Part shown: positions 1-64,000 of the stretch, piece by piece | Numbering within the stretch: position 1 is the stretch's first letter | How the letters are laid out: every line of letters starts with the position of its first letter | Virus record (IMG/VR): IMGVR_UViG_3300047546_001263 | Location: 37,261 to 101,260 of that record | Source of the DNA: a virus | Strand: one strand, 5' to 3' | DNA: 64,000 nt | Notes under the pieces: model-generated | Told to the model about the DNA's origin: nothing | What the model saw: only the letters and a program-made list of their open reading frames with translations | Databases searched by the model: none | Position numbers and translations under genes: made by a program

Positions 1-2152
1 AATCTTCGTTTCTCACAAGCTCATTCTTTATTCTATTTCTTGCATATACAACCCCTTTAGCTTGCTCTTTAGGTGTAAAAATAATTCTTAAATTTGGAAA
101 GTTATACTCTTTCAATTTAGTATAAGCTTCTTCTGTGTCTTGTATATTTACTCCTACAAAAACTCTACTAGGGTCAATAGCTTCTTCATATAAACTTTTT
201 AAAGTATCTATAAGTTGAGAATCGCAGTAACTTGCTATTGATACGAATATGTTACCATTTCCAAAACTCCAACTATCGTTATACTCTCTAAACCAGTTAC
301 CTTTAAAATGACACTCTGCAATAAATGGTATTTGATGTCCTAGGTTAAATTTTTCAGTATTAATATAGTAATTTTTATCCTCAATGTCAGACATATATCC
401 TCTCATTCTATAAATGTAAGAAGACAGTGTTGAATGACTATTACCTATAAACTTAATACTACGAGTACATATAAACTGCTCAATAATAGGAATCCAGTTA
501 TTATCAAATTCATTATAGATACTAACTTGATTCTTTAAATCTTCATAGAAAGAAACTCGATAAAGACCCATAAGAGGTCTAAAAAATTCTTTATCTCTAT
601 GGTCTGTTGCAATGTAAAGCTTACTTCCCTGAGGGATTATATCTTTTATATTCTCTAAAATTTGCTCACAGCTAATAAATAATTCTTTATATTGAAAGTC
701 ATTTCTACGAATATGAATAGAGTAGTAATCTCTATCTCCTAACTTATTAATAAATTGCCAAGCTAAATCAAAAATATCTGTACGATATCTTACATGTTTA
801 GCGATAAGTTTTTTGATCTCTACATCTAAACTTGTAAACAAGGTCTGATGAGTAACACCTAGAAGATTAGATTCAAGGAAAATAAATTCTTCATCTGTAA
901 AGTATTCTTCACTTCTTAATACTGGGCGGTGTTTATGAAACTTAACAGGCGGGTTAATTTTTTCAAAATTCATAACGTGTAAAACTGCATCATAATCTAA
1001 TACTTTACAAATACTTTTTACACTGTCGTAATTATGTTCTAATCCTTTTTCTTCACAGAACTTACTAAACGGTATGGAAATTACTCCTAAATCTGAAGTA
1101 TCAAAAAAAGATTCCATACTAGAGTTCCCTTCTAGTAAGTACATTTTATATTCTGGTGTTAAAACAAGCTTTCGATTAGTTAAGTATGCTATACATACTG
1201 CTAACTCTAACGACATTCTTATATTGTTGAAACCACCAGGCCAAGGTCTAAATAAAATATAACCTTTACTACCATCATAGAATTTAAAGATGCTAGAAAA
1301 ATCCCACTTATTGTAGTATATATAATCTGTTCTATACTGATCTACACTCGTAACCATCTTATTACTTGCTTCGCTTATTATATTTGATAAATCGTATTTT
1401 TGTGTTTGATCAAAGGTATGATCTTGCTTAAAGAACAGCTTGTTTCCTTGCTTATCTGAAATTACATTAGGGTAATGTAGTATACTTCCTATTGTAGACC
1501 TACCGGTATCGTTCCATGCAGTACAGGTTCCAATATCCTCAACTAAATCAACTTTTATATTAGAATCTTTAATTGCATAATCTAATCCCCACATTTCTGC
1601 TTCCCATCTTCCTTCTTTCTTTCTGATCTGCTCACAATACTCTGTATATTTTTTGTAAAATTTCTTTAGAGTATTAAACTTTAAAGCAAATGGGTACATT
1701 ATCCCTTGTGCATTATGGATATCTTTTTCTCGATCTTCCCATCCGTTTAGTGGAACAAAGTGAATGAACTTTTGACCGATGATATGATTGTCTTCTAATT
1801 CAAAATCAACTGCTTTTATAAACAGCATATCTGGGTCCAGGAATAATAACTTATCATTATCTTGGAAGTAGTTATTTTCGCATAACCATTCTACAGATTT
1901 ATATTTATTAGGGATACCACCCCACCAGTCATCGTTAGCTGTTTGCCAATTATGAGCATAGTCTGGTTGATCTATTACTATAGCGTCAGATAAAAAACTA
2001 AAATCTGGGTTTTCATGTCTGTGTCCGTAATCTCCGGAGAGTAGAACGACTAATTTACCTTTTTGATTTACCTTCTTTAAGGACCAGTGTAATAGTTTTA
2101 ACTGCCATGCTTGATACTCACATCTACTAGTTCCGACAACAATATAGTCCAT
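1..2152 (-). CDS. Multi-domain glycosyltransferase, 3'-partial, >=717 aa, not in ORF track: SGT1/HPAT (GT96/GT95)-like domain + O-fucosyltransferase-like domain + start of GT60 (Skp1 Hyp-GlcNAc transferase)-like domain
   Basis: Hand translation: ATG at 2152-2150 directly follows the TAA of the upstream gene and there is no in-frame stop down to base 2. N-terminus MDYIVVGTSRCEYQAWQLKLLHWSLKKVNQKGKLVVLLSG. Motifs: LLFLDPDMLF (DxD at 1829-1837), WEAEMWG (1586-1606), GGFNNIRMSLELAVCIAYLTNRKLVL (GGFNN 1223-1237), IHIRRNDF (HIRRND 698-715), LYIATD, IEQFIC..FIGNSHSTLS, IFVSIASYCD (221-250)..SRVFVGV..AKGVVYAR. Confidence 0.85.
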   Translation of the reverse strand, partial: MDYIVVGTSRCEYQAWQLKLLHWSLKKVNQKGKLVVLLSGDYGHRHENPDFSFLSDAIVIDQPDYAHNWQTANDDWWGGIPNKYKSVEWLCENNYFQDNDKLLFLDPDMLFIKAVDFELEDNHIIGQKFIHFVPLNGWEDREKDIHNAQGIMYPFALKFNTLKKFYKKYTEYCEQIRKKEGRWEAEMWGLDYAIKDSNIKVDLVEDIGTCTAWNDTGRSTIGSILHYPNVISDKQGNKLFFKQDHTFDQTQKYDLSNIISEASNKMVTSVDQYRTDYIYYNKWDFSSIFKFYDGSKGYILFRPWPGGFNNIRMSLELAVCIAYLTNRKLVLTPEYKMYLLEGNSSMESFFDTSDLGVISIPFSKFCEEKGLEHNYDSVKSICKVLDYDAVLHVMNFEKINPPVKFHKHRPVLRSEEYFTDEEFIFLESNLLGVTHQTLFTSLDVEIKKLIAKHVRYRTDIFDLAWQFINKLGDRDYYSIHIRRNDFQYKELFISCEQILENIKDIIPQGSKLYIATDHRDKEFFRPLMGLYRVSFYEDLKNQVSIYNEFDNNWIPIIEQFICTRSIKFIGNSHSTLSSYIYRMRGYMSDIEDKNYYINTEKFNLGHQIPFIAECHFKGNWFREYNDSWSFGNGNIFVSIASYCDSQLIDTLKSLYEEAIDPSRVFVGVNIQDTEEAYTKLKEYNFPNLRIIFTPKEQAKGVVYARNRIKNELVRNED

Positions 2153-3406
2153 TTATTGAGGTACAAATTTATAATCTGCTAATGTATAATGTAAAAAGAA
2201 ATTTCTAAAGAATTCTCCTTCAAAAGGTTCAATACGTCCATGTTTGTTAGTAGCAGATTCATATAGAATCATTTCCCCTGGTTCTGCATAAACTTTATGC
2301 CATCTACCTAAATGGTCTTGAATATCTAATGGCCAATCTCTATCTACCTGCTTATCTATTATTACTATAGATGATATGTGGTGAGTTACTAAAGTATCTG
2401 TATGTGGTTCTAGTATAGCCCCTCTTTTATAAGATCTGATACCGTAAATCCATTTCGGTACTAAACGTTCTTTATTACCTATAAACTCTTCGTGGATAGG
2501 TTGTAACTCTTCTGCAATAATCTCTCTAATACGGGTAAAAGCATCCATACTAAAGATTTCTACCGGTGCATTACCTTGATTATCGTGTATAAAATCAGTA
2601 ATACCGTTCCAATGTTCTGCTCGTACTGTAGGTTTCAGTAAGTTGTATGCTTCTGTAATCAACTGGAAGGTCTTTTCAGGTACTTTTACAACTTTAAATC
2701 CTAGTTCAGAAAGCTTTGGTAAATCTTCTTTCTTTGAAAATACTTTTTGTACTGGTTGCTGTGGTTGTGTCATTTCTTGATATTCTTTTGCAAGTCTAGC
2801 ATCTTCAGCACTATTGAATACATTTTCTCTAAACCATTTTGTAATAATTACTTTTCTACCTTTTCTTACAGGTAAACCTGCATGTAAAGCGGCTGAGTTT
2901 TCAGTTCCTGTACCGTTAGAGTTTTTCCAAACTACTGCAGTACCTTTTACTGGTGTAAATGTCTTTTGTAAGGTAGGAAAATCTGTTTCACCTCCTTCTT
3001 CAACATCATTAAGGTATATCATAAACGTCCATGTTCTTTGGCCGCTAGACAAACAATGGTTATGGTATGCTTCTTTTCCAAAAGCATCTTGGTGGTGTCT
3101 AAATTCTTGACCTACCTCATATATTTGACCTTGTGTTGGTTCTGAATAAGGAGCTTCTATTCCTAATTCTGTATACATTTTTTGATTAACACTACTGATA
3201 ATCGGATCTGTATCATGTAAAACTGCTGTAGAACTAGTACGGCCTTCGTCGTATTTTACAGATTGGGCTCCACTACCTGCTACGCTTGATCGAACACTTC
3301 CGTGTTCTGTTAGTCTTACAATATGATCACATTCTTCGTTTGTTAAGAACTGAGGGATTGTGAATATTTCCAATCCATGGCTGTTTTCTATATATACTCT
3401 TTCCAT
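2153..3406 (-). CDS. Tandem 2OG-Fe(II) dioxygenase: N-terminal prolyl 4-hydroxylase-like domain plus a second 2OG-Fe(II) domain
   Basis: Domain 1: FLTNEECD..RTSS..YEVGQEFRHHQD..QRTWTFMIYLNDVEEGGETDFP..ALHAGLPVRKGRKVIITKW (P4H-type HxD..H..K). Domain 2: YGIRSYKRGAILEPHTD..PGEMILYES..HGR (HxD..H.R). Confidence 0.85.
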   Translation of the reverse strand: MERVYIENSHGLEIFTIPQFLTNEECDHIVRLTEHGSVRSSVAGSGAQSVKYDEGRTSSTAVLHDTDPIISSVNQKMYTELGIEAPYSEPTQGQIYEVGQEFRHHQDAFGKEAYHNHCLSSGQRTWTFMIYLNDVEEGGETDFPTLQKTFTPVKGTAVVWKNSNGTGTENSAALHAGLPVRKGRKVIITKWFRENVFNSAEDARLAKEYQEMTQPQQPVQKVFSKKEDLPKLSELGFKVVKVPEKTFQLITEAYNLLKPTVRAEHWNGITDFIHDNQGNAPVEIFSMDAFTRIREIIAEELQPIHEEFIGNKERLVPKWIYGIRSYKRGAILEPHTDTLVTHHISSIVIIDKQVDRDWPLDIQDHLGRWHKVYAEPGEMILYESATNKHGRIEPFEGEFFRNFFLHYTLADYKFVPQ

Positions 3407-3423
3407 ATAAGGGTGTTTTATTA

Positions 3424-5139
3424 TTAACCATCACAAGCTACACAATCTTCTGCAGTTCTACTACCAATGTCTCCGTTAATTACAGAATCTGTTCTTAGAT
3501 AATATAAGGTTTTTATACCTAACTTCCAAGCCGTCTGGTGAACTAAGTTGATAAATCTTGGACTATCAGTTGGATCAAATGCTAAGTTTAAAGACTGAGT
3601 CTGATCGATATACTGCTGGCGGATTGCAGCTTGTTCTACCAACTGTAGCTGGTTAATTTCAGCAAATGTTAAGAAGATTGGTTTATCCTCTGCAGGCATA
3701 ACATCTTCTGGTAAATTTGCAATAGAACCTCTATCTTTCATAATCTGGTCCCATACTTCTTCTGTATTATGACCTCTTTCTAATAAATAGTTTTCTAGTT
3801 CAGGATTTTTACGAATAAAAGTTCCCTTTCCTGAATTAAATGTGTAGATATTCGCCGGTAATGGTTCAATACCTGCTGATACACCTCCTGATATAGTTGA
3901 ATTTGAAACTGTTGGTGCAATTGCAAGCAAGTGAGTGTTTCTCATACCTGTACCTTTACACCATACTGGTTCTCCATATTCATCAGCTAACTTTCTAGAA
4001 GCAGCTTCTGCTTGTGACTTAATTTGAGAGAATATCTGATGTGTAAAGCTATTTGCTGCAATACTAATAAAAGGTATCTTCTTTTGTTGTAATAATGTAT
4101 GCCATCCTAGAACTCCTAACCCAATAGCTCTACCTTTCTTAGCTGAACGATGTGCTCTGATTAAAGACTCTTTTCCGTTGGTCTTTACTAAAAACTCTTC
4201 CATTACTCCATCTAAGAAGTAGATTGCAGTTTCAATTAAATCAGTAGATTTCCATTCATCCCATTTAGCTAAGTTAACCGAACTTAAGCAGCAAATAAAA
4301 CTGTGCTCTTCGTCAGTATGTAAAGTAATCTCTGAACATATATTAGTCATTGTTACTTCTAAATTATTCTTAATATATGCCGGAGGGTTAGCATTGTTTA
4401 CATTATCTTTAAACATAATATAAGGTTCCCCTGTCTCAACTCTAGCCTTTAGTATTTCTACCCAGACTTCCATTGCCTCAGGGTCTCTACGCTCGATCTT
4501 TTGCATAAAGTTATCATCCACTACAACGCATTGATGTAGGTTAAGACACTGTCTATTCGGATCTCCTTTAGGTCGTCTAATCTGTAAAAATTCCTTAATA
4601 TCTGGATGGTTAATGTCTAGATTTACGGAAGCCGCTCCTCTTCGAACTGCTCCTTGATTTGTTGCAATAATAGTAGAATCGTAAATCTTAGCCCAAGGAA
4701 TAACTCCTTCTGACTGTCCTAGATCTCCGTTACCAATTTTGGAACCTCTTCCTCTAATTTTAGAAAGACCAATACCTACACCACCTCCTAACGAAGTCAA
4801 TCTCATCAATTCAGCATTTGTTAATCCAATACCTCTAATAGAGTCTGGAGTATCAATACCAAAGCAGGAAATAGGTAGTCCTTTGTCTGTACCCGTGTTA
4901 GATAAAACTGGAGAAGCTAAATTCAACCAACCTTTCCACATATACTTAAAAAACTTGGCTGCTAAATCAGGTCGATCTAATCTTGCTGCAACTGTATCTG
5001 ATACTCTCTTATATGCTTTTCGAGGAGTCTCTCCTGGAAGGAGATATCCTTTAGATATTGTTGATAAAGAAATTTCGTTCATCCATTCAGGATAATCTTT
5101 TCCTGCTTCCCATGCGGAAGTATCTACTTGTAGTGCCAT
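3424..5139 (-). CDS. nrdA: Ribonucleoside-diphosphate reductase class I alpha subunit (short, no ATP cone)
   Basis: PISCF, TNICSEI, CCLSSVNL, IAPTVS, KTLYY and C-terminal CVAC redox pair. Confidence 0.96.
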   Translation of the reverse strand: MALQVDTSAWEAGKDYPEWMNEISLSTISKGYLLPGETPRKAYKRVSDTVAARLDRPDLAAKFFKYMWKGWLNLASPVLSNTGTDKGLPISCFGIDTPDSIRGIGLTNAELMRLTSLGGGVGIGLSKIRGRGSKIGNGDLGQSEGVIPWAKIYDSTIIATNQGAVRRGAASVNLDINHPDIKEFLQIRRPKGDPNRQCLNLHQCVVVDDNFMQKIERRDPEAMEVWVEILKARVETGEPYIMFKDNVNNANPPAYIKNNLEVTMTNICSEITLHTDEEHSFICCLSSVNLAKWDEWKSTDLIETAIYFLDGVMEEFLVKTNGKESLIRAHRSAKKGRAIGLGVLGWHTLLQQKKIPFISIAANSFTHQIFSQIKSQAEAASRKLADEYGEPVWCKGTGMRNTHLLAIAPTVSNSTISGGVSAGIEPLPANIYTFNSGKGTFIRKNPELENYLLERGHNTEEVWDQIMKDRGSIANLPEDVMPAEDKPIFLTFAEINQLQLVEQAAIRQQYIDQTQSLNLAFDPTDSPRFINLVHQTAWKLGIKTLYYLRTDSVINGDIGSRTAEDCVACDG

Positions 5140-5161
5140 TATGTAATTTAATTAAATGTTT

Positions 5162-6139
5162 TTAAAATGCTTTTGACCAATCCATATGACCCTTAGAGTA
5201 GTTTGTTACTCTACTTGCAAAAAAGTCAGTATGCTGTTTGCCTGCAATTACTGCATCAAACCACTTCATTGTCTTTAATGCTCCTGCATCAATCTGGTCA
5301 GAAGGGATCAAAGGTTTTAAGCCTAGATCTCCCATTTTAGTATTAACCCTATGTTTAATAAAGTTTTTAAGATCATCTTTAGATAAATTCTCTAGATCTC
5401 CTAATTCAAAAACTTTATCGATAAAATCGAACTCTAATTTTAAAGCTAAGTGAGCTGCTGTTTCGATTTCACCTTGTAACTTTTCTGTATTAATCTCTGG
5501 GTACTCTGAAAGTAGCTGACGGAATAACCAACAACCTGCTTCTGAGTGTAGAGATTCATCTCGTACGGACCATTCAACAATCTGTCCAATACCTTTCAAT
5601 TTATTTCTCATCTTAAACGATAATAATACCGCGAAAGAAGAAAATAAATTAACTCCTTCAGTAAATGCTGAGAAGATAGCTAAAGATTTAGCTCGTTCAT
5701 GCCAATCTGGAGTACCGTCATGACTATCTCTAACATTCATTAGAGATTCAATCTTTGCTTTAGTAGCTTCGTCTTCTAAGAATTCTGCAAAGTTATCTAA
5801 ACCTAACTGCTCGTTAAGTAGAGAATAAGCTTCTGCATGTATAGTTTCAAAAGATCCAAAAGTAACACCCATCATAATAATCTCAGGCTTTCTAAACCAG
5901 CTAGTTACTAGTCCTGTCCAGTAATCGTTAACTACCGTCTCAGTCTGAGCAAAGCCTTTTAATATACCGCCGACTACATTCTTCTCGTGATCTTTTAGAT
6001 TAGATTTCCAATCTGTAACATCTTGTGCCATTGGTACTTCTGTGTGTAGCCAATGAGCTTGTTGTTGCTTTAACCAATAATCATACGCCTTTGGGTATTC
6101 AAATGGTTTATAAACAACTCTTTCATCTCTTAGTCCCAT
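5162..6139 (-). CDS. nrdB: Ribonucleoside-diphosphate reductase class I beta subunit
   Basis: YKPFEYP, ETIHAEAY, EGVNLFSSF, RDESLH, DFFASRVTNY. Confidence 0.96.
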   Translation of the reverse strand: MGLRDERVVYKPFEYPKAYDYWLKQQQAHWLHTEVPMAQDVTDWKSNLKDHEKNVVGGILKGFAQTETVVNDYWTGLVTSWFRKPEIIMMGVTFGSFETIHAEAYSLLNEQLGLDNFAEFLEDEATKAKIESLMNVRDSHDGTPDWHERAKSLAIFSAFTEGVNLFSSFAVLLSFKMRNKLKGIGQIVEWSVRDESLHSEAGCWLFRQLLSEYPEINTEKLQGEIETAAHLALKLEFDFIDKVFELGDLENLSKDDLKNFIKHRVNTKMGDLGLKPLIPSDQIDAGALKTMKWFDAVIAGKQHTDFFASRVTNYSKGHMDWSKAF

Positions 6140-6160
6140 AGTATATTTTTAGTGTGTTAA

Positions 6161-6206
6161 ATAATAAAATCCCCGGTTGAGTTTAGCAGAAAATGCTTCC
6201 GGGGAT
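6161..6206 (-). terminator. GC hairpin plus U-rich tract between helicase and nrdB (terminator or leader structure)
   Basis: ATCCCCGG (6169-6176) / CCGGGGAT (6199-6206) inverted repeat, followed on the minus strand by TTTATTAT. Confidence 0.55.
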
Positions 6207-6240
6207 GTAGAAATAAATAGCATCTTCCTCTAAGTTGGTC

Positions 6241-7575
6241 TTAATTTTCTTCAAAAAATTTCTTAGCAATCTCAAAATGTGTACCTTGAGAACTGCTACC
6301 TCCTTCATCTAGAATAGCTTTACTCTCTATCTCGATATGACCATTATTTGTATCCATTTTAACATTATAAGTCATACCGTCTTGTCCGTATCTATTCTTC
6401 ATAACGTGAAGTCGACCTGTACCTAATACCTTGTCTTCTTTCTGTCTAGATAAAGATAAGCATATATCGGCCACCATCATCTTATCATAAGAACCTGCTG
6501 CTTTATCACCTTCAATTACATTATCTTTAGCACCCATTCGGTTTACCTGAGATGGTGTAAGTATAGGTATTTTTAATTCTTTAGCTAAGCTCTTTGTAGC
6601 AATGAATACATCATCAATTTCATCCTTACGTTCAGAGAATTTACCTCGTGACGGTGCTTTAAGATAGTCGACATAGTCGATGACAATCATGTCAGGTTTA
6701 TGTCCCATATCAATACACTTCTGAACGTGACTCTTAATGTTATTTACTGTCGCTGCTTTAGGAGCATATTCTTTTACGATAAGCTTACCTTTCAAATTAT
6801 TTATTTGAGCTTCTACGTCCTTTCTATGCTTATTTACTTCGTCGATAGAATAGCCTGTAAAGTAGCAGTCAAATCGTTTACCTACGTAATCTTCTCCTAA
6901 CTCTAAGGTATAATAGTTTACCTTGAAGCCTAACTTTACAGCATGTGCTGCTGCTGCCACCATCGTCCAAGATTTACCGCCACCTGGGTTACCGAATACG
7001 ATAATCAAATCACCAGGGCCCCATCCTCCTTGAATTGTTTCATTCATAGCAGGCCATGGTGTAGGTATAGTAGGTCTATAGTCTGTTCTATATCTAGACT
7101 CTACATCTTTATCATACTCATGTCCGATATTTTTATCCATAGCAGCTTTCATAGCTTTTTCGATAAGGTTTCTGATACCTTCGAAATCGCTTTGCTTTAA
7201 CAAGTCTGCTGAGGATAGAATAGCAGCTTTCATTTCTTGATTCTTACAGAAGGTAGTAAACTCCTCTTCTACGTAAGCTAAATCATCTTGAGAAGCTGCA
7301 TAAGAATTTCTTAACTCTTCTTTTAATGCAACCTGTAATACTTCGTTATCTACTTTTTGTAACTCTACTTTTAATACATCCATAGTAACGGTAGTATGGT
7401 ACTTATCGAAGTACTTTATAATCTGCCCTACAATCCATTTATGTGTATCAGCATCAAAATACTCCTCTCTCAAAACATCTCTTACCGTAAGTAAGAAACC
7501 TTTATCTGTTAGTAAGGCGCCGATAACTTTAATTTGAAAAGCTTTACCGTACTGTGTTAACTTCTGCAATGTCAT
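6241..7575 (-). CDS. Replicative DNA helicase (DnaB / T4 gp41-like)
   Basis: Walker A GNPGGGKS, YTLEL, IVIDYVD, TPSQVNR, MKNRYG. Confidence 0.92.
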   Translation of the reverse strand: MTLQKLTQYGKAFQIKVIGALLTDKGFLLTVRDVLREEYFDADTHKWIVGQIIKYFDKYHTTVTMDVLKVELQKVDNEVLQVALKEELRNSYAASQDDLAYVEEEFTTFCKNQEMKAAILSSADLLKQSDFEGIRNLIEKAMKAAMDKNIGHEYDKDVESRYRTDYRPTIPTPWPAMNETIQGGWGPGDLIIVFGNPGGGKSWTMVAAAAHAVKLGFKVNYYTLELGEDYVGKRFDCYFTGYSIDEVNKHRKDVEAQINNLKGKLIVKEYAPKAATVNNIKSHVQKCIDMGHKPDMIVIDYVDYLKAPSRGKFSERKDEIDDVFIATKSLAKELKIPILTPSQVNRMGAKDNVIEGDKAAGSYDKMMVADICLSLSRQKEDKVLGTGRLHVMKNRYGQDGMTYNVKMDTNNGHIEIESKAILDEGGSSSQGTHFEIAKKFFEEN

Positions 7576-7580
7576 ATAAC

Positions 7581-8603
7581 TTATTGTTTAAAAACCGTTA
7601 ATGTTCTAAAATTCTCTAACCAGCCTTCCGTGTTCTTAGTTATACCTTCTATCTTATCTATGTCTAGTAGGTGTAAAAAAGCTCCTGTTTGTAGAGGTGG
7701 AATAGGCTCTTTTAGTACACTTAATATATGAAGAATTTCTTTATCATCCAACTGGCCTTCATGTAAATTCATCAGTTGGTAGTTAGTTTTTACCCGATCC
7801 CAATTGTGTATAATTTTAGCAAAAATAGATTTACCGTCTAAGTTCTGCTCACATACTGAATAGATATCTTGTAGTTCGTAGTTAGGATTAGTAAGTAATC
7901 CTGGGAACTCTTTTGTTAGTGTTTTTAACCCCAATCCTTTTACTCCAGAAAGATTATCTGAATTATCTCCTAGTAAGGCCTTCACTATGTTATAGTTTTG
8001 TGGAAGTACTTCTAATTCTTGTACGATATTTTCCTTTGTGTATAAAGTTTTCTTAATAGGAGAGTATACTGAGATACATCCATCAATCAACTGTAAGAAG
8101 TCTTTATCTGAAGATACAATTGTAACCTGTTTCCCAGATGCTGAAGCACCTAAAGCTAAGTCTGCAATAATATCATCTGCCTCTAACTTCTCCATTGTTA
8201 GACTCTGTACTGGTAAGCATTCAAGATAGTCTTTTAATCTATCTAATTGAGCAGAAAGTGATTCATACTCTTCTTGCTTATTCTCATACATACCCCAATT
8301 AGTAATCCTTGTATGTTGTCTTTGTGCTTTATAGTTTGGATCTATATTCTTTCTATTAGTAGAAGAACCTTTACCATCAAACACGCAAACTACTCTTGTA
8401 GGGTCTACTGTACGTACTAAAAATCCTAGAGATCTAAGGAAGCCTACAAGACCACCGATATGGTGGCCTTGAGGATTCATTGCTCTGAGTGTTGAGAAGC
8501 TACGAATAAATGTATTCATAGAATCTATGATCAAGATATGATCGTTTAACTCTCTAGGCGGGGACTCTTTAAGGTTGTTTATAATTTTGCTATAGTCTGT
8601 CAT
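7581..8603 (-). CDS. 5'-3' exonuclease / flap endonuclease (Pol I N-terminal domain / T4 RNase H-like)
   Basis: LIIDSMN, VFDGKG, YKAQR, EADDII, VSSDKDFLQL, GDNSDNLSGVKGLG. Confidence 0.92.
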   Translation of the reverse strand: MTDYSKIINNLKESPPRELNDHILIIDSMNTFIRSFSTLRAMNPQGHHIGGLVGFLRSLGFLVRTVDPTRVVCVFDGKGSSTNRKNIDPNYKAQRQHTRITNWGMYENKQEEYESLSAQLDRLKDYLECLPVQSLTMEKLEADDIIADLALGASASGKQVTIVSSDKDFLQLIDGCISVYSPIKKTLYTKENIVQELEVLPQNYNIVKALLGDNSDNLSGVKGLGLKTLTKEFPGLLTNPNYELQDIYSVCEQNLDGKSIFAKIIHNWDRVKTNYQLMNLHEGQLDDKEILHILSVLKEPIPPLQTGAFLHLLDIDKIEGITKNTEGWLENFRTLTVFKQ

Positions 8604-9676
8604 TAATCGTCTAATAGGTTTGGTAGGATTTCATCTTCTTCCATGTCACCTTCTTCGACTAGACTAAAATCAATAGATCCTAAAAGTTTCAACCAGTGAT
8701 CCTTATGAGAATCTTTATATTTATCGATTGCTTTCTTATCGTCTGCAATAAAACCATGAGGGGTCATTACAATTCGTCCTCTTGTCTGTACACCTTCAAT
8801 ATGATTCTTTTCGATTTGTATATTTGTTCTTTTAGCAAATTCAACCTGTAAGCCACTTTTAATAGCTTTAATCTTAGAAGTTCCTGGGTTAGTGATGTTA
8901 CCGAATGTAATTACTAATGTTGCATCATACCACATCGACATACCGCCTTTATTTTGTAATTTTGGCTGTGACATCGGTGAGTCTGGTTTCTGTGTCCATA
9001 CTTTATTAATAGCTACTAGAGTATTAGTGTATGGAGATCCTTCTTTTCGAGATAATAGAATCTTCTGATTGAGGTTATTACCAAACTGAGTAGACATTGC
9101 ACCTGCGTTCCATTCGTTATTATTCTTATTAGATCTAACAGATAGATCACACGGTACAGATCCTACTGAATCCCAGAAGAAACATAAATCATGAGGTAGG
9201 TTTCCTTTAGCTTGTTCGTCTAAAAGGTCTGCTATGTACGATGCTACATCTTCAATAGTATTTAACGTACCTCTATCAGCGTAAAGGAAAAAACCTTCGT
9301 AGTCTGTAATCTCACCAGTTGCTTGATCTACAACTTCTTCAAACTGTAGACCCATTTCTTTAGCGTGACTCCAAGACCATTTCATCTCAGTGATGATTAA
9401 TACCGGGAGTATTCCCATCTTTTGAGCGGATACTGCTGCTTCAAGTAATGCAGTAGTCTTGCCGGTGTCGCTATGCCCACGGAGCAGGGTAATATGCCCC
9501 GTAGGTATGCCCGGTATAGACGTAATGTCTTGAAAAGCTTTTGATAGAGGAATCCATCCTTGCTCTTTGAACTTTACCGAAGCATTAGCGAAACCTTTTT
9601 TCTTCTTAAAATTTCCTAAGTTAAATCCACCCTTTACTATAGCAGATGCTTTTTCTGCTGTTGCGCTTTTTGCCAT
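8603..9676 (-). CDS. RecA/UvsX-like recombinase
   Basis: Walker A GHSDTGKTT, Walker B FFWDSVG, KGG motif; lies among replication genes. Confidence 0.85.
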   Translation of the reverse strand: MAKSATAEKASAIVKGGFNLGNFKKKKGFANASVKFKEQGWIPLSKAFQDITSIPGIPTGHITLLRGHSDTGKTTALLEAAVSAQKMGILPVLIITEMKWSWSHAKEMGLQFEEVVDQATGEITDYEGFFLYADRGTLNTIEDVASYIADLLDEQAKGNLPHDLCFFWDSVGSVPCDLSVRSNKNNNEWNAGAMSTQFGNNLNQKILLSRKEGSPYTNTLVAINKVWTQKPDSPMSQPKLQNKGGMSMWYDATLVITFGNITNPGTSKIKAIKSGLQVEFAKRTNIQIEKNHIEGVQTRGRIVMTPHGFIADDKKAIDKYKDSHKDHWLKLLGSIDFSLVEEGDMEEDEILPNLLDD

Positions 9677-9681
9677 TTATT

Positions 9682-10482
9682 TTATTCGTTAAAAAGGTCA
9701 TCAAATTTACTTACCGTGTCTTTCAAACCAGGAGCTGCAGTTTCTAAAGTAAAGTCAGTTGAATGACTACCTAAAGTCTGAGTCAGGTTGTCTGCTGGAG
9801 GAGCTGCTGGAGTTTCCTCATCTGCTGAACCAGGAGTTAAGTAATTTTGTAATTGCTTTTTAATGAACTCATAATCGTATTGAGTATGAATCTCAACAGG
9901 GTGTGGTTGGTTCTTTAACCATAAGTCAACTTGTGCTGCATTATCTGATAATGGAGTTTGCTTAGGTCGAATACGAACCGATGTGGTTGGGTATGGGTTA
10001 CCAGCAGCAACTTCTACTACTAAGTCCCATCCATTCATTACGTCTGTGTAATCTCCTACCTCTTCGTCTTGAGCTAATGCTAATAACGCTTTGTAGATCG
10101 TCACACCAAATCCCCATAAACGAACACCTTTCTCTTCTTCACCTTTTACGATTACTGGAGCGAAAATACGTGTCTTGGGGTTAAGTTTACCGGCTAATGT
10201 CCAGTTATCCTTATCTGAAGTCTTCTTTAATTCCTTAATGAATTCTTCAATAGGATCTTGTTTTCCGAAGTTAGATAAAGCGGCCATAGGGTATTTACCA
10301 ATTCCATAGTGAAACTTTACTTCCTTAAATGGAAGATTAGGATCATACATAGAAGGTACAATACGAATAGTGCTTTTTCCAATTTCAGGTTTCCAGAAGG
10401 TAGCTGAATAGTCTACTTTCTCTCTTTCTTGTCCGCCGTTATTCAACGCAGACAGCTTTGCTTTGATTGCATCTAGATTCAT
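9682..10482 (-). CDS. Single-stranded DNA-binding protein (T4 gp32-like)
   Basis: FWKP..TIRIVP..HY..DPIEEF, RLWGFG, acidic tail KFDDLFNE; adjacent to recombinase. Confidence 0.8.
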   Translation of the reverse strand: MNLDAIKAKLSALNNGGQEREKVDYSATFWKPEIGKSTIRIVPSMYDPNLPFKEVKFHYGIGKYPMAALSNFGKQDPIEEFIKELKKTSDKDNWTLAGKLNPKTRIFAPVIVKGEEEKGVRLWGFGVTIYKALLALAQDEEVGDYTDVMNGWDLVVEVAAGNPYPTTSVRIRPKQTPLSDNAAQVDLWLKNQPHPVEIHTQYDYEFIKKQLQNYLTPGSADEETPAAPPADNLTQTLGSHSTDFTLETAAPGLKDTVSKFDDLFNE

Positions 10483-10510
10483 AATATAACTTTAATTGTT
10501 TATAACTTAT

Positions 10511-10522
10511 TAAATATACGAA
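10511..10522 (-). promoter_or_regulatory. TTCGTATATTTA promoter-like motif upstream of SSB (class shared with 12355, 23625 and 41260)
   Basis: Recurrent TTCGTAnnTTwA found 18-31 bp upstream of start codons; resembles the Bacteroidota -7 element TAnnTTTG. Confidence 0.55.
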
Positions 10523-10529
10523 ATTACTC

Positions 10530-10988
10530 TCAATTCTCCAACTCTACGATCTTAAATAATTTAGTATTTACTCTTTTTAATTCCGGACCTTTCGTTAATA
10601 GAATACAATTCTTGTAATCAGTCCAGTTAATCTTAAAAGAAGTATCTAACACTCCGTTATTAAGTTCTTTGATTAGGGTATTAAGTGCGTTAATCGTATA
10701 AAGGGTATTTGCTTCTTTCTTGCGATGTACTAGAATAGTATTATCGATGAAGTTAGAAACGTTGCCAAAATCTACATTATAAGTACAGATGTATTCATCT
10801 TGGCTTTTTGAATATAAAACAAATATCTTATTGTAGATTATTCTATATTTTTGTACTATATTTTCTATTGTTGCATCCAATTCCTCTCCTGTGGAGAAAG
10901 TGCAGAACAGTTTATTACTCATATCCTCAGTTAAATATATTTGATCGATATCGTAATCGAATCGACTTTGAGACATAACATTTTCCAT
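10530..10988 (-). CDS. Hypothetical protein (true start may be downstream)
   Basis: Intact 152-aa ORF between the PolA-like gene and SSB, with a TATTTATA motif upstream. Confidence 0.7.
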   Translation of the reverse strand: MENVMSQSRFDYDIDQIYLTEDMSNKLFCTFSTGEELDATIENIVQKYRIIYNKIFVLYSKSQDEYICTYNVDFGNVSNFIDNTILVHRKKEANTLYTINALNTLIKELNNGVLDTSFKINWTDYKNCILLTKGPELKRVNTKLFKIVELEN

Positions 10989-11014
10989 TGTGTAATTATA
11001 AATATTAAAAGGTT

Positions 11015-12337
11015 TTACAAAACCAGGTTTTCTGATGTTTTTATTTTAACTGGGTATTTCTTATTTTCGCTTAGTATCAATGCTAATTCGTTAAGTATAT
11101 GCTCTCCATCTTCTTTAGCATAGTCAAAAAGTATTGCATCGTAAGTATATAAAGCTATTTTAGTCTTTTTATCTCTAAGATACTTTAACACTTCTTTTAA
11201 TATAAGGACATTTCTTGCAGTTTCCAACGATTGCATAATATAATTCATAAGTTTCTGCGGATGCATATCTTTTAGATTCTGATTAAACGGCTTATTGCTG
11301 ATAGGAGTACGTGCTTCTCCTTTAGAAAACTCACTCCATAAGTAGTTAATATAATTTTGAATCTTGATAAAAATCTCTAAATTTTTATATCCTTCTGGTA
11401 TTCTACCGTAGATAGCCTGGAAGTTTATCTGTTTAGCTTCCTGGTATTCTTCTTGAGTAATATCTTCTTTACCAAAGTAGTACTTTCCTAAGGCTTTGTG
11501 AGCTGATTCTCCTTCTATCTTAAAGTCAATCTGCTCTGATAATAATCGTAGATGGTACCCGTCAAAATCAAATTCAACAAAGCAATCATATTGAGGAATA
11601 ATAGCTTTTCTATACTCTTCTTCTTTAGGTATAGCTGCAAAGTTTACACTATTAAATGCGTTAGTAGGTCTTGAAGTACTATTATATAGGTTGTAGTATG
11701 TATAAGCTATATTATCCTGTATATTAAACCGTGGTGTATTTGGTTTAAATAAGTCTATAAACGGTTGATATATAACTCTTAATCCATGCTGTTCTAGTAA
11801 GTAAAATACCTTAACAGCAACATCGTTATAGAACTTAAAAGTCTCTTCTTTAGGTTCTTCAATATACTTCTCTATTACATCAAATACTTTTTCACTCTGT
11901 TCATGTAGTTTAGATAAAGGTATTATCTGATTTACATTATCAAAGTCTTTAAACTTATTATAGAACCAATTTATTGTTGATAATTTACTAGGTAGTTCAA
12001 GCTTTTCGTAATACCAGAAAGCTCTCCAAAGGTTAATATCAATTGCGTCTATAAGCGGAAAATGATACAGTAGGTTCTTTTTATCTAAAACATAGACTTT
12101 CCTGTAAGTCTTAAGTATCTCAAATACTTCTGCTTTTTCTACGTTTAATCCTTCATCATGGTTTATAGGGATAATGTACCCTCCGGTATCATCCAAGGGC
12201 CTAATGTAGACTGCTACAGTTGTAGTAAGTTTGGGATGGAAGTTATCGTTAGATGAAATTACATCTACATAAACATCGGTATCCGGATAGCTTCGCAGTC
12301 TATCTAGCTGCTGCTTATTTTCTACTATATAAAACAT
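11015..12337 (-). CDS. Compact, divergent family A polymerase-like protein
   Basis: Motif A-like FDFDGYHLRLL, motif B-like AKQINFQAIYG, NYIMQS, motif C-like YTYDAILFD. Confidence 0.75.
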   Translation of the reverse strand: MFYIVENKQQLDRLRSYPDTDVYVDVISSNDNFHPKLTTTVAVYIRPLDDTGGYIIPINHDEGLNVEKAEVFEILKTYRKVYVLDKKNLLYHFPLIDAIDINLWRAFWYYEKLELPSKLSTINWFYNKFKDFDNVNQIIPLSKLHEQSEKVFDVIEKYIEEPKEETFKFYNDVAVKVFYLLEQHGLRVIYQPFIDLFKPNTPRFNIQDNIAYTYYNLYNSTSRPTNAFNSVNFAAIPKEEEYRKAIIPQYDCFVEFDFDGYHLRLLSEQIDFKIEGESAHKALGKYYFGKEDITQEEYQEAKQINFQAIYGRIPEGYKNLEIFIKIQNYINYLWSEFSKGEARTPISNKPFNQNLKDMHPQKLMNYIMQSLETARNVLILKEVLKYLRDKKTKIALYTYDAILFDYAKEDGEHILNELALILSENKKYPVKIKTSENLVL

Positions 12338-12354
12338 TTATTATAACCTTTTAC

Positions 12355-12366
12355 TTAAGATACGAA
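12355..12366 (-). promoter_or_regulatory. TTCGTATCTTAA promoter-like motif upstream of PolA-like gene
   Basis: Matches the TTCGTAnnTTwA class, 18 bp upstream of the ATG at 12337. Confidence 0.5.
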
Positions 12367-12386
12367 CTATTTTGTTAAGATCAAAC

Positions 12387-13541
12387 TTAACATTGTTTTA
12401 TATCATAAAGTTTTCCGTCTCTATCAATCTTTGCAGTATAGTCTCCATATCCTTCTACGCGAATAGTGTAGTAGAGGTTGTAAGATTCTGGTGACTGTAT
12501 CTTTGGGTTGATATTAGGTATCCTTCTAACCGGGTAGTATACGTTCCCGCTAACGGCATTTTTAGTTCTGTAGTACTTAACATCTTTCTTAGGATTACCT
12601 TCATCATCTAATAAAGGTCCTTCTTGATTGTATATCTTCATACTTACTGGAACGAAAGAACCACATGATCTTTCGGCACTAGGATTTCCTACTTGAGCCT
12701 GATACCATGTTAATGATTTAGCGTATGCTGATGTTGAATCGGCACTTTGTGCTCCTTCGTTTGCAGCTGCTTCTCCAGCATTGGCTTCTGATTGAGGAAG
12801 CTCAGGAAGCGGAGGTAATTCTTCTTGCTCTATTACTTTTTTATTAGATGCGTTGACTACAGTAAGTCCTCTAGTCTCTAAGGTAGTAACTTCGTTCTTT
12901 TCTTTCTTTAATTGCTTGAATTTAGAAGCTTCTTCAACTACAAATTGTTTTAGGTCTGATAAAAAGTCTGTCATACCGGGTATAACTTCTTCAGCTTGTA
13001 ATACAACGTCTCTATTCCTTGCTATTGCTCCAGGATATATGTACCCATTTACTGTTTCATCTTCGGAGGGTCCTAGGAGGTTCCACTCTAACTTAGTTCT
13101 TCTATAGTAGCCCTTATCCGCTATACTCCTATATGTTTCTGATGTTATTTCTTTTATTTCTCCGTTTCTAACATCTTGTAAAAAATACCTTCTAAAAGTT
13201 CCTTGTATATAATCTTCTTCAGTTGGTTTTGGGTAGTAGAAAGCTTCTGTTGATTTATTCTTTATACCCGGAGGGACCATGTTGTATGCAGGGTTAGATC
13301 CTACATTTTCTAGGAGTAATGTAGCTTTCGCAAAGTTACCTTTTAGTAGATCTTCTAAAGCTACCTTATATTTACTTCCCCAAGAAGTTGCTACCCCTAC
13401 TAAGTCATCAACTGGTTTATTTAGTATATCAGTATACTTAGCATAATCATTAGATGCTTCTCCTGTAGCTTGTCCAAGTGCTTCAATAACATATTGAGAA
13501 CCGGGTACGTAGCTTAATATATCGCTTTTAATATCTGCCAT
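12387..13541 (-). CDS. Hypothetical protein, probably baseplate-associated
   Basis: 384-aa ORF tightly packed at the end of the baseplate operon; no recognised family. Confidence 0.6.
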   Translation of the reverse strand: MADIKSDILSYVPGSQYVIEALGQATGEASNDYAKYTDILNKPVDDLVGVATSWGSKYKVALEDLLKGNFAKATLLLENVGSNPAYNMVPPGIKNKSTEAFYYPKPTEEDYIQGTFRRYFLQDVRNGEIKEITSETYRSIADKGYYRRTKLEWNLLGPSEDETVNGYIYPGAIARNRDVVLQAEEVIPGMTDFLSDLKQFVVEEASKFKQLKKEKNEVTTLETRGLTVVNASNKKVIEQEELPPLPELPQSEANAGEAAANEGAQSADSTSAYAKSLTWYQAQVGNPSAERSCGSFVPVSMKIYNQEGPLLDDEGNPKKDVKYYRTKNAVSGNVYYPVRRIPNINPKIQSPESYNLYYTIRVEGYGDYTAKIDRDGKLYDIKQC

Positions 13542-13543
13542 CT

Positions 13544-16489
13544 CTACAATACTATTTCTTTGTTGTTAAGTAATACGTAAGAAAATTTATTCGATTTAGT
13601 AGCTTTTTGACTCTTATTCGACAATTCCATTAGTCTGTTATGTTGCTTTTCATTTGCAAATACTTGACAACCTGCTGACCAGTTATCTACAGTTTTATTA
13701 GCTGCTGTAGATGCTCCTGAGTTGTGTAGTTGCATACCGCCACCGTCTTGGAATAAACCTGCTAGATTTGCACCTAAGCTTCCTTGTGGGGTAACTGCTA
13801 AAGTTAACCAGTTATCGCTATAGTTTTTATCTCTATGAGCAGATTGGGAAGACACTGATCGTAAAGCAAGGTGCGGCTTAGCACTTCCACCATGGTGCAT
13901 ACCAGGAGTATACTGATTAATATATTGCTTTTCTTTCATTATACCTACTCCATTTGCATTTTTTGATTGAGCAGCAAATTTACTATTAGTAGATAAAGAG
14001 AAACTTGCCCCCGGTACTGTAGTAGCAGGATAACTTTCAGCAAACTTTTGACCGTTTTCTATCCATGCAACTATTACTATATCGGTAAATCTATTAGTAA
14101 GTGGATGCTTAACTCCACCTGCTCCATCACTAACTTGTCCGGACGTATTTCTTACTCCTACTATGTTTAACTGCAATTCTCCGCTAAACCATTGATATTT
14201 CTTTCTTTCAACAGCTGCTTTTACTTTATCATAAGAAACGTTTGTTCCTAATGCTGTTTGAGTCTGTAACTTATCTGTAGCATTTGGATCTGCTGCTGCT
14301 GCATCTGCAGGTACAGGTTTTGTTTGTGGTTGAGTTGTACCACCTGAGGCTGATGCTTTATTTAAGACAGAGGTATCCACCCCTGTAATTTTTTTCAAAT
14401 TATACATTAATGCTCCAACTTCGGTTTTCCAACCTCCATCACCTATACTATGGTCAACCCTTGTAATAATAAACCCTATATTTCCTCCAGAATATGCCTT
14501 AGGAAGCACTTTCATGGAATTAGCAGAAAGTTTAAATACTTCTCCTATTCTGAATCCTCCAATTCCATGTAATGTAAAGGATAATTCTACCGGGATTGTA
14601 CCAGGTGCTGGCATACCTTCTTGGCTGCATATAGCTGGAACCATTGCTGCCTGGTATTTCTGATGACCTGATTGAATACCTTTAAATAAATCCGGATCAT
14701 ATTGCTGGTCTGTAAACCATCCGGTTCCGTTAAATTTTTCAAATGCTTCTTTGCATCTATCGTTCCATTCTGCTTTTTCGTCTGCTTCTTTTGCAGTTAC
14801 ATCTTCCGTAGGTGAGGCTTGTGTTGCGCCTTCATTTTTTCGTGGAAAAATTCTATCAGAATGTCCTCTATTCCACTGCAACATTTCAGCTACGTTTTGT
14901 TTAGTTCCAGTACCGCTAGCTTGAGCTGCTATAGAAACCTGGCTTGCTAATTTATTAGTAATTTTAGATTCAGTCTTAATATCATAAGCAAATGAACCTA
15001 AACCTATTAAATCTATCTCTTTTACAGAATCTAAAGCTTCTCCTTTAATTTTACATTTTCTATCTACTATAGCCCATTCATCTTTATCTTCATCATAGTT
15101 TACATCAAATTCATTAACTCCTCCTAATGCTTCATTGAGTCCTCCTAGTATTGCCTTTACTACATCTAAGACACCTGGTTCATTTTCTTTTGCCTGGTCA
15201 TCATCGTATATTGCATCTAGTTTTTCATAGAGGTATAAGTTAGAGACACAGATATTTAAGACGTCATCTGATGGTGTAAGAGCGGCAGTTATTCCTGGGT
15301 GTAGTGCTATACCGGCTGGTTTAGATTCCCATTGACTATTCTTAGGATTAAGATTAGGAGTAACACATACAAAAGGGTTTATACTATGGTGCTGTGCGTG
15401 TGTGAAAAATCCGTTATACTCTTCTTTACTTGTCTTGAATTTTACAGCTCTTTGATCATTACCCACCCACATCATTGATGTATTTAAAACAGCTAAAACC
15501 GTTCTCAACGAAATATAAATAAAAGTAGTCTTATCATCAAAAAAGCTTGTAGGTGATTTAATATCAAACCCAGGTGCTGCTGCTGCGTAACATTCTTCAG
15601 GTTTTAATAAAGCTGCTAATCCAGGTGCTTTACCTGTTTTAAGTGCAGATATAACTCCTTCCCCATTCATTTCTCCTGATTTCTGGGATAGTTCTATTCG
15701 TTTACAGAAAAAGTGTAGCAAACTTTTTCTTTCAGATTTATCATTAAAACCAGCTGCCAAATTTCCAGCATTCTTCTCTACCATAGCTGGGTCAAAAGAT
15801 GACTTAATAGATTCTATCACCTCACCTTTTGATATCAACATTAGGTTTATATCATATGTACCGTCGGCATTAAAAGTCCAATTGAAGTTTTTACATATTG
15901 CTACTATAGCATCATAATTATAGTTCGTACTAACTCTAGCAGATCTAATAGACTCCATAATAGAGTCATACTTAGCACCAGCTAAAAATTTGTTAGCAGC
16001 TTCTCTATGTTGCATAGTTTTTTGATTACCTGAATCGTCTATGTACATAGAATGTCCCCATTCTAACAAGAAGCTAAAACCTGGGCGACAATAAAGATCG
16101 TAGATAATATCAAGGTCGCCTACATTATAAGCTTTAACTGTAATCTCTACATCTCTTAAAGCACCAAAAGTTCCTTTTGTTTTGACTTTAGCATCTATAA
16201 TACCTGGACGTGGAGTAAAAAGTCTTTCATCATCCCCGGCTGCGGTTAATTTGTAACCTACCGGGTCGCCTGTTTTAATATCGTTTTGAAAAGCTAATCC
16301 TCCTTCTAACTTAAAATCACTTGTACTATAAGTAGGGTGAACTACGCTTGAATATAAATTTAAAAAAGGGTTGTTACCGTGTAAAGCAGAAAGTCCATCC
16401 TTATAACTGTCGCCTCTAAGGAACTTAGATCTTGCGTTTAACTGGGTTGATACGCCAGGTTGTAAACTACCTCCTAAAAACTTTGCCAT
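13544..16489 (-). CDS. Baseplate hub-like protein with C-terminal putative peptidoglycan-active (YkuD-like His/Cys) domain
   Basis: Follows the LysM baseplate gene; LLEWGHS region; C-terminal LNIVGVRN..ATTVPG..MQLHNSG..NWSAGCQVF. Confidence 0.6.
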   Translation of the reverse strand: MAKFLGGSLQPGVSTQLNARSKFLRGDSYKDGLSALHGNNPFLNLYSSVVHPTYSTSDFKLEGGLAFQNDIKTGDPVGYKLTAAGDDERLFTPRPGIIDAKVKTKGTFGALRDVEITVKAYNVGDLDIIYDLYCRPGFSFLLEWGHSMYIDDSGNQKTMQHREAANKFLAGAKYDSIMESIRSARVSTNYNYDAIVAICKNFNWTFNADGTYDINLMLISKGEVIESIKSSFDPAMVEKNAGNLAAGFNDKSERKSLLHFFCKRIELSQKSGEMNGEGVISALKTGKAPGLAALLKPEECYAAAAPGFDIKSPTSFFDDKTTFIYISLRTVLAVLNTSMMWVGNDQRAVKFKTSKEEYNGFFTHAQHHSINPFVCVTPNLNPKNSQWESKPAGIALHPGITAALTPSDDVLNICVSNLYLYEKLDAIYDDDQAKENEPGVLDVVKAILGGLNEALGGVNEFDVNYDEDKDEWAIVDRKCKIKGEALDSVKEIDLIGLGSFAYDIKTESKITNKLASQVSIAAQASGTGTKQNVAEMLQWNRGHSDRIFPRKNEGATQASPTEDVTAKEADEKAEWNDRCKEAFEKFNGTGWFTDQQYDPDLFKGIQSGHQKYQAAMVPAICSQEGMPAPGTIPVELSFTLHGIGGFRIGEVFKLSANSMKVLPKAYSGGNIGFIITRVDHSIGDGGWKTEVGALMYNLKKITGVDTSVLNKASASGGTTQPQTKPVPADAAAADPNATDKLQTQTALGTNVSYDKVKAAVERKKYQWFSGELQLNIVGVRNTSGQVSDGAGGVKHPLTNRFTDIVIVAWIENGQKFAESYPATTVPGASFSLSTNSKFAAQSKNANGVGIMKEKQYINQYTPGMHHGGSAKPHLALRSVSSQSAHRDKNYSDNWLTLAVTPQGSLGANLAGLFQDGGGMQLHNSGASTAANKTVDNWSAGCQVFANEKQHNRLMELSNKSQKATKSNKFSYVLLNNKEIVL

Positions 16490-16791
16490 TATCGTTCTCT
16501 ATTTACCTTTTCAAAAGACAGTAATACAGCATTTTTATCATGAGGTATTCTTAACTGTACTCCTGGTGTTGGTATTAAATTAAATCTACTATGTGTATTA
16601 GCACTTGCAATAATCCACCATAATGAAGCATCTTTATAATACTGTAAGGCAAGAGTATCGTAGCGATCTCCTCCTGTTGTTATAACATAAAAATCATCCT
16701 CATGTTCTGGTATATCTGGGTAGATAGGATTGCGTTTATATCGCATTCCTTCTGCTGTTTTATATTCCTTAATATGAGTATATCTATCCAT
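16489..16791 (-). CDS. LysM-like baseplate protein (gp53/tail X-like)
   Basis: GDRYDTLALQYYKDASLWWIIASAN..PGVQLRIP. Confidence 0.8.
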   Translation of the reverse strand: MDRYTHIKEYKTAEGMRYKRNPIYPDIPEHEDDFYVITTGGDRYDTLALQYYKDASLWWIIASANTHSRFNLIPTPGVQLRIPHDKNAVLLSFEKVNRER

Positions 16792-16809
16792 TATCTTAAT
16801 TTACGAAAT

Positions 16810-18588
16810 TTATCGCTTAAATCCAAAATATTCCTTACCTGTTTGTGCTACTTTAGGAGTAAATGTATGAATTACTGTCATATCAAGAGCTACAGATAAC
16901 ATATGTGGTACTTCTTCGAATCCTTTTAGTTCAAAATCTATTTCCCAAGGTGTGCTAACATCCCAGGTTAACCCGACACTATTTAAAAGTACCGGTTGGT
17001 TATAAAAATACGTACCAATGTCTAGTATAACATAAGTACCTCTCATGAAAATATTACCTGAACCGTAAGTTGGTGCTGTAGCAGAAGCTAATTTGTTTAG
17101 TCTCTCATAATACATCATCAACTCTTTTTGATTCTTACCAGCCATTTTAAAACCTAAAGAAGCTTTTCTCTCAAATCCTCCGTAGTTGTAGAACTGTTCA
17201 CCACGGCCTACATATCTTTGTCCGTTCCATGTAGCATTAAAGTTATCACTTAAGCTATCTAAGTAAGCCCAAAAATGTAATGTTTCTTTTGCTTCTGGGG
17301 TTACTATGGTAAAAGTAAAAGGAATCATTTCATCGTTCCTTTGTACATCAGTACCGTTAGGTTCTTCTAACTTACTACCTTTACCTTGAACTGCTATACT
17401 CTTTGTTGTATAATCACCAGCTCCTCCTGATCCTTTTTGTCTAGAATCTCTCTTAGGTGATTCACCTCCTACGTAAGACTTACCTCCTCCAAATCCTAAT
17501 TCAGAAGGTTTTTTACCCGGTGCTGTATCTCCTTGTAAAGGTTCTCCTCCAGGTTGTAGGTAGGGCTGTAGTTTATTTTCTTTTACAGTAGCACCTACTT
17601 TAGGTGTCTTAGTACTTGTGACTGCTCCTGTACCTGTTCCTCCATCTGCCTCTTGTGGATTTAGTTTATTTGTAGATTTCTGGAAAGGGTCTTTATTATC
17701 TCTATTTCTAGCAGCTGTGACATCATACCCTTCTTCTTTATCTACTTTTAAATCTGCTAAAGGTGATTGGAATTTATCTACTACTTCAGTAGGATCATCA
17801 TCAATTCTAACAGGTACATTTGCATCTATACTAGTACCTTCTGTTCCTTTAATTAATACCCTACCATCCTGTCTCAGATAGGTATCATCAATGTTTGTTT
17901 TTAATTCTTGATCAACTCTATCTAAACCTTCATTAGCGGTTCTGTAACCATCTAAACCAGTATTATCAGGTATTACTTTTCCATTCTCTTTTGCAAGTAC
18001 TTTTCCTTCTTGTTTGATATAAGATTGTGCTATATCAATAGGACGGGCATCTTTAAACTCAATCTCATCTGTAAATTGAGTATCTATCATAGGTCTATAA
18101 CCCTCTTCACCTCTGTGATCGAGAATTACATTCTTACCGTTTAAGACAGATTTAGCTCCATTTACTCCTCCGGTGCCTGCGGTAGTTTTTAAGAACCTAT
18201 CTAACCAGGTACTTCTTTGACCACCTTGCTTTAAATACTCGTTTCCTCCAAAGCCAATAACAAAGTGAGTACCTGTTCCATTTACAGGTACTTGCGCTAA
18301 AGTACTTCCGATGACTTTTGCAGTATTGCCGAGGCTGTTTAGTAATTTTCTCCCAAAGCCTTTCTTTTCATTAAAAGCAAAGTTTAACTCTGCTTGATGT
18401 AAAGTCCACTTTAATCCAGGAGTGTCAACAAGTAGTTTACTTATTCTTCTAAGATCATCTACTCGTGCAGTTACTTCGTTACCTAAGACATTATACCGAG
18501 GAGGATTATTTATATCTTTTTCAATATAAGGTCCTGCATCGCCGTACTTTAAACTCTTAAGATTTGTCTGAAGAGGTAGTAAAGGCAT
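16810..18588 (-). CDS. Baseplate / tube-initiator-like protein
   Basis: C-terminal YLDSLSDNFNATW..YVGRGEQFYNYGGFERKASLGF tube-fold-like region; lies after the tape measure gene. Confidence 0.55.
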   Translation of the reverse strand: MPLLPLQTNLKSLKYGDAGPYIEKDINNPPRYNVLGNEVTARVDDLRRISKLLVDTPGLKWTLHQAELNFAFNEKKGFGRKLLNSLGNTAKVIGSTLAQVPVNGTGTHFVIGFGGNEYLKQGGQRSTWLDRFLKTTAGTGGVNGAKSVLNGKNVILDHRGEEGYRPMIDTQFTDEIEFKDARPIDIAQSYIKQEGKVLAKENGKVIPDNTGLDGYRTANEGLDRVDQELKTNIDDTYLRQDGRVLIKGTEGTSIDANVPVRIDDDPTEVVDKFQSPLADLKVDKEEGYDVTAARNRDNKDPFQKSTNKLNPQEADGGTGTGAVTSTKTPKVGATVKENKLQPYLQPGGEPLQGDTAPGKKPSELGFGGGKSYVGGESPKRDSRQKGSGGAGDYTTKSIAVQGKGSKLEEPNGTDVQRNDEMIPFTFTIVTPEAKETLHFWAYLDSLSDNFNATWNGQRYVGRGEQFYNYGGFERKASLGFKMAGKNQKELMMYYERLNKLASATAPTYGSGNIFMRGTYVILDIGTYFYNQPVLLNSVGLTWDVSTPWEIDFELKGFEEVPHMLSVALDMTVIHTFTPKVAQTGKEYFGFKR

Positions 18589-18590
18589 AC

Positions 18591-18797
18591 TTAAACTGGA
18601 GGATTATCTAAATACTTAGCAGGTGTAGCACCGTTTAAGTCTAGACCTGAAGTTGCTTTTGTAAACTCCGGTATGTTGTTAATAGAAGAAGTCTTGTGTT
18701 GAGTAGATTTTCCAGTTGCACCTACCGGTACTTTTGGAGTCTTACCCTTCAATCCTAATCTAGAATTTGGAGTTTGATTGTCTAAAATTCCTTTCAT
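18591..18797 (-). CDS. Small hypothetical protein
   Basis: 68-aa ORF with its own TATTTATA motif (18821-18828). Confidence 0.65.
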   Translation of the reverse strand: MKGILDNQTPNSRLGLKGKTPKVPVGATGKSTQHKTSSINNIPEFTKATSGLDLNGATPAKYLDNPPV

Positions 18798-18836
18798 TGT
18801 TTTTAATTTATTAGTTCGTTTATAAATAGTTTGTTA

Positions 18837-21800
18837 TTACGTATTGGTAGCAGCTACAGCTAATGTACCGCCTACCTTTCTACCGTCCATATTGATATTC
18901 TTACCTTGTTTAACTGCAACAATTAATTCGTCGATTTTTGCAATAAGTTTCTCATTACTTTCTGATTTTCCTGATTCTTCTCCACCACCGGCGATACCTG
19001 AAATCATATCTCCTATTGCACCTGCAGCGGCTATTGCTGGAGCAGCGAAAGCTGTAGTCATTATCAGACCTTGCATTTCATCTAATTTCTCAGTATCCAT
19101 TGTTGCTAAAGCAGCTCCAATTCCACCTAAAGCGGCAGCTATTGCTGTTAAAGAACCAGCTACTGATTGTAATGGACCGGCCATTGCTGCTAAATTCTGA
19201 AGATCTTCCATTATTCCACCACCTGTAAACAATGATGTAAGTCCTGATACTAAACTTCCGCCTGCTAAAGCTGCGGCAAAGACTGCTAATCCTCCTGCAG
19301 CTGCTATTAATCCAACACCCGCCATCATTAAACCAGGCCCCATTTCAGCTAACATTGAAAGCTTATCAACTACTCCTTGTATATCTGCTCCGGCCATAAT
19401 ACCAAATGCTGTTGCTGCTGGTATCAAAGCTAAACCTAATACTGTTAATGCAGCAGCGCCTGCCATTATAAATGGAGCTACGAATCCTAATCCTGCAGTA
19501 GCTAATGCTAATAAAGGTAGTGCAATTGAGAATGCCATAATTGAAGCTGTATCTACCCCCTGTAATAAACTAAAGGCGAATGCTGCTGGTATCATCGCCA
19601 TAGCTAATATACCTATTGCGGCGGCTCCTGCTAATACCATTGGACCTGTCATTCCAATAAGTGCTGCTGCTCCTCCTAATACTACTAAACTAGCTACCAT
19701 GGCTGTTATTGCCATTGGATCAACAGAACCTAGTAAACTAAATGCATAGGCTGCCGGAATCATAGCTAGTGCTAATACTCCTATTGCAGCTGCGCCTGCT
19801 AATACCATTGGACCTGTCATACCCATTATCGCGGCGGCTGCTCCTAATGCTATTAAACTTCCTGTCATAGCTATAACTGCCATTGGGTCTACGCTTCCTA
19901 AAAGGCTAAATGCATAAGCTGCTGGTATTAAAGCTAATGCTAAGATACCTAGAGCTAATGCTCCCATAATTATCTGTCCTCCTAAGTTACCCATAAGAGC
20001 TGCAGCGATACCTAAAGCTATTAAGCTTCCAGATAAAGCAACTACTGACATTGGATCAACTCCTGCCATAAGACTAAATGCATAAGCTGCTGGGATCAAG
20101 GCAACGCCTGCTATACCCATTGCTATAGCTCCTTTGATTGCGTCATTTCCTAACTTACCTACTAATGCTAACGAAGCTCCAAAAATTCCTATAGAACCGG
20201 CAAATGCTAACATAGTGACTGGATCAACATCTTGTACCATTTTAAGTGCTAATGCAAATGAACCGCCTAGTGCTAGACCGGCAATACCTAATGCTAATGC
20301 ACCTTTTACCACATCGCCAAACTGTTTACCAATTGAAGCTAAACCGTCGCCAAGTCCTTTTAAAAATCCACCTGGTCCGTCACCTTTTGCATCTTTTGTT
20401 TTATCTGCTAAATCACCTGTTTGGTCTGCGGCTTTTTCTGTTAACTTATCTTTTGCTTTACTAGCTACATCAGCAGCCTTATCTTTACCTTTACCTAATA
20501 ACTTATCTTTTAATCCACCTGCCATCTTACCTATGCCGCCAAAATTCTTTTTTAGGTTTTCAAAGAATCCTCCAGCAACTGATGGATTAAATGCGTCTTT
20601 GAGAGATTTTGCAATCAGTAAAATACCTCCTCCAACAGCAAGTTTAGTTACTATTGATAATATTTCTCCAAAAGTACCTCCAATTCCTTTCAATGCATCA
20701 GCCCATTTCATTAAGTAACCTATAGGGGTTGCAATCATTCTGATTATAGTACCTAATACCTCTGCTATCGGTACTAGTATTTCCAACATAGGGGCAATAG
20801 CTTGTGAAAGTTTATCTAGAGATTTTTGAAGATTCTCTTGAATATCCATTCGTTTTGACTCTTCTAAAGTCACCCCTCTAATCTTTGCTTTTTCTTCATC
20901 TGACATTCCGTTAAGTATTCCTTTCTGGATAGCCATTTCAGCTAGCTGGTCTCTAGACATTCCTAAAGATTTAGCATATGCTTCTTGTTGAATTCGATTC
21001 ATCTTACCGAATTCCGTTACATCTTGAGCATTTTTAAATAACTCATTAGCAACTCCTTCTATATCATTAGACAAAGCTAACTCTCTAGCTTTGTTTAAAT
21101 TTAATTCTTTACCTGTTAATAATTCTGCTTCCATCTCAGCAGCGATAGAATCTTCGAAATTTAGCAAACCGTCCATTATACCTTCCATATCCTTCAACTC
21201 CATACCAATCTTACGAGCAGCAGCTGCGGCTTTTGCTAAACCTCCTGGATATTGTGAGAACTGAGCTTGTACTGCTTTACTTGCCTTACCCATATCTCGG
21301 ATTACTTGAGTACTAGATACTGCAGAATCTGTTGTATTGTTAAATTCATCTGTTGCAGCTTGTACTTGGCTTTCTAAACCTTCCATAGACATACCTGCAA
21401 GTTTAGCATTAACTGCTAACATACCAGCGTTTTCCGCAGAAAGTCCTAATTCGTTTTTAAGTCCGGCTGCTGCTGCTACAAGATCTGGTCCTAACGCTAC
21501 TACAGCATTAGTTCCTATCTGAGTAGATAGTTCACCAGCTGTTTGTAAAAAATCCACTGATGTAGCAAGTTCTGAGTTTGCACCAGCTAGAGCGTCAGCA
21601 TTCATACCTGTTTGCTGTTGGAACTTAGTTCCGGCTTTGTTCAACTCAAAGAAACTACTTACTATTTTTCCTAGTACTACAGCAGGATCTGTTAATCCTT
21701 TTGCAAGTGTACCTATAAGGGGACCTAATCCCTTCATAGCTACTTCCATTTTAGAAACTTCCTTACCTGAACGAGCTGCCTCATCGGCAAACTCTTCCAT

Positions 21801-22574
21801 AGCTTTTTCAGCTTTACTAAGACCATCGGATACTGATGTGCTATCGAAACCTAATTTTGACATCAATCCACCAGCACTTTTTACAAGATCCCCTGTGATA
21901 CCCATTTTTTCATTGATATCTTTTTGAATCTCTCCTTCTTTTGTAGTTATGTCAACATTTTTTTGAGCCTGTTGAACTAACTGTGTTGCTAGTGATAAAC
22001 GTTGAGTATCTGCATCAGCTAGTTTTAAATGTGTATCTAAACTAGATTCTACAGATGCTAATTGATCTTCTCTCTTAGCTATATCCTCTTTTAACTTCTT
22101 TGCTGCTTCCTCATCAGCTGTTGCAAGCTTATCATACAGATCATCGATTTCTGAAATGATTTCTTGACGTTTGAGCTGAGCTTTTGCTATTTTATCAGCT
22201 GCTTGTATTTGTACAGCATTTAACCCTTTGGCATTTATTAACTGTTCTCTTCTAGCGCTTTCTAAAATTTTCTCGTTTTTGAGAATTTCTTTAGATATTT
22301 CTTTATTACGACCTAACTCTACTGCGTTTTTTTGAGCTTGTGTAGTGATATCTCTTGATAATCCTAATAATGCCTTATCGTAGTCGTTTCTCTGTCTAGA
22401 AAGTCCTAGCATATCACGAAGCTCCTGACCTAGATTTCTAGTCTGTTCTGTTGTTTCAGCAGCTATTTTTCTACCTAATTCAAGAAATTTATTCTCTTCA
22501 GCTGAAAGACGATTAGTCTCAGCTTTAGCTTTATTAAGATCTTGTTGGTTCTTTATGTCGTCTTTATTAGCCAT
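18837..22574 (-). CDS. Tail tape measure protein
   Basis: 1245 aa, helical, Ala/Gly/Leu-rich, hydrophobic repeats; lies between tail tube/chaperones and baseplate. Confidence 0.88.
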   Translation of the reverse strand: MANKDDIKNQQDLNKAKAETNRLSAEENKFLELGRKIAAETTEQTRNLGQELRDMLGLSRQRNDYDKALLGLSRDITTQAQKNAVELGRNKEISKEILKNEKILESARREQLINAKGLNAVQIQAADKIAKAQLKRQEIISEIDDLYDKLATADEEAAKKLKEDIAKREDQLASVESSLDTHLKLADADTQRLSLATQLVQQAQKNVDITTKEGEIQKDINEKMGITGDLVKSAGGLMSKLGFDSTSVSDGLSKAEKAMEEFADEAARSGKEVSKMEVAMKGLGPLIGTLAKGLTDPAVVLGKIVSSFFELNKAGTKFQQQTGMNADALAGANSELATSVDFLQTAGELSTQIGTNAVVALGPDLVAAAAGLKNELGLSAENAGMLAVNAKLAGMSMEGLESQVQAATDEFNNTTDSAVSSTQVIRDMGKASKAVQAQFSQYPGGLAKAAAAARKIGMELKDMEGIMDGLLNFEDSIAAEMEAELLTGKELNLNKARELALSNDIEGVANELFKNAQDVTEFGKMNRIQQEAYAKSLGMSRDQLAEMAIQKGILNGMSDEEKAKIRGVTLEESKRMDIQENLQKSLDKLSQAIAPMLEILVPIAEVLGTIIRMIATPIGYLMKWADALKGIGGTFGEILSIVTKLAVGGGILLIAKSLKDAFNPSVAGGFFENLKKNFGGIGKMAGGLKDKLLGKGKDKAADVASKAKDKLTEKAADQTGDLADKTKDAKGDGPGGFLKGLGDGLASIGKQFGDVVKGALALGIAGLALGGSFALALKMVQDVDPVTMLAFAGSIGIFGASLALVGKLGNDAIKGAIAMGIAGVALIPAAYAFSLMAGVDPMSVVALSGSLIALGIAAALMGNLGGQIIMGALALGILALALIPAAYAFSLLGSVDPMAVIAMTGSLIALGAAAAIMGMTGPMVLAGAAAIGVLALAMIPAAYAFSLLGSVDPMAITAMVASLVVLGGAAALIGMTGPMVLAGAAAIGILAMAMIPAAFAFSLLQGVDTASIMAFSIALPLLALATAGLGFVAPFIMAGAAALTVLGLALIPAATAFGIMAGADIQGVVDKLSMLAEMGPGLMMAGVGLIAAAGGLAVFAAALAGGSLVSGLTSLFTGGGIMEDLQNLAAMAGPLQSVAGSLTAIAAALGGIGAALATMDTEKLDEMQGLIMTTAFAAPAIAAAGAIGDMISGIAGGGEESGKSESNEKLIAKIDELIVAVKQGKNINMDGRKVGGTLAVAATNT
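19400..20330 (-). repeat. ~56-aa (168 bp) tandem hydrophobic repeats in tape measure
   Basis: IPAAYAFSLL..VDP recurs about every 56 aa; exact 26-bp duplicate at 19627-19652 and 19795-19820 (spacing 168). Confidence 0.85.
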
Positions 22575-22615
22575 TAATAGAGTTACTTATATTATATAAA
22601 TAGGTAAAGCTCGCT

Positions 22616-22876
22616 TTATGGGCGAGCCTTAGTACTATAAGATGGTTTTCTTACTGCAGGTCCTTTTGGAGCTGATTTGCTAGGTGCTTTACTCTTAGCT
22701 TTATTCATAGCTTCCTGTTCCTTTTCGTAATATTCATTCATTTTTTGATAAGTGAAATTACGTAACCATATAGGCATTGCATAAACAGTATCATGATCAT
22801 ACCCTCCCTTTCCGTGGAAAACTATTTCATGAATCTGATTGAAGATGCTTGCTCTATACGTTGGCGTCAGGCCAAA
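22616..22876 (-). CDS. Tail assembly chaperone C-terminal extension (lambda gpT-like), probably reached by frameshift
   Basis: Overlaps the 3' end of the 22854-23594 gene in the +1 frame; the track ATG at 22921 lies inside that gene; canonical position before tape measure. Confidence 0.6.
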   Translation of the reverse strand, partial: FGLTPTYRASIFNQIHEIVFHGKGGYDHDTVYAMPIWLRNFTYQKMNEYYEKEQEAMNKAKSKAPSKSAPKGPAVRKPSYSTKARP

Positions 22877-23594
22877 GAAAGTTAACCCCGATTGGAATGT
22901 CAACCCCTCCTTCTGGTCCATTTTCAGGATAGAATCTCAAATCTACATCTGGTTGAAATTCTGCAACATATTTTCTGAATGCACGTGTATCTCTCGCTAG
23001 GAAATGGTTGTCTACGAAATCTCTAATACTCTTAGAATCGTTAGCTCCATTTACAGAAGTAATCATGTGTTTTAACCTAGTTGATAATTCTGGAGAAGAG
23101 TCTTTATGTATCTTCTTAAGTCCTTTTACTTCTTGTTGAATTTTTTGTTCATCACCATGAGTAAGTAACTTAAAAGTAATTGTGTTGCCAGTAGAAGGTA
23201 ATTCGAAAGAAAATTCATTCTTTCTATCTTGGAATAAACTTTCATCAAAAACTTTATTCTCAATTAAAGATAAATCTACAGTCTCAACCTGTCCTTGATA
23301 ATTGAATTCATAATCTTTACCGTACCCTAGTACTCTTGCTGCAATTAAGATAGCATTCTTGTCACCTACTAAAAGATCATCATAGTTAAACTTGGTTACA
23401 ATCAAAGACTGTAATAGCTTATCAATTACTACTCCTCTTTCAATAAAGCCTTGGTTAGTTAAGATGTCCTCTTCTTTAGCTGTCATGTACTTCATTTCTA
23501 CTGTACCTGATGCTAGTGGATGGTCTATCGGGTAAAGTAACCCTTTAGAAGGTAGGTCTACAATTTCTGTAGGGAATTTTTGTGCTTGTTCCAT
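22854..23594 (-). CDS. Tail assembly chaperone / T4 gp26-like hub assembly protein
   Basis: VDLPSKG..MKYMTAKEEDIL..ILIAAR..FELP..FLWP; lies between tail tube and tape measure. Confidence 0.7.
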   Translation of the reverse strand: MEQAQKFPTEIVDLPSKGLLYPIDHPLASGTVEMKYMTAKEEDILTNQGFIERGVVIDKLLQSLIVTKFNYDDLLVGDKNAILIAARVLGYGKDYEFNYQGQVETVDLSLIENKVFDESLFQDRKNEFSFELPSTGNTITFKLLTHGDEQKIQQEVKGLKKIHKDSSPELSTRLKHMITSVNGANDSKSIRDFVDNHFLARDTRAFRKYVAEFQPDVDLRFYPENGPEGGVDIPIGVNFLWPDANV

Positions 23595-23656
23595 AAATTT
23601 TATTTTGAATAACGTTATTTCATATAAATATACGAAAAATAACTTTTGATAACAAC

Positions 23657-23692
23657 AAAAAACCCGGAAATATTTCTCCGGGTTCTTTTTTT
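23657..23692 (-). terminator. Intrinsic terminator after tail tube gene
   Basis: AACCCGGA..TCCGGGTT stem (23661-23684) flanked by A and T tracts. Confidence 0.8.
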
Positions 23693-23708
23693 ATATATTT
23701 CAGGCAGA

Positions 23709-24194
23709 TTAGTAGTTAAGTACGCAGTAGTCCATCGCTACAGTAATTGTTAATTCAACACCATCGCTAGTTGACCAGTCCAAAGAACCTTGGGCCATGT
23801 TTACGATAAATGCTCCTTTAACAATCCACTCTGATACGATATCACCTACTGGACCTAAAAGATTCAAAGTCAAATCTTTTTTATAGAAATCTGAATAACC
23901 AGCTCTACCGGTTACTGATTCGTATGATTGACGAGCCCAGTCCATTACTGCTTGAGCGCCTGATGGGTTAATTGGATCGTACAATGTCATATCCATGTTT
24001 TCCCAGTTTCTTTTCCCACGAATCTTTCTATAAGAGTTGATGTGATCTAATTTGATCTCCTCATCTGTGAAAGATGGTGCAGTTACCGCCTTAACCATGA
24101 ATGATGGTATAGCGTCACTGTATAGGATAAATCTATTCTGTACCTTCGGTTCGAAGGCTCTGAACATAATTTCGTTAGAATCTAATACTGCCAT
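23709..24194 (-). CDS. gp19: Tail tube protein (T4 gp19-like)
   Basis: FEPKVQNRF, W..MTLYDP, YKKDLTL..LGPVG..W..KGAF; follows sheath gene. Confidence 0.88.
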   Translation of the reverse strand: MAVLDSNEIMFRAFEPKVQNRFILYSDAIPSFMVKAVTAPSFTDEEIKLDHINSYRKIRGKRNWENMDMTLYDPINPSGAQAVMDWARQSYESVTGRAGYSDFYKKDLTLNLLGPVGDIVSEWIVKGAFIVNMAQGSLDWSTSDGVELTITVAMDYCVLNY

Positions 24195-24231
24195 TTTATT
24201 ATCTGTTTTATATAAATATCAATTATTTTAA

Positions 24232-25977
24232 TTATGCTACAAATGTTGCACCTGTTGGTTCAATTGTGAAGTCAAGTACTACGAATTCTGCAGTCTTAGC
24301 TGGTTGGATAAAGATCTGACCAACAATCTGATTTCTGTCTACGATATCAGCTGTGTTGTTAGAGTCATCCATTACAACTCTGTAAGCATATAAACCTTGA
24401 CGTTGAACTACTGATTCTAAGTAAGGGTTAACGATTGCTAAGAATTTGTTTCTTGTAGCTATTGTGTTTTGTTCGAATACTAAGTTATTTGCCTGACCAC
24501 CGATGAAGCGTTTCAATTCGATTAATAAACGGCGAACGTTTACTCTATCTAAAGCTGAAGCTTTCTTCTGTAAAGTCTTCTGACCGTATACTGCAATACC
24601 TTGTCCAGGGAATGTAGCAATTGGGTTAACATTAGAGCGATATAATAAATCACGTTGCTCACGGCTAACTTTACGTTCTGCTTGGATTACGTTAGGAATA
24701 CCTCCCTTAACTAAACCTGCTGGAGCAAACCATGGAGCTGCTGCACTATCAGTGAAGGCATACACACCTGGGATAACTGTTGAAGCAGGAACCCATTCGT
24801 TCTTACCTGTAGCAGATTGTGTTTGTAACCAAGGCCAGTAAGCTGCTGCATAAGAAGAGTTTACTGTACCAGCTGCTGCTGTTACGTTTGATACTGTAGC
24901 ACCGTATTGTTCTAAATCAATTACTGCAATTGCATCTCCTCTACCCTCTACTAATGAGATGATAGAATCTAATTGTGTCTTATGAGTACCGAAGTCATAG
25001 ATAAGACCTGGAGCAGTAACGATATTAAATTGATACTCGTCTTTATTATTTAAGATTGAGATAGCGTCTGCATAGTTGCTAGCTACTAAACCTTGTGTAT
25101 CTGTATTACTAATGTTCTTGAAGAACTTAGCTACTTTTCCTGTTGGGAATGCTGTTCCGGTTGCATTGTAGAATGAACCTGATTGAGCTACTGGTAAATA
25201 GTTGTTGTAGCTATTGTTTACTGTAACGCCGTCGTTAGCTAAGTAGTTAAGTGTAGGATGATTTACTGCTTTAACTCTAATATAGTTAGATTTATTAGCA
25301 TACTCTCCTGTTACTGATACGAATACTTCTGAACCCTCTACTGTTTTAGAAACAGCTTGGTTACCGATTACTCTTTCAATGTAGTTTTCTGAGTTTGGAT
25401 CTAAAGATAAATCGTTGAAAGTTTCTAAGATAATCTTATTCTTTCTACTATCATCACCTCTACGTACTAACAATGAGAATGTACCAGAACTACTATTAAC
25501 GTTTGTAATTTCAAATCTGATATTATCAGCTTTACCTAAAGCGATTGAACCATCTGCATTATGAGCTGCTGTTGTATGAGCAGATCCTGTAGCGTTATTG
25601 TAGATATCACCTTTACCTATTGTTTCTAATTTGAAAGGATTAGTGATAGATCCACCTACTGTAATTAAAGTTGTGTTCTCTGCTGCTGTATAAGAGCCAG
25701 ATACTACTCTAGTAACTAATGCTGTGTTTCCTCCTTGTTCAAAGTAACTCTTTACTGCGATTGATGTTAAATACTCATAGCTATTAGAACCAGAAGTAAT
25801 TGTGGTTCCAAATAATCTTTGGTACTGTCCGTAAGAAGTTACTACTGTAGGTTGCTCTACCGGGCCTTTTACTGTTGGACCAATAAACGCTGCACCTACT
25901 GCAGCCGCTTGTGGTTGGATAAACGAAATATCATTTTCTCTCGTTAATACACCTGGTGAAATTAATGTTTCTGCCAT
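24232..25977 (-). CDS. gp18: Tail sheath protein (T4 gp18-like)
   Basis: SPGVLTREND, GPTVKGP, YWPW, PWFAPAG, GQKTLQ, DRVNVRRL, PAKTAEF. Confidence 0.95.
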   Translation of the reverse strand: MAETLISPGVLTRENDISFIQPQAAAVGAAFIGPTVKGPVEQPTVVTSYGQYQRLFGTTITSGSNSYEYLTSIAVKSYFEQGGNTALVTRVVSGSYTAAENTTLITVGGSITNPFKLETIGKGDIYNNATGSAHTTAAHNADGSIALGKADNIRFEITNVNSSSGTFSLLVRRGDDSRKNKIILETFNDLSLDPNSENYIERVIGNQAVSKTVEGSEVFVSVTGEYANKSNYIRVKAVNHPTLNYLANDGVTVNNSYNNYLPVAQSGSFYNATGTAFPTGKVAKFFKNISNTDTQGLVASNYADAISILNNKDEYQFNIVTAPGLIYDFGTHKTQLDSIISLVEGRGDAIAVIDLEQYGATVSNVTAAAGTVNSSYAAAYWPWLQTQSATGKNEWVPASTVIPGVYAFTDSAAAPWFAPAGLVKGGIPNVIQAERKVSREQRDLLYRSNVNPIATFPGQGIAVYGQKTLQKKASALDRVNVRRLLIELKRFIGGQANNLVFEQNTIATRNKFLAIVNPYLESVVQRQGLYAYRVVMDDSNNTADIVDRNQIVGQIFIQPAKTAEFVVLDFTIEPTGATFVA

Positions 25978-26105
25978 GTCTCTATTATTTGTTAGTTGGG
26001 TTCTAAAATAAATATCTTAATAAATTCGAAACCCTTTTCAAAAGATTTAATTTAACTACGTATATAAATAGGTGTATTCGGCTGAAACACTCTACTCATT
26101 ATTTT

Positions 26106-26363
26106 TTAAGCTTCTGTTATATCTCCTGTTTCTAAATTAAGGTGGACTTTCTGAAATCCGTATTTAATTTGTAAATCTGAAGCTATATTTTTTTCTGCTT
26201 CCTTCAAAGAATTATAAAAATTTTCAGCTGCTTGTCTGCGAGTATTCAATTCAAATTCTGCTAACGAAATAGCTGCTAATTCTTCGTTTAATTTAATCTT
26301 TTGAGTCTGTATCATTTTGATACTATCAATCTCTTCTTGTTGTAACTTTTGATCTGTTGACAT
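26106..26363 (-). CDS. Small coiled-coil hypothetical protein
   Basis: 85-aa ORF with heptad pattern ending KYG..LNLETGDI. Confidence 0.65.
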   Translation of the reverse strand: MSTDQKLQQEEIDSIKMIQTQKIKLNEELAAISLAEFELNTRRQAAENFYNSLKEAEKNIASDLQIKYGFQKVHLNLETGDITEA

Positions 26364-26374
26364 TTTTATAACTT

Positions 26375-27025
26375 TTAGTTTTTACAATTTGGTAATTTGA
26401 GAGTTAGGTCTTGTATTATTCCTAGCTTTCTTTCTTTTATATAATTAGTCCAAAGGATGCTCCCTTCGTACTTTTGTGTATACTTTTTTTCAAGATAAGA
26501 ATTAAGTGCATATATATCATCAAAAAAATCAGTATAACTTCTTTTAAATAACTTCTCAATTCCTTCTGGGTAAGTAGTAAACATTCTCTCGTCTAATGTC
26601 TTATATAGATATCTTCCGTATATAAAGTCTTCTTTCTTTCTTCCATTTAATAAAGGGTGTGCATGAATAGCTGCTTCTTGAAAATACTGCTCTACATTCT
26701 TATCGTATTCTATACGTCTTGTTTCTAAGTCTGGTTTAAACTTTATGATAGTTGAGTATTTAGAAAGATCTGAAATTAAATTTGCAGCTTGATATGTAGA
26801 GTGTAGTATTAAGTACTTTTTCTCTTCATACATTGGAACCTCTAAGTTAATAGTAATCCTTGTATTGTTTTGATACCTCATTAACTTATTAACCCACCTT
26901 AGATTCTCAGGAGTATTCCAACTATGAACGTAGGTGTCTACTTCTTCTCCTAAATCTTCTATAAACTTAATAAAGTTATCTGAAAAGTTAGTAAGTAGCC
27001 CTGATATTATTATTGCTTTAGCCAT
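26375..27025 (-). CDS. Hypothetical protein, possibly glycosyltransferase-like
   Basis: AIIISG..DTYVHSW..IIKFKPDL pattern; overlaps the nucleotide-sugar dehydrogenase gene. Confidence 0.45.
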   Translation of the reverse strand: MAKAIIISGLLTNFSDNFIKFIEDLGEEVDTYVHSWNTPENLRWVNKLMRYQNNTRITINLEVPMYEEKKYLILHSTYQAANLISDLSKYSTIIKFKPDLETRRIEYDKNVEQYFQEAAIHAHPLLNGRKKEDFIYGRYLYKTLDERMFTTYPEGIEKLFKRSYTDFFDDIYALNSYLEKKYTQKYEGSILWTNYIKERKLGIIQDLTLKLPNCKN

Positions 27026-28193
27026 TCAGTAATCTAGTATTCCCGTAGTGTATAACCCTGTTAATATCTGATTTATATTCCCTCCATGGATCTATAATAA
27101 CTGAGCCTTTAGGAAAATCAAAATCATGATGTTTCTTATAATGAGCTAGTAGGTAAATTGCTGGTACTGGATCTTCAATGTCGTATAGAACTTCGTACCC
27201 TTGTTCTTCTACATAATAACCTACTAATATAGATGAAGATCCGTCTTCGAAATGTACTCCTGGTTTATAAGATTTACCTAATATAACTACAGGTAATTTA
27301 CGAACTTTTGCGTAAAGAACCAACTTATTTGCTAGATTTTTTGCTTGTTTTTCTCTAGCTTTCATAATGGAATCGAATAAATCGTAACCTAATCTAAGCT
27401 TTTCAGATAAGAATCTTAGTGCTATATTGTCACGAGGGTGGCATCCACCGCCATCTCCCATTCCGGCTTTCATATACGCAGGGCCTAAGATGCGCTGGGT
27501 GCTTCGTTCTAAAGCTCCTGTAACTACGTCTGTGTTTATATTTCCATTTTTTTCAGCAACATCTTGAATCATGTTTACAAGAGCAACTTTGGTTGATATA
27601 AACGTATTGTAAAATATCTTTATTGATTCAGCTTCATCCCAAGTACCTATTTCAATTCTAGTAGAAGGGTTTATAAATGTATTATAAAAGTCTATAAGTA
27701 ACTTAGCGTCCCCTGTTTCTGATCCATCTTCAGTTCCTATAATAACCATTTCTGGGTTGACCATATCATACTTAACCGATCCCATTGCGATTAAATAAGG
27801 ATTGTATATAAACCTAAAGTTATTAACTAGTGGAATAAATTCTCGTCGTATTGTTCCGGGCAATACTGTAGATATTAAAACTACAAGTTGATTAGTATTT
27901 GTGTACTTGTCTACTTTAGTAAGTACTTCTTTTACTATCCCGTAATCAAAATCTTTGTTTTGTAAGTGAGAGGTGGGAAAGCGACCATCGTAGTCTGGGT
28001 GATGCGGTGTAGGTACAGCTATGAAAATGAGATCTTTATCTTTACATACTTTTTCTACATCACTAACCATAGGAAAGTTTACTGTTGCTGCTACACTTTT
28101 ATTTGTATCATACCCTTCAACGTAATGCTTTTCTGACATTACTTCTGCAGCTTCTTTACCTAATTTACCTACCCCTATAAAACCTATTTTCAT
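27018..28193 (-). CDS. UDP-glucose/GDP-mannose dehydrogenase family protein
   Basis: Rossmann GVGKLG, FIAVPTP, STVLPGT, YNP, AESIKIFYNTF, catalytic GGGCHPRD, LGKSYKP. Confidence 0.9.
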   Translation of the reverse strand: MKIGFIGVGKLGKEAAEVMSEKHYVEGYDTNKSVAATVNFPMVSDVEKVCKDKDLIFIAVPTPHHPDYDGRFPTSHLQNKDFDYGIVKEVLTKVDKYTNTNQLVVLISTVLPGTIRREFIPLVNNFRFIYNPYLIAMGSVKYDMVNPEMVIIGTEDGSETGDAKLLIDFYNTFINPSTRIEIGTWDEAESIKIFYNTFISTKVALVNMIQDVAEKNGNINTDVVTGALERSTQRILGPAYMKAGMGDGGGCHPRDNIALRFLSEKLRLGYDLFDSIMKAREKQAKNLANKLVLYAKVRKLPVVILGKSYKPGVHFEDGSSSILVGYYVEEQGYEVLYDIEDPVPAIYLLAHYKKHHDFDFPKGSVIIDPWREYKSDINRVIHYGNTRLLNG

Positions 28194-28196
28194 TTA

Positions 28197-28694
28197 TTAT
28201 TTTGCTTTATAGTCAGATACTAGTAAATTTCCTGCAAAAATCGAATGGTTCTTTGCAACTGTGATATGAGCTACTCTACCTTGGCAAGCTGTAATGCTTA
28301 TCTGATCTATGTTAACCCATACTTGACCGTCAAACATTTTATGTTTATCAGCAGTAACTTTAACTAATTTTTCTGGAGCAATTCCTTCTATTTCAGGAGC
28401 TACTTCTGTAAAGTAACCTAAGTATGTTTCACCTTCAAAATCTTCTCTTACGTATATAATAGAATCTAATGTTAGTACTTGAGGTAAATAGTTAATCTTA
28501 ATACCTTGATAGTATTTTTCATAATCTGCATCAGGGTCAATTTCTACAGAAACAATTTCAGATATTTCAAAGGTAGATTCATCTGTGTTGTATGTAATAA
28601 TAGACTCTCCTGCTTGTAATTCTTCTAAAGTTTTTCTAACAGATCCTAGATCAACTGAAGTATCGAAAGAAAGGGTGTATTTTACGTTGCTCAT
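28197..28694 (-). CDS. Stand-alone Hint-fold-like protein lacking splicing residues
   Basis: TLSFDTSV..KTLEELQAGESIITY (block A-like) and VAHITVAKNHSIFAGNLLVSD (block F/G-like). Confidence 0.6.
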   Translation of the reverse strand: MSNVKYTLSFDTSVDLGSVRKTLEELQAGESIITYNTDESTFEISEIVSVEIDPDADYEKYYQGIKINYLPQVLTLDSIIYVREDFEGETYLGYFTEVAPEIEGIAPEKLVKVTADKHKMFDGQVWVNIDQISITACQGRVAHITVAKNHSIFAGNLLVSDYKAK

Positions 28695-28717
28695 TTTAAT
28701 AATTTTATATAAATAGA

Positions 28718-29644
28718 TTAAATTAACTTTGGTATTTTATTTGAGGTTCTCTTTTCGGAAAAAGTGGTTAAGTGTTCTAAGATTTGATTAGCAAATAATT
28801 CTTGACTAAGTGGTCCTGGGTGAGCGCCGTCTCTAGCAAATCCATCTTTTATATTTTTATGATTTTCTAAAAATTCAAAGTAAGGTAGTGTTTGTTTTTT
28901 AGTCAAGTATTTTTTCTTTAGATACTCATATAAGGGAAAATCCCACGAGCTGTAGAATGTTTCAATATTATTAGCTTTTGCAATTGCATCAATATGAGAA
29001 ACATTTTTTATTGCATTATAGATTTGTACTTCTTCTGTAGCATACGTATAATACTGTTCCCACTTATCTTCTATATGGTGAGGGTGTACATTCGGAATTA
29101 AGTTATAGTAATGCGTGCCCCTCTTTTGCACATGTTCTACATATTCCTCTCTCCAGTGTGTAGGTAATAGGAAGATTGCTATATCTATCTGATATACATC
29201 AGTAAGGTATTTAAAAAGTTTTAAAGATTTTGTAATACTACCGCCTGGGTATCCTAAATTAATAAGTTGAATTGGTTTATCTGTTTTTAACGACTGTTTA
29301 ACTAAAGCATGCCAAGTTTTATCTTCGTCTATACCTACACCGAATGTAAAACTACAACCAAATACTGCGATTTTTAAATGATCTGGTTTTGGATTGTTTA
29401 TAGACCAATCTCCTCTACACGCATAATCATTTATATAATACCTGACATCTTCAAATCTCAATTTCGTTTTATTATCTTCTATAGCTTTTATTGTCTGAGT
29501 CTGTTCAGAATAAGAAGTAAATTGAGTAAATCGATTTAACGCTCCTGTAGCCCAAGGATCTAAGGTCATAATAGTCTTATACTCTAACCTTAAAACTTCA
29601 CAGAAGTGTTTAATACTTTCTATATTCCAAATTATATCATTCAT
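28718..29644 (-). CDS. SGNH/GDSL-like hydrolase or acyltransferase
   Basis: AVFGCSFTFG (block I), NLGYPGGS (block II), RDGAHPG (DxxH). Confidence 0.7.
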   Translation of the reverse strand: MNDIIWNIESIKHFCEVLRLEYKTIMTLDPWATGALNRFTQFTSYSEQTQTIKAIEDNKTKLRFEDVRYYINDYACRGDWSINNPKPDHLKIAVFGCSFTFGVGIDEDKTWHALVKQSLKTDKPIQLINLGYPGGSITKSLKLFKYLTDVYQIDIAIFLLPTHWREEYVEHVQKRGTHYYNLIPNVHPHHIEDKWEQYYTYATEEVQIYNAIKNVSHIDAIAKANNIETFYSSWDFPLYEYLKKKYLTKKQTLPYFEFLENHKNIKDGFARDGAHPGPLSQELFANQILEHLTTFSEKRTSNKIPKLI

Positions 29645-30918
29645 TAAAAGTAGGGTTTAAATTCTGGGTTGAGTTTTAGAAAATCCTGGTTGCGAACTTT
29701 ATCTAAATCTTTTGTTACTGTTATAAATCGTTTGAAAAACTCAGGGTTACCTTCTTTCTTATTCATGATATCTAATAATGATTCCCATCCGGAAAATGGT
29801 ATGCCGTATTTATTTTCCATACTTCTACCGTACTTAGTTATCTTTTCTGTGGCTAATTCTTTTAACTCGTTTGGTAGAGTTTCTAAAGCGTAGTACATCG
29901 GAAAGAATACCGGGTTGATATGAAACCTACTAGTAAAGTAATGACTAGGATCAAAAGGATATTGCTCGTGAGGCTTTTTGTGAATAGGAATTAGCCCCAT
30001 ATCAAAAAACTCTTTATGCATTTGATCTATTCGAAATATATTCAAAAGGCTAATTGTAGGGTGTAGCCAGAAATCAATACCTGCTTCGTTTATCTTTAGT
30101 AGATTTTCTTTCGTCTTAGCCCACTTTCCGTTGTGTCTAACTAGTTCAAAAAGATCTCCAGTCCCGTCTATAGATAAACTAAGATGGACATGCTTAAACT
30201 TTTTCCAAATATCAATAATGTTTCTACCTTTATTTTCCAACATTGTAGCATTAGTAGAATACTTTAACTTAACATCGTATAAGTTACGTTCTTCTAACAT
30301 CTGTATAATTTTCCAATGCTCGGGCATAATTAGAGGTTCACCTCCTGCGAAATGTATTTCTTTTGCACTATGAATAGTCTCTTCTATATTCTGCCAAAAA
30401 CTATCCGCATTATCTAGATTTATTAATCCTAAGTGTTCAGACTTGTCCCCAAACACTTGAATAAAATCTTTAGTCCAAGCTGTACTAAATAGAGGTGAGC
30501 AGGTTCTACATGCTAGGTTACAGTAGTTACTAAATCTAAAATCCCAATAAAGTAATCTAAGTTCATCAATACTCCCATCTTCCTTAGTATTCTCAACTAA
30601 GTCCTCTATCTGATCGAACCAATGATCATTCATACCAATTCTCATACTTCCCATTCCGGACTTTTCTTTACTTACACATCTATGACAAGATGCCGGTAAA
30701 GGTTTTCCTTCAAGCATTCCTTTGCGCATTGATTTAGCCTTCTCACTATTCATGATATCGAATAAAGAAGTATCGTTCACGTTCCCTAAAGTAGACTGGT
30801 TATCTACTGGGGTCATACAACATGGATATGTTCTACCGTCATTCACTACGTGTAAGTGCATCCATAATGCAGAGCAGAAATTTTCTGATTTTTTATAATC
30901 TTTAGTTGAATTGCTCAT
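29644..30918 (-). CDS. Radical SAM enzyme with N-terminal Twitch/SPASM-like domain
   Basis: FCSALW..PCC..CHRC, then CNLACRTC, FAGGEPL, STN, SIDG. Confidence 0.9.
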   Translation of the reverse strand: MSNSTKDYKKSENFCSALWMHLHVVNDGRTYPCCMTPVDNQSTLGNVNDTSLFDIMNSEKAKSMRKGMLEGKPLPASCHRCVSKEKSGMGSMRIGMNDHWFDQIEDLVENTKEDGSIDELRLLYWDFRFSNYCNLACRTCSPLFSTAWTKDFIQVFGDKSEHLGLINLDNADSFWQNIEETIHSAKEIHFAGGEPLIMPEHWKIIQMLEERNLYDVKLKYSTNATMLENKGRNIIDIWKKFKHVHLSLSIDGTGDLFELVRHNGKWAKTKENLLKINEAGIDFWLHPTISLLNIFRIDQMHKEFFDMGLIPIHKKPHEQYPFDPSHYFTSRFHINPVFFPMYYALETLPNELKELATEKITKYGRSMENKYGIPFSGWESLLDIMNKKEGNPEFFKRFITVTKDLDKVRNQDFLKLNPEFKPYF

Positions 30919-32248
30919 TCAATATTCTTTTTAATATAAATACTTCAGCTCTACTAGCTTGTATCATATGTTTATAATTATGTGTAAGTATATTACTCAT
31001 CTGTTTAGTCATCTCTAGTAACTCTTTAGGAGTTTTCTCAACTAAATCTTTCATAATATCTATAATCTTTTCTAACCTTTTGCTAAAGTTCTTTTCTTTA
31101 TCATAAGATTCATCCCAAAAGTCCCCAAATGTTTTAAACCCTAGTTTCTGTAATTCTTCAAGAGTTCCCGGGTTACCAAGAACGATAAAAGGTTGGCAGC
31201 AAAAAATAGGTTTAAATATCTTTTCAGATAAAAATATAGTATCTTCTTCAAACAATGTTTCTGTAAATACGTTTACAAAAGTATTTAGATGAAGAGTTTC
31301 GTTTAGGTTAAAAGCTAGGTTGTAGTTTAAGTTTGAATCTACAAAGTAGTCTTCGTTATTATCGTAGTTGTTAATAAAATCTAATCCCGATTGTTTGTTG
31401 TGTTTATAGTTATCAGGTACAAATGCATCATATAAAGTCATCCAAGGATTATCGTATAGTCTATCCCAATGGTGTTTATCTGCTGATTGATTAGCGTCTA
31501 AGTTACGACTACCCATGCTTAAGACTGTCGAATCTTTTAGTTGCGGGTCTTTTGCAATTTCTGTAAATAATAAAATCCTATGTGTTCTAGGTCTTCTATT
31601 TAGTGAGAGAAATCTTTTAGGCTTTGGGTAAGTTGTAACATACTTTCTTTTATCTTCAAAAGCGATTTGAAGTAACTGGTCGTTACTTTCATCTAGAAGG
31701 TCTTCTTTAATAAACCATGGATTAAGTAAAAAGTAGTTACAGGTTTTTACTGTAAAAAGAGCATTGTCGGGTTCTTCGTAATTCCACTTTAAGTTATTGG
31801 ACAATACTAATACGTCTTCTTTCTGAAAATTATACTTTAATGCAAACTTATTGAGAGCTTCTATTTCATTTACATCTGTTTTTTTAAAATCTCCTTCAAA
31901 TAAATGACTTAAAAGAATCTTAGCTTGTTTATTTTTAACCGCATTAACAATCGTATCGCTCAGCTTATAGTAAGTTTCATCACTAAGTCTACTGAAAGCA
32001 ACTTTATCTCTCAATAAAATAGCGTACATAAACTTTTCAGAACCTTTTATTAAATTATCCACAGTATCATGTCCAAAGCCATGCTCTCGGTAGTCTAAGT
32101 GTTTCTTAAAAAGAAAACCATATACATTATACTTTGCTAATTCATTATAAGTTCGAGGTAAATCTTCTGCCCCTACCTTCCCATTTGGGAGTGGATAGGG
32201 GTTTGGATATTCTTCTAAGTCTACGTATTTGTCAAATCCGAATTTCAT
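30902..32248 (-). CDS. Putative GT-B glycosyltransferase (GT10/exostosin-like C-terminus)
   Basis: FLSLNRRPRTHR..VFTET..LSEKIFKPI..PFIVLG..LQKLGFKTF..WDESYD. Confidence 0.5.
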   Translation of the reverse strand: MKFGFDKYVDLEEYPNPYPLPNGKVGAEDLPRTYNELAKYNVYGFLFKKHLDYREHGFGHDTVDNLIKGSEKFMYAILLRDKVAFSRLSDETYYKLSDTIVNAVKNKQAKILLSHLFEGDFKKTDVNEIEALNKFALKYNFQKEDVLVLSNNLKWNYEEPDNALFTVKTCNYFLLNPWFIKEDLLDESNDQLLQIAFEDKRKYVTTYPKPKRFLSLNRRPRTHRILLFTEIAKDPQLKDSTVLSMGSRNLDANQSADKHHWDRLYDNPWMTLYDAFVPDNYKHNKQSGLDFINNYDNNEDYFVDSNLNYNLAFNLNETLHLNTFVNVFTETLFEEDTIFLSEKIFKPIFCCQPFIVLGNPGTLEELQKLGFKTFGDFWDESYDKEKNFSKRLEKIIDIMKDLVEKTPKELLEMTKQMSNILTHNYKHMIQASRAEVFILKRILNEQFN

Positions 32249-33867
32249 ATCAACTTATGTTTAATGCCCGGTCCGTTTAGATCAGATTCTTTCTTTAGCA
32301 AGTCAATCAAATCAATCATATCGTCTTGCTGCTGATTATCTGGTTCTATGTAATCTTGTGAACCTGGGTTATGCCATTGTGGATTTAATACCCATCCTTC
32401 TTCTTTAGCTTTCTTTAAAACGTCGTGTACGTATCTGTTTGATTTAGCATCATCTCCGTCTATTACCTCTTTAAGAGCATCTAGCTTAGTCTCAGGTATA
32501 GTATCCCACCATTTTTTAATTTCTGGGAAAGCTTTAATGATATCTTTATTTCGTCTTACATCGTACTGAGCATAAAAAGATTTAAAATCTCTTTCTCTAC
32601 TTTCCAAAGACGAAGTAAAAGCATGACCTGTATCTACCTGTTTGATATATTCTATCATCCTAAGTATACCGTCTCTTTCCATATCTAATAATCCGTTAGA
32701 GCCTCCTTTCCAGTTTGCTTCTAACCATTTTTCAATATGAGCTGCTCTCTCCATTCTGATATAAACAGGAAGTGTTACTATAGACTGGAATGAAGGAAAA
32801 CGTAATATATTAAATGACATAATAGCCGCATGAGCTCCATGTTTTGCTTTTAACTTTAACATCTCATCCATAAATTCTGTAATTGAGAATAAACATAATC
32901 CGTTTATAGTCATCATTACGTTTACAGATTTCACATTTGCTTCTTCGTTAACTCGGTACATATTTTGTAACCAAGTTTTCCACTCAAGTCCGTATCTAAT
33001 ATACTCAGCTTGTAGACCTGTAGCTTCACAAGATGTATATAAGTTAAATTCTTTAAAACTATGAGTAGCATCTATAAGAGCATCTAATAGTTCTTTCTTT
33101 TGACCTAAGTTCGAGTTTACTGCAAATGGTACTTCACATTGTGGGTTTTTCTTCCACCAATCCATTAACTTCCAAAAGTCAGGAGACATAGTAGGCTCTC
33201 CTCCAGTTACTCTTAACTCTCGTAAAGAGAATTGTAATTCTGCTTCCCACCATTTCCAAAATGCTTCAATATAGGGATTACCTTCATTCTTTCTTCCATA
33301 AGGCATTGCATGTCTTCCATCGTGTTGAAAGGCTCCAGCGCCGTCTGAGACTAAGTTCTGATACGGCCCAAACTTCTTTATATCATTTTGCCATGTAGTC
33401 GAAAAAGAAGCATTACAGTAAGAGCATCCAAAATTACAATTAGGATCAAAAGCAATCTCAAGTGTCTTAAGGTCAACATCTTCTGTATAACCTAAACTAC
33501 CTTTAGCTTCTTTTAATTCCTCATCTGTATAGATTACTGATTTATATACCCTATCTGATACTTTATCAGGTCCTAAGTCTTCTATCTTCCAACAGTATTC
33601 ACATTCTTTAGGTCGCTCACCTTCCATCATTTGCTTTCTAATAGCTTTCTTGTAGGTAGTGTTGTGAATTGCTTTGTATGACTTAGCAACTTCTTCTAAA
33701 GGTATCTTATGTGCAGGTGGGTGATGACAACTGGCTGTTGTACCGTTACCTAACCATATGGTAGCATTGTACCATTTAGCACCACAAAAGGATTGGGATA
33801 GTTTATTTATAACCCTTTCTCTATATTCTTGGAACGATTCATCGTCCTTTTTTGCGAAAACTCCCAT
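32245..33867 (-). CDS. Radical SAM enzyme with N-terminal Twitch/SPASM-like domain
   Basis: FCGAKW..SCHHP..CEYCW, then CNFGCSYC, VTGGEP. Confidence 0.9.
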   Translation of the reverse strand: MGVFAKKDDESFQEYRERVINKLSQSFCGAKWYNATIWLGNGTTASCHHPPAHKIPLEEVAKSYKAIHNTTYKKAIRKQMMEGERPKECEYCWKIEDLGPDKVSDRVYKSVIYTDEELKEAKGSLGYTEDVDLKTLEIAFDPNCNFGCSYCNASFSTTWQNDIKKFGPYQNLVSDGAGAFQHDGRHAMPYGRKNEGNPYIEAFWKWWEAELQFSLRELRVTGGEPTMSPDFWKLMDWWKKNPQCEVPFAVNSNLGQKKELLDALIDATHSFKEFNLYTSCEATGLQAEYIRYGLEWKTWLQNMYRVNEEANVKSVNVMMTINGLCLFSITEFMDEMLKLKAKHGAHAAIMSFNILRFPSFQSIVTLPVYIRMERAAHIEKWLEANWKGGSNGLLDMERDGILRMIEYIKQVDTGHAFTSSLESRERDFKSFYAQYDVRRNKDIIKAFPEIKKWWDTIPETKLDALKEVIDGDDAKSNRYVHDVLKKAKEEGWVLNPQWHNPGSQDYIEPDNQQQDDMIDLIDLLKKESDLNGPGIKHKLI

Positions 33868-34451
33868 TATAATTTATGTATAAAATTTAGGTTACCGGAA
33901 ATGTCAACAGACTTGTCAAATATAAACTCTTCAAAAGTATGATGAGATATGACTCCTGTTATTCCTTTTAATATAAATTCATGAAGATCTAAATCTACAT
34001 AATTAAGGTTGAAGTTATTTTTAGGGAAGTTGCCTGCTCCAAATATAATATGCGGGCTATTATCTATTCCAAAAACCTTATTATCTAAATTAATTTCTTC
34101 AATTAATTGCTTATTAATAAATATTCTTAAATACTTATTTGGCAGGTGTGTTAATGTTAGTAAAACTTCTTCTCCTTCCTTGATTAAAGAAGGTAAGTTG
34201 ATATACGAAGTTTCTTCTTCTGTAGTATATGCAAAAACCATTCCTTCTGAATGGATATCTAATCCTGTATATTTAGGTAATAGTGCAAATATAGTTTTTC
34301 TTTCTACAGGTTTTTCTTTTAATGTAAACCTGATATCAAACTCAAAATAGCAATCTCCTCTTAATATCCTATTTCCAGGATTTTCAGGAAAGGTATCACA
34401 GATACTACTTGGCCAAAATACCCATGGTTCCCCTTTATTTAATTTTAACAT
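33867..34451 (-). CDS. Stand-alone LamG/concanavalin A-like domain protein
   Basis: Beta-rich; LRIFIN..IIFGAGN..DISGNLN resembles the LamG inserts of the neighbouring GT7 proteins. Confidence 0.5.
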   Translation of the reverse strand: MLKLNKGEPWVFWPSSICDTFPENPGNRILRGDCYFEFDIRFTLKEKPVERKTIFALLPKYTGLDIHSEGMVFAYTTEEETSYINLPSLIKEGEEVLLTLTHLPNKYLRIFINKQLIEEINLDNKVFGIDNSPHIIFGAGNFPKNNFNLNYVDLDLHEFILKGITGVISHHTFEEFIFDKSVDISGNLNFIHKL

Positions 34452-35805
34452 AAAATTCGTTTAGTTCAGGGAATGTCTCTAAAAAGTTAGTTCCTCTTCT
34501 TTTATCTAACTCATCTACAAATATAACAAAATCTTTTCTATTTCTTTCTATATCAAAATCATCTTCTGAAGTAGCGTAGTCATAAATGCGTTTTATTTTT
34601 TGAATCTCTACATTAGAGAATCCGTAATTGTCTTTTGTAAATTCCTTTATACCGTAATATAAGGCTTTTTCTGCAGACTTCAAAATTAATGTTTTATGTT
34701 CTGGTTCTAATATCTTAACAGAAAGGTGTGTTGGCCACCTCAAGTAAGATGTATCTAGTTGTAAAGCAGATATCCAATACCTTTGTCCATTAGCATGTTT
34801 CTTTTTCATCTCAAAAGTCTTATCAATCAACTCGTCGTAACTAAATACAGAAAGTGCATTGAATGTCGCCATGATATTGATAGTAACTTTTGGTAAGGCG
34901 GTTAATATCTTATCTACATTACTCCAGAACCTATCATACTCTAATCCATACCTTGTATACTCTGCTTGAGCACCTTTTGCTTCTACTGAAGTAAAGATAG
35001 TTAATTCTCTTACTTTATCATTTTCACAAAGGTCTTTAGCAATTTCAATAAACCTGTCAATTAGGTTATCCGGGACGCCAAGGTTAGAGTTAATTGATAA
35101 AGATAGATTTGGATTCTTATGGTAATGATCTTGTATGTATTCTAGAACTTTAAAAGTATCTTTTGATAATAAAGGTTCACCACCTGTAATTCTAAAGGTA
35201 TGTAAATCTTTGTATAAGTCCGGCCACCATTTCCAAAATGCTTCTACATAAGGATTAAGATCGGAATGTTTATAAGGCATCTCTCCTCTTGCCTGTATAT
35301 TGCTGATATCATTAAAATTGTAGCTAGTTGGGTATGCCCCGTGTTTCTCAATCTCTTCTACCCATTTGGATGAATACTGTGGCCCACAATAAGCACACTT
35401 GAAGTTACAGGTATTTGAGAAAGATACTTCTACATATCTTGGATTGTAATCTTCTCTCCAGTGGCTATCTTTTATCTTATCAAATTGATCTAATGACCAT
35501 GGTTCTGAAGATTTAAAAACTCTATCGGAAAATGAATTAGAACTTTCTTCTACTTTCCAGCAATAGTTACATTCTTCTGGTTTTCCTCCTTCCAACATTT
35601 CTCTCCTCTTCTGCTTTTTATAGGAAGTGTTATGTAGAGCAGAAGGATTTCTTTCTACCTCCTTTAAAGGTATTTTATGTGGTGATGGGTGGTGACAAGA
35701 GTGTGTCATTCCCATTCCTAAGTGCATAGTAACTTGAGTCCATTTTGCTAAACAAAACCCACATCCTACTCCGTCTAGTTTATTTTTTACTTCTTGTAAA
35801 CTCAT
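34435..35805 (-). CDS. Radical SAM enzyme with N-terminal Twitch/SPASM-like domain (paralogue of 32245-33867)
   Basis: FCLAKW..SCHHP..CNYCW, then CNFKCAYC, ITGGEPL. Confidence 0.9.
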   Translation of the reverse strand: MSLQEVKNKLDGVGCGFCLAKWTQVTMHLGMGMTHSCHHPSPHKIPLKEVERNPSALHNTSYKKQKRREMLEGGKPEECNYCWKVEESSNSFSDRVFKSSEPWSLDQFDKIKDSHWREDYNPRYVEVSFSNTCNFKCAYCGPQYSSKWVEEIEKHGAYPTSYNFNDISNIQARGEMPYKHSDLNPYVEAFWKWWPDLYKDLHTFRITGGEPLLSKDTFKVLEYIQDHYHKNPNLSLSINSNLGVPDNLIDRFIEIAKDLCENDKVRELTIFTSVEAKGAQAEYTRYGLEYDRFWSNVDKILTALPKVTINIMATFNALSVFSYDELIDKTFEMKKKHANGQRYWISALQLDTSYLRWPTHLSVKILEPEHKTLILKSAEKALYYGIKEFTKDNYGFSNVEIQKIKRIYDYATSEDDFDIERNRKDFVIFVDELDKRRGTNFLETFPELNEFYVKIK

Positions 35806-37220
35806 AGGGTTATATTTAACATTTTAGCCCAAGGAGTTAATTGCTTTTCTTCTACTAGGGTATATTGAACTTGTTTTATTCCGTCTTCTTTATAGTTAAC
35901 TTCTCCTTGCTGCATCTGTAGTACATAACGTCTTTCATTAGCGGCTGTGGTTTCTCCTTTTACAAACCTACCGTTTACGATTCCCTCATCTGGGTGTGGT
36001 AAGCATCTGAATTTACCTTCTACTCTGTACGGTATAATTGAATTAGGTATTCTAAAAGTCTCTTCTTTTTCTTCTACTCCATAACACTCAATTGTTGTTC
36101 TAGGATAATCTACATCTAAGTTTAAAATAAGATCACCTTTAGGTAGATTTAGATGCATAGAAGCTACCTCTGCAGGAGATAAAGCTCGCTTCCAAGCAAA
36201 TACTTTGGCAATATCTCCTTTAAAATACTTTACAGGATTACCTTCTTCTAACGAAGGAGTCATACCTAGGTAAGCAGAGTTTATTCCATAGCTTTTTAAT
36301 TTACCTTCCCATTCTAGTGGGGAAGGGCTTCCAAAGCCTCCTTTAGAGTCTACTTCCGTTCCGTTTAAGTAGAAGTGGGCAGTTTTTGTACTTTCGTTTA
36401 TAACTGCTGTAACCCAGCTCCACTGATTATCATATCTTTTAACCCACATGTAATTATGTGCATCAAAGTTATTCCAAAAAGTTAGAGTCATAGCTCTAGA
36501 ATTATTAAAAGAAATACCGTAATCATATCCCGGTAATCTAAAAATAGGGTATTCTACGTACTTATTATTAGCATCACCTAATAAAAATATAGGGTTCTTT
36601 TCTGGTTGTTGGAATGCTCGTGTTAATACTGAAATAGTATGACTACCTGCTGTTAATCCTCTCATCTCTCTATGAAAAGGAATTTTTACATACGAATCTT
36701 CTCCATTGAATCTCCAGTACTTTTGCTTTAATGGTTGAGGTCCTAGATATGTAACTCGTGTTAAACCTTCTACATGACATCTCCAAAAGAGATCGTCGTC
36801 TTCCATTCCCCAATCCCAGTAGTTATTAGAATACCCATTTGTAGCTTCTACATGTTCTTTAGTAAATAAAACTGCTCCACCAAAGTATTCATGATACTTG
36901 AGTTGATAGTCCATTTGTGAAATCTTAGTAGCAATATGTCGTGGTCCACTTTCAGGGTATGAATAGTCACAATCTTCTTCTGGGATCATATCAATATCAT
37001 GCCATACTATATAATCACATCCGTCTTCGAATGCATGCTTTGCAGCTATATTTTTTGTAGCTCCTCTATTAAACAACTTATCATCTACTTGGTGACAAAA
37101 GTACATCTGAAAGTCTATACCCTGTTCTTTTAAGTATTTACCTACTTTAGGTATAAACTCATGTAGATGTAGTTCTCTATTTCGATAAGGAACACATACC
37201 CCCAATTTATGCTTTGTCAT
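35802..37220 (-). CDS. GT7 (beta-1,4-galactosyltransferase family) glycosyltransferase with inserted LamG-like domain
   Basis: VPYRNR, FNRG, HDIDMIP, YFGG, NGYSNNYWDWGMEDDDL; internal RFNGEDSYV..FYLNG..FKGDIA segment. Confidence 0.88.
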   Translation of the reverse strand: MTKHKLGVCVPYRNRELHLHEFIPKVGKYLKEQGIDFQMYFCHQVDDKLFNRGATKNIAAKHAFEDGCDYIVWHDIDMIPEEDCDYSYPESGPRHIATKISQMDYQLKYHEYFGGAVLFTKEHVEATNGYSNNYWDWGMEDDDLFWRCHVEGLTRVTYLGPQPLKQKYWRFNGEDSYVKIPFHREMRGLTAGSHTISVLTRAFQQPEKNPIFLLGDANNKYVEYPIFRLPGYDYGISFNNSRAMTLTFWNNFDAHNYMWVKRYDNQWSWVTAVINESTKTAHFYLNGTEVDSKGGFGSPSPLEWEGKLKSYGINSAYLGMTPSLEEGNPVKYFKGDIAKVFAWKRALSPAEVASMHLNLPKGDLILNLDVDYPRTTIECYGVEEKEETFRIPNSIIPYRVEGKFRCLPHPDEGIVNGRFVKGETTAANERRYVLQMQQGEVNYKEDGIKQVQYTLVEEKQLTPWAKMLNITL

Positions 37221-38632
37221 AACGTAACTACTAAGTGGTGATAATTATCTTTATTTTTACTCGAAATTGTTTTGTAACGTAATGTACTTAGACCATCGGA
37301 GTCTAAAGTTAGGCCGTCTTTAAGTTTTTCATAGTATCTCATTTGGTTTTCTCTACTAGCCCAGTTAACCCAATAGCCATCTTTATAACCATTTTCTTTA
37401 TGTTTTAATACTTCAAAAGTACTATACCTTCTACTAGGTACTAACTGGATGTATTCTTGAGGTTGGTAGGTTTCTACTAAACTACAATCAATAAGTTGAC
37501 CATCGTTGTTATTACCTGAGAGGTCTTTTATACTATTACCAACTGTATGTCTTCCGTCATAATAGACTTCTAGATCTGTTTGAGGAGAATACTCTCCAAA
37601 CTCTTGAGTCAATCCATACCTTGAGTTATTATTTAATGTTTTAATTTCAACTGTAGTTAATTCTCTACTAAAGATAGCAAATTCTGTAATGTATCCATAA
37701 AAGTATTTTTGCTTCTCTTCACGTAGCGGATTACCGACTCCTAAGTACATATACTTTTCATCCCAGTAAGGATATAGTAAGTCTTTAATTCCTTTTCTAC
37801 CTATTTTTTCTCCATTCAAATAAAACTCTATTTGCTTAGTTCTCGGGTTAATTGTAACAACACTCTTACAAGCTATTGGAGGTAAGTTTTTAGTATGTAT
37901 AGAATGAGGCTCTCCGTACTTATTAAAAGTTTCGAATTTGTAAGTATTAAATGAATTATAAGATAGATTTAGATCCTGCCCTGGGATTGAGTAGATTGCA
38001 AACTCATCTGTAATTTCTGTTGGTGTAGTTTTTACTCTATACGGTTTAAATGTAGTATAGATCGTCAAAGGTTTTCTAAAGTTACAGACATTAGGAAATC
38101 TAACAAGAGAAGTTTCTCCGTTAAATTCTATTCCTATACCGTTAACTCCGTTTTGCTTATAGAACTTATTTCCAAGAGGTATACCTTTTTCTCGACATCT
38201 AGCTAATAAGTCATTATCTTCAAAGCCCCATCCCCAATATTCATTTGAATATCCGTTAATATCTTCAAATTGTGAAATAGGAAATAGAGTAACTCCTCCA
38301 AAATAATCATCTGTAATAGTTCTTTGCACACCTTCTTCGTATACAAATCTATTAGCTAATTGAGTTGGTTTATCTACCGGACTATAATCTACTTTTACAG
38401 GATGCATATCAACGTCATGAAAACACACGTAGGTACACCCTAAAGCTTTAGCTTTTTGAAATCCTATGTTAAGTAATTTACCTCTATTAAAACTTTTAGT
38501 ATCATTTTGTTCTACGATAATGAGTTCATAGTTGATATTAAGTTCAGTAAGGTAACTAGAAATCTTTAATTTAAAATCAAAAAGCTGCTGAGGTCTATTC
38601 TTATAAGGTACTATAATACCAAGTTTATCCAT
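37217..38632 (-). CDS. GT7 glycosyltransferase with inserted LamG-like domain
   Basis: IVPYKNR, FNRGKLLNIGF, FHDVDM, YFGGV, NGYSNEYWGWGFEDNDL; internal EFNGETS..FYLNG..DLSGNNNDG segment. Confidence 0.9.
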   Translation of the reverse strand: MDKLGIIVPYKNRPQQLFDFKLKISSYLTELNINYELIIVEQNDTKSFNRGKLLNIGFQKAKALGCTYVCFHDVDMHPVKVDYSPVDKPTQLANRFVYEEGVQRTITDDYFGGVTLFPISQFEDINGYSNEYWGWGFEDNDLLARCREKGIPLGNKFYKQNGVNGIGIEFNGETSLVRFPNVCNFRKPLTIYTTFKPYRVKTTPTEITDEFAIYSIPGQDLNLSYNSFNTYKFETFNKYGEPHSIHTKNLPPIACKSVVTINPRTKQIEFYLNGEKIGRKGIKDLLYPYWDEKYMYLGVGNPLREEKQKYFYGYITEFAIFSRELTTVEIKTLNNNSRYGLTQEFGEYSPQTDLEVYYDGRHTVGNSIKDLSGNNNDGQLIDCSLVETYQPQEYIQLVPSRRYSTFEVLKHKENGYKDGYWVNWASRENQMRYYEKLKDGLTLDSDGLSTLRYKTISSKNKDNYHHLVVTL

Positions 38633-38834
38633 TTATTGTTGGATCTTTTGGTTGCGCCATTTTATGGAATTCAGTTAAGTAGAATTGGATACGTTCGCTC
38701 CAGTCATCTTTATCTACTTCTTCAAACCAAATAGTTAATGCATCCATAGATGCTGCAATCTTTTCTAAAGCTCTAACCTTTCTTTCTTCTAAAGCGATTA
38801 GATCTAATTCGTCTTGTTTTAGCGTTTTGCTCAT
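38625..38834 (-). CDS. Small hypothetical protein
   Basis: 69-aa ORF overlapping both neighbours (translational coupling). Confidence 0.7.
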   Translation of the reverse strand: MSKTLKQDELDLIALEERKVRALEKIAASMDALTIWFEEVDKDDWSERIQFYLTEFHKMAQPKDPTING

Positions 38835-39670
38835 ATTGTAACAATTTTATCTCTTAATAAATTCCATTTAGAGTAATCCATATAATCAATATACGAAAAA
38901 TTATTCAATTTTTCAACTTTAAATTCAGGATTACATATATCAATTTTCCAGTCAAATACTTTTATAGCATTGTACATTGTTTTATACTCGGCGGAATATG
39001 CATAAGGTTTATCAATATCAGCTACTTCTTTTATTCTTTCCACACAAGTAGCATCCCATTTAAAATGATGCACCTGGGTAAATACTTCTTCAATAGGCAT
39101 TCTCTTCGGGTGAGCTTTCCCCCAGCTGTTTGTTCCATCTTTAAAAGTAGCATAATGCTGTCCTGAACATACATCTTGAAAACCTTTCATTAGGGTCACT
39201 TTATTAGGACATGCTTTAGACATTAGGTGTCTAAAAAAACCTGCGTAAGGAAAAGCAGAATGAATATCTGTTTCTCTAGTTACTTTCGGAAAGATTCCGT
39301 CAGGTCCTATTCTATCTAAAAAACCTCCTGTTACAAAATCGTATTTATACTTTTCACATTCTTTTATTATGTCTGGTATCTCATACGGGTAAACTTGTAG
39401 TTCGTCATCATCAGATACTATCCACCAGTCATTAGGTTTAGTCTGTTTAATAAAGTTATAAACAGCGGTTACTCTTTCCCAGTTGTACTTCTCATCTGTA
39501 ATAACAATATAGGGTTTAATTCCTAAATCTAAAACTTCTTCAAGTACGCCGTCGTTTTCATCTTGTCGGTAAACAGCTACATAAATCTTATCAACCTTAC
39601 CTTCATAATGCTTTAACATATGAGGGAGTAGGTGGGTATTTCGTCCTACGACTGTTACTAAATTAAGCAT
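38831..39670 (-). CDS. GT2-like (GT-A fold) glycosyltransferase
   Basis: LPHMLKHY..WWIVSDDDEL (DxD)..GQH..HHFKW. Confidence 0.7.
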   Translation of the reverse strand: MLNLVTVVGRNTHLLPHMLKHYEGKVDKIYVAVYRQDENDGVLEEVLDLGIKPYIVITDEKYNWERVTAVYNFIKQTKPNDWWIVSDDDELQVYPYEIPDIIKECEKYKYDFVTGGFLDRIGPDGIFPKVTRETDIHSAFPYAGFFRHLMSKACPNKVTLMKGFQDVCSGQHYATFKDGTNSWGKAHPKRMPIEEVFTQVHHFKWDATCVERIKEVADIDKPYAYSAEYKTMYNAIKVFDWKIDICNPEFKVEKLNNFSYIDYMDYSKWNLLRDKIVTI

Positions 39671-40385
39671 GCTGAATAAGAGTTATACCTGTAGAAGATG
39701 GTTTATTTTTTACAATACCTTCGTTAAAGAAGTTAAAGAGGCGCCATTCTGGTCCAAGCTCTGTTATTAATTTAGAAGGTCCAGAGAAACTATGGTGATC
39801 TTTTTTAGCATCTTCTGATATAATTAAAGATTCTTCATACTGCTTATCTGTATCGTGAATTGCAATTATACCGTTTTTCTTTAGTATTGTTGAATAGAGT
39901 TCAAAATCTTTCTTAACTCCTTCGTAAGAATGATCACCGTCTATGAATAAAAAATCTATTTGAATATCTTGTTTAACAAAAAAGTCATAATAGGCGTCGA
40001 TAGAAGTCGATTTGATAAACCTAGGATAAAACGTCTTCCGGAAGAATGATTCTTCATTATCCAAATCGTTAGGACCGCCAATACCATTACAAGCGTCAAT
40101 GAGATAAGTAACACCGATGTCACCCCAATTATAGTCTCCATTTCCTTCAAAAATACCTTGGTTATATAAGTCAATTCGAGCTTGTGTCATTATACGGGGA
40201 ATAAACCCGCTACCAGACCCGATACATACACATACCTTTGCTCGCATCATCTGTATGATGCTATAAACTAATAAGCCGTCTCCGAGATGTTTATCTGTTG
40301 CGCCATGCGTCCATCTATAGTCTACTGGGGTTCCGTTATTAGTAGTTATTTTTTCTTGTATGTATTTTAAATCTACTATTGACAT
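39663..40385 (-). CDS. Class I SAM-dependent methyltransferase (Methyltransf_24-like)
   Basis: VCIGSGSG, FLFIDGDHSYEGVKKDF, GIIAIHD. Confidence 0.85.
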   Translation of the reverse strand: MSIVDLKYIQEKITTNNGTPVDYRWTHGATDKHLGDGLLVYSIIQMMRAKVCVCIGSGSGFIPRIMTQARIDLYNQGIFEGNGDYNWGDIGVTYLIDACNGIGGPNDLDNEESFFRKTFYPRFIKSTSIDAYYDFFVKQDIQIDFLFIDGDHSYEGVKKDFELYSTILKKNGIIAIHDTDKQYEESLIISEDAKKDHHSFSGPSKLITELGPEWRLFNFFNEGIVKNKPSSTGITLIQHA

Positions 40386-41240
40386 CTACATTACCGTCAT
40401 AAACGATAGGTCTAAGTTAGGCATATTTACGCAATTTTCCAACTCTTTTATTTCCCTTTCGTAATTCTGATCTCCTTCGTTCTTTATAATCCAAGATTTT
40501 AAAGGTCCGTAATGTTTAAAGTATTGTTGAGATTCCTCAAAAGTCCATATACCATTTTCGTGATCCTCACCCCATTGCCATGCTTGACAATCCCAGTAAG
40601 TCCTGATTAACCCTTTTAATGGTTTATTTTTTATCTCTAAGAGATGTCGAAGAAGTAGTTGTTCTGAAAAGATTAAATACTGTGGATTTGGTGCTCCTAA
40701 AGCTGTAAGTTCTTCCATCATATCTAAACTCATATTAGCATACAGTCTAGTAAATTCTGGATCTGGAAGGTGTAAGAAAGCTACACAAGCTGAGTCTGTT
40801 TTCCATCGAGGACGGTAGCTAAGTTTTTTTATTATCTCATCATAACCTGTAGGATAGTATCCTCTTCCTTTCTCTAGATTACATACATATGTTGTATCTT
40901 TTTCTAAAAGGTGTGCAATAGGTTTATAGACTAACGTATCATTATCCATAAGGATAACCGGCTCTGTTTGTTGGGAAAGAACTCCAACTTTGCTAGCCGC
41001 CCAGAATACGTTTCTATCAATGTTTCTTGTGTGGGTGTATTCTTCTATACTATCCCATAAATGAGTAATAGAGAGACGCTCTAAATACTGTAGGGTTAGT
41101 TTATCACAGTACATCACGCAGTTGTGAGTAGGGTGATTTTTCTTCCATAATTGTATAGAAGCAATAAGCATGAGAGTGTTTAGTTTTCCGTAGATTCTCT
41201 CATCATTTTTTATATTTTCTAAAACCCAAATTACTTTCAA
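40386..41240 (-). CDS. Putative GT-A fold protein (DUF6734-like), TTG start
   Basis: MYCD..FWAASK..QTEPVILMDNDT (DxD)..EQ.LL. Confidence 0.5.
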   Translation of the reverse strand: MKVIWVLENIKNDERIYGKLNTLMLIASIQLWKKNHPTHNCVMYCDKLTLQYLERLSITHLWDSIEEYTHTRNIDRNVFWAASKVGVLSQQTEPVILMDNDTLVYKPIAHLLEKDTTYVCNLEKGRGYYPTGYDEIIKKLSYRPRWKTDSACVAFLHLPDPEFTRLYANMSLDMMEELTALGAPNPQYLIFSEQLLLRHLLEIKNKPLKGLIRTYWDCQAWQWGEDHENGIWTFEESQQYFKHYGPLKSWIIKNEGDQNYEREIKELENCVNMPNLDLSFMTVM

Positions 41241-41259
41241 AACTAAGTTAATTAATTAT

Positions 41260-41271
41260 TAAAATTACGAA
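41260..41271 (-). promoter_or_regulatory. TTCGTAATTTTA promoter-like motif at the head of the modification island
   Basis: Matches the TTCGTAnnTTwA class, 20 bp upstream of the TTG start at 41240. Confidence 0.5.
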
Positions 41272-41293
41272 CTTTTATTTATATATCCAACTA

Positions 41294-41758
41294 TTATGCG
41301 TAAGGATTCAAGTGAGTAGTTGTGAAGTAAGCCCAGTAGTCAGAATAATCCGCATCAGTTCCGTTAGTAATAGTAAAGGTAGATGAAGCTGATATCTGTA
41401 CACCACCTGCGCCTGATGCTGATCTCCATGAATGAAATGTCCAAGGGTATGTAGCTGTTGCTACTATTGTGATGTTGTAAGCATTTAAAAAAACGTTCTG
41501 AACGGTTATATTACTACTTGTAGCAGCGACCGTATAAGGTGCAGTTATTGCAACAGTCCCTCCAGTTTGCGGGCGAATTGTTCCTTTAAAGATTGTACTA
41601 TTTCTTATTTCACTTGCACTAAACGGAGCTGTATTCGCCGGGAACATATTGTTCATAGCAGTAGCTATTGAAGTATTGCTATCTGCAGAAATGGAGTTAG
41701 ACCATTCGTCAAAAGACCCCCAATTTATATTCGATGCACCGTACGTTTTTCTTGACAT
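41294..41758 (-). CDS. Putative fibre-tip/adhesin-like small structural protein
   Basis: Ser/Thr-rich beta protein downstream of the long fibre; YPWTFHSW repeat-domain-like motif. Confidence 0.4.
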   Translation of the reverse strand: MSRKTYGASNINWGSFDEWSNSISADSNTSIATAMNNMFPANTAPFSASEIRNSTIFKGTIRPQTGGTVAITAPYTVAATSSNITVQNVFLNAYNITIVATATYPWTFHSWRSASGAGGVQISASSTFTITNGTDADYSDYWAYFTTTHLNPYA

Positions 41759-41759
41759 T

Positions 41760-42311
41760 TTATTTTACTGTTTCGATATTATCTTTAGGAAACCATTTCG
41801 CTAATTCTACTCTTAAGGCATTATAAGCGAACTCTGCTAATCTATTTGAAACCCCGTAATCAATTACTTTTTTTACTTCTTTTTTAACTCCTACTTGAAC
41901 TTGTTTCTCTTCAGTTATAGTTCTGTACAAAGTTACTTCCTCTCCATTCTCGTCAAAACTTACATACGGAACTTCTCTTTTTGCTAGTTTAGTTTCGTAT
42001 ATAGGAATATCTACTTCTTCTTCGTTTACTGCAAATATATCTAGGTATTGCGGTAAAAATATTTCTACTTCTTCTGTGCTTTCGGCTGGGTAATACATTA
42101 CTTTATCATATATTAACCCAACCATATTTCTTGGTCCTTCATCCAAAAAAGTCCTAGTGGCCTTTATTGCATGGTTTCTATCTACCCAGTATGTAATTTG
42201 AAACATTACTGCTGCGGTATGTTTATTATAACTGATGCCTTCTATTCGAGCATAGACCTCTTGTGAAGGTCCTAGGCTCGTCTCTAGATCGACATTTAAC
42301 TGTAAACCCAT
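41760..42311 (-). CDS. Hypothetical protein (fibre-associated)
   Basis: 183-aa ORF immediately after the long tail fibre gene. Confidence 0.6.
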   Translation of the reverse strand: MGLQLNVDLETSLGPSQEVYARIEGISYNKHTAAVMFQITYWVDRNHAIKATRTFLDEGPRNMVGLIYDKVMYYPAESTEEVEIFLPQYLDIFAVNEEEVDIPIYETKLAKREVPYVSFDENGEEVTLYRTITEEKQVQVGVKKEVKKVIDYGVSNRLAEFAYNALRVELAKWFPKDNIETVK

Positions 42312-42312
42312 T

Positions 42313-45300
42313 TTATTTATTTTTTAGTTCTGCTAATTCTGCTTTTAATTCTTCAATTTGTTTTTGTTGCTCTTTTATTGCTTCGATAAATAATGGAGCT
42401 AATTTTTCGTACTGAACAGTTAAGTAATTCTCTCCTGATCTAGATCCTCCGTTTTCGTCTAAGTCAAAAGGAGCTGGTTTAACTGCTTGTGGTAATACTG
42501 CTTGTACTTGCTGTGCTAATACCCCAGCATCACCTTCTTTGATCTTAGGATTAAATCCTGCATCGAAAGCTTCTTGTTTCCAGTCAAAAGTTACACCATT
42601 TAAAGATAATACTTTATCTAAAGCGTTTGGTATATTTTTTATATTTTCTTTTAATCTTTCGTCGGAAGAGTATGCTGTAACATCTCCAGGGAATGTAGTG
42701 TTACCAGATCCGTCTAACAAAGTAGCTGTTCTACTTAAAGTAGTAAATACTCCTGAGTATTGTCTAACGTGGATTGGTTCAGTAGCGTCGTCTGCTGTTG
42801 CTATTTCGACAAAACCAGCATTTGAAGCTGTACCGCCAATTCTGATACGGAACTGGTCATTATCTGCCATGTTACCGTAAACTAAATCTGCTGAGTTAGT
42901 ACTAGTTACTGTATTCTCTACCTTGGCAACAGTACCTGATGAAGTTTGGTATCCAGAGTTATTAGTCCATTGTGAAATGTTACCCGACTTATTAGTCAGT
43001 GTATCAGTAGAAGAAGCTGTAATATATCCTGCACCGTTAGTTAACTGGTTAGTATTTGTTACGTTAGTAGCTCCTGCTGCAATTCCATCTAATTTATCTC
43101 TACGAGTTGTAGTAAAGTTTACCGCTGTTAATCCGCCATCACCTACTGAGTAAGTTGTATCTGTCCAAGGTACGTTGACTACACCTTGTAAAGAAGCATT
43201 TAACTGTAATCCGTAAGTTCTACCAGCTGTAGCTGATACAGCATTAGCTGCTACCGTTTGAGTAGTATCGCTGGCTAACTCTATACCACCTAATGCTGTT
43301 GAAGTTGCTGTAGGTAGTGAGTAGTTATTTGCATTAGCTGCAATTCCATCTAATTTATCTCTACGAGTTGTAGTAAAGTTAACTTGAGTTAATCCACCAT
43401 CACCTACTGTTAAGTTACCTCCGTGGTAGATTGTATTACCACCGTATGTTAAAGCTCCAGTACCGGTTCTACCTAAAGCAGTTGCGTTACTATTACCAAA
43501 AACAATATATCCTTGAGTAGCATCTTGTACACCCTGTATTCTAAATGTGTTAGCTGCATTTATATCACCAATCCAAGCATCATCACCTATTCTAACATTT
43601 GTACCGTTTCCGTTATTACCAGTAATCACTGAGTCAAATGTAACTTGAGCGCTGGTAGCTACTGATTGCCCGATTGAGAAGGTTACTGCTCCGGTAGCTG
43701 CACTTACACCAACACCTGTACCAGCTACTGCTGAAGTTACACCAGCATTACTAAATGTAGTGCCTGTTAATGTAATACCTGTTCCAGCAGAGTATGTTGT
43801 ATTTGTATCGGTTGCAGTAATTGTAATTGTATCAGTAGTAGCATCGGTAGTAATTGTTACGTTACTGCCTGCAGCTAAAGTTAAAGTATCATCATTTGTA
43901 TCAGCTACTACTGTAGTTTGACCTGCTACTGCTATATTTTTAAATATATTTTGAGATGAACCTCTATCTGAGTTAGTAATTGTTACTGCACCGGTTGCAC
44001 CAGAAACTGATATACCAGTTCCTGCTACGTTAGAAGTTACACCTGCGTTTGTTAAAGTTACAGAAGATCCTAAAGAAACAGCTCCTCCTCCACTCATTCC
44101 AGTTCCTGCTGTTACAGTTACTGAAGAGTTAGCTAATTTAGCGTTAGTTACAGAAGCATCTACTAATTGAGAAGCATTGATTGTCTTGTTTGTTAATATC
44201 TGTGCCCCTGATAATGTTACTACTGAGCTGTCGATACTAAAGGCTGTACCTGTTAAAGATAAACCTGTAGATGCTGTATATGTAGTATTTGTATCTGTTG
44301 ATGCAATTGTAAAGCTAGGATAAGTACCAGTTATAGTTACGTTAGATCCTGCTGTTAATACAACTGTCTGGTCAGGTGCGGAGTTTGTAATCGTTGGTGT
44401 AGCTCCTTCTCCTGTGTTATTGGCTAAAGTGATTCCAGTACCTGCTACTAAACTTGCTACATAATTACCTGTTGTGTCAGTTCCTAAAGCAACTGAATCT
44501 GCTGCAATTGTAGCTGTTAAGGTTACGCCTGCAGATCCATCAAAGGAAACGTTACCGGTTAAATCACCACCTAATGTAATTGTTCTAGCAGTTGCTAATT
44601 TAGAAGCTGTAGAAGCATTACCTGATAGAGATCCTGTGATACTTGTTGCAATTAAATTAGAAACCTGTAATGGAGCTAATTCAAAAGAAGCGTGAGTTGT
44701 ATCTATGTAAATACTTGCATCTGGTTCTGGGTCATATCCTCTGAAGAATTTCCAGATGTTATCAGAAGCATCTCTAAATAAACCAGCATGGTGGTAAGTA
44801 CCGTCATTATATCCACCAGCAAATCCTAAGTCAGGGTTTGTTCCTGATTTAGCTCTTGCTATTCCTCCTGATACATAACTAGTAGTTGTACTACCGCTTA
44901 TGCTAAATGTTGTATGTGTTTGACCTGCGTGAGATTTTGTGCCTACCGCAGTAATTGTTTGGCTTGTTACGTTATATGCTGTTGGATTAACTCCTGTTAC
45001 AGTTACTACCATTCCTACTACGTAGTTATGATTTTCTTCTGTTGTATACGTTATAGTAGTTCCATCACCATTAATATCTAGAATAGTAGTCTGCGCTCCA
45101 TTATTTAAGTATATTAAGTTATCTGATACTGCTAAATTTTGAACGCTGATTGAAGTTGTTGTACCTGATACAAATAAGTTTCCATCAACAAAAACACTAC
45201 CGTTAAAAGTACCATTTCTAAAAGTAACATTATCTGTAGTACCTAAACCAGTTGCTACGGCTGTTATAGTCCCACTAGTATTAGTGAAGTTAATTCCGGC

Positions 45301-46449
45301 CTGTCCTGAGGTATCGTTAAATGTTAAACCTGATTGATAAGATCCTGTAGCGGCTTCTAGAGCAGCTAATCTAGTATTTTGAGTATTATTTACACTTGTA
45401 GCTGTTGATGTTGATGATTCAATAGGGACAATTCTTGATGCAAAAGAACTAGATACAGAAGCTAATTCACTATCTGTAGCATAAGTTGATCCTAAGTTAT
45501 TAATTGTAGTATTGATGTTATCAATCCTAGTTGCAAACGATCCTGAGTTAATTCTCGCTATTTGAACGTTTGTACTTGTAGTAGAAGCAAATGAACTAGA
45601 TACTGATATTAAGCTAGCATCGGTAGCATACGTATTATCTAAGTTATTTATCGCTGTATTAATATTATCTATTCTATTTGCAAGAGATCCAGATACAGTA
45701 TTAAGGTGTGTATTAACCCCGATAATGTTAGAGGATAAAGAAGAAGATAATATAGTAATATCAGAGTGTATATCAGCATCTACTGCAATAAGAGAAGCTG
45801 AAAGCGCGGCTAATTGACTATCAGTAGCATAAGTATTATCTAGACCGTTAATTGTATTGTTAATACTTACGATATTCGAAGCTAAAGAAGCAGATACTAC
45901 TGCTAGTTCAGAATCTGTAGCGTAGGTATTGTATATGTTAGCTATATTAGAAGCTAAAGAAGAGGAAACGTTAGTAAGCTCTGTATCTGTAGCGTACGTA
46001 CTGTATATGTTAGCTATATTAGAAGCTAAAGAAGCAGATACTGCTGCTAATTCAGAATCTGTAGCGTAGGTATTAAAGATTGTAGCAACATTACCGGCTA
46101 AAGAAGAAGAAACGTTAGCTAATTCTGTATCTGTAGCATAAGTGTTATAGATATTAGTGATATCTCCTGCTAAAGAAGAAGAAACGTTGCTTAATTCACT
46201 ATCAGTAGCGAAACCTGTACCTAGATTATCAAATCTAGTAGCAAATGATGCAGAAACTGCACCAAATGATCCAGATATCTGGGATGCTATTTGCGCTGAA
46301 CCTGATAATAAGGTTGGTTTATTAAGAACGTTTGCGTACTCTACGTTAGAGGCAGCTACGTTAGTTAAGCCGCTTCCGTTCCCAAAGAAAGACCCACTAA
46401 AGGATCCTGTCAGTGCGGCGTTAATACCTATTGGATTGTCAATTCTCAT
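42313..46449 (-). CDS. Long tail fibre with C-terminal intramolecular chaperone (peptidase S74-like)
   Basis: T/S/G-rich beta repeats; C-terminal YSSDERLKENI..GVLAQQVQAVLP..VQYEKL..EAIKEQQKQIEEL. Confidence 0.9.
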   Translation of the reverse strand: MRIDNPIGINAALTGSFSGSFFGNGSGLTNVAASNVEYANVLNKPTLLSGSAQIASQISGSFGAVSASFATRFDNLGTGFATDSELSNVSSSLAGDITNIYNTYATDTELANVSSSLAGNVATIFNTYATDSELAAVSASLASNIANIYSTYATDTELTNVSSSLASNIANIYNTYATDSELAVVSASLASNIVSINNTINGLDNTYATDSQLAALSASLIAVDADIHSDITILSSSLSSNIIGVNTHLNTVSGSLANRIDNINTAINNLDNTYATDASLISVSSSFASTTSTNVQIARINSGSFATRIDNINTTINNLGSTYATDSELASVSSSFASRIVPIESSTSTATSVNNTQNTRLAALEAATGSYQSGLTFNDTSGQAGINFTNTSGTITAVATGLGTTDNVTFRNGTFNGSVFVDGNLFVSGTTTSISVQNLAVSDNLIYLNNGAQTTILDINGDGTTITYTTEENHNYVVGMVVTVTGVNPTAYNVTSQTITAVGTKSHAGQTHTTFSISGSTTTSYVSGGIARAKSGTNPDLGFAGGYNDGTYHHAGLFRDASDNIWKFFRGYDPEPDASIYIDTTHASFELAPLQVSNLIATSITGSLSGNASTASKLATARTITLGGDLTGNVSFDGSAGVTLTATIAADSVALGTDTTGNYVASLVAGTGITLANNTGEGATPTITNSAPDQTVVLTAGSNVTITGTYPSFTIASTDTNTTYTASTGLSLTGTAFSIDSSVVTLSGAQILTNKTINASQLVDASVTNAKLANSSVTVTAGTGMSGGGAVSLGSSVTLTNAGVTSNVAGTGISVSGATGAVTITNSDRGSSQNIFKNIAVAGQTTVVADTNDDTLTLAAGSNVTITTDATTDTITITATDTNTTYSAGTGITLTGTTFSNAGVTSAVAGTGVGVSAATGAVTFSIGQSVATSAQVTFDSVITGNNGNGTNVRIGDDAWIGDINAANTFRIQGVQDATQGYIVFGNSNATALGRTGTGALTYGGNTIYHGGNLTVGDGGLTQVNFTTTRRDKLDGIAANANNYSLPTATSTALGGIELASDTTQTVAANAVSATAGRTYGLQLNASLQGVVNVPWTDTTYSVGDGGLTAVNFTTTRRDKLDGIAAGATNVTNTNQLTNGAGYITASSTDTLTNKSGNISQWTNNSGYQTSSGTVAKVENTVTSTNSADLVYGNMADNDQFRIRIGGTASNAGFVEIATADDATEPIHVRQYSGVFTTLSRTATLLDGSGNTTFPGDVTAYSSDERLKENIKNIPNALDKVLSLNGVTFDWKQEAFDAGFNPKIKEGDAGVLAQQVQAVLPQAVKPAPFDLDENGGSRSGENYLTVQYEKLAPLFIEAIKEQQKQIEELKAELAELKNK
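43076..43380. repeat. Exact 44-bp direct repeat in tail fibre gene (43076-43119 and 43337-43380)
   Basis: gctgcaattccatctaatttatctctacgagttgtagtaaagtt occurs twice, 261 bp apart; encodes NFTTTRRDKLDGIAA. Confidence 0.92.
45800..46212 (-). repeat. 24-aa (72 bp) tandem repeats YATD(S/T)EL..VS.SL..N...I.NT
   Basis: Five to six consecutive units in the fibre N-terminus, with further YATD units near 45630 and 45480. Confidence 0.9.
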
Positions 46450-46494
46450 GTTTTTCTTCTTTTATAGTCTTTTTGCTACGTTATTAATAAATAT

Positions 46495-47367
46495 CTACTT
46501 ATTTACTACTACACTTCCTGAAATATAAGTACTAAACTCTAATACTACTGCATTACTTGAAGCAGATAATATCTTAGCCGGTAATACTTGCTCTCTCTGA
46601 GCAGTATACACCTGTACTACTGGAAAATCTTCAGATAGATTATGAGTTATAGTAAAAGGTCCACTACCTTCAATATTTTGTCTATAAGAAGTAGATGGTA
46701 TATTTGTAAAGTTGGTATAATTAAGGTAATACGACGGTAATTGACCGCCTAACTTTGTAGAATCGGCGGCTGAACCAGAAACAATATGTCCAGCTTTACC
46801 AACTACTACAAATCCTGTTGTTGCAGGATTAAAAGTAACAGTTACTGTATTTAAGTTAGCTACATTTACGGATTGTGGTATAATTTGGTTATACTGATTA
46901 TCGTAAACTGAAACTAATATGTTTCTGGTGTTAAAATTATGGGTAACTACTTTAGAAGTAGCGTTTGTGAAGGTATCTGTAACGGTTGTTACTTGATCTA
47001 TCTTAGCATTACCTCCTACAATATGACCTCCTTTAGCAACTACAACTGTACCTGTTGTTAGTTGATTAAATGTAATAGTAACGTTGTTGTTATCTGTTAA
47101 ATTAACAGTTGCTGGAATAATTTGATTATCATTCTCATCATAAACACTTATAACAAGGTTCTTAGATGAAAAATTATGATTAACTACCTTAGTTAAGGTG
47201 CTAGTAAAAGAATCTGATACAGTAGCTTGTTCAGATATTGTAGAATTTACATTAGTTAAACCTGAACCGTCTCCTACGAAGTACGAAGCAGTTACAGCGC
47301 TAGCTACATTAAGATTATATAAGTGTGCACTCGACCCACTTACAATGAGTTTTTTCCAGTTTGGCAT
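46495..47367 (-). CDS. Fibre/whisker-like structural protein with three HN(F/L) beta repeats
   Basis: MPNWKKLIVSGS N-terminus; three units of HNx....V.VY....QI(I/L)P....V.F..TG.VVV. Confidence 0.7.
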   Translation of the reverse strand: MPNWKKLIVSGSSAHLYNLNVASAVTASYFVGDGSGLTNVNSTISEQATVSDSFTSTLTKVVNHNFSSKNLVISVYDENDNQIIPATVNLTDNNNVTITFNQLTTGTVVVAKGGHIVGGNAKIDQVTTVTDTFTNATSKVVTHNFNTRNILVSVYDNQYNQIIPQSVNVANLNTVTVTFNPATTGFVVVGKAGHIVSGSAADSTKLGGQLPSYYLNYTNFTNIPSTSYRQNIEGSGPFTITHNLSEDFPVVQVYTAQREQVLPAKILSASSNAVVLEFSTYISGSVVVNK

Positions 47368-47377
47368 TCGTGTTACT

Positions 47378-47431
47378 ATTACGGTTGGTTACACCAATGT
47401 GCGGTGCCCACTTCCCTTTCGGGCCTATAAT
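47378..47431 (-). ncRNA. Candidate structured cis-regulatory RNA leader (three-way junction) upstream of the fibre-like gene
   Basis: Sense AUUAUAGG-CCC GAAA GGG-AAGUGG-GCACC GCACAUU GGUGU-AACCAA-CCGUAAU; GC-rich island in AT-rich intergenic DNA. Confidence 0.5.
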
Positions 47432-47446
47432 GTACATATAAATAGC

Positions 47447-47470
47447 AAAAGGACCTATTAAGGTCCCTTC
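47447..47470 (-). terminator. Intrinsic terminator after 60-aa gene
   Basis: Sense GGACCU UAAU AGGUCC UUUU. Confidence 0.7.
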
Positions 47471-47474
47471 ACTA

Positions 47475-47657
47475 CTAATTGTTTTTTTCTAATTCGTTTG
47501 TTAGTTTTACCCAGATGTTATAGAAGGCTTCGAATTCATCACCCTTATAGGTAGCTGTTCGAAGTTTTGCGAGTAAAAACTCGATCTCCTTCTTTGTAAA
47601 CCCGGATTGAGATTCAGGTTTACTTGGTTTACCTCCAATCTTATCTAATAACCCCAT
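47475..47657 (-). CDS. Small hypothetical protein
   Basis: 60-aa ORF between fibre genes, followed by a terminator. Confidence 0.65.
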   Translation of the reverse strand: MGLLDKIGGKPSKPESQSGFTKKEIEFLLAKLRTATYKGDEFEAFYNIWVKLTNELEKNN

Positions 47658-47671
47658 AACTTTATTTTATT

Positions 47672-48733
47672 TTATACGTAAATGAATATATCCTCTCCTT
47701 CTACTCTAATGTTTCCAACGTGATCTGCTTCTGCTGTAGCAGCATCTGCTGAAGTACCTGCAAATACACCTCCTATATAGTAAGATGGAGTTTGTGCTCC
47801 TGTTGCATTAGAAGCCATGTTACCAACAATTGCAAGACGTCCGTCGTTGCTGTTGTAACTAGCATCCCATATTAAACCAGCACCTGATTGAGCAGTACCG
47901 TTAGAACCACCAAATACGAAACCTGAATCCGCTGTTGCAGCTGAACCAGAGTTTAATAAAATGAAAGCATCTTCTACATCTAAGTTAGTTGTATTGATGT
48001 TTGTTACAGTACCTTGTACGTCTAAGTTACCTTGTACTGATAAATTACCTGTAATGTTTACATTATCTGGTAATCCAATAGTGATTGTCTGTCCAGAAGC
48101 AGCTGCAGTTACTTCGTTAGCTGTACCTACGATAGATAATGTTTGATTACCTAAAGCTACTGAACCTCCACCTGTTGAACCAGAAATGTTTAATGTAGTA
48201 CTAATGTTTGCAGTACTAGCAGCAGTTAAACGACCGTCAGCATCTACTGTGAATGTAGGGATTGCTGTAGCACTACCGTAAGAACCTGCAGTTACTGCTG
48301 TAGCTTTTAAGCTAATTTTATTACTACCATCAAATTCGATAGAAGTTCCGTCTACTGAAGCAGAAACTTGTAAGTTATTACCGCCAATAGTACCAGAAAC
48401 TACTATACCTTTACCTGCTGTTAAACCAGTACCTTCAATAGCTGTAATCTGAGAATCTAATCCCGAGATTGCACTATCAACAGAAGCTGTATAAGCAGTA
48501 AATCCTGTAGTTTGTGAAATTGTAATCTGAGAAGATCCAGATACTAATGTAGGTTTACCTGTAATGTTAGCAAATGCTACTGAATCAGCTGATAAACCTG
48601 TTAATCCTGAACCGTCTCCTTTAAATGAACCGGTGATAGACTGGTTAGCCACCCCGTTTCTTGCATAATTTAAGTCGTTTACTAACTGGCTTATATTACT
48701 ACCAGAAACGACGAGTTTTTTCCACTGTGCCAT
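47672..48733 (-). CDS. Fibre-like structural protein
   Basis: [13 protein letters not shown]-terminus paralogous to 46495-47367; [21 protein letters not shown] and [14 protein letters not shown] fibre motifs. Confidence 0.75.
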
Positions 48734-48779
48734 GTTATGTTTTTAAGTTAATTTTCGTTGTTAATAAATATAGTTAATT

Positions 48780-49142
48780 TTACAATCCAAAATAAAAAGC
48801 ATTATCTGCTCCATAATATATACTACCTGTAATCGGTGTAGGAGGTACTGAAAAAGGATGTAATACTACAACACCTTGTTCATTTACTTTAAATTTATCT
48901 TTACCGTCTACATTTACTGCAAAATACTTCGAAACTCCATCTAGTTTTAATCTAAAAGACCCTGTTATGTGTATATCTGTAGTAGCTGATGCGTAAGATC
49001 CTGTTTTATTAAAGACAGAAGCATCAATAGTAGAGATAGGCTGTCCGTTTAGGGTAAAACTACCTAATACATTCAATGAACCTGTTAAATCTCCAGATCC
49101 ACTAAGGTGAGGACTAATCTGTTTCCACTGTATTAATGCCAT
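48780..49142 (-). CDS. Small structural hypothetical protein
   Basis: MALIQWKQI N-terminus and TGS motifs like the neighbouring fibre proteins. Confidence 0.6.
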   Translation of the reverse strand: MALIQWKQISPHLSGSGDLTGSLNVLGSFTLNGQPISTIDASVFNKTGSYASATTDIHITGSFRLKLDGVSKYFAVNVDGKDKFKVNEQGVVVLHPFSVPPTPITGSIYYGADNAFYFGL

Positions 49143-49143
49143 C

Positions 49144-50379
49144 TTATGCTAGTTTTCCAATTAAAGTATATTCATCAATAGATTCGATGGCAAAACCTAA
49201 GGTATTGTTAAAAGTAACTACCAAATTACCACCAACTTGCTCTATTGTATCGATTGCATCTGTTTCAACAATCATACCGTTAATAAATACTTGGAAATTA
49301 GATTTATTTAATGGAGGGAATCCTGCAGGAGTCTCTGCTAACTGCTGTCCTGTAAAGGTTAGTGTTTTTGCTCCTGTATTTACTACTGTATTTACAGAAT
49401 TACTTGTAATTACTTTCTGTAATGTTACGTATGCTTTTTGTTCTGATGTCATAGACTCTTCGATTGTTGTTAAATTTAAAGTCTCACTTGCTTTATCGTA
49501 AAATCTTGCTTTTCCTTTCACGGCTTGTGTGGCTGTTTGTGTTTCGATATTAGAAACCATTTCAAAACCGAAGTTAACTGCAGATTTAGAGTAAAATTTA
49601 TTCATACCTCTTACAGTTGCATTTATAGAGTCAGGAACTATATGTCCTAACAGCTTTATAGTAAAAGTAGTCTTTACAGTACGGTCATTACCGGCTGCTA
49701 ACTCTGTAGTTTGTGCATAACTATCAATCATTGCTCTAAAACTAAACCTTTCCGGGTCTCCCCAGTAAGAATCTGATGCAAAGTTGATAGCTTCAACTAA
49801 TTTATTCATCTGTTCTACATAATCTGTAAAGATTATACAGGAATATGTGATATCTACGAAGTCTGGCATAACTACTGCGTAGAATTCTTTGACTTCATCT
49901 CTATTATTTAATAAACTAAAGCGGTCATATACGTTTTTCTTAGAAAACTTCTTTTCAAATACACCATAGTTTAGTGGATTGTTAGCATCTAACTTGTTTC
50001 CGTAGCTTCTATTCTTTTCTACAGAGTCTCTTTTAAACATTATCAAAGGAGTTTGTATTTTTCCTCCTTTATCTCTATAGAAACCATCTTTCTGTACTGC
50101 TGCCCAACGTTCTGGTGAACCGTATAGTAATGGAACTTCTTTTTTTATACCATTCTGTATTACTGATGGTCTTATTACTTTAGTAAAGTAGTAGAATATA
50201 GTCTCATCTATGTCCTTTAACCCTAAAGAGAATTGTTTCACATCATCATTCTTTACAGTCTTCTGTAATTCTCTTCTTTTATTATCAACAGATAGCGATT
50301 TACCTGTATTCAGTAACGGATCCACATGACTTTGTGCAATCTCTAACTGTGTTTTAGGTATAGGTTTATTATTAGACAT
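49144..50379 (-). CDS. Tail terminator/neck protein (T4 gp15-like) with C-terminal extension
   Basis: VPLLYGSPERW..PLIMFKR..QMNKLVE; follows the gp13/gp14-like genes. Confidence 0.55.
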   Translation of the reverse strand: MSNNKPIPKTQLEIAQSHVDPLLNTGKSLSVDNKRRELQKTVKNDDVKQFSLGLKDIDETIFYYFTKVIRPSVIQNGIKKEVPLLYGSPERWAAVQKDGFYRDKGGKIQTPLIMFKRDSVEKNRSYGNKLDANNPLNYGVFEKKFSKKNVYDRFSLLNNRDEVKEFYAVVMPDFVDITYSCIIFTDYVEQMNKLVEAINFASDSYWGDPERFSFRAMIDSYAQTTELAAGNDRTVKTTFTIKLLGHIVPDSINATVRGMNKFYSKSAVNFGFEMVSNIETQTATQAVKGKARFYDKASETLNLTTIEESMTSEQKAYVTLQKVITSNSVNTVVNTGAKTLTFTGQQLAETPAGFPPLNKSNFQVFINGMIVETDAIDTIEQVGGNLVVTFNNTLGFAIESIDEYTLIGKLA

Positions 50380-50382
50380 CTA

Positions 50383-50871
50383 TTATATAGTTACTTGTGT
50401 TATTCCTACCTTTTCTGCTCTTGTTAGGTGACATTTAACTATAATAGATACAGAACTTCCGAATCTAGATCCATATTCTGTGAAATTATAGCTACTATCT
50501 CTACCTAAGAATAGTTGATTCTCTACAACAGTATCTACTTCGTAGTAGTTTTCATGCCAAAGTAAGATATCTCCTACTTCCGGTACTACATTTACATCAA
50601 CTAAGTCTTGTCTTATGAAAGCAAAAGATGCTTCTCTTGTTAAATCTGGTCCAAAGTCATCATCTGTTATTACTTGATCGCCTCTAGTAATGAAACAGTT
50701 TAATTTTACTGCATCCCAGAAAGACTTTGTAAGAGCTTCTCCGTAAAGATTAGCTTCAGTATCTTCTACACTGAATTTATAGTATAGAATCTCTTGCTCA
50801 ATTATATCTTTGAGTAGTTCTCTACCTATATTAGTTAGTAATCCAAAGTCTCTTGTACTTCCAAATATCAT
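50383..50871 (-). CDS. Head closure/neck protein (T4 gp14-like)
   Basis: NLYGEA..PEVGDIL.W..YYEV. Confidence 0.65.
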   Translation of the reverse strand: MIFGSTRDFGLLTNIGRELLKDIIEQEILYYKFSVEDTEANLYGEALTKSFWDAVKLNCFITRGDQVITDDDFGPDLTREASFAFIRQDLVDVNVVPEVGDILLWHENYYEVDTVVENQLFLGRDSSYNFTEYGSRFGSSVSIIVKCHLTRAEKVGITQVTI

Positions 50872-51173
50872 TTTACCTCAATTGTTTTAGGTGCAAACTC
50901 AAATTTGGTTATTTGAGGGATTTTTGATAACGAAACTTGCTTCAACTTAGCAAAAGCTGGTTCAGCTTGTTGTTTTGTAATGATTTTCATCTTCATTACT
51001 GCTGTATTGTTAGCATCATTATGAGATACCTGAGTTACTGTTATAACTCCTGGTAAAGCTCTCATTAATTCACCTGTTTCTTGTATAGTTACATCAGGGT
51101 TTATAGTAATTCTTACTAAACCTTGGTATGTATTATACTCCTCTTCAGTTAATATGTTAAGTAATTTTATCAT
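50868..51173 (-). CDS. Hypothetical protein with N-terminal LxE motif
   Basis: 101 aa, MIKLLNILTEE; ATGA overlaps with both neighbours. Confidence 0.65.
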   Translation of the reverse strand: MIKLLNILTEEEYNTYQGLVRITINPDVTIQETGELMRALPGVITVTQVSHNDANNTAVMKMKIITKQQAEPAFAKLKQVSLSKIPQITKFEFAPKTIEVK

Positions 51174-52360
51174 CCTACGTATATCATCATTGGTACACCC
51201 TGTAGAGTGTCGTTTAGGAATTTAGCTTCACTTGCTTTTGCTTCTAATAGAGAAGTCATATTAGTAGAAGCTAAATTAGCTCTAAGACTTTCTATTAAAC
51301 TTGTTTTTTCTGTTCTAGCATCTTGTAATAAGTCTGCTTGGTTTAAAGTAGCTTCAGATCCAGGTACCGGTAGTGATGTATACTTACCTCTTATGTAAGC
51401 TAACATCTCCTTAGCAACTGCTGCTGCATAATTATATACCCAAGCTTTTGCTGGAGCATTAAAATCTGAATATACCGGGTTTGAATACGGTACGTTAGAT
51501 ATGTTAGTAATAATGTTATTTGAGTTTGTAGAACCTCCGTAAGAAGATCCTGCTGATCCTCCTCCCAACATTACTGAATCATCAATATATCTCTTATCTG
51601 TATTTTTATAATACTCAAAAAATAATTTACCACCGTTCTTAGGAACCGGGAATAGTTTTAACTGATTACCTACTAGTTCAAAAGAATATGCTGAACGTCT
51701 TACTTGATCGTTAAATTCAATTGCTTGAACTTTTAACATATCAAAAGAAGTTGGCATTAGTAAGAAGTTTACACCCGGGCTATAAGAACCAAAGTCAAAA
51801 GCATCCATTAATGACTGGACACCTGTTCCAGTACCAGCGTATGGGTCAAAATAACGTAAGATAGCAGGAGGTGCTTCGTAGAATACTTTTCTAATTTCAA
51901 TACCCCCGGTAATACCTTGTTGTGTAGCCCATAAATTCAAATCATAAGTTTGTTGATCTGGTATAGTATCTAAAGAGCCTGAATATTTTCTAACTGTTCC
52001 ACCTACTCCTGCTTCTGTACCGTAGTTCTTGCTTATTTCAATCATTCTATTTAATGATGGTCGAACTAGGGTAGCGTTTAGGTTTATTGATGAATTACCT
52101 CCTTGTACTGAAAGGAAATTTTGTTGTATTTGCTGTTGGTATAATTCGTTCCCGTATTGTGTAATAGCTTCTTCGAATGCAGCATAGAACGAACCTGATG
52201 TAAGTTCAACATCCATCAAAGGCCAACCTAATTTTATAGCACAGTATTTCGCTACTTTATCAGCTTCGGCTGCAAATTCAACGTCTGTGTCATAAAATCC
52301 GAACGGCGTCTGCCCTGGTGCAAACTGAGATGATCCGTTCCATATCTGTATATTAGCCAT
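51170..52360 (-). CDS. Neck/head-tail adaptor protein (T4 gp13-like)
   Basis: KLGWPLMDVEL..AFEEA..KEMLAYIRGKY..ATLN. Confidence 0.7.
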   Translation of the reverse strand: MANIQIWNGSSQFAPGQTPFGFYDTDVEFAAEADKVAKYCAIKLGWPLMDVELTSGSFYAAFEEAITQYGNELYQQQIQQNFLSVQGGNSSINLNATLVRPSLNRMIEISKNYGTEAGVGGTVRKYSGSLDTIPDQQTYDLNLWATQQGITGGIEIRKVFYEAPPAILRYFDPYAGTGTGVQSLMDAFDFGSYSPGVNFLLMPTSFDMLKVQAIEFNDQVRRSAYSFELVGNQLKLFPVPKNGGKLFFEYYKNTDKRYIDDSVMLGGGSAGSSYGGSTNSNNIITNISNVPYSNPVYSDFNAPAKAWVYNYAAAVAKEMLAYIRGKYTSLPVPGSEATLNQADLLQDARTEKTSLIESLRANLASTNMTSLLEAKASEAKFLNDTLQGVPMMIYVG

Positions 52361-52394
52361 TCTTCTTTATTTTATTAATAAATAGTAACTAACT

Positions 52395-53081
52395 CTAGTC
52401 CCTATAAGTTTCATAAACCTTAAGTACTGGAGCTACTATATCATGCCTATGGTTCTTCTCTAAAGTTACTACTCTAAATCCTTTAACTTGTTCTTCTATT
52501 CGAGTTAGGAAAGAAAACCCTGTATCTTTTTTATAGTTCAAATCTATTTGAGCCATATCTCCACAGATTACCATCTTACTTCCTTTTCCTAAACGTCCTA
52601 TTACAGCTTCCATTTGGGAATGGGTAACGTTTTGGGCTTCATCTACTATTACAAAAGCATCTACAAAAGTACGTCCTCTCATAAATGCAAATGGAACAAT
52701 TTCTATTCTACCATTCTCTAAATCTTTATCTATCTTAGCCTTGTCATATAACATGTATAGATTGTGATAGATTGGTGCCAACCAAGGATCCATCTTCTCT
52801 TTAATATCTCCTGGTAAGAAGCCTATATCTTCCTTAGCTACAGTTGGTCTGGTAATAACAATTCTTTCTACTTCTCGGTTATACAGTAAATCTAGTGCTG
52901 CTTGAGCTGCTACTAATGTCTTTCCGGAACCTGCAGCTCCTCGTATTGCTGTTATTGGATTTTCTACTATGATTGCTTTCGCTAATTTTTGCTCTTCGTT
53001 TAGTTGTATTTGAAATTTAATCGGGCTTTTAGGTTTACGTTTTTCAACATACACCTCGTCGGTATGCGGTTTTGATGTCAT
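52395..53081 (-). CDS. phoH: PhoH-like ATPase
   Basis: GAAGSGKT, ITRP, IGFLPG, FMRGRTF, DEAQN, GRLG, GDMAQID. Confidence 0.95.
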   Translation of the reverse strand: MTSKPHTDEVYVEKRKPKSPIKFQIQLNEEQKLAKAIIVENPITAIRGAAGSGKTLVAAQAALDLLYNREVERIVITRPTVAKEDIGFLPGDIKEKMDPWLAPIYHNLYMLYDKAKIDKDLENGRIEIVPFAFMRGRTFVDAFVIVDEAQNVTHSQMEAVIGRLGKGSKMVICGDMAQIDLNYKKDTGFSFLTRIEEQVKGFRVVTLEKNHRHDIVAPVLKVYETYRD

Positions 53082-53144
53082 AGATCTTCTTTTAGTGAAA
53101 CAACTTTATACTCTTATAAATAGACGAGAATAATCTATATAAAC

Positions 53145-53170
53145 AAAAAAAAGAGGCCCGAAGGCCTCTC
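53145..53170 (-). terminator. Strong intrinsic terminator after major capsid gene
   Basis: Sense AGAGGCC UUCG GGCCUCU followed by a U tract. Confidence 0.92.
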
Positions 53171-53191
53171 TTTCTATTATACTATCCTAGA

Positions 53192-54793
53192 TTAGATTTG
53201 CTCTAAATCTGTGATGTAGATCTTACCATAGAATTCTGGACGGATCATTTTCTTAGCGTAACGAGTCATCAAACCTTTACGTGGAGTAAATGTTTCTGGA
53301 TCGTACACTAATGGAGTCATCATCAATGGAACGTAAGGAGCGTAAACCGCACCAGCCTCCAAGAATTGACCACCACGGAAGCCCATTAAGATGGTATTTT
53401 CAGTCATGTAAGGGTTTTTGTAAACCTTAAAACGGCTGTTTAAGTTACCAACTTTCTGAACACCCATTGCAAACTCCATTTTGTCGCCGTTTGTATCAGC
53501 AGCATATCCTGGAATAGATTCTAAGATAGTTGCAACGTTAGGAGAACATACTAAGAAGTTAGCACCACCACGTAATGTCTTTTGGTGAATTTTGTTAGAT
53601 ACTTTTTGGATTTTAGTACCTAAAGTTTGGAACCACTGACCTTGTGTGTTGTAGAAGTCAGAAGTTGAAGTAGTCCAAGCTGAACCATTCCAAATTTTGT
53701 TGTTTTCTACAGACCATTTTTCAGTAGTACGAGCATCTTGAATCAACATGTCGATCAATTCTAAGTCGATCTCCATAGAGATATATTCGCTCAACAATGA
53801 AGTCAATTCAGCTTCAGCGTCAATGCTATGGTAAGCATTTAAGTCTTGAGCGAATTCTGGAGTCCATTGTGCTTTCAATTTACGAGTCTTAGCAACAACT
53901 GCTTCAGAACGTAATTGAACGTCGATTTCAGGGATTGTGATAGAAGTATCTACTGCAGCAGAAGAGTTAGCTTCGAAATCACCACGTGCATTATCAACTG
54001 GTTGTTTGTGGTAAACAACGTCGAAGTTAGATGAACCAGCAGAACCAGTAGCACCAGCTGCTTTAGTGATAGCTGAACCTAATACTACGAAAGATACAGT
54101 TGAAGTACCGTTTGTAGAAGTATAAGCTTTTAATGTGTTAGCGTCAACGTTAACAGAAGCAGATACTAATGCAAAAGCACGAACACCTTTAGCATCGAAG
54201 TTAGTAGCAGCAGGTAAAGTAGCTGTAACTACTACGTAGTCGCTAGGATTAACACCGCTTTCAAATCCGATAGATGCTGAAGTTGCAGCAGATACTGCGT
54301 AAGCTACGTCTTCTTGAGTCTTTGTGTTCAAAGAGTAAGAGAAACGACCTACACCGTAAAGACCGCCTGTAGGATCTTGATCTTGAGTATCCAAAGTACC
54401 GTACATGTTATCGCCGTCACCGAATGGAGACTTAGCAGTACCGTATTTGAAATCCAAATAGAATACAAGACCTGAAGGTAAGTTCATTGGTTGAACTGAT
54501 AAAAAGTCTTTTGCAGAGATCTGAGCGAATACTTTACGTACTAAAGGTAAAGCAACACCAGCCCATTGTTCACCGTTACCAGCAGTAAATGTACCACCAG
54601 TACCAGTTGTGTTAGCTTCAGCAACGATTTGCTTAGCTTGGTTTTCTAGGATCATAGCCATGTTAGTCTTTTCTTTCTCTCCAGAAAGACCTTCTAACAA
54701 GCCTGATTGGCTCCACTTCTCAGCCAAACGAACTGCATCAGCAGCTTGGCTTTTGTAAGTGTTTGAGCTTTCCAATAATGAATTAATTTCCAT
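53192..54793 (-). CDS. gp23: Major capsid protein (T4 gp23-like)
   Basis: LPLVRKVF, VQPMNLPSGLVFY, AKTRKLKAQWTPEFAQDL, YAPYVPL, FTPRKGLMTRY. Confidence 0.97.
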   Translation of the reverse strand: MEINSLLESSNTYKSQAADAVRLAEKWSQSGLLEGLSGEKEKTNMAMILENQAKQIVAEANTTGTGGTFTAGNGEQWAGVALPLVRKVFAQISAKDFLSVQPMNLPSGLVFYLDFKYGTAKSPFGDGDNMYGTLDTQDQDPTGGLYGVGRFSYSLNTKTQEDVAYAVSAATSASIGFESGVNPSDYVVVTATLPAATNFDAKGVRAFALVSASVNVDANTLKAYTSTNGTSTVSFVVLGSAITKAAGATGSAGSSNFDVVYHKQPVDNARGDFEANSSAAVDTSITIPEIDVQLRSEAVVAKTRKLKAQWTPEFAQDLNAYHSIDAEAELTSLLSEYISMEIDLELIDMLIQDARTTEKWSVENNKIWNGSAWTTSTSDFYNTQGQWFQTLGTKIQKVSNKIHQKTLRGGANFLVCSPNVATILESIPGYAADTNGDKMEFAMGVQKVGNLNSRFKVYKNPYMTENTILMGFRGGQFLEAGAVYAPYVPLMMTPLVYDPETFTPRKGLMTRYAKKMIRPEFYGKIYITDLEQI

Positions 54794-54825
54794 TTTTGTA
54801 AGATTTAATTTGTTTGATTGTTATT

Positions 54826-56061
54826 TTAAATAATTCCTGCCAATTTTTGCATTCTACGAACTGTTTCAGATACTTCGTTAATTACACCTGGATTACTTGC
54901 AGTAGTTCCAGTTGCTTTACTAGCGAACCCTCTTGATTCTTTGATAGTGTTAGTTTCTTTTTTAGTTACTAAGCTCTCGCAGATAGTTTCGAATACTAAT
55001 TTTACTTCCTTAACTGTCTCAGCTTTGTCAAAGGCAGCAATGACATTTACTTGTTGTGTTTCAGATAAGTTATTTGCTTTTAATACTTTGTTTAAATAAA
55101 GTAATTTAGCGTTTAATAAATTTACTTCAGATAAGTCCTTCTTTAAAGATTGGATTGTTTCTAAAGCTTCATTCATTGAAGAAGTTTCTTCTTCTTTCTT
55201 TTTTTCTTCTAAACTCTTATACTGGTAGTCGTCAGAATGCATTCCATGTCCTTTAACAGGGTTCCATTTGCCTAACTCTTCACCGGATGGAGATTTAGCT
55301 ACCATGTAGCCATTCTCTTGTTCGAATTTAGTTCCTTCTTTGAAAGAATTTTTCCATTCTTGGAAGTTTCCATACACGCCTTCGCGGTATCCTTCCCCTA
55401 CTGGTGATTCTTCTTTTTTGTCTCCTTTTAATTCAGCTAATTTAGCTTCTAATTCAGCAATTTGTGCTTCTTTAGTTAAACCTGCTTCTTCTTCTTCTGG
55501 AGCTGGTGCACCTGCTGGAGCACCCATACCTTCTAGTTCTTTTAAAAGCTCTTCTAAGTCGATTTCTTCGCTGTCTGCAACATCTGATGCTGCTGGACCT
55601 TCTAAGTCACCGCCTGCTGGCATTTCTTCGCCAGGAATAGCTTCTTCTTCACCTGCTGGAGCGCCTGCACCCATTTCTTGAGCGATGATGTCACGAATTA
55701 GATTTTTAAAGTCTTCAACTGATAAGTCGCTTACTTCTTTATCTTCATCGGCTTCACCTTCTTCTTCTGGAGCTGCTTCACCTTCTGGTGCTTCTTCTGC
55801 TGCAGCATCGTCTTCAGATTCTTCTGAATCATCCTCCGCTGCTTCACTGAATCCTAAGTCACTTTCTGCTACTAATCCTTCTTCTGCAATTACCTCTTCT
55901 TTTTCTTCTGAACCTTCTAGTTCTTGAAGTTTAGCGGCTAACATATCTTTTAAATGAGGAGTTAAACTCTCTTCTAAAGATTGTTTTGCATTAGCGATAG
56001 CGGCTTCACGGACAGATTTGGCTTCAGCAATAGCTTGCTTGAATAAATCTTTGTTTGCCAT
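54826..56061 (-). CDS. Prohead scaffold/core protein (gp22-like)
   Basis: Very acidic and coiled-coil, many (L/I)xE sites, ends RMQKLAGII; directly upstream of MCP. Confidence 0.75.
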   Translation of the reverse strand: MANKDLFKQAIAEAKSVREAAIANAKQSLEESLTPHLKDMLAAKLQELEGSEEKEEVIAEEGLVAESDLGFSEAAEDDSEESEDDAAAEEAPEGEAAPEEEGEADEDKEVSDLSVEDFKNLIRDIIAQEMGAGAPAGEEEAIPGEEMPAGGDLEGPAASDVADSEEIDLEELLKELEGMGAPAGAPAPEEEEAGLTKEAQIAELEAKLAELKGDKKEESPVGEGYREGVYGNFQEWKNSFKEGTKFEQENGYMVAKSPSGEELGKWNPVKGHGMHSDDYQYKSLEEKKKEEETSSMNEALETIQSLKKDLSEVNLLNAKLLYLNKVLKANNLSETQQVNVIAAFDKAETVKEVKLVFETICESLVTKKETNTIKESRGFASKATGTTASNPGVINEVSETVRRMQKLAGII

Positions 56062-56186
56062 TTTACAATAAAATTGTTGTGATTTGTACGATTATTAGAA
56101 TCGTAATAGAAATTTGTAGTGTAGAATACCGTATAAAAACGGTATATTTGTATATAAATATATACTATTTCCGAAAACAGTAAAAA

Positions 56187-56732
56187 TTAGAAAAATTTAG
56201 TCAAATATTCCTTTACTTCACCACCTTTAACAGCGGCTAAAGCACTTTCTAAACTTGCTAAACTAATATTTTTTGCTTGTAAAGCCTTAACAGCAGTCAC
56301 ACCTGAAGCAATTAAGAAGATTGCTACTATGACATGAAAGATAGCGTTAGCAATATTATGAGCTTTTTTAGGATCTTTAACAAACTTATGTACAATTGCC
56401 TCAATAGGTCTAACATACAAATGATGTAATTGATCAGCTAATTTTCCCATATCTTGGAAATACTTCTCAGCTGCAGAAGGATCTTCGGGTTTAGCACCAA
56501 AGTACTGTCGTACTATTTTAGAAGCGTTTCTTCCTAAACGTGCAATTAACCCTAAAATGGCAGGTAATGCTACTATAAGACTGGCTGTAGTTATTAATCC
56601 CTCTTTAGGATCATCTGCTTTATCAAATTCTACATCAATACCTTTTGCTAGTGTTTTAAACTCACTACCTAAAGCAGCAGCTAATTGATTTACTTTGTTA
56701 TCGTCTTCTAATAGAATTTCTGCTAATTTCAT
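56187..56732 (-). CDS. Hypothetical protein with two hydrophobic segments
   Basis: MKLAEILLE N-terminus; LITTASLIVALPAILGLIA and IFHVIVAIFLIASGVTAV segments. Confidence 0.7.
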   Translation of the reverse strand: MKLAEILLEDDNKVNQLAAALGSEFKTLAKGIDVEFDKADDPKEGLITTASLIVALPAILGLIARLGRNASKIVRQYFGAKPEDPSAAEKYFQDMGKLADQLHHLYVRPIEAIVHKFVKDPKKAHNIANAIFHVIVAIFLIASGVTAVKALQAKNISLASLESALAAVKGGEVKEYLTKFF

Positions 56733-57307
56733 TACGCTCTTAGTATGTCGTTTATAATACTGTCTAATTTGCTAAATTTAGATACAGCTTGAGTGCTTTC
56801 ATTTAATGATATAGGATTCATAAAAGCTCCATGTGTAGATGGATTAGATACGAAATCCCAGCAAACTAGTTCAAAGTCTGGTTGTACTTCTAAAGTACCT
56901 TCATTTGTTTGTTGAACCGAACCAGTACCTCTAGATGAAATACCTATCGTATGTCCTGCCTTTATAATTTCTTTTACAATGTTACCTGAAGGAGTATTAA
57001 GTAATTCTACTCTACCAAATAGCTCATCTCCTTTCCACCATAATTCTTTTATGATATGAGAAGCATTTTTTAGAGAGACTATAGCTGATTCTGGATGGTC
57101 TAATTCTCCGTATGCATTGCCATTCTTTACAAATTCTTGTATATACTTATCAACTTCACGTTGTAAGATACGTTTATCGTAAACACGTCCGTTCTGGTTT
57201 TTAGCTCCAGCACGTTGCATAATACCCTCTACTTCGAATACTCCAGGTCTTTCCTTAGATTCTCTAAGAATAGGTCTAAAGCTATGTACTTCTACTAATA
57301 ATGCCAT
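56732..57307 (-). CDS. gp21: Prohead core protease (T4 gp21-like)
   Basis: KNQNGRVY, GELDHP, GISSRGTGS, DFVSNPST. Confidence 0.93.
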   Translation of the reverse strand: MALLVEVHSFRPILRESKERPGVFEVEGIMQRAGAKNQNGRVYDKRILQREVDKYIQEFVKNGNAYGELDHPESAIVSLKNASHIIKELWWKGDELFGRVELLNTPSGNIVKEIIKAGHTIGISSRGTGSVQQTNEGTLEVQPDFELVCWDFVSNPSTHGAFMNPISLNESTQAVSKFSKLDSIINDILRA

Positions 57308-57309
57308 GC

Positions 57310-58188
57310 TTATTTACTTTTTAAAATTTTGCCTTCTCTTAACGAAAACGTTGCTCCGCTTGAGTTTTTACCGAAACCTAATTGTTCTAACTCTTCTGGA
57401 GATAAACGTCTAGATTTAGGAGTCTCTATAGCAAAATACTTAGCCATTACTGGTTTTAAATCTTCCTTAAATGCATTAGATACAGCTGGTGCCATAAAAG
57501 AACCAATGTCTTCATAAATAGCTTCAATATCTTCTCTTGTATCTAAATACATTTTTTCAATCTTAGCAATATGAGCTGCTAATTCTGTAGCTCCTTTTCT
57601 TATTCTTGCTGCTAAATCTTGATTATCTGAATTCTCGTAATTAATATACTGTTCTAACTTTTCAGCAGCTGCTTCATTCAAAGGTTGTTTATCTTCTAAT
57701 AAGTTTACAATTACCTTCTTCATAGCTTCTTTTAGCTGAGCTTTTTTCATACCGTTAAAAGTATCTACTTTATTATTATCTTTTACGGCTACCATTTGAT
57801 CATGTTTATCTACTTTTGGAGATTCTTTAGCCATTAAATTTAAGTAGTGATTACAATCCTTCTCTAAGTTAGCCATAGCTTTTTTCTTAGCTTTATCGTA
57901 ATCTTTTTCTTCTACCTTACCTGCAGAATCAATACCCATTGCATCTAATTCAGCATCAACAGCACGTCTAATAGTCTCCGGAGAGTAACTATCTTCTGAT
58001 TTATTGTCATATACTACTTCTTTTACCTCGGCAATCAAACCTCTATTTTTAAAGATTTGAACTGCGTCTTCGTATCCATTAAAGCGAGTTATAAACTGAG
58101 GATATTGTCTCTGAGCATCTCGTAAGAATTCAGCTTTTGTGTATCTGTTCTCGTTTACAGCGTTAAACTTTTCCTGTAGTGTTTTCAT
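57310..58188 (-). CDS. Hypothetical head-associated protein
   Basis: 292 aa, MKTLQE.. N-terminus, multiple LxE sites. Confidence 0.65.
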   Translation of the reverse strand: MKTLQEKFNAVNENRYTKAEFLRDAQRQYPQFITRFNGYEDAVQIFKNRGLIAEVKEVVYDNKSEDSYSPETIRRAVDAELDAMGIDSAGKVEEKDYDKAKKKAMANLEKDCNHYLNLMAKESPKVDKHDQMVAVKDNNKVDTFNGMKKAQLKEAMKKVIVNLLEDKQPLNEAAAEKLEQYINYENSDNQDLAARIRKGATELAAHIAKIEKMYLDTREDIEAIYEDIGSFMAPAVSNAFKEDLKPVMAKYFAIETPKSRRLSPEELEQLGFGKNSSGATFSLREGKILKSK

Positions 58189-58417
58189 TTAGATAGTCTA
58201 TTAATTTTGTATTCGAAGGTCTGCTTGGGCGGCTCACTTTTTTAAAGCCTAGCTTTTTCGCATAATTCGTAGCTTTGTTATCTTTTTTTCCTCCGAAAGC
58301 GTAACGAGTTGCGAATGCATCATTTGCTCCAGGAGTGTAAGTAGAACCACCAACATTAGTAACATTGGCTTCTTGTAGTACTTCTTGTACTAATTTACGT
58401 AGTTCACTTAGTTTCAT
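58163..58417 (-). CDS. Small hypothetical head-associated protein
   Basis: 84 aa, MKLSELRKLVQEVLQE. Confidence 0.65.
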   Translation of the reverse strand: MKLSELRKLVQEVLQEANVTNVGGSTYTPGANDAFATRYAFGGKKDNKATNYAKKLGFKKVSRPSRPSNTKLIDYLNENTTGKV

Positions 58418-59268
58418 ATCGTTTCAAGTTCATGTACTAATTCATAGTACTGCATAAGGTTAACTAAATGGGTATCTCCTATCTTCTCCTTGTTAGACAC
58501 AGGTTTAATAGCTTTCTTTACCTCTTCTAGTTTAATCTTAATAACCTGATCAGAAACCTTCTGAGACATTTCTTGTACCTTCTTAGCTATCTTTTCTAAT
58601 TCTTCATTTACTATTGTTCTAAGACGGGTAGTTGAATTTACAGAAGTTATGAACTCTTTTAATATATTTTTTTGTTCCGGAAGTAGATCTTTATAGTTAT
58701 CGTTAAATTTTTCTAATAAGATCTTAAATGTAAGTAATCTTAAATCTTTATCGTATTTTGAATACTCTTCGATTAAGGTATCTTTTACATCTTCCTCATT
58801 TTGTATTTTAGATGTTAAGTGTTCTAGAATTGTTGTTTTATTTTCAATTAAAGAACTAGGATCAACATTTTCTGCATTATTTTGTGTTTCTAATAAGCAG
58901 TATAAAGCAGCTAGTGCTTTGTAGTCTCTTACCTGAATTGCAAAGAACTCGTCTACGTTATAGTGAGTTTTTATTTCTGCAATTAACTCATACTTTTGTT
59001 TCTTAATAGCAGCTTGATCTAACTTACGAGAGATCTCTGTTATTGTAGATAATATTGCTTCTGCTTTTAAAGGAGATACATTATTATTTTTTGAGATAAA
59101 TTCATAGAGTTTATACTCTTTAGCTAAAGAAGATTTTCCTGCATAGAATTTTTTTAAGATACTAACTGCTGGTGAGTCCTTTTTAGATAGAGTATCTGAT
59201 GCGATTTGCTTAACAAGCAATTCGAATATTAACCCTGTGTTTTTATACTTTGAATGTTTTACTTTCAT
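58414..59268 (-). CDS. Hypothetical helical protein downstream of portal
   Basis: 284-aa ORF, KHSKYKNTGLIFELL; own TATTTATA motif. Confidence 0.7.
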   Translation of the reverse strand: MKVKHSKYKNTGLIFELLVKQIASDTLSKKDSPAVSILKKFYAGKSSLAKEYKLYEFISKNNNVSPLKAEAILSTITEISRKLDQAAIKKQKYELIAEIKTHYNVDEFFAIQVRDYKALAALYCLLETQNNAENVDPSSLIENKTTILEHLTSKIQNEEDVKDTLIEEYSKYDKDLRLLTFKILLEKFNDNYKDLLPEQKNILKEFITSVNSTTRLRTIVNEELEKIAKKVQEMSQKVSDQVIKIKLEEVKKAIKPVSNKEKIGDTHLVNLMQYYELVHELETI

Positions 59269-59296
59269 CTTATAGGTTTCCTATTATAAATATGCT

Positions 59297-61204
59297 TTAT
59301 TCACCTAAATCTCTAATATTGTCTTCTTTTAGTAGATTTGAGTCATCTTTCTTTTGAGTATTAAAAACCATTTCCTTTAATACTTCTTTATTTCGATGAT
59401 ATATAGCCTTTGTATTTAAGCCTTCCATTACGTTTTCATTATCGCTTGGATAACCGCCTTTCATACCGTGGCTACCTAGTGGGTCGCGTCCTCCTAAAGG
59501 ATTGTCATTAGTGTGGTATATAGACATATTCGTTCTAGGTCTTCCTCCTTCTTCCCCCGGGTCCATTAAACCCTTTGGTGGTGATGGATGATCTTCATAA
59601 CCTGGAGGTACTGAACCTGGACTTGCTCCTGATAATCTATCTGTAGCAGTAGAACGTCTACCGTACATTGAAGCTAGATCGTGAGGAGTACCGTATGATC
59701 TTCCTGACTGTGCTGGGTCATTACCTTCACCTTCAATTTGAGCTAATCTGAAGTTTCGTTTGAAATCTTCTCTAATTAATTCTCTCATCTCGTTGTACTT
59801 ATCCTCTGATAAGTGGAAGATATTATCGTAGATATAATCTGTTGAGAATAACTTAGTATCTAACATTTGAGCTGCTAAGTCAATCTTTTCTTTCATTAAT
59901 GCTACTCTCTCTTGTTCGTAAACAATAGAAGGGTTTGTTAATTTGATTTCAAAGTTAACTAAAGATTCACCTGTAAAGCCTTGAGAGTATAAATGTACTA
60001 ATGCAATCTTAGTTAATTCAGATTCCATTATCTTCTGTACTCTTTCTACCGTTCTAGCAAAACGAATATCTTCTGCAGCTAATGTTGCTTTACCTTGCAA
60101 CTCTCCTTCATATCCAAAATAAGCTTTAGGTATTTTTAAAGCAGCAAATAACTTATCTCTTAAGTAAACAACGTCGTTTGTTCCGTCGTACTCTAAACCT
60201 TTCGTAGTCTCAATACGAGTAGAAGTATCACCACCTCTTACAGGTAGGTAAAAATCTTCCATCATATTTTGAAGGTTAAATCGTAAGTTGTACTGACCAT
60301 CCTGACCCATATATGGAGTCTTTTTCATAGTGTTGATAGTCTTTTGCATGAACTGTTCAACTTCTGCTGGAGGTATTTGACCTACGTTAATATAAAACAT
60401 TCTCTTTTCTGGAGCTCTCATGATACGGTGTATTAACATCGCATCTTCCATTAAAGTTAGTTGTTTAAAAATCTTACGAGCTGGTTCTAGATAAGAACGT
60501 CCATAAGGTAGGTAATTAGTATCTGAGATTAACCTGAAGTGAGCTACTTCGTAGTTATCTAATTTAATTACTTTTTTATTTGTATTTGGAGTATAGTTAG
60601 GACTTTGAGAAGTAGCTAGACCGTCTAAGTCAATTTGGAAAGTAACTTTTGTCGGGTTTTCATGATCTTCTCCTTCGTGACGAGAAACATGATAAACTGT
60701 GTAAGGTAGTATATTATATACTCCTAAGCCTTCTGCTATCTCTAACTTCAAAAAGAAGTCACCGTACTTAACCATGTTACGAGTCCAAGACCATAAATTA
60801 AATTCGATATTAAGTACATCGTAAAATAAATTATAAAGAACTCTTTGTATATTTTCGTCAGAAGATCTAATTGCTAAAACCTCACCAAAGTCGTTTTTTA
60901 CAGTAGCTTCATCAGCTATAATATCTAATGCAGAAGCTAAAATAGGATCTGTATCCATTGCTTCGTAGTCAGAGTATAACTGTATTCTTAGAGTTTGAAA
61001 GTTTAAGTTTGGATTGAATATATTTCTATTGTTATAGATATATAATCTACTAAACCTATCTATAAGAGAATTGGTCTGGTATTTACCGGTTGTCTGTATT
61101 TGATTAGGATCGATTACTTTTAACTCATCACCCCCTACATTACGTATAATAACGTCTGTAGCGAATAGTCGTTGTAATCTACTAAATAAGCCTTTATCTG
61201 CCAT
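59297..61204 (-). CDS. gp20: Portal protein (T4 gp20-like)
   Basis: LMEDAMLIHRIMRAPEKRMFYI, MEDFYLPVRG, ALKIPK, EDIRFAR. Confidence 0.95.
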   Translation of the reverse strand: MADKGLFSRLQRLFATDVIIRNVGGDELKVIDPNQIQTTGKYQTNSLIDRFSRLYIYNNRNIFNPNLNFQTLRIQLYSDYEAMDTDPILASALDIIADEATVKNDFGEVLAIRSSDENIQRVLYNLFYDVLNIEFNLWSWTRNMVKYGDFFLKLEIAEGLGVYNILPYTVYHVSRHEGEDHENPTKVTFQIDLDGLATSQSPNYTPNTNKKVIKLDNYEVAHFRLISDTNYLPYGRSYLEPARKIFKQLTLMEDAMLIHRIMRAPEKRMFYINVGQIPPAEVEQFMQKTINTMKKTPYMGQDGQYNLRFNLQNMMEDFYLPVRGGDTSTRIETTKGLEYDGTNDVVYLRDKLFAALKIPKAYFGYEGELQGKATLAAEDIRFARTVERVQKIMESELTKIALVHLYSQGFTGESLVNFEIKLTNPSIVYEQERVALMKEKIDLAAQMLDTKLFSTDYIYDNIFHLSEDKYNEMRELIREDFKRNFRLAQIEGEGNDPAQSGRSYGTPHDLASMYGRRSTATDRLSGASPGSVPPGYEDHPSPPKGLMDPGEEGGRPRTNMSIYHTNDNPLGGRDPLGSHGMKGGYPSDNENVMEGLNTKAIYHRNKEVLKEMVFNTQKKDDSNLLKEDNIRDLGE

Positions 61205-61239
61205 TTAATTAAAATGTCTTTAGTTATAAATAGATTCGT

Positions 61240-62814
61240 TTAAAATAACCAGCTAATATCTTCTTTCTGCTGGCCACCCATGTCTATAAGATACGGATTA
61301 TTTCGGTGGGATCCAACTGTTGATATAACAGCTTGGTTTTTTGCATTAAGATTTCCAAAAGAGGAAAGCTGTGCTCTAGCTAAATCCATCCCTTGTTGTC
61401 TCAACCTTAACGCTGTATCTCTTACGTACAGTGAGGTAGCGAAGGCCATAACTAAATCGTCATTATAATTCGTCTGAGCTTGAGCTTTTCCGTTCTTCCA
61501 AACAAATACTCTCATTTCCTGAATAAGTCTTTTAGATTGGATAGTTACTCCTTTTTCCCTTATATACTCAGTCATCTTCGCTATTACTAAAGGACGTGTT
61601 CTCATCGACATTGTAAAGCCGGGAACAAGTTTTTCTCTTTCGTACTTAGACATATAAGATTCTACTGTATCCATATTAGAAGTAGAACTGTAATACATAT
61701 TTTTATATTCTCTTTCAAGTATCTGTTCTATAGTAGACCACCCGATATTTGCGTTTTCTACCACTAATAAAGCGTCATTATACTCAGATGCAATTCCTAC
61801 AAGGACGTTCCCAAATTCCTTTGGAGATAACTTTCCTTTATATTCTGCTACCTGAACACAACTCTCTATATCCATTACGTGAAACGTAGAATAGTCAGTA
61901 GAGTCACCTCTAGATACGTCGGCTGTAACCATATAGGATTTTGAGTAATCAGGACTTTCCCATACCCATAAATTGCCGTCAACTCCTCTTTTCTCTGTTG
62001 GATCTTTCTGATAAGTTTCTTCATAGAATATTAAATCTTCTGGTTCAAATACTGTTTCACCTGATGATAAGAAGTCACAATCACATTCCTGTGCAGCCAT
62101 TCTTGGTCCCAAGTCTCTATCTTGCATATCTCTCCAAGTCTGATTTCTTTCAGGGTGGACAGTCCAGGGTAGTTTGATAGGAACAAAGGAATTTTCACCT
62201 GTTTCTGCTTTAGCATAGGTAGAATGGAACCAATTACCAATACCGTTTGGAGTTGATAAAGCCATACATTGACCCCCGGTAGCCAACGTTTGTTGTGCTG
62301 CGGTAAAGGTTTCTTCAATGTTATCAATAAAGGCGGCCTCATCTATTAAAAGTAAGGATACCGCTTCAGAACGAGCAGCATCAGAGTTACTTGATTTTGC
62401 TTGAATTTTTGAACCGTTCTTTAATCTTAACGATAATTTATTCTTCTCTACTGCCTGTAAACGTAACCATTTAGGTAACTGGTCGTACATGAATTGTACC
62501 TTTGTTACTAGGTTTCTTGCAGTTGCTTGTGTAGTTGCAAGAGCTAATACGTTCTTGTCTTTATGAAAGACCATTAACCATAAAGAGTAACCAGCTGCTA
62601 AGGTAGATATACCAAGCTGTCTAGACTTTAAAGTAATAAGAAATTGATTATCTCTAAATAAATGTAGTACTTTCTCTTGAAATGGATATAAATTAAAGAG
62701 AATTCTACCCCTTGTTGGGTGTTGTATATAGCAATACTTCCTCATGAAGTACGCTGGATCTTTAGCACACTTGATGTACTCTTGTGCTATTATGCTTTTA
62801 ATATCTTGCGACAT
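61240..62814 (-). CDS. gp17: Terminase large subunit (T4 gp17-like)
   Basis: KSRQLGIST, LLIDEAAF, LSTPNG, QECDCDF, ADVSRG..DYS, VENANIG, DDLVMA. Confidence 0.96.
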   Translation of the reverse strand: MSQDIKSIIAQEYIKCAKDPAYFMRKYCYIQHPTRGRILFNLYPFQEKVLHLFRDNQFLITLKSRQLGISTLAAGYSLWLMVFHKDKNVLALATTQATARNLVTKVQFMYDQLPKWLRLQAVEKNKLSLRLKNGSKIQAKSSNSDAARSEAVSLLLIDEAAFIDNIEETFTAAQQTLATGGQCMALSTPNGIGNWFHSTYAKAETGENSFVPIKLPWTVHPERNQTWRDMQDRDLGPRMAAQECDCDFLSSGETVFEPEDLIFYEETYQKDPTEKRGVDGNLWVWESPDYSKSYMVTADVSRGDSTDYSTFHVMDIESCVQVAEYKGKLSPKEFGNVLVGIASEYNDALLVVENANIGWSTIEQILEREYKNMYYSSTSNMDTVESYMSKYEREKLVPGFTMSMRTRPLVIAKMTEYIREKGVTIQSKRLIQEMRVFVWKNGKAQAQTNYNDDLVMAFATSLYVRDTALRLRQQGMDLARAQLSSFGNLNAKNQAVISTVGSHRNNPYLIDMGGQQKEDISWLF

Positions 62815-62824
62815 AACTAATTAA

Positions 62825-63994
62825 TTATATTTCTATTCCTCGAATCTTATCTAAAGTTCCGAATCTAGACTGAGTTGAGTTACTTCCTTCTTTTTTAGTA
62901 AAAATACGACGTAGTATTACTCCGTTAATATCTTGTTGTGAGTTTGTGAAGTAAAAATCTCCATCTCTTTTTCTAATGTGGGCATATAAAGTACCGCCGT
63001 GCTCCTCTATAAATGTATCAATAGGAACAAACTTTCCATTCTTAAAATGAACTGTGTTTCCTTCTACTTCGAACTTAACTTCCATATCACCTTGGTAGTA
63101 GTAGTCAATAGGTCCGCCCATTGGTATAGTACCTTGAATGATAGGTTTTATTAGTTCTGCAGGTATTTTCCTAGATACATCCGGTATTAGTTTATTTCCT
63201 GCTAAGTTTACTCCTTCTAAGTTATTTGCTTCAACTCTATCTTGATAAAACTGATATGCATCTTCATAAAAGTCTGTTAACCATTCTCGTATTTTATCAT
63301 TAGTTGATGACATTGCTGTCATACCTTTAATACCTCCCCCGGCTAATGTAGGTGCTTGATTACCCTTTGCAGATACTTTTACATCTGCTCCTTTTACTTT
63401 CAATATAACATCTGCGTAAGGTTCTGTGTTAAATGAATTTAACCCATCTACCTTCTCAGCTGCTTGAACTCCGGTTATTTCAACATTATTAGTTCCTTTT
63501 AATGTCTTTACACCGGGTACTGCATTTATAGCATCTATAATACCATGTTCTTGTCTTTCTGTAGTTTCAATCTTACTTCCCCCAGAGCCTCCAAATTCTT
63601 TAGTTTTTTGTAGAGCACTAAAACTAACATCATTTCCTTCACTATCTTTGAAGAAAGGAAACTGATTTATTCTAGTACCTCCTATCTTCTTTATTGCATC
63701 TACCTCCATCGAGTGAAAGAGTGGTGCATAAGAATCATCAGCATACGTTAAAGTACTTTGACTTCCATCTTTAAATTCAAAAGGGGATTTATTCTCTATC
63801 TTATTATCAATAACCTGTAATCTAGAATACTTTCTACTAGCATCACTAAAGTCATTCCATTTGAGAACTCCTTCATCTAATCTGAATCCAAATAAAGATT
63901 CAAAGAGATTCATATCCTTTTCGTTAGTAACATCAGGATATCCTTTCTCACATCTATAAGACCATTCTAGTATTATTCTTTCTACTAAGTTCAT
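62825..63994 (-). CDS. Hypothetical protein, possible PD-(D/E)xK-type nuclease
   Basis: TERQE..EPYADVILK..VKVSAK resembles E..PD..(S/E)xK; N-terminal IILEW leader. Confidence 0.45.
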   Translation of the reverse strand: MNLVERIILEWSYRCEKGYPDVTNEKDMNLFESLFGFRLDEGVLKWNDFSDASRKYSRLQVIDNKIENKSPFEFKDGSQSTLTYADDSYAPLFHSMEVDAIKKIGGTRINQFPFFKDSEGNDVSFSALQKTKEFGGSGGSKIETTERQEHGIIDAINAVPGVKTLKGTNNVEITGVQAAEKVDGLNSFNTEPYADVILKVKGADVKVSAKGNQAPTLAGGGIKGMTAMSSTNDKIREWLTDFYEDAYQFYQDRVEANNLEGVNLAGNKLIPDVSRKIPAELIKPIIQGTIPMGGPIDYYYQGDMEVKFEVEGNTVHFKNGKFVPIDTFIEEHGGTLYAHIRKRDGDFYFTNSQQDINGVILRRIFTKKEGSNSTQSRFGTLDKIRGIEI

Positions 63995-64000
63995 TATTTT

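What the first reader, a model, noticed from the sequence alone, without database searches (positions are those of the whole stretch)
1..3406. Candidate phage-encoded prolyl-hydroxylation plus O-glycosylation system (P4H + tri-domain glycosyltransferase missed by the ORF track)
Seen: a P4H-like dioxygenase stop codon abuts (TAA-ATG) a >=717-aa ORF running off the window edge. Domain 1 matches by eye the plant/algal peptidyl-serine alpha-galactosyltransferase SGT1 (GT96) / Hyp O-arabinosyltransferase HPAT (GT95) pattern: Y..WQ..LL..S.KK..Q.G.L..LLS, NK..V.WL, DxD, W..EM.G. Domain 2 has protein O-fucosyltransferase-family motifs (GGFNN.R, HIRRxD, YIATD, EQ.IC..FIG..ST.S). Domain 3 starts with IFVSIASYxD..R.FVGV..A.G..YAR, the start of GT60 enzymes. 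Established: in Dictyostelium and Toxoplasma, the prolyl hydroxylase PhyA and the GT60 enzyme Gnt1 modify Skp1 sequentially, and SGT1/HPAT act on hydroxyproline-rich peptides made by P4Hs. Inference: the phage carries a compact eukaryote-style hydroxylate-then-glycosylate assembly line for virion or host proteins. Pro-rich candidate acceptors include the portal tail (SVPPG..HPSPPK), scaffold (APAGAPAP) and SSB (PAAPPA). Alternative: given its linkage to nrdAB, it could modify DNA, as phage TET/JBP + GT systems do. I do not know a described phage system with this architecture, but I cannot search.
Basis: partly seen in the sequence, partly recalled or inferred. Interest (0 to 1): 0.92.

Follow-up and report, generated by a model that had tools for sequence, protein, structure and literature searches.

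The report
Phage mucin-like protein hydroxylation-glycosylation array
An uncultured freshwater phage carries a ten-gene array: three long proline/threonine-rich "mucin-like" proteins, a double proline-hydroxylase-type oxygenase, a three-in-one sugar transferase of families known from eukaryotic protein glycosylation, and sugar-tailoring enzymes; it most likely sugar-coats its own proteins, which nobody has tested.

Summary
A 417-aa dioxygenase gene ends in TAA directly before the ATG of a glycosyltransferase ORF, which is 917 aa once extended beyond the window.

The domain calls hold. Domain 2 is O-FucT and domain 3 is GT60, both by direct Pfam hits. Domain 1 is HPAT-like only through its homologues. 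The dioxygenase is a fusion of a collagen-type prolyl 4-hydroxylase and a second intact 2OG oxygenase.

The two genes head a ten-gene same-strand array. It also holds two NodU-like carbamoyltransferases, a second GT60, a GDP-mannose 3,5-epimerase and three Pro/Thr/Ala/Ser-repeat proteins. These repeat proteins are far better acceptor candidates than the portal, scaffold or SSB.

The dioxygenase sits directly upstream of the transferase in 14 of 19 assessable viral lineages, and one metagenomic protein fuses them. However, an 89%-complete related phage keeps the transferase and the repeat proteins with no hydroxylase. Hydroxyproline as the sugar acceptor therefore stays unproven.

Best reading: cytoplasmic O-glycosylation of the phage's own mucin-like proteins, here with proline hydroxylation. 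I found no published description. This scan noted the same architecture earlier on other DNA (e1-5660559, e1-5660566).

The parts
2765..3406 (-). Dioxygenase, N-terminal domain (aa 1-214): collagen-type prolyl 4-hydroxylase.
   Evidence: PF13640 at 62.9 bits. Best PDB sequence matches are B. anthracis P4H 5iax (E 1e-24), human C-P4H alpha-2 7zsc, PBCV-1 vCPH 5c5t and Chlamydomonas P4H 2jig. H105, D107, H175 and K185 are invariant in 20 homologues.
2156..2764 (-). Dioxygenase, C-terminal domain (aa 215-417): second 2OG-Fe(II) oxygenase of unresolved substrate.
   Evidence: phrog_2954, E 7.5e-18, mislabelled 'ferrochelatase'. H335, D337, H389 and R391 are invariant. The model has pLDDT 96. It has a DSBH fold with PHD2, DdPhyA, Pseudomonas P4H, BesD/Hal and vCPH tied at Z 14-16.
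1283..2152 (-). GT917 domain 1 (aa 1-290): HPAT-like retaining-type GT-A domain with a D106-P-D108 motif.
   Evidence: No direct Pfam hit. 35 of 62 homologues hit PF23452 HPAT; P0017, P0020 and the tri-domain relative P0105 (66% identical to domain 1) pass its cut-off. The model has pLDDT 93. Nearest folds are Skp1 alpha-GalT 6mw8, glycogenin and LgtC at Z 16-16.6.
278..1282 (-). GT917 domain 2 (aa 291-625): O-FucT-family (GDP-sugar dependent) domain.
   Evidence: PF10250 at 86.6 bits against a cut-off of 31.5. The only PDB sequence relatives are POFUT2 (profile E 1e-8). The GGFNN.R and HIRR.D residues are invariant.
1..277 (-). GT917 domain 3 (aa 626-917): GT60 'GlcNAc' domain. Only its first ~92 residues lie in the window. 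The ORF runs about 600 nt beyond the left edge; the whole ORF is L002:14660-17413.
   Evidence: PF11397 at 134.6 bits against a cut-off of 21 on the full ORF. D723, H725, R727, W732 and D733 are invariant.
1..3406 (-). In-window head of a ten-gene same-strand array. The other eight genes lie beyond the left edge of the window. Coordinates are for locus L002 = G000:C1:22000-41000, minus strand. In transcription order after GT917: carbamoyltransferase 1 (13111-14658, 515 aa); stand-alone GT60 (12192-13118, 308 aa); carbamoyltransferase 2 (10637-12199, 520 aa); GDP-mannose 3,5-epimerase homologue (9661-10632, 323 aa); PT966 repeat protein (6723-9623); 71-aa ORF (6492-6707); PT257 (5675-6448); PT251 (4912-5667). 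The three PT proteins are the candidate acceptors.
   Evidence: ORFs; Pfam. The epimerase matches GME 2c59 at E 1e-97. Both carbamoyltransferases are NodU-like. The PT proteins hold 195, 63 and 41 Pro with 4 Pro-Pro pairs in all. They are the three most Pro-rich ORFs of the record and have no hydrophobic segments. Synteny is conserved in relatives.

Best explanation
The two genes are the head of a ten-gene, same-strand array. The array encodes both the substrates and the enzymes of a cytoplasmic protein-modification pathway.

The substrates are three phage proteins built of non-contiguous (Ala/Thr/Ser)-Pro repeats: PT966, PT257 and PT251. They have no signal peptides.

In this phage the double dioxygenase first hydroxylates prolines in the repeats. 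Its collagen-type P4H domain would do this; the second oxygenase domain may add a further hydroxylation.

The 917-aa enzyme and the stand-alone GT60 then build O-linked glycans on Hyp and/or Thr/Ser. The HPAT-like retaining GT-A domain and the GT60 domains would use UDP-sugars. The O-FucT-like domain would use a GDP-sugar, plausibly the GDP-L-galactose made by the adjacent GDP-mannose 3,5-epimerase. The two NodU-like carbamoyltransferases would then O-carbamoylate the glycan.

The product would be a mucin-like glycoprotein that is either mounted on the virion or released at lysis.

Shown here: gene content, domain families, intact catalytic residues, synteny, fusions and co-occurrence. Inferred: every enzymatic step, the acceptor residue, the donors, the order of steps and the fate of the product.
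For: Families. The P4H domain matches solved collagen-type P4Hs at E 1e-24 to 1e-17 and has invariant H105, D107, H175 and K185. The second oxygenase domain has an invariant H335-x-D337...H389 triad. O-FucT and GT60 are well over the Pfam cut-offs. Domain 1 joins PF23452 HPAT through its homologues and has a retaining GT-A fold nearest to protein- and glycoprotein-directed GT8 enzymes.

Coupling. The double dioxygenase lies 400 nt or less upstream of the transferase in 14 of 19 assessable viral lineages. These go down to 33% identity and sit in different flanking contexts. The same adjacency occurs in Bacteroidota MAG contigs and in two gammaproteobacterial chromosomal loci.

Fusion proteins. 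P0070 joins HPAT-like, GT60, P4H and the second oxygenase in one chain. P0126 joins the tri-domain GT to a carbamoyltransferase. P0012 and P0010 add a PLOD-type GT domain.

Substrates. The three most Pro-rich ORFs of the 101-kb record are the three in the array. Compositionally similar but non-homologous PT-repeat ORFs flank the module in 9 of 21 viral lineages. In the 166-kb relative, the only two ORFs with Pro at or above 0.19 and Pro+Thr+Ser above 0.6 both lie near the module, the second one only if the linear record is read as circular. In the three cellular or MAG loci that hold them (L078, L079, L081), the PT-repeat proteins carry twin-arginine-like leaders. That would fit modification before export.

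Location. No enzyme or PT protein has a hydrophobic segment, while the neighbouring exported proteins do.

Donor. The epimerase is a GDP-mannose 3,5-epimerase homologue. In other lineages it abuts or overlaps the transferase gene.

Other. Ala-Pro makes up 31-49% of prolines in 4 of 5 lineages with the hydroxylase, against 1-8% in 2 of 3 without it. Contigs from freshwater RNA libraries of at least two studies match all parts of the array. That shows presence only, not transcription.
Against: There are no biochemical data for any member.

Domain 1 of this protein has no direct Pfam HPAT hit.

The hydroxylase is not obligatory. Four lineages lack it next to the transferase. G001 (166.6 kb, 89% complete) has no PF13640 or double-dioxygenase match at all, yet keeps every conserved residue of the HPAT-like domain and keeps PT-rich proteins. 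At least there, the sugars cannot depend on a phage P4H.

PT-rich ORFs were not seen within 10 kb in 12 of 21 lineages, though many of those contigs are short.

The PT proteins match no known virion protein and lie outside the structural module, so a virion role is a guess.

PF10250 also contains plant cell-wall polysaccharide transferases, so a protein acceptor for domain 2 is not certain.

The Ala-Pro trend rests on eight lineages.
Confidence: 0.6

Rival explanations
1. Mucin-type O-glycosylation on Thr/Ser only. The tri-domain transferase and GT60 glycosylate Thr/Ser of the PT repeats, as GT60 pp-alpha-GlcNAc transferases, POFUTs and SGT1 do. The double dioxygenase is an optional add-on. 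It would stiffen or stabilise the polyproline-II repeats, or act on something else, without creating sugar attachment sites.
For: G001 and three further lineages keep an intact transferase and PT-rich proteins without any P4H-type domain. The repeats hold as many Thr+Ser as Pro. From my own knowledge, GT60, POFUT and SGT1 enzymes have Thr/Ser acceptors.
Against: The hydroxylase abuts the transferase stop-to-start here and in 14 of 19 lineages, and is fused to HPAT-like and GT60 domains in P0070. The nearest named family of domain 1 is a Hyp-directed enzyme family. Repeats in lineages with the hydroxylase are enriched in Ala-Pro.
Confidence: 0.22
2. The enzymes act on a non-protein acceptor: a host surface polysaccharide, LPS or capsule (for example for superinfection exclusion), or a small-molecule glycoconjugate. 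The neighbouring PT-rich proteins would be unrelated cargo.
For: The phage carries much other glycan machinery. NodU-type carbamoyltransferases are known from oligosaccharide and antibiotic tailoring, and PF10250 includes polysaccharide transferases (my own knowledge). The analogous S-SCSM1 cyanophage island has no PT-rich ORF.
Against: The array has no membrane-associated or lipid-carrier enzymes, flippase or polymerase, and every enzyme lacks a hydrophobic segment. The named characterised members of the HPAT family, the nearest solved relative of domain 2 (POFUT2) and the GT60 enzymes I know of act on proteins. Non-homologous PT-repeat proteins recur beside the module in viral and cellular genomes.
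Confidence: 0.1
3. DNA hypermodification, the first reader's alternative: the dioxygenase oxidises a base, as TET/JBP enzymes do, and the transferases glycosylate it.
For: The array lies next to nrdAB and replication genes. From my own knowledge, phage base-glycosylation systems exist.
Against: The N-domain is a collagen-type P4H by sequence, and neither domain gave a TET/JBP match. The transferase families are not known from DNA modification. In other lineages the module sits in other contexts without nrdAB. The genome has a separate 7-deazaguanine gene, QueC, about 19 kb away.
Confidence: 0.03
4. Metabolic reading taken from cyanophage work: the 2OG oxygenases mainly consume or sense 2-oxoglutarate, or repair DNA, and are only loosely linked to the sugar genes.
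For: Sullivan et al. 2010 (PMC3037559) proposed this for the many cyanomyovirus 2OG-Fe(II) oxygenases, and listed 'ferrochelatase-domain' proteins and carbamoyltransferases as sporadic host-like genes.
Against: That proposal was not tested. It does not explain the tight adjacency and the fusions with protein-type glycosyltransferases found here.
Confidence: 0.03

Closest known systems
Plant and green-algal hydroxyproline-rich glycoprotein pathway: P4H, then HPAT (CAZy GT95) and SGT1 (GT96) acting on extensins and AGPs
   Same: A collagen-type P4H together with an HPAT-family GT-A domain. The candidate substrates have Ala-Pro, Thr-Pro and Ser-Pro repeats like AGP glycomodules.
   Different: The enzymes here are soluble and without membrane anchors, so they would act in the cytoplasm, not the ER or Golgi. 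The domain is fused to O-FucT and GT60 domains. The repeats have almost no contiguous Pro. The P4H is dispensable in some lineages. Domain 1 reaches the family only through homologues.
Skp1 hydroxylation and glycosylation pathway of Dictyostelium and Toxoplasma (PhyA, Gnt1 of GT60, multi-domain PgtA, Gat1/AgtA)
   Same: A cytoplasmic pathway with a prolyl hydroxylase, a GT60 enzyme and multi-domain transferases. The nearest fold of domain 1 includes the Skp1 alpha-galactosyltransferase 6mw8 (Z 16.6). DdPhyA 6t8m is among the top fold matches of the second oxygenase domain.
   Different: The Skp1 pathway modifies a single proline of one protein. Here the likely targets are hundreds of repeat prolines or threonines. 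The catalytic P4H here is of the collagen type, not the PHD type. There is no Skp1, and carbamoyltransferases and an O-FucT domain are added.
GT60 polypeptide alpha-GlcNAc transferases that start mucin-type O-glycans on Thr in Trypanosoma cruzi and Dictyostelium (my own knowledge)
   Same: A GT60 domain next to Thr/Pro-rich mucin-like proteins.
   Different: Those enzymes are Golgi membrane proteins. The acceptor was not tested here.
Giant-virus protein hydroxylation and glycosylation: PBCV-1 vCPH (A085R, PDB 5c5t) with Pro-rich viral ORFs; Mimivirus L230 lysyl hydroxylase-glycosyltransferase; three-domain chlorovirus A064R (my own knowledge)
   Same: Virus-encoded P4H-type and multi-domain transferases acting on the virus's own repeat or capsid proteins. 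vCPH matches both oxygenase domains.
   Different: Those are eukaryotic viruses with other transferase families. None combines HPAT-like, O-FucT and GT60 domains with carbamoyltransferases.
Mycobacteriophage virion O-glycosylation (Freeman et al. 2023, cited in PMC11256854)
   Same: Phage-encoded transferases decorate the phage's own proteins.
   Different: Other transferase families, capsid and tail-tube targets, no hydroxylase and no dedicated mucin-like substrates.
Cyanomyovirus S-SCSM1 island downstream of nrdAB (MK867354)
   Same: An O-FucT gene flanked by 2OG oxygenases, including the C-domain type, with a carbamoyltransferase and GDP-sugar genes including a GDP-mannose 3,5-epimerase, also placed after nrdAB.
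   Different: All are single-domain genes. There is no HPAT-like or GT60 domain and no PT-rich ORF in the 19 kb examined. Its function is uncharacterised.

Membership tests
HPAT family (Pfam PF23452; CAZy GT95, with SGT1/GT96 as kin) | Sequence match to the family model above its cut-off | tested here: inconclusive
   This protein gives no hit at E<=1. However, 35 of 62 of its phmmer homologues hit PF23452 (best E 1.8e-40). P0017 (30 bits), P0020 (35 bits) and the tri-domain relative P0105, 66% identical to domain 1 (26.2 bits), pass the 23.9-bit cut-off.
HPAT family (Pfam PF23452; CAZy GT95, with SGT1/GT96 as kin) | GT-A fold with a DxD motif, retaining type | tested here: met
   The model has pLDDT 93. 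D106-P-D108 is at least 90% conserved. The best folds are retaining GT8/GT6 enzymes at Z 15.6-16.6. No GT95 or GT96 structure appeared among the matches for a direct comparison.
HPAT family (Pfam PF23452; CAZy GT95, with SGT1/GT96 as kin) | Acceptor is peptidyl hydroxyproline (or Ser for SGT1) | not testable with these tools
   Adjacency to a P4H in 14 of 19 lineages argues for it. Intact domains in lineages without a P4H argue against an obligate Hyp acceptor.
HPAT family (Pfam PF23452; CAZy GT95, with SGT1/GT96 as kin) | Golgi type II membrane protein | tested here: not met
   No hydrophobic segment; the maximum KD(19) is 1.14.
GDP-fucose protein O-fucosyltransferase family (PF10250; POFUT1/2, GT65/GT68 and kin) | Family model above its cut-off, with conserved catalytic Arg motifs | tested here: met
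   86.6 bits against 31.5. POFUT2 is the only PDB sequence relative. R312, R482 and R483 are invariant.
GDP-fucose protein O-fucosyltransferase family (PF10250; POFUT1/2, GT65/GT68 and kin) | GDP-sugar donor and a Ser/Thr acceptor in a folded Cys-rich module | not testable with these tools
   A GDP-mannose 3,5-epimerase lies in the array. PT966 holds three Cys-rich modules. Both are only suggestive.
GT60 (PF11397 'GlcNAc'; Gnt1 and pp-alpha-GlcNAcT) | Family model above its cut-off, with a conserved metal-binding motif | tested here: met
   134.6 bits (domain 3) and 156.8 bits (308-aa protein) against a cut-off of 21. D723 and H725 are invariant.
Collagen-type prolyl 4-hydroxylase | P4H catalytic domain with HxD...H and a 2OG-binding Lys | tested here: met
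   PF13640 at 62.9 bits. Solved P4Hs match at E 1e-24 to 6e-17. H105, D107, H175 and K185 are invariant.
Collagen-type prolyl 4-hydroxylase | Hydroxylates peptidyl proline | not testable with these tools
   Inferred from family membership and from the neighbouring Pro-repeat proteins.
PHD/EGLN-PhyA-type prolyl hydroxylase (for the C-terminal oxygenase domain) | A fold and active site specifically of the PHD type | tested here: inconclusive
   DdPhyA and PHD2 lead the Foldseek list (E 5e-7, TM 0.6). By Z-score they tie with BesD/Hal amino-acid hydroxylases and halogenases, Pseudomonas P4H, vCPH and unnamed oxygenases at 14-16.
GDP-mannose 3,5-epimerase | Close full-length sequence similarity to characterised GME | tested here: met
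   E 1e-97 and 330 bits over residues 6-322 to 2c59; the next family scores 96 bits.
NodU/CmcH O-carbamoyltransferases | Both Carbam_trans domains present | tested here: met
   PF16861 and PF02543 in both proteins. Both are far below the NodU equivalog cut-off, so they are not NodU itself.
Skp1 modification pathway | A Skp1 target with the conserved proline | not tested
   No Skp1 search was run. From my own knowledge, Skp1 is a eukaryotic protein, so membership is not claimed, only a resemblance in logic.

The most novel reading that the evidence does not exclude
Phages and some bacteria have a cytoplasmic counterpart of the plant hydroxyproline-rich glycoprotein pathway. Dedicated mucin-like repeat proteins would be proline-hydroxylated, O-glycosylated on Hyp (and on Thr/Ser) with sugars including L-galactose, and carbamoylated. 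They would then be displayed on virions, or exported by Tat in cells. This would also give a function to the widespread, unexplained phage '2OG-Fe(II) oxygenase / ferrochelatase-domain' genes.
Probability: 0.35. Interest if true: 0.85.

Novelty: new variant of a known kind. Interest (0 to 1): 0.72.

Why it matters
Protein hydroxyproline glycosylation is regarded as a trait of plants, algae and protists. Virion glycosylation has been shown in only a few phages.

This array points to a self-contained pathway in phages of freshwater Bacteroidota-like hosts, with substrates and enzymes encoded side by side. It recurs in dozens of uncultured phage lineages and in some bacterial chromosomes.

If confirmed, it would do four things:
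- Show a prokaryotic or viral mucin/AGP-like glycoprotein system.
- Assign a function to common but unexplained phage 2OG oxygenases and carbamoyltransferases.
- Provide soluble, fused HPAT-like, O-FucT-like and GT60 enzymes that are easy to express, for families whose eukaryotic members are membrane-bound and in part lack structures.
- Bear on how phages shield or stick their particles in nature.

The substrate, enzymes and donor-forming epimerase are all defined genes, so the question can be tested directly by co-expression and mass spectrometry.

Tried and rejected
Contexts of distant homologues came from the search for related loci instead.
- Direct Pfam and PDB sequence searches gave nothing for domain 1.
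- The profile search returned only unnamed metagenomic proteins and no named plant HPAT, so the link to the plant enzymes rests on the Pfam model alone.
- Structure searches could not separate GT95/GT96 from GT8/GT6, or PHD-type from other DSBH oxygenases.
- The PT proteins gave no hit in Pfam, PHROGs or GenBank phages, and only meaningless TM<0.35 hits in the protein atlas. Their role as virion parts is unsupported.
- The sigma-70 promoter and terminator scan was at chance level.
- Microcystis phage Mel-JY01 (P4H) and S-SCSM1 showed no PT-rich neighbour, so neither is a cultured model of this system.
- The TGT/DpdA Pfam model found nothing in the record. Only QueC was confirmed.
- RNA-library contigs cover the array but cannot prove transcription.
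- Complex prediction was not used, because enzyme-substrate pairs are poor cases for it.
Those genes are now given in L002 coordinates.

Full report
**Observation**

The window is the right-hand 64 kb of a 101,260-bp viral record that CheckV rates 58% complete. On the minus strand, a 417-aa ORF (window 2153-3406) ends in TAA immediately before the ATG of a second ORF that leaves the window. In the full record the second ORF is 917 aa (L002:14660-17413). The finding is real and sits at the stated coordinates.

**The phage**

- All large genes lie on one strand.
- The window holds nrdA/B, a DnaB-like helicase, a 5'-3' exonuclease, a tail sheath, fibres, a major capsid protein, a portal and a terminase, so this is a myovirus.
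- The nearest deposited phage by capsid protein is Flavobacterium phage vB_FspM_immuto, at 66% identity.
- Relatives of the transferase at 48-53% identity sit in Saprospiraceae and other Bacteroidota MAG bins.
- The DNA recurs in freshwater and riverine metagenomes from at least eight studies.
- A freshwater phage of a Bacteroidota host is therefore likely, but this is an inference.

**The dioxygenase**

Residues 1-214 are a collagen-type prolyl 4-hydroxylase.
- PF13640 scores 62.9 bits.
- Solved P4Hs of B. anthracis, human C-P4H, chlorovirus PBCV-1 and Chlamydomonas match at E 1e-24 to 6e-17.
- H105, D107, H175 and K185 are invariant in 20 homologues.

Residues 215-417 are a second 2OG oxygenase.
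- An H335-x-D337...H389 triad and R391 are invariant.
- PHROGs mislabels this family as 'ferrochelatase'.
- A confident model (pLDDT 96) has the double-stranded beta-helix fold.
- DdPhyA and PHD2 lead the Foldseek list.
- By Z-score they tie at 14-16 with amino-acid hydroxylases and halogenases, bacterial P4H and vCPH.
- The substrate of this domain is therefore open.

**The 917-aa transferase**

Domain 2 is O-FucT.
- PF10250 scores 86.6 bits.
- POFUT2 is its only PDB sequence relative.

Domain 3 is GT60, with PF11397 at 134.6 bits.

Domain 1 has no direct Pfam hit, and its family is rare: 75 cluster representatives among 1.84 billion proteins.
- 35 of 62 homologues hit PF23452 HPAT.
- Several pass its cut-off, including P0105, a tri-domain relative 66% identical to domain 1.
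- Its model (pLDDT 93) is a retaining-type GT-A fold.
- The nearest folds are the Skp1 alpha-galactosyltransferase, glycogenin and LgtC, at Z about 16.

The conserved motifs of all three domains are invariant across 11 diverse tri-domain proteins, so all three domains are probably active.

**Surroundings**

Downstream on the same strand, mostly abutting or overlapping, come these genes:
- a NodU-like carbamoyltransferase;
- a 308-aa GT60;
- a second carbamoyltransferase;
- a GDP-mannose 3,5-epimerase homologue (E 1e-97 to Arabidopsis GME);
- a 966-aa protein (PT966);
- a 71-aa ORF;
- a 257-aa protein (PT257) and a 251-aa protein (PT251).

The three last-named proteins consist largely of (A/T/S)-P-(T/V/S/A) repeats. 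Together they hold 299 prolines with only 4 Pro-Pro pairs. The repeats are interrupted by small Cys-rich modules. These are the three most Pro-rich ORFs of the whole record. Neither these proteins nor the enzymes have a hydrophobic segment, whereas the next genes upstream have clear signal peptides.

**Comparative evidence**

Close relatives: nineteen IMG/VR contigs at 83-99% identity share the exact synteny. That shows a population, not independent coupling.

Wider sample: a profile search gave 55 loci, which fall into 21 lineages at 75% identity.
- Of the 19 lineages with enough upstream sequence, the double dioxygenase lies 400 nt or less from the transferase in 14.
- It lies 1.4 kb away in one further lineage.
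- This holds down to 33% identity and in contexts without nrdAB.

PT-repeat ORFs that are similar in composition but not homologous flank the module in 9 of 21 lineages.

Natural fusions tie the parts together:
- P0070 is HPAT-like + GT60 + P4H + second oxygenase.
- P0126 is the tri-domain GT + a carbamoyltransferase.
- Several relatives append the second GT60 or a PLOD-type GT domain.

Cellular genomes show the same set.
- It occurs in a Ca. Azotimanducaceae chromosome (L078) and a Paraglaciecola scaffold (L081).
- In those two loci, and in a 107-kb Bacteroidota MAG contig (L079), the PT-repeat proteins carry twin-arginine-like leaders.
- That would suit export after cytoplasmic modification.

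**The caveat**

- Four lineages lack the dioxygenase beside the transferase.
- One of them, G001 (166.6 kb, 89% complete), has no P4H-type domain anywhere in the record.
- It still keeps every conserved residue of the HPAT-like domain.
- It also has two strongly PT-rich ORFs near the module, counting the second one only if the linear record is read as circular.
- The core is therefore transferase + carbamoyltransferases + epimerase + PT proteins. Hydroxylation is a frequent but dispensable addition.
- Repeats in lineages with the hydroxylase are rich in Ala-Pro (31-49% of prolines in 4 of 5 lineages). In 2 of 3 lineages without it the share is 1-8%. This suggests the hydroxylase targets the repeats, but the sample is small.

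**Mechanism proposed**

- Proline hydroxylation of the repeats occurs in the cytoplasm.
- O-glycans are then built on Hyp and/or Thr/Ser by four GT domains.
- The O-FucT-like domain plausibly uses the epimerase's GDP-L-galactose, since fucose is 6-deoxy-L-galactose.
- The glycan is then O-carbamoylated.
- All enzymatic steps are inferred.

**Rivals**

- Glycosylation on Thr/Ser only (0.22).
- Non-protein acceptors (0.10).
- DNA modification (0.03). This is unlikely given the families, the variable context and a separate QueC gene.
- The cyanophage '2OG economy or DNA repair' idea (0.03; PMC3037559).

**Novelty**

- No record among 50,697 GenBank phages has the tri-domain transferase. The best is a single-domain O-FucT in cyanophage S-SCSM1, whose island after nrdAB is loosely analogous.
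- Full-text searches found no paper on phage HPAT-like or GT60 enzymes, or on a phage P4H-glycosyltransferase system.
- Known precedents are mycobacteriophage virion glycosylation and giant-virus hydroxylases and transferases.
- Earlier notes of this scan describe the same architecture on another genome (e1-5660559, e1-5660566). They also describe this array as read from the neighbouring window (e1-6060745). My tests agree with them but add the P4H-less lineages as a limit.

**Verdict**

This is a real, conserved and apparently undescribed protein-modification array. It is a new variant of virus-encoded protein hydroxylation and glycosylation.

Noticed in passing
L008, L011, L012 versus L002 (GT60s and CT2 genes; L002:10637-13118): Within otherwise 84-99% identical relatives, the stand-alone GT60 and the second carbamoyltransferase are only 48-51% identical to those here. 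An insert of about 830 bp follows the first carbamoyltransferase. This looks like replacement of a two-gene cassette, hinting at glycan diversification within one phage population.
   Followed up: no
L007, L016, L018 (GT917 homologues): In three contigs the transferase is split into two ORFs: 68+809, 601+298 and 575+335 aa. These could be assembly errors, frameshifts or decay.
   Followed up: no
L078:6377-7552, L079:6725-8044, L081:7276-8271: Two bacterial chromosomal loci and one Bacteroidota MAG contig carry the module together with PT-repeat proteins that have twin-arginine-like leaders. L079 also has a C-terminal sorting-domain-like tail. This suggests Tat export of pre-modified proteins.
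   Followed up: partly
L002:51-4813 (G000 22050-26812), just beyond the PT proteins: A run of proteins with signal peptides or lipoboxes (113, 765, 553 and 156 aa). The 765-aa protein has an EPN...WND C-type-lectin-like motif. A sugar-binding exported protein next to a glycoprotein array may be related.
   Followed up: no
I only saw the dense ORF run there. It may supply or extend the glycans.
   Followed up: no
L003 (Synechococcus phage S-SCSM1, MK867354, 93.8-112.8 kb): A cultured cyanomyovirus has, also after nrdAB, an O-FucT flanked by 2OG oxygenases, a carbamoyltransferase, GDP-mannose dehydratase, fucose synthase and GDP-mannose 3,5-epimerase, interleaved with tRNAs. It could serve as an experimental entry point for part of this chemistry.
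   Followed up: partly
G000:C1:17122-17844: A QueC homologue at 127.9 bits. The standard TGT model finds nothing.
   Followed up: partly
L002:4800-19001: Contigs from four freshwater or riverine RNA libraries match parts of the array. In run X16 they match PT251/257, PT966, the epimerase, CT1, GT917 and the dioxygenase with 0-6 mismatches per listed contig, five of the eight exact. This shows presence in RNA libraries only, and carried-over DNA is not excluded. The repeat regions show many strain-level length variants.
   Followed up: partly
P0012, P0010 (metagenomic relatives): Some tri-domain transferases carry an extra C-terminal PLOD-type GT domain. This is the collagen hydroxylysine glycosyltransferase type. 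One also has an F5/8 type C domain.
   Followed up: no

Follow-up and report, generated by a model that had tools for sequence, protein, structure and literature searches.

A conserved glycosyltransferase and radical SAM cassette behind a phage tail-fibre gene, with a possible role in building an edited glycan on fibre-associated proteins

Why should an uncultured freshwater phage carry a long run of sugar-handling and radical SAM genes between its tail fibre and tail sheath genes? We addressed this question by computational analysis of a 64,000-nucleotide stretch of viral DNA (the window), in which the enzyme cassette lies immediately behind the tail-fibre gene (Table 1). The region 26375-41240 holds 15 ORFs, all on the minus strand, and not the 14 genes counted in the initial annotation, whose own list also has 15. 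The tight packing described there was confirmed: overlaps of 1-17 nt occur at 11 junctions and gaps (3 and 23 nt) at two, and at one the genes abut. The dN/dS values of 0.02-0.25 across all ORFs show that purifying selection acts on the whole island. Two further small genes, o183 and o154 (41294-42311), belong to the same block, and the tail-fibre protein encoded directly upstream of it contains 26% Ser+Thr and zero Cys. The proposed position between fibre and sheath genes holds in the window, but adjacency to the sheath gene is not general, since ~100 kb separates the two in the phage carrying locus L059. The window's sheath protein, also without Cys, is 66% identical to that of Flavobacterium phage immuto, the closest cultured phage. 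The small ORF o85 also precedes the sheath gene in loci L093, L097 and L145, with dN/dS of 0.08-0.10.

Table 1. Features of the cassette and its flanks (window coordinates).
Feature	Position	Strand	Assignment	Basis
Tail fibre	42313..46449	-	Tail fibre, 1378 aa, candidate acceptor	PHROG tail-fibre families, E 1e-32
o183	41760..42311	-	Small conserved gene, first of o183-o154-g1 triad	
o154	41294..41758	-	Small conserved protein, 28% Ser+Thr	
g1	40386..41240	-	GT-A glycosyltransferase, GT8/GT24-like (DUF6734)	Pfam, AF2, Foldseek
g2	39663..40385	-	Class I SAM-dependent methyltransferase	Methyltransf_24, E 4.6e-12
g3	38831..39670	-	Probable GT-A, GT2-like	Glyco_tranf_2_4 below Pfam cut-off; invariant WW..DDDE
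g4	38625..38834	-	69-aa acidic protein without Cys	
g5	37217..38632	-	GT7a, beta4GalT-type GT-A, Laminin_G_3 within catalytic domain	Pfam, alignment
g6	35802..37220	-	GT7b, paralog with same split design	Pfam, PDB profile, alignment
g7	34435..35805	-	Radical SAM 1 (N_Twi_rSAM)	NF033640, 346 bits
g8	33867..34451	-	194-aa protein, possibly LamG-like	
g9	32245..33867	-	Radical SAM 2 (N_Twi_rSAM)	NF033640, 314 bits
g10	30902..32248	-	GT-B glycosyltransferase	AF2, Foldseek, VIA
g11	29644..30918	-	Radical SAM 3 (N_Twi_rSAM)	NF033640, 375 bits
g12	28718..29644	-	SGNH-type esterase/acyltransferase-like (GCS...N...DxxH)	Invariant residues, weak GDSL
g13	28197..28694	-	165-aa accessory ORF	dN/dS 0.13
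g14	27018..28193	-	Nucleotide-sugar 6-dehydrogenase (UDP-glucose/GDP-mannose dehydrogenase family)	Pfam
g15	26375..27025	-	216-aa accessory ORF	dN/dS 0.04-0.07
o85	26106..26363	-	Small conserved ORF between cassette and sheath gene	
Tail sheath	24232..25977	-	Tail sheath gene, downstream island boundary	Phage_sheath_1

Our results support the presence of at least four firm glycosyltransferases in the cassette. The GT-A-like call for g1 agrees with its match to Pfam DUF6734 (38 bits), with an AF2 model (pLDDT 93.7) for which every top Foldseek match is a GT8/GT24 GT-A enzyme (glycogenin, UGGT, LARGE1 and LgtC being the best), and with a DxD motif, D99-N-D101, whose D99 and D101 are invariant. 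The g5 and g6 proteins, rightly read as GT7 enzymes, are paralogs (30% identical) with a GT7N+GT7C+Laminin_G_3 architecture in Pfam, the LamG module lying inside the catalytic fold. They match the animal enzymes B4GalT7 and B4GalT1 (CAZy GT7; PDB 4irp, 3lw6 and 1tvy) over residues 3-153, with an E value of 7e-30 to beta4GalT7 (4irp), and the alignment shows that they keep the DxD, WGWGxED.D and lid His; DxD, WGWGxEDDD and a C-terminal His...DGL are common to both groups. They differ from the animal enzymes in the insertion of the LamG module (~200-250 aa) between the EDDD motif and the C-terminal block, and in that the phage proteins are predicted to be cytoplasmic and soluble, without a signal anchor. 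The g10 family has 8676 representatives and no Pfam model, but the AF2 model (pLDDT 92.8) was identified as GT-B by Foldseek, and all its VIA matches (Z 12.1-10) are GT-B enzymes, as had been proposed. In many loci g10 and g14 are neighbours, and they are fused in one viral protein (BFVD A0A6J5TB28). The GT2-like reading of g3 survives in weaker form: its WW..DDDE is invariant, but the match to Glyco_tranf_2_4 (E 4.5e-5) lies under Pfam's cut-offs and the hhalign result was not significant, so that g3 is probably, on weak grounds, a GT-A enzyme.

All three radical SAM calls stand, since g7, g9 and g11 score 314-375 bits against the twitch domain-containing family N_Twi_rSAM (NCBIfam NF033640), whose cut-off is 170 bits. 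The three proteins share an N-terminal 4-Cys auxiliary-cluster domain and the CxxxCxxC motif; g7 has a dN/dS of 0.02, g9 shows a C-terminal extension of ~85 aa in the alignment, and g11, with its SPASM domain at the N-terminus, is placed by the tree in a deep, diverse clade. Our literature search found no paper assigning NF033640 a reaction, the family having a catalogue name only. In function, it can best be compared with two twitch enzymes that modify sugars, BtrN by oxidation and NeoN by epimerisation. In bacteria, the neighbours of the family include GT2, SGNH, carbamoyltransferase and aminotransferase genes, with GT2 and SGNH the commonest that are not themselves radical SAM genes. The only cultured-phage homolog of g7 is gene 349 of Ralstonia phage RsoM2USA (39.5% identical).

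The remaining enzymes can be assigned to families consistent with the tailoring of a glycan and the supply of its donor. The methyltransferase call for g2 is upheld by its Pfam match (Table 1), and the SGNH-like call for g12 by the invariance of S98, N129, D272 and H275, together with weak GDSL matches; close relatives of g12 are 49-80% identical. The nucleotide-sugar dehydrogenase g14 has the UDPG_MGDP_dh N and central domains in Pfam and matches UGDH in the PDB (E 6e-20), its catalytic Cys being retained in the alignment; its score to TIGR03026 (144 bits) is under the cut-off of that model. It depends on a nucleotide sugar made by the host.

Several small ORFs accompany these enzymes. The 69-aa g4 is a real gene, as first suggested, being found with the GT7 pair in 73/73 distant loci with dN/dS of 0.085-0.14. 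o183 (dN/dS 0.14-0.17) occurs in 23 distant loci, every time ahead of o154 and g1, and the alleles of these three genes co-vary; o183 has no match in protein-family libraries or the PDB. Nor has o154 (dN/dS 0.10-0.18) a match in the PDB; it is possible that this protein is fibre-associated or itself an acceptor. The LamG-like call for g8, which lies between rSAM1 (g7) and rSAM2 (g9) in 23 distant loci, stays at the level of a lead: its ESM-Atlas neighbours carry Laminin_G_3 (scores 0.96-0.97), but its comparison with the GT7 LamG insert by hhalign was not significant. The labels given to g13 (Hint-like) and g15 (GT-like) were not sustained, g13 having no match in protein-family libraries and g15 none among Pfam, NCBIfam, PHROG and PDB profiles. 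g13, which has a promoter-like motif upstream, is absent from loci L010-L012 and from all 73 distant loci.

When examined for co-inheritance, the island proved to be collinear in 73 distant viral contigs, chosen by GT7 homology and including near-duplicates. The GT7 pair and g4 occur in all 73, the GT2 in 72, a radical SAM in 67 and the methyltransferase in 64, giving a core of MT-GT2-69aa-GT7-GT7-rSAM followed by a variable tail. The recurrence of this order indicates that the arrangement is not due to chance. The island is absent from immuto, which has no match to the GT7, rSAM1 or g10 proteins and in which about five small ORFs separate the fibre gene from the sheath gene; the cassette is thus dispensable for basic infection. 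These observations support the view that the island is an accessory, co-inherited glycan-building and tailoring cassette, and it belongs to a widespread, modular type found behind the tail-fibre gene in uncultured aquatic phages. A freshwater bacterium of the Bacteroidota is the probable host. Contigs from RNA libraries are the sole RNA evidence, which is weak, DNA carry-over being a possible source.

The link to fibre genes also extends beyond the window. In 11/11 distant loci there is a fibre-like ORF, poor in Cys (0-2 residues) and with 18-23% Ser+Thr, whose end lies 4-43 nt ahead of o183, and the cassette still follows a fibre ORF (3506 aa) in a phage whose MCP is only 41% identical. Among the nearest large upstream ORFs, 9/28 match tail-fibre PHROGs, and in many distant loci it is other enzymes, and no fibre, that lie directly upstream of the methyltransferase. 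Fibre adjacency could reflect only a shared location in a recombining 'host recognition' region.

The initial annotation saw in the island a complete pathway for making, polymerising and tailoring a nucleotide sugar. This cannot be maintained: hydropathy analysis gave no membrane segment in any of the 15 island proteins (highest 19-residue value ≤1.57), and the island lacks an initiating phosphoglycosyl transferase, flippase, polymerase or exporter, so that it is not a complete surface-polysaccharide pathway. Since all its enzymes are predicted to be soluble, their site of work would be the cytoplasm of the infected cell. A co-inheritance check did not bear out the further suggestion that they elongate glycans for which the enzyme at 1-2152 lays the primer: the P4H gene beside that enzyme was found in only 1/4 large phage records that carry the island, and of the records lacking it two are 97-100% complete.

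From the enzyme families, folds, catalytic motifs, solubility, conserved order, fibre linkage and purifying selection, we infer the acceptor, the sugars and every reaction of the following model. Its best reading, to which we give a probability of about 0.45, is that the cassette glycosylates fibre-associated phage proteins in the cytoplasm with an unusual, edited glycan. The dehydrogenase g14 would turn a nucleotide sugar of the host into a uronic-acid donor by oxidation, and four to five glycosyltransferases (the GT8-like GT-A, the probable GT2, the two beta4GalT-type GT7 enzymes and the GT-B) would build sugars stepwise onto a protein acceptor, probably held by the inserted LamG module of the GT7 enzymes. 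The likeliest acceptor would be the adjoining Ser/Thr-rich tail fibre or the small Ser/Thr-rich o154. The methyltransferase, the SGNH acyl-handling enzyme and the three N-terminal-twitch radical SAM enzymes would then edit the glycan, the last most likely by oxidising, epimerising or dehydrating its sugars at unactivated carbons. With a 5' half that is constant from the methyltransferase to rSAM1 and a 3' half (radical SAM paralogs, GT-B, SGNH and dehydrogenase) that recombines, the cassette would make glycans differ between related phages.

The enzymes might instead alter a lipid-linked glycan of the host (O-antigen, capsule or a glycolipid precursor) at the cytoplasmic face of the membrane, a host flippase or exporter then displaying the altered glycan, with masking of receptors and exclusion of superinfecting competitors. 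The glycosyltransferase and radical SAM genes of the pelagimyophage host recognition cluster have been read in this way (PMC7029224), capsule loci typically have a sugar dehydrogenase, and peripheral O-antigen glycosyltransferases are likewise without membrane segments. In bacterial chromosomes, moreover, N_Twi_rSAM arrays lie amid multi-pass membrane proteins, UbiA-type enzymes, GT2 and SGNH genes, which fits an envelope product there. The island itself encodes no membrane protein and none of the initiation, flipping, polymerisation or export functions, its order relative to fibre genes is kept across distant phages, and the closest cultured phage does without it. In addition, 301 genomes of class Bacteroidia, reached via the Flavobacterium MAG behind locus L016, gave no match to the GT7-LamG profile, which indicates that no host-type pathway is being copied. 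We therefore consider envelope remodelling doubtful.

It is improbable that virion proteins are the direct substrates of the radical SAM enzymes, with tail or fibre residues being cross-linked or epimerised and the glycosyltransferases serving a separate function at a shared locus. SPASM/twitch enzymes are mostly peptide maturases, the secondary NCBIfam matches are to sactipeptide, ranthipeptide and cyclophane maturases, and RsoM2USA gene 349 follows the sheath and tube genes at a distance of a few genes, in a neighbourhood where no glycosyltransferase can be recognised. Against this, rSAM1 comes immediately after the GT7 pair in the majority of the 73 loci, GT2 and SGNH are the commonest neighbours of the family in bacteria apart from other radical SAM genes, the lack of Cys in both fibre and sheath excludes thioether chemistry, and no RRE-like or leader-peptide feature was seen. 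The resemblance to RiPP maturases, and the presence of a small conserved ORF amid radical SAM, glycosyltransferase and methyltransferase genes, would also suit a glycosylated peptide or small-molecule natural product with g4 as the modified and decorated precursor. This we hold to be less probable still, as g4 is acidic, has no Cys, is conserved over its full length with no leader/core pattern and in most of the 73 loci has the GT7 pair, and not the radical SAM genes, as its immediate downstream neighbour; no protease, exporter or immunity gene is present. There is only a slight chance that the glycosyltransferases act on the phage's DNA, assembling glycans on its modified bases. Hypermodification of DNA with diverse glycans by virus-encoded glycosyltransferases is known (Pyle 2024, as cited in PMC12619734), and the g10 fold ties with T4 beta-glucosyltransferase (VIA Z 12.0), but the ties include many GT-B enzymes that do not act on DNA. 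The locus lies in the tail region, not in a nucleotide-metabolism region. Furthermore, we know of no DNA-glycosylation system with GT7/GT8-like enzymes, LamG modules, an SGNH protein or a uronic-acid-forming dehydrogenase.

Cytoplasmic glycosylation of fibre-associated proteins can be compared with several known systems. Chloroviruses also combine a sugar dehydrogenase of their own with glycan-making enzymes (has, ugdh and gfat of PBCV-1, for hyaluronan/chitin synthesis), but their synthase sits in the membrane and extrudes the polymer to the outside of the host cell, whereas the cassette encodes no membrane protein. In mycobacteriophages, virions are glycosylated by phage-encoded enzymes (Freeman et al., 2023, as cited in PMC12619734): glycosyltransferases and methyltransferases adjoin the structural genes, the enzymes are cytoplasmic and the glycans sit on virion proteins. 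That system is not known to include radical SAM, GT7-LamG, sugar dehydrogenase or SGNH proteins, all of which the cassette has, and its targets are capsid and tail-tube C-termini in siphoviruses of Actinobacteria, whereas the probable host here belongs to the freshwater Bacteroidota. The host recognition cluster of pelagimyophages and cyanomyophages (Zaragoza-Solas et al., 2020; PMC7029224) was described at the level of annotation only and read as modifying the host O-chain, and the conserved collinear core, the GT7-LamG design and the N_Twi_rSAM family identity are not recognised in that account. It resembles our cassette in being a hypervariable island among the structural genes of aquatic myoviruses, in combining tail fibres with glycosyltransferases, UDP-glucose 6-dehydrogenase and cassettes of radical SAM genes, and in its gradual divergence from one related phage to another (PMC7029224).

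The window covers the final 64 kb of an IMG/VR contig that is 101 kb long and estimated to be 58% complete. Between its tail fibre and tail sheath genes lies an island of 15 ORFs (g1-g15, numbered from position 41240 down to 26375), all of them, like every gene of the region, on the minus strand. The initial annotation had counted 14 genes here while naming 15 in its own list, and it had correctly described the flanks, with a tail fibre gene on one side (PHROG) and a tail sheath gene on the other (Pfam). Eleven of the 14 junctions between island ORFs are overlaps of 1-17 nt, one abuts and two leave gaps (3 and 23 nt). The nearest cultured relative is Flavobacterium phage vB_FspM_immuto (66% sheath identity), which makes a freshwater member of the Bacteroidota the probable host. 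Since the fibre-to-sheath stretch of immuto contains only about five small ORFs, including one lysozyme, and a tblastn search of 50,697 GenBank phage records gave no immuto match for the glycosyltransferase GT7b (g6), the radical SAM protein rSAM1 (g7) or g10, the island is an accessory insertion. Its DNA had no megablast match among GenBank phages, and PHROGs returned nothing for ten proteins without a known family. Island DNA of near-identical sequence occurs in 14 or more DNA runs, which come from 10 or more studies of freshwater, reservoir, river, estuary or drinking water.

Features of the island and its flanks, with their conservation (positions in the window)
Feature	Position	Strand	Assignment or remark	Identity among close relatives	Distant loci
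Tail fibre, 1378 aa	42313-46449	minus	PHROG tail-fibre families, E 1e-32		
o183, small ORF	41760-42311	minus			
o154, small ORF	41294-41758	minus			
Island, g1-g15	26375-41240	minus			
g1	40386-41240	minus			
g2, methyltransferase (MT)		minus			64/73
g3, GT2-like		minus			72/73
g4, 69 aa		minus			73/73
g5 and g6, both GT7 queries		minus			73/73
g5, GT7a	37217-38632	minus			
g6, GT7b		minus		91-97%	
g7, rSAM1		minus		94-98%	
g9, rSAM2	32245-33867	minus		94-98%	
Radical SAM (rSAM)		minus			67/73
g10		minus		56-81%	
g12		minus		49-80%	
g13		minus	missing in three close relatives		
g15		minus		67-90%	
Tail sheath	24232-25977	minus	Pfam; tube and baseplate hub come next		
TATTTATA, examples	10997, 22595, 23623, 24211, 28708, 47437, 53115, 59285, 61225		mostly at minus-strand structural genes		

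We consider it probable (about 0.8) that the island is a glycan-building and tailoring cassette. The products of g5 and g6 match Pfam Glyco_transf_7N and 7C (E 6e-16 to 7.5e-18) and align with beta4GalT7/T1 (4irp, 3lw6) over residues 3-153 (phmmer E 7e-30). Both retain the DxD, WGWGxED.D and C-terminal His...DGL blocks, residues D73, D75, W133, W135, G136, E138, D139, D141 and H411 being invariant in the GT7 alignment, and their sequences and motifs place them as predicted members of CAZy GT7; the C-terminal His may be the counterpart of the metal-binding His of B4GalT1. Whereas a contiguous catalytic domain is expected in CAZy GT7, that of g5 and g6 is split by an inserted Laminin_G_3 (LamG) domain, which in g6 (residues 172-353) separates the EDDD motif from the C-terminal GT7 block. 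Where GT7b and the relatives of GT7a have EDDD, GT7a of the window has WGWGFEDND.

Pfam DUF6734 is the only sequence-family match of g1, GT8 sequence membership itself not being reached, and Foldseek comparison of its AF2 model (pLDDT 93.7) returned GT-A enzymes of GT8/GT24 type and nothing else, namely glycogenin, LARGE1, LgtC and the catalytic domain of UGGT (E 6e-7 to 1e-5, TM 0.45-0.55). With a DxD (D99, D101) unchanged across 23 orthologs, g1 is predicted to be a GT-A fold enzyme of the GT8/GT24 clan. The g10 family has 8676 representatives and no Pfam model; the AF2 model of g10 (pLDDT 92.8) has exclusively GT-B enzymes as top Foldseek matches and scores Z 12.1-10 over 260-307 residues in VIA, which identifies g10 as a predicted GT-B fold glycosyltransferase with two Rossmann-like domains. 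The VIA matches tie PglH-like 6eji, T4 beta-glucosyltransferase, FUT9 and H. pylori FucT; for CAZy GT10, g10 has no Pfam match and an ESM-Atlas lead of 0.79, with FUT9 and FucT tied with other GT-B families. The GT2-like label proposed for g3 stays weak, as its GT2 matches are sub-threshold and its profile showed no significant similarity to the GT7 and g1 profiles (hhalign), although WW..DDDE is invariant in g3. The ESM-Atlas neighbours of g8 are LamG-like (scores 0.96-0.97), and hhalign of g8 against the LamG insert of the GT7s was not significant. Sequence and profile searches of the PDB gave nothing usable for g10, g1, g8, g15 or the small ORFs o154 and o183 located 5' of g1. The 69-aa protein g4 is acidic and without Cys; it is a real gene, because its dN/dS is 0.085-0.14 and it is present in every distant locus.

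The g2 product matches Methyltransf_24 (E 4.6e-12). In g12, S98, N129, D272-x-x-H275 and G96-C97 are invariant among 28 sequences; its block I reads GCS, not GDS, and the block I Ser, block III Asn and block V DxxH are all present, the motif set of an SGNH/GDSL hydrolase, while family-level matches are weak (Lipase_GDSL E 0.0065, under the cut-off; PDB GDSL chains E 0.024-0.5). The g14 product matches PF03721 (E 1e-16) and PF00984 (E 1.2e-15), and its GGGCHPRD aligns at the catalytic Cys with GGSCFQKD of 2o3j, in keeping with a predicted enzyme of the UDP-glucose/GDP-mannose dehydrogenase family; it scores 144 bits against TIGR03026, for which the cut-off is 190. Its C-terminal domain has no Pfam match at E<=0.01, yet the 2o3j alignment reaches residue 338 of the query. 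Since g10-like GT-B genes adjoin the dehydrogenase gene in many loci and an uncultured-phage protein (BFVD A0A6J5TB28) is a fusion of the two, we infer that g10 uses the product of g14. The "Hint-like" and "GT-like" labels originally attached to g13 and g15, respectively, found no library or profile support.

Three island proteins, g7, g9 and g11 (rSAM1, rSAM2 and rSAM3), score 345.8, 313.7 and 374.5 bits, respectively, against NF033640 (cut-off 170; model positions 1-398), which identifies them as predicted members of the N_Twi_rSAM family. All 16 diverse members compared share the CxxxCxxC cysteines (C133, C137, C140) and the N-terminal C15, C34, C78 and C81, and Pfam SPASM falls on residues 15-81 of g11. 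An acidic-rich C-terminal extension of about 85 residues is found in g9 and is absent from rSAM1 and rSAM3. In a quick tree, rSAM1 and rSAM2 form one strongly supported superclade with phage and bacterial members in each clade, and rSAM3 sits on a long branch within a deep, diverse group; the paralogs are ancient. The sole cultured-phage homolog of the rSAM1 clade in GenBank is gene 349 of the Ralstonia jumbo phage RsoM2USA (39.5% identical), annotated as hypothetical. It belongs to a series of overlapping genes and comes a few genes past those for the sheath (359) and tube (356), whose products are confirmed virion proteins (PMC8504454). Pfam assigned no family to ten neighbours of gene 349.

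Outside phages, N_Twi_rSAM genes occur in scattered bacteria and MAGs as arrays of 2-5 genes, and exceeded the cut-off in 15 of 301 Bacteroidia genomes sampled, a set reached through the genome behind a Flavobacterium MAG locus (L016). Their bacterial neighbours encode GT2, SGNH, carbamoyltransferase, PhyH and DegT enzymes, and the chromosomal arrays additionally adjoin genes for UbiA and multi-pass membrane proteins. In three Bacteroidia genomes (chromosomal loci L154-L158), 4-6 N_Twi_rSAM genes are interleaved with genes for membrane proteins of 7-16 segments, together with UbiA prenyltransferases, GDSL_2 proteins, carbamoyltransferases and GTs; these arrays look like loci for an envelope glycoconjugate of unfamiliar kind. 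Either 4-5 N_Twi_rSAM genes in tandem, or a radical SAM gene with g10-like and UGDH genes, are present on short TMED/MED "MAG" contigs classified as Betaproteobacteria or Rickettsiales (L020, L023, L033, L040), which may be phage contigs binned with hosts.

The whole island is kept in 12 close relatives (sheath 92-94% identical), g13 excepted in three, and the identities of individual genes form a mosaic among them. Every ORF has a dN/dS of 0.02-0.25, and dS is 0.3-2.3 in the island compared to 0.07-0.38 in the adjacent sheath and tube genes (window 23709-41240 against the related loci L006, L010, L072 and L077), which argues that the island genes are functional and that the locus holds old, recombining alleles; the several-fold excess of dS points to recombination with divergent lineages. 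More distantly, the profile of the LamG-split GT7 (GT7-LamG) has at least 557 relatives in IMG/VR. Among the 73 distant loci kept (42-51% identical; some are near-duplicates and many are cut by contig ends), the order MT-GT2-69aa-GT7a-GT7b-rSAM1 repeats and is followed by a variable tail with 0-6 extra radical SAM paralogs, GT-B genes and sometimes the dehydrogenase. The sheath gene closes this tail in seven distant loci, preceded in three of those by the small ORF o85. Both o183 and o154 were found in 23 distant loci, o183 always followed by o154 and g1, and the three genes are either all present or all absent. In close relatives their alleles fall into two classes (about 60-64% versus 79-94% identity) that switch together and independently of g2 onwards; o183 and o154 belong to the cassette block.

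The GT7-LamG profile matched nothing in the 301 Bacteroidia genomes, the class in which the radical SAM family was sampled, but does match a 248-kb contig (L059) filed as a Flavobacteriaceae MAG. With a major capsid protein (MCP) 41% and a sheath 40% identical to those of the window, this contig is the genome of a large phage that had been placed in a bacterial bin. The cassette is a feature of phage lineages, not of hosts. The L059 cassette lies about 100 kb away from the sheath gene; directly before the cassette stands an ORF of 3506 aa that, at its end, matches the window fibre's C-terminus. Of the position among structural genes originally noted, it is thus the linkage to the fibre that is conserved, and not the adjacency to the sheath. 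Each of the 11 distant loci that begin at o183 has, 4-43 nt upstream, the end of an ORF poor in Cys (0-2 Cys, 18-23% Ser+Thr), and 9 of 28 pooled upstream ORFs have tail-fibre PHROG matches. The L059 cassette also contains genes for an Anp1-like GT, a DUF6071 protein, a GDSL protein and a carbamoyltransferase.

As to what the cassette modifies, we give a virion protein somewhat less than an even chance of being the acceptor. The highest 19-residue hydropathy across the 15 island proteins is 1.57, with no membrane-like segment, and no initiating phosphoglycosyl transferase, flippase/ABC transporter or polymerase was found among them by hydropathy, Pfam and NCBIfam. The initial annotation had read the island as a complete pathway, a claim that does not hold with no membrane or export machinery among its proteins; a self-contained surface-polysaccharide locus (Wzx/Wzy or ABC type) was rejected on the absence of the required membrane proteins. 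Soluble enzymes, the lack of an exporter, a cassette of phage lineage and its travel with fibre genes together make stepwise glycosylation of fibre-associated phage proteins in the cytoplasm the best supported reading. Methyl, acyl and radical editing of the glycan would be carried out by the tailoring enzymes, and a constant core with a swappable tail could create glycan diversity. Phage GT and MT genes adjoin structural genes here, as in the mycobacteriophage type of virion glycosylation, a known phage glycosylation cassette as cited in PMC12619734.

Remodelling of the host envelope, for which the enzymes would have to rely on host exporters, is an unlikely alternative. The bacterial setting of N_Twi_rSAM genes is a sugar or envelope context. 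Direct action of the radical SAM enzymes on virion proteins appears improbable. Our literature search found no paper giving the N_Twi_rSAM family a reaction. We regard a peptide or small-molecule product as very improbable, and a RiPP cluster was rejected, g4 being without Cys and evenly conserved and Pfam revealing no protease or transporter. DNA glycosylation, to which the tie of g10 with T4 beta-glucosyltransferase would point, is hardly to be expected.

Radical SAM cassettes have been described together with GTs and UGDH in the host recognition cluster of pelagimyophages (PMC7029224). The literature searched yielded no paper on the present cassette, and no description of its conserved core, of the GT7-LamG design or of N_Twi_rSAM arrays was found in searchable papers. 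To our knowledge, few cultured phages have been recognized to encode glycosylation of their virions, and the "host recognition" islands of aquatic phages have so far been read at annotation level only. The cassette is common and combines three unstudied designs: a GT7 with a lectin fold inserted into it, a large GT-B family without a Pfam model and the N_Twi radical SAM family. If fibres are decorated, a chemical layer would be added to phage-host recognition, along with new glycan-editing enzymes; if instead the host surface is remodelled, lytic phages would have a superinfection exclusion of a new kind, and with either target the radical SAM family gains a testable substrate class. More tentatively, and with some doubt, we propose that many uncultured aquatic phages bear, on their tail fibres, a glycan made by animal-type GT7s, edited by a radical SAM family and diversified by swaps of the variable cassette half. 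Such a fibre glycan would allow sugar chemistry beside fibre sequence to vary host recognition or escape from host defences, and would be the first protein-linked glycan with radical-SAM tailoring. The co-occurrence of a LARGE1-like fold with GT7, LamG and a uronic-acid dehydrogenase invites the speculation that the product is glycosaminoglycan- or matriglycan-like.

Many structural genes, and g13, have the coding-strand motif TATTTATA, or close variants of it, 12-40 nt ahead of them, often with TTCGTA in front of the motif; a related TTCGTAATTTTAAT precedes g1, and ATATTTATT variants stand before the fibre and sheath genes. The motif is probably a phage promoter element, to judge from its placement upstream of genes, which is its only notable property, as the count of TATAAATA over the whole window is not above that in shuffles. 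No such motif occurs in the intergenic gaps of g1-g12, where every junction overlaps or abuts. Scans of the window for sigma-70 promoters (66 sites versus 71 expected) and terminators (4 versus 7) were uninformative. In three studies, the sheath gene and scattered genes of the island are covered by RNA-library contigs; these are compatible with island transcription, strand, level and true transcription not being readable from them.

The enzyme at window positions 1-2152 had been proposed to prime the glycans of the island. This tie is not supported by the inheritance of the P4H/GT module to which it belongs: P4H is found in only one of four large island-bearing phage records, two of the records without it being 97-100% complete, and the two modules are thus not co-inherited. 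Adjoining this module, which extends into window positions 1-3406, are three ORFs of 251, 257 and 966 aa upstream of the window (G000:C1 26911-31622), which are rich in Ser+Thr (25%) and Pro (16-25%).
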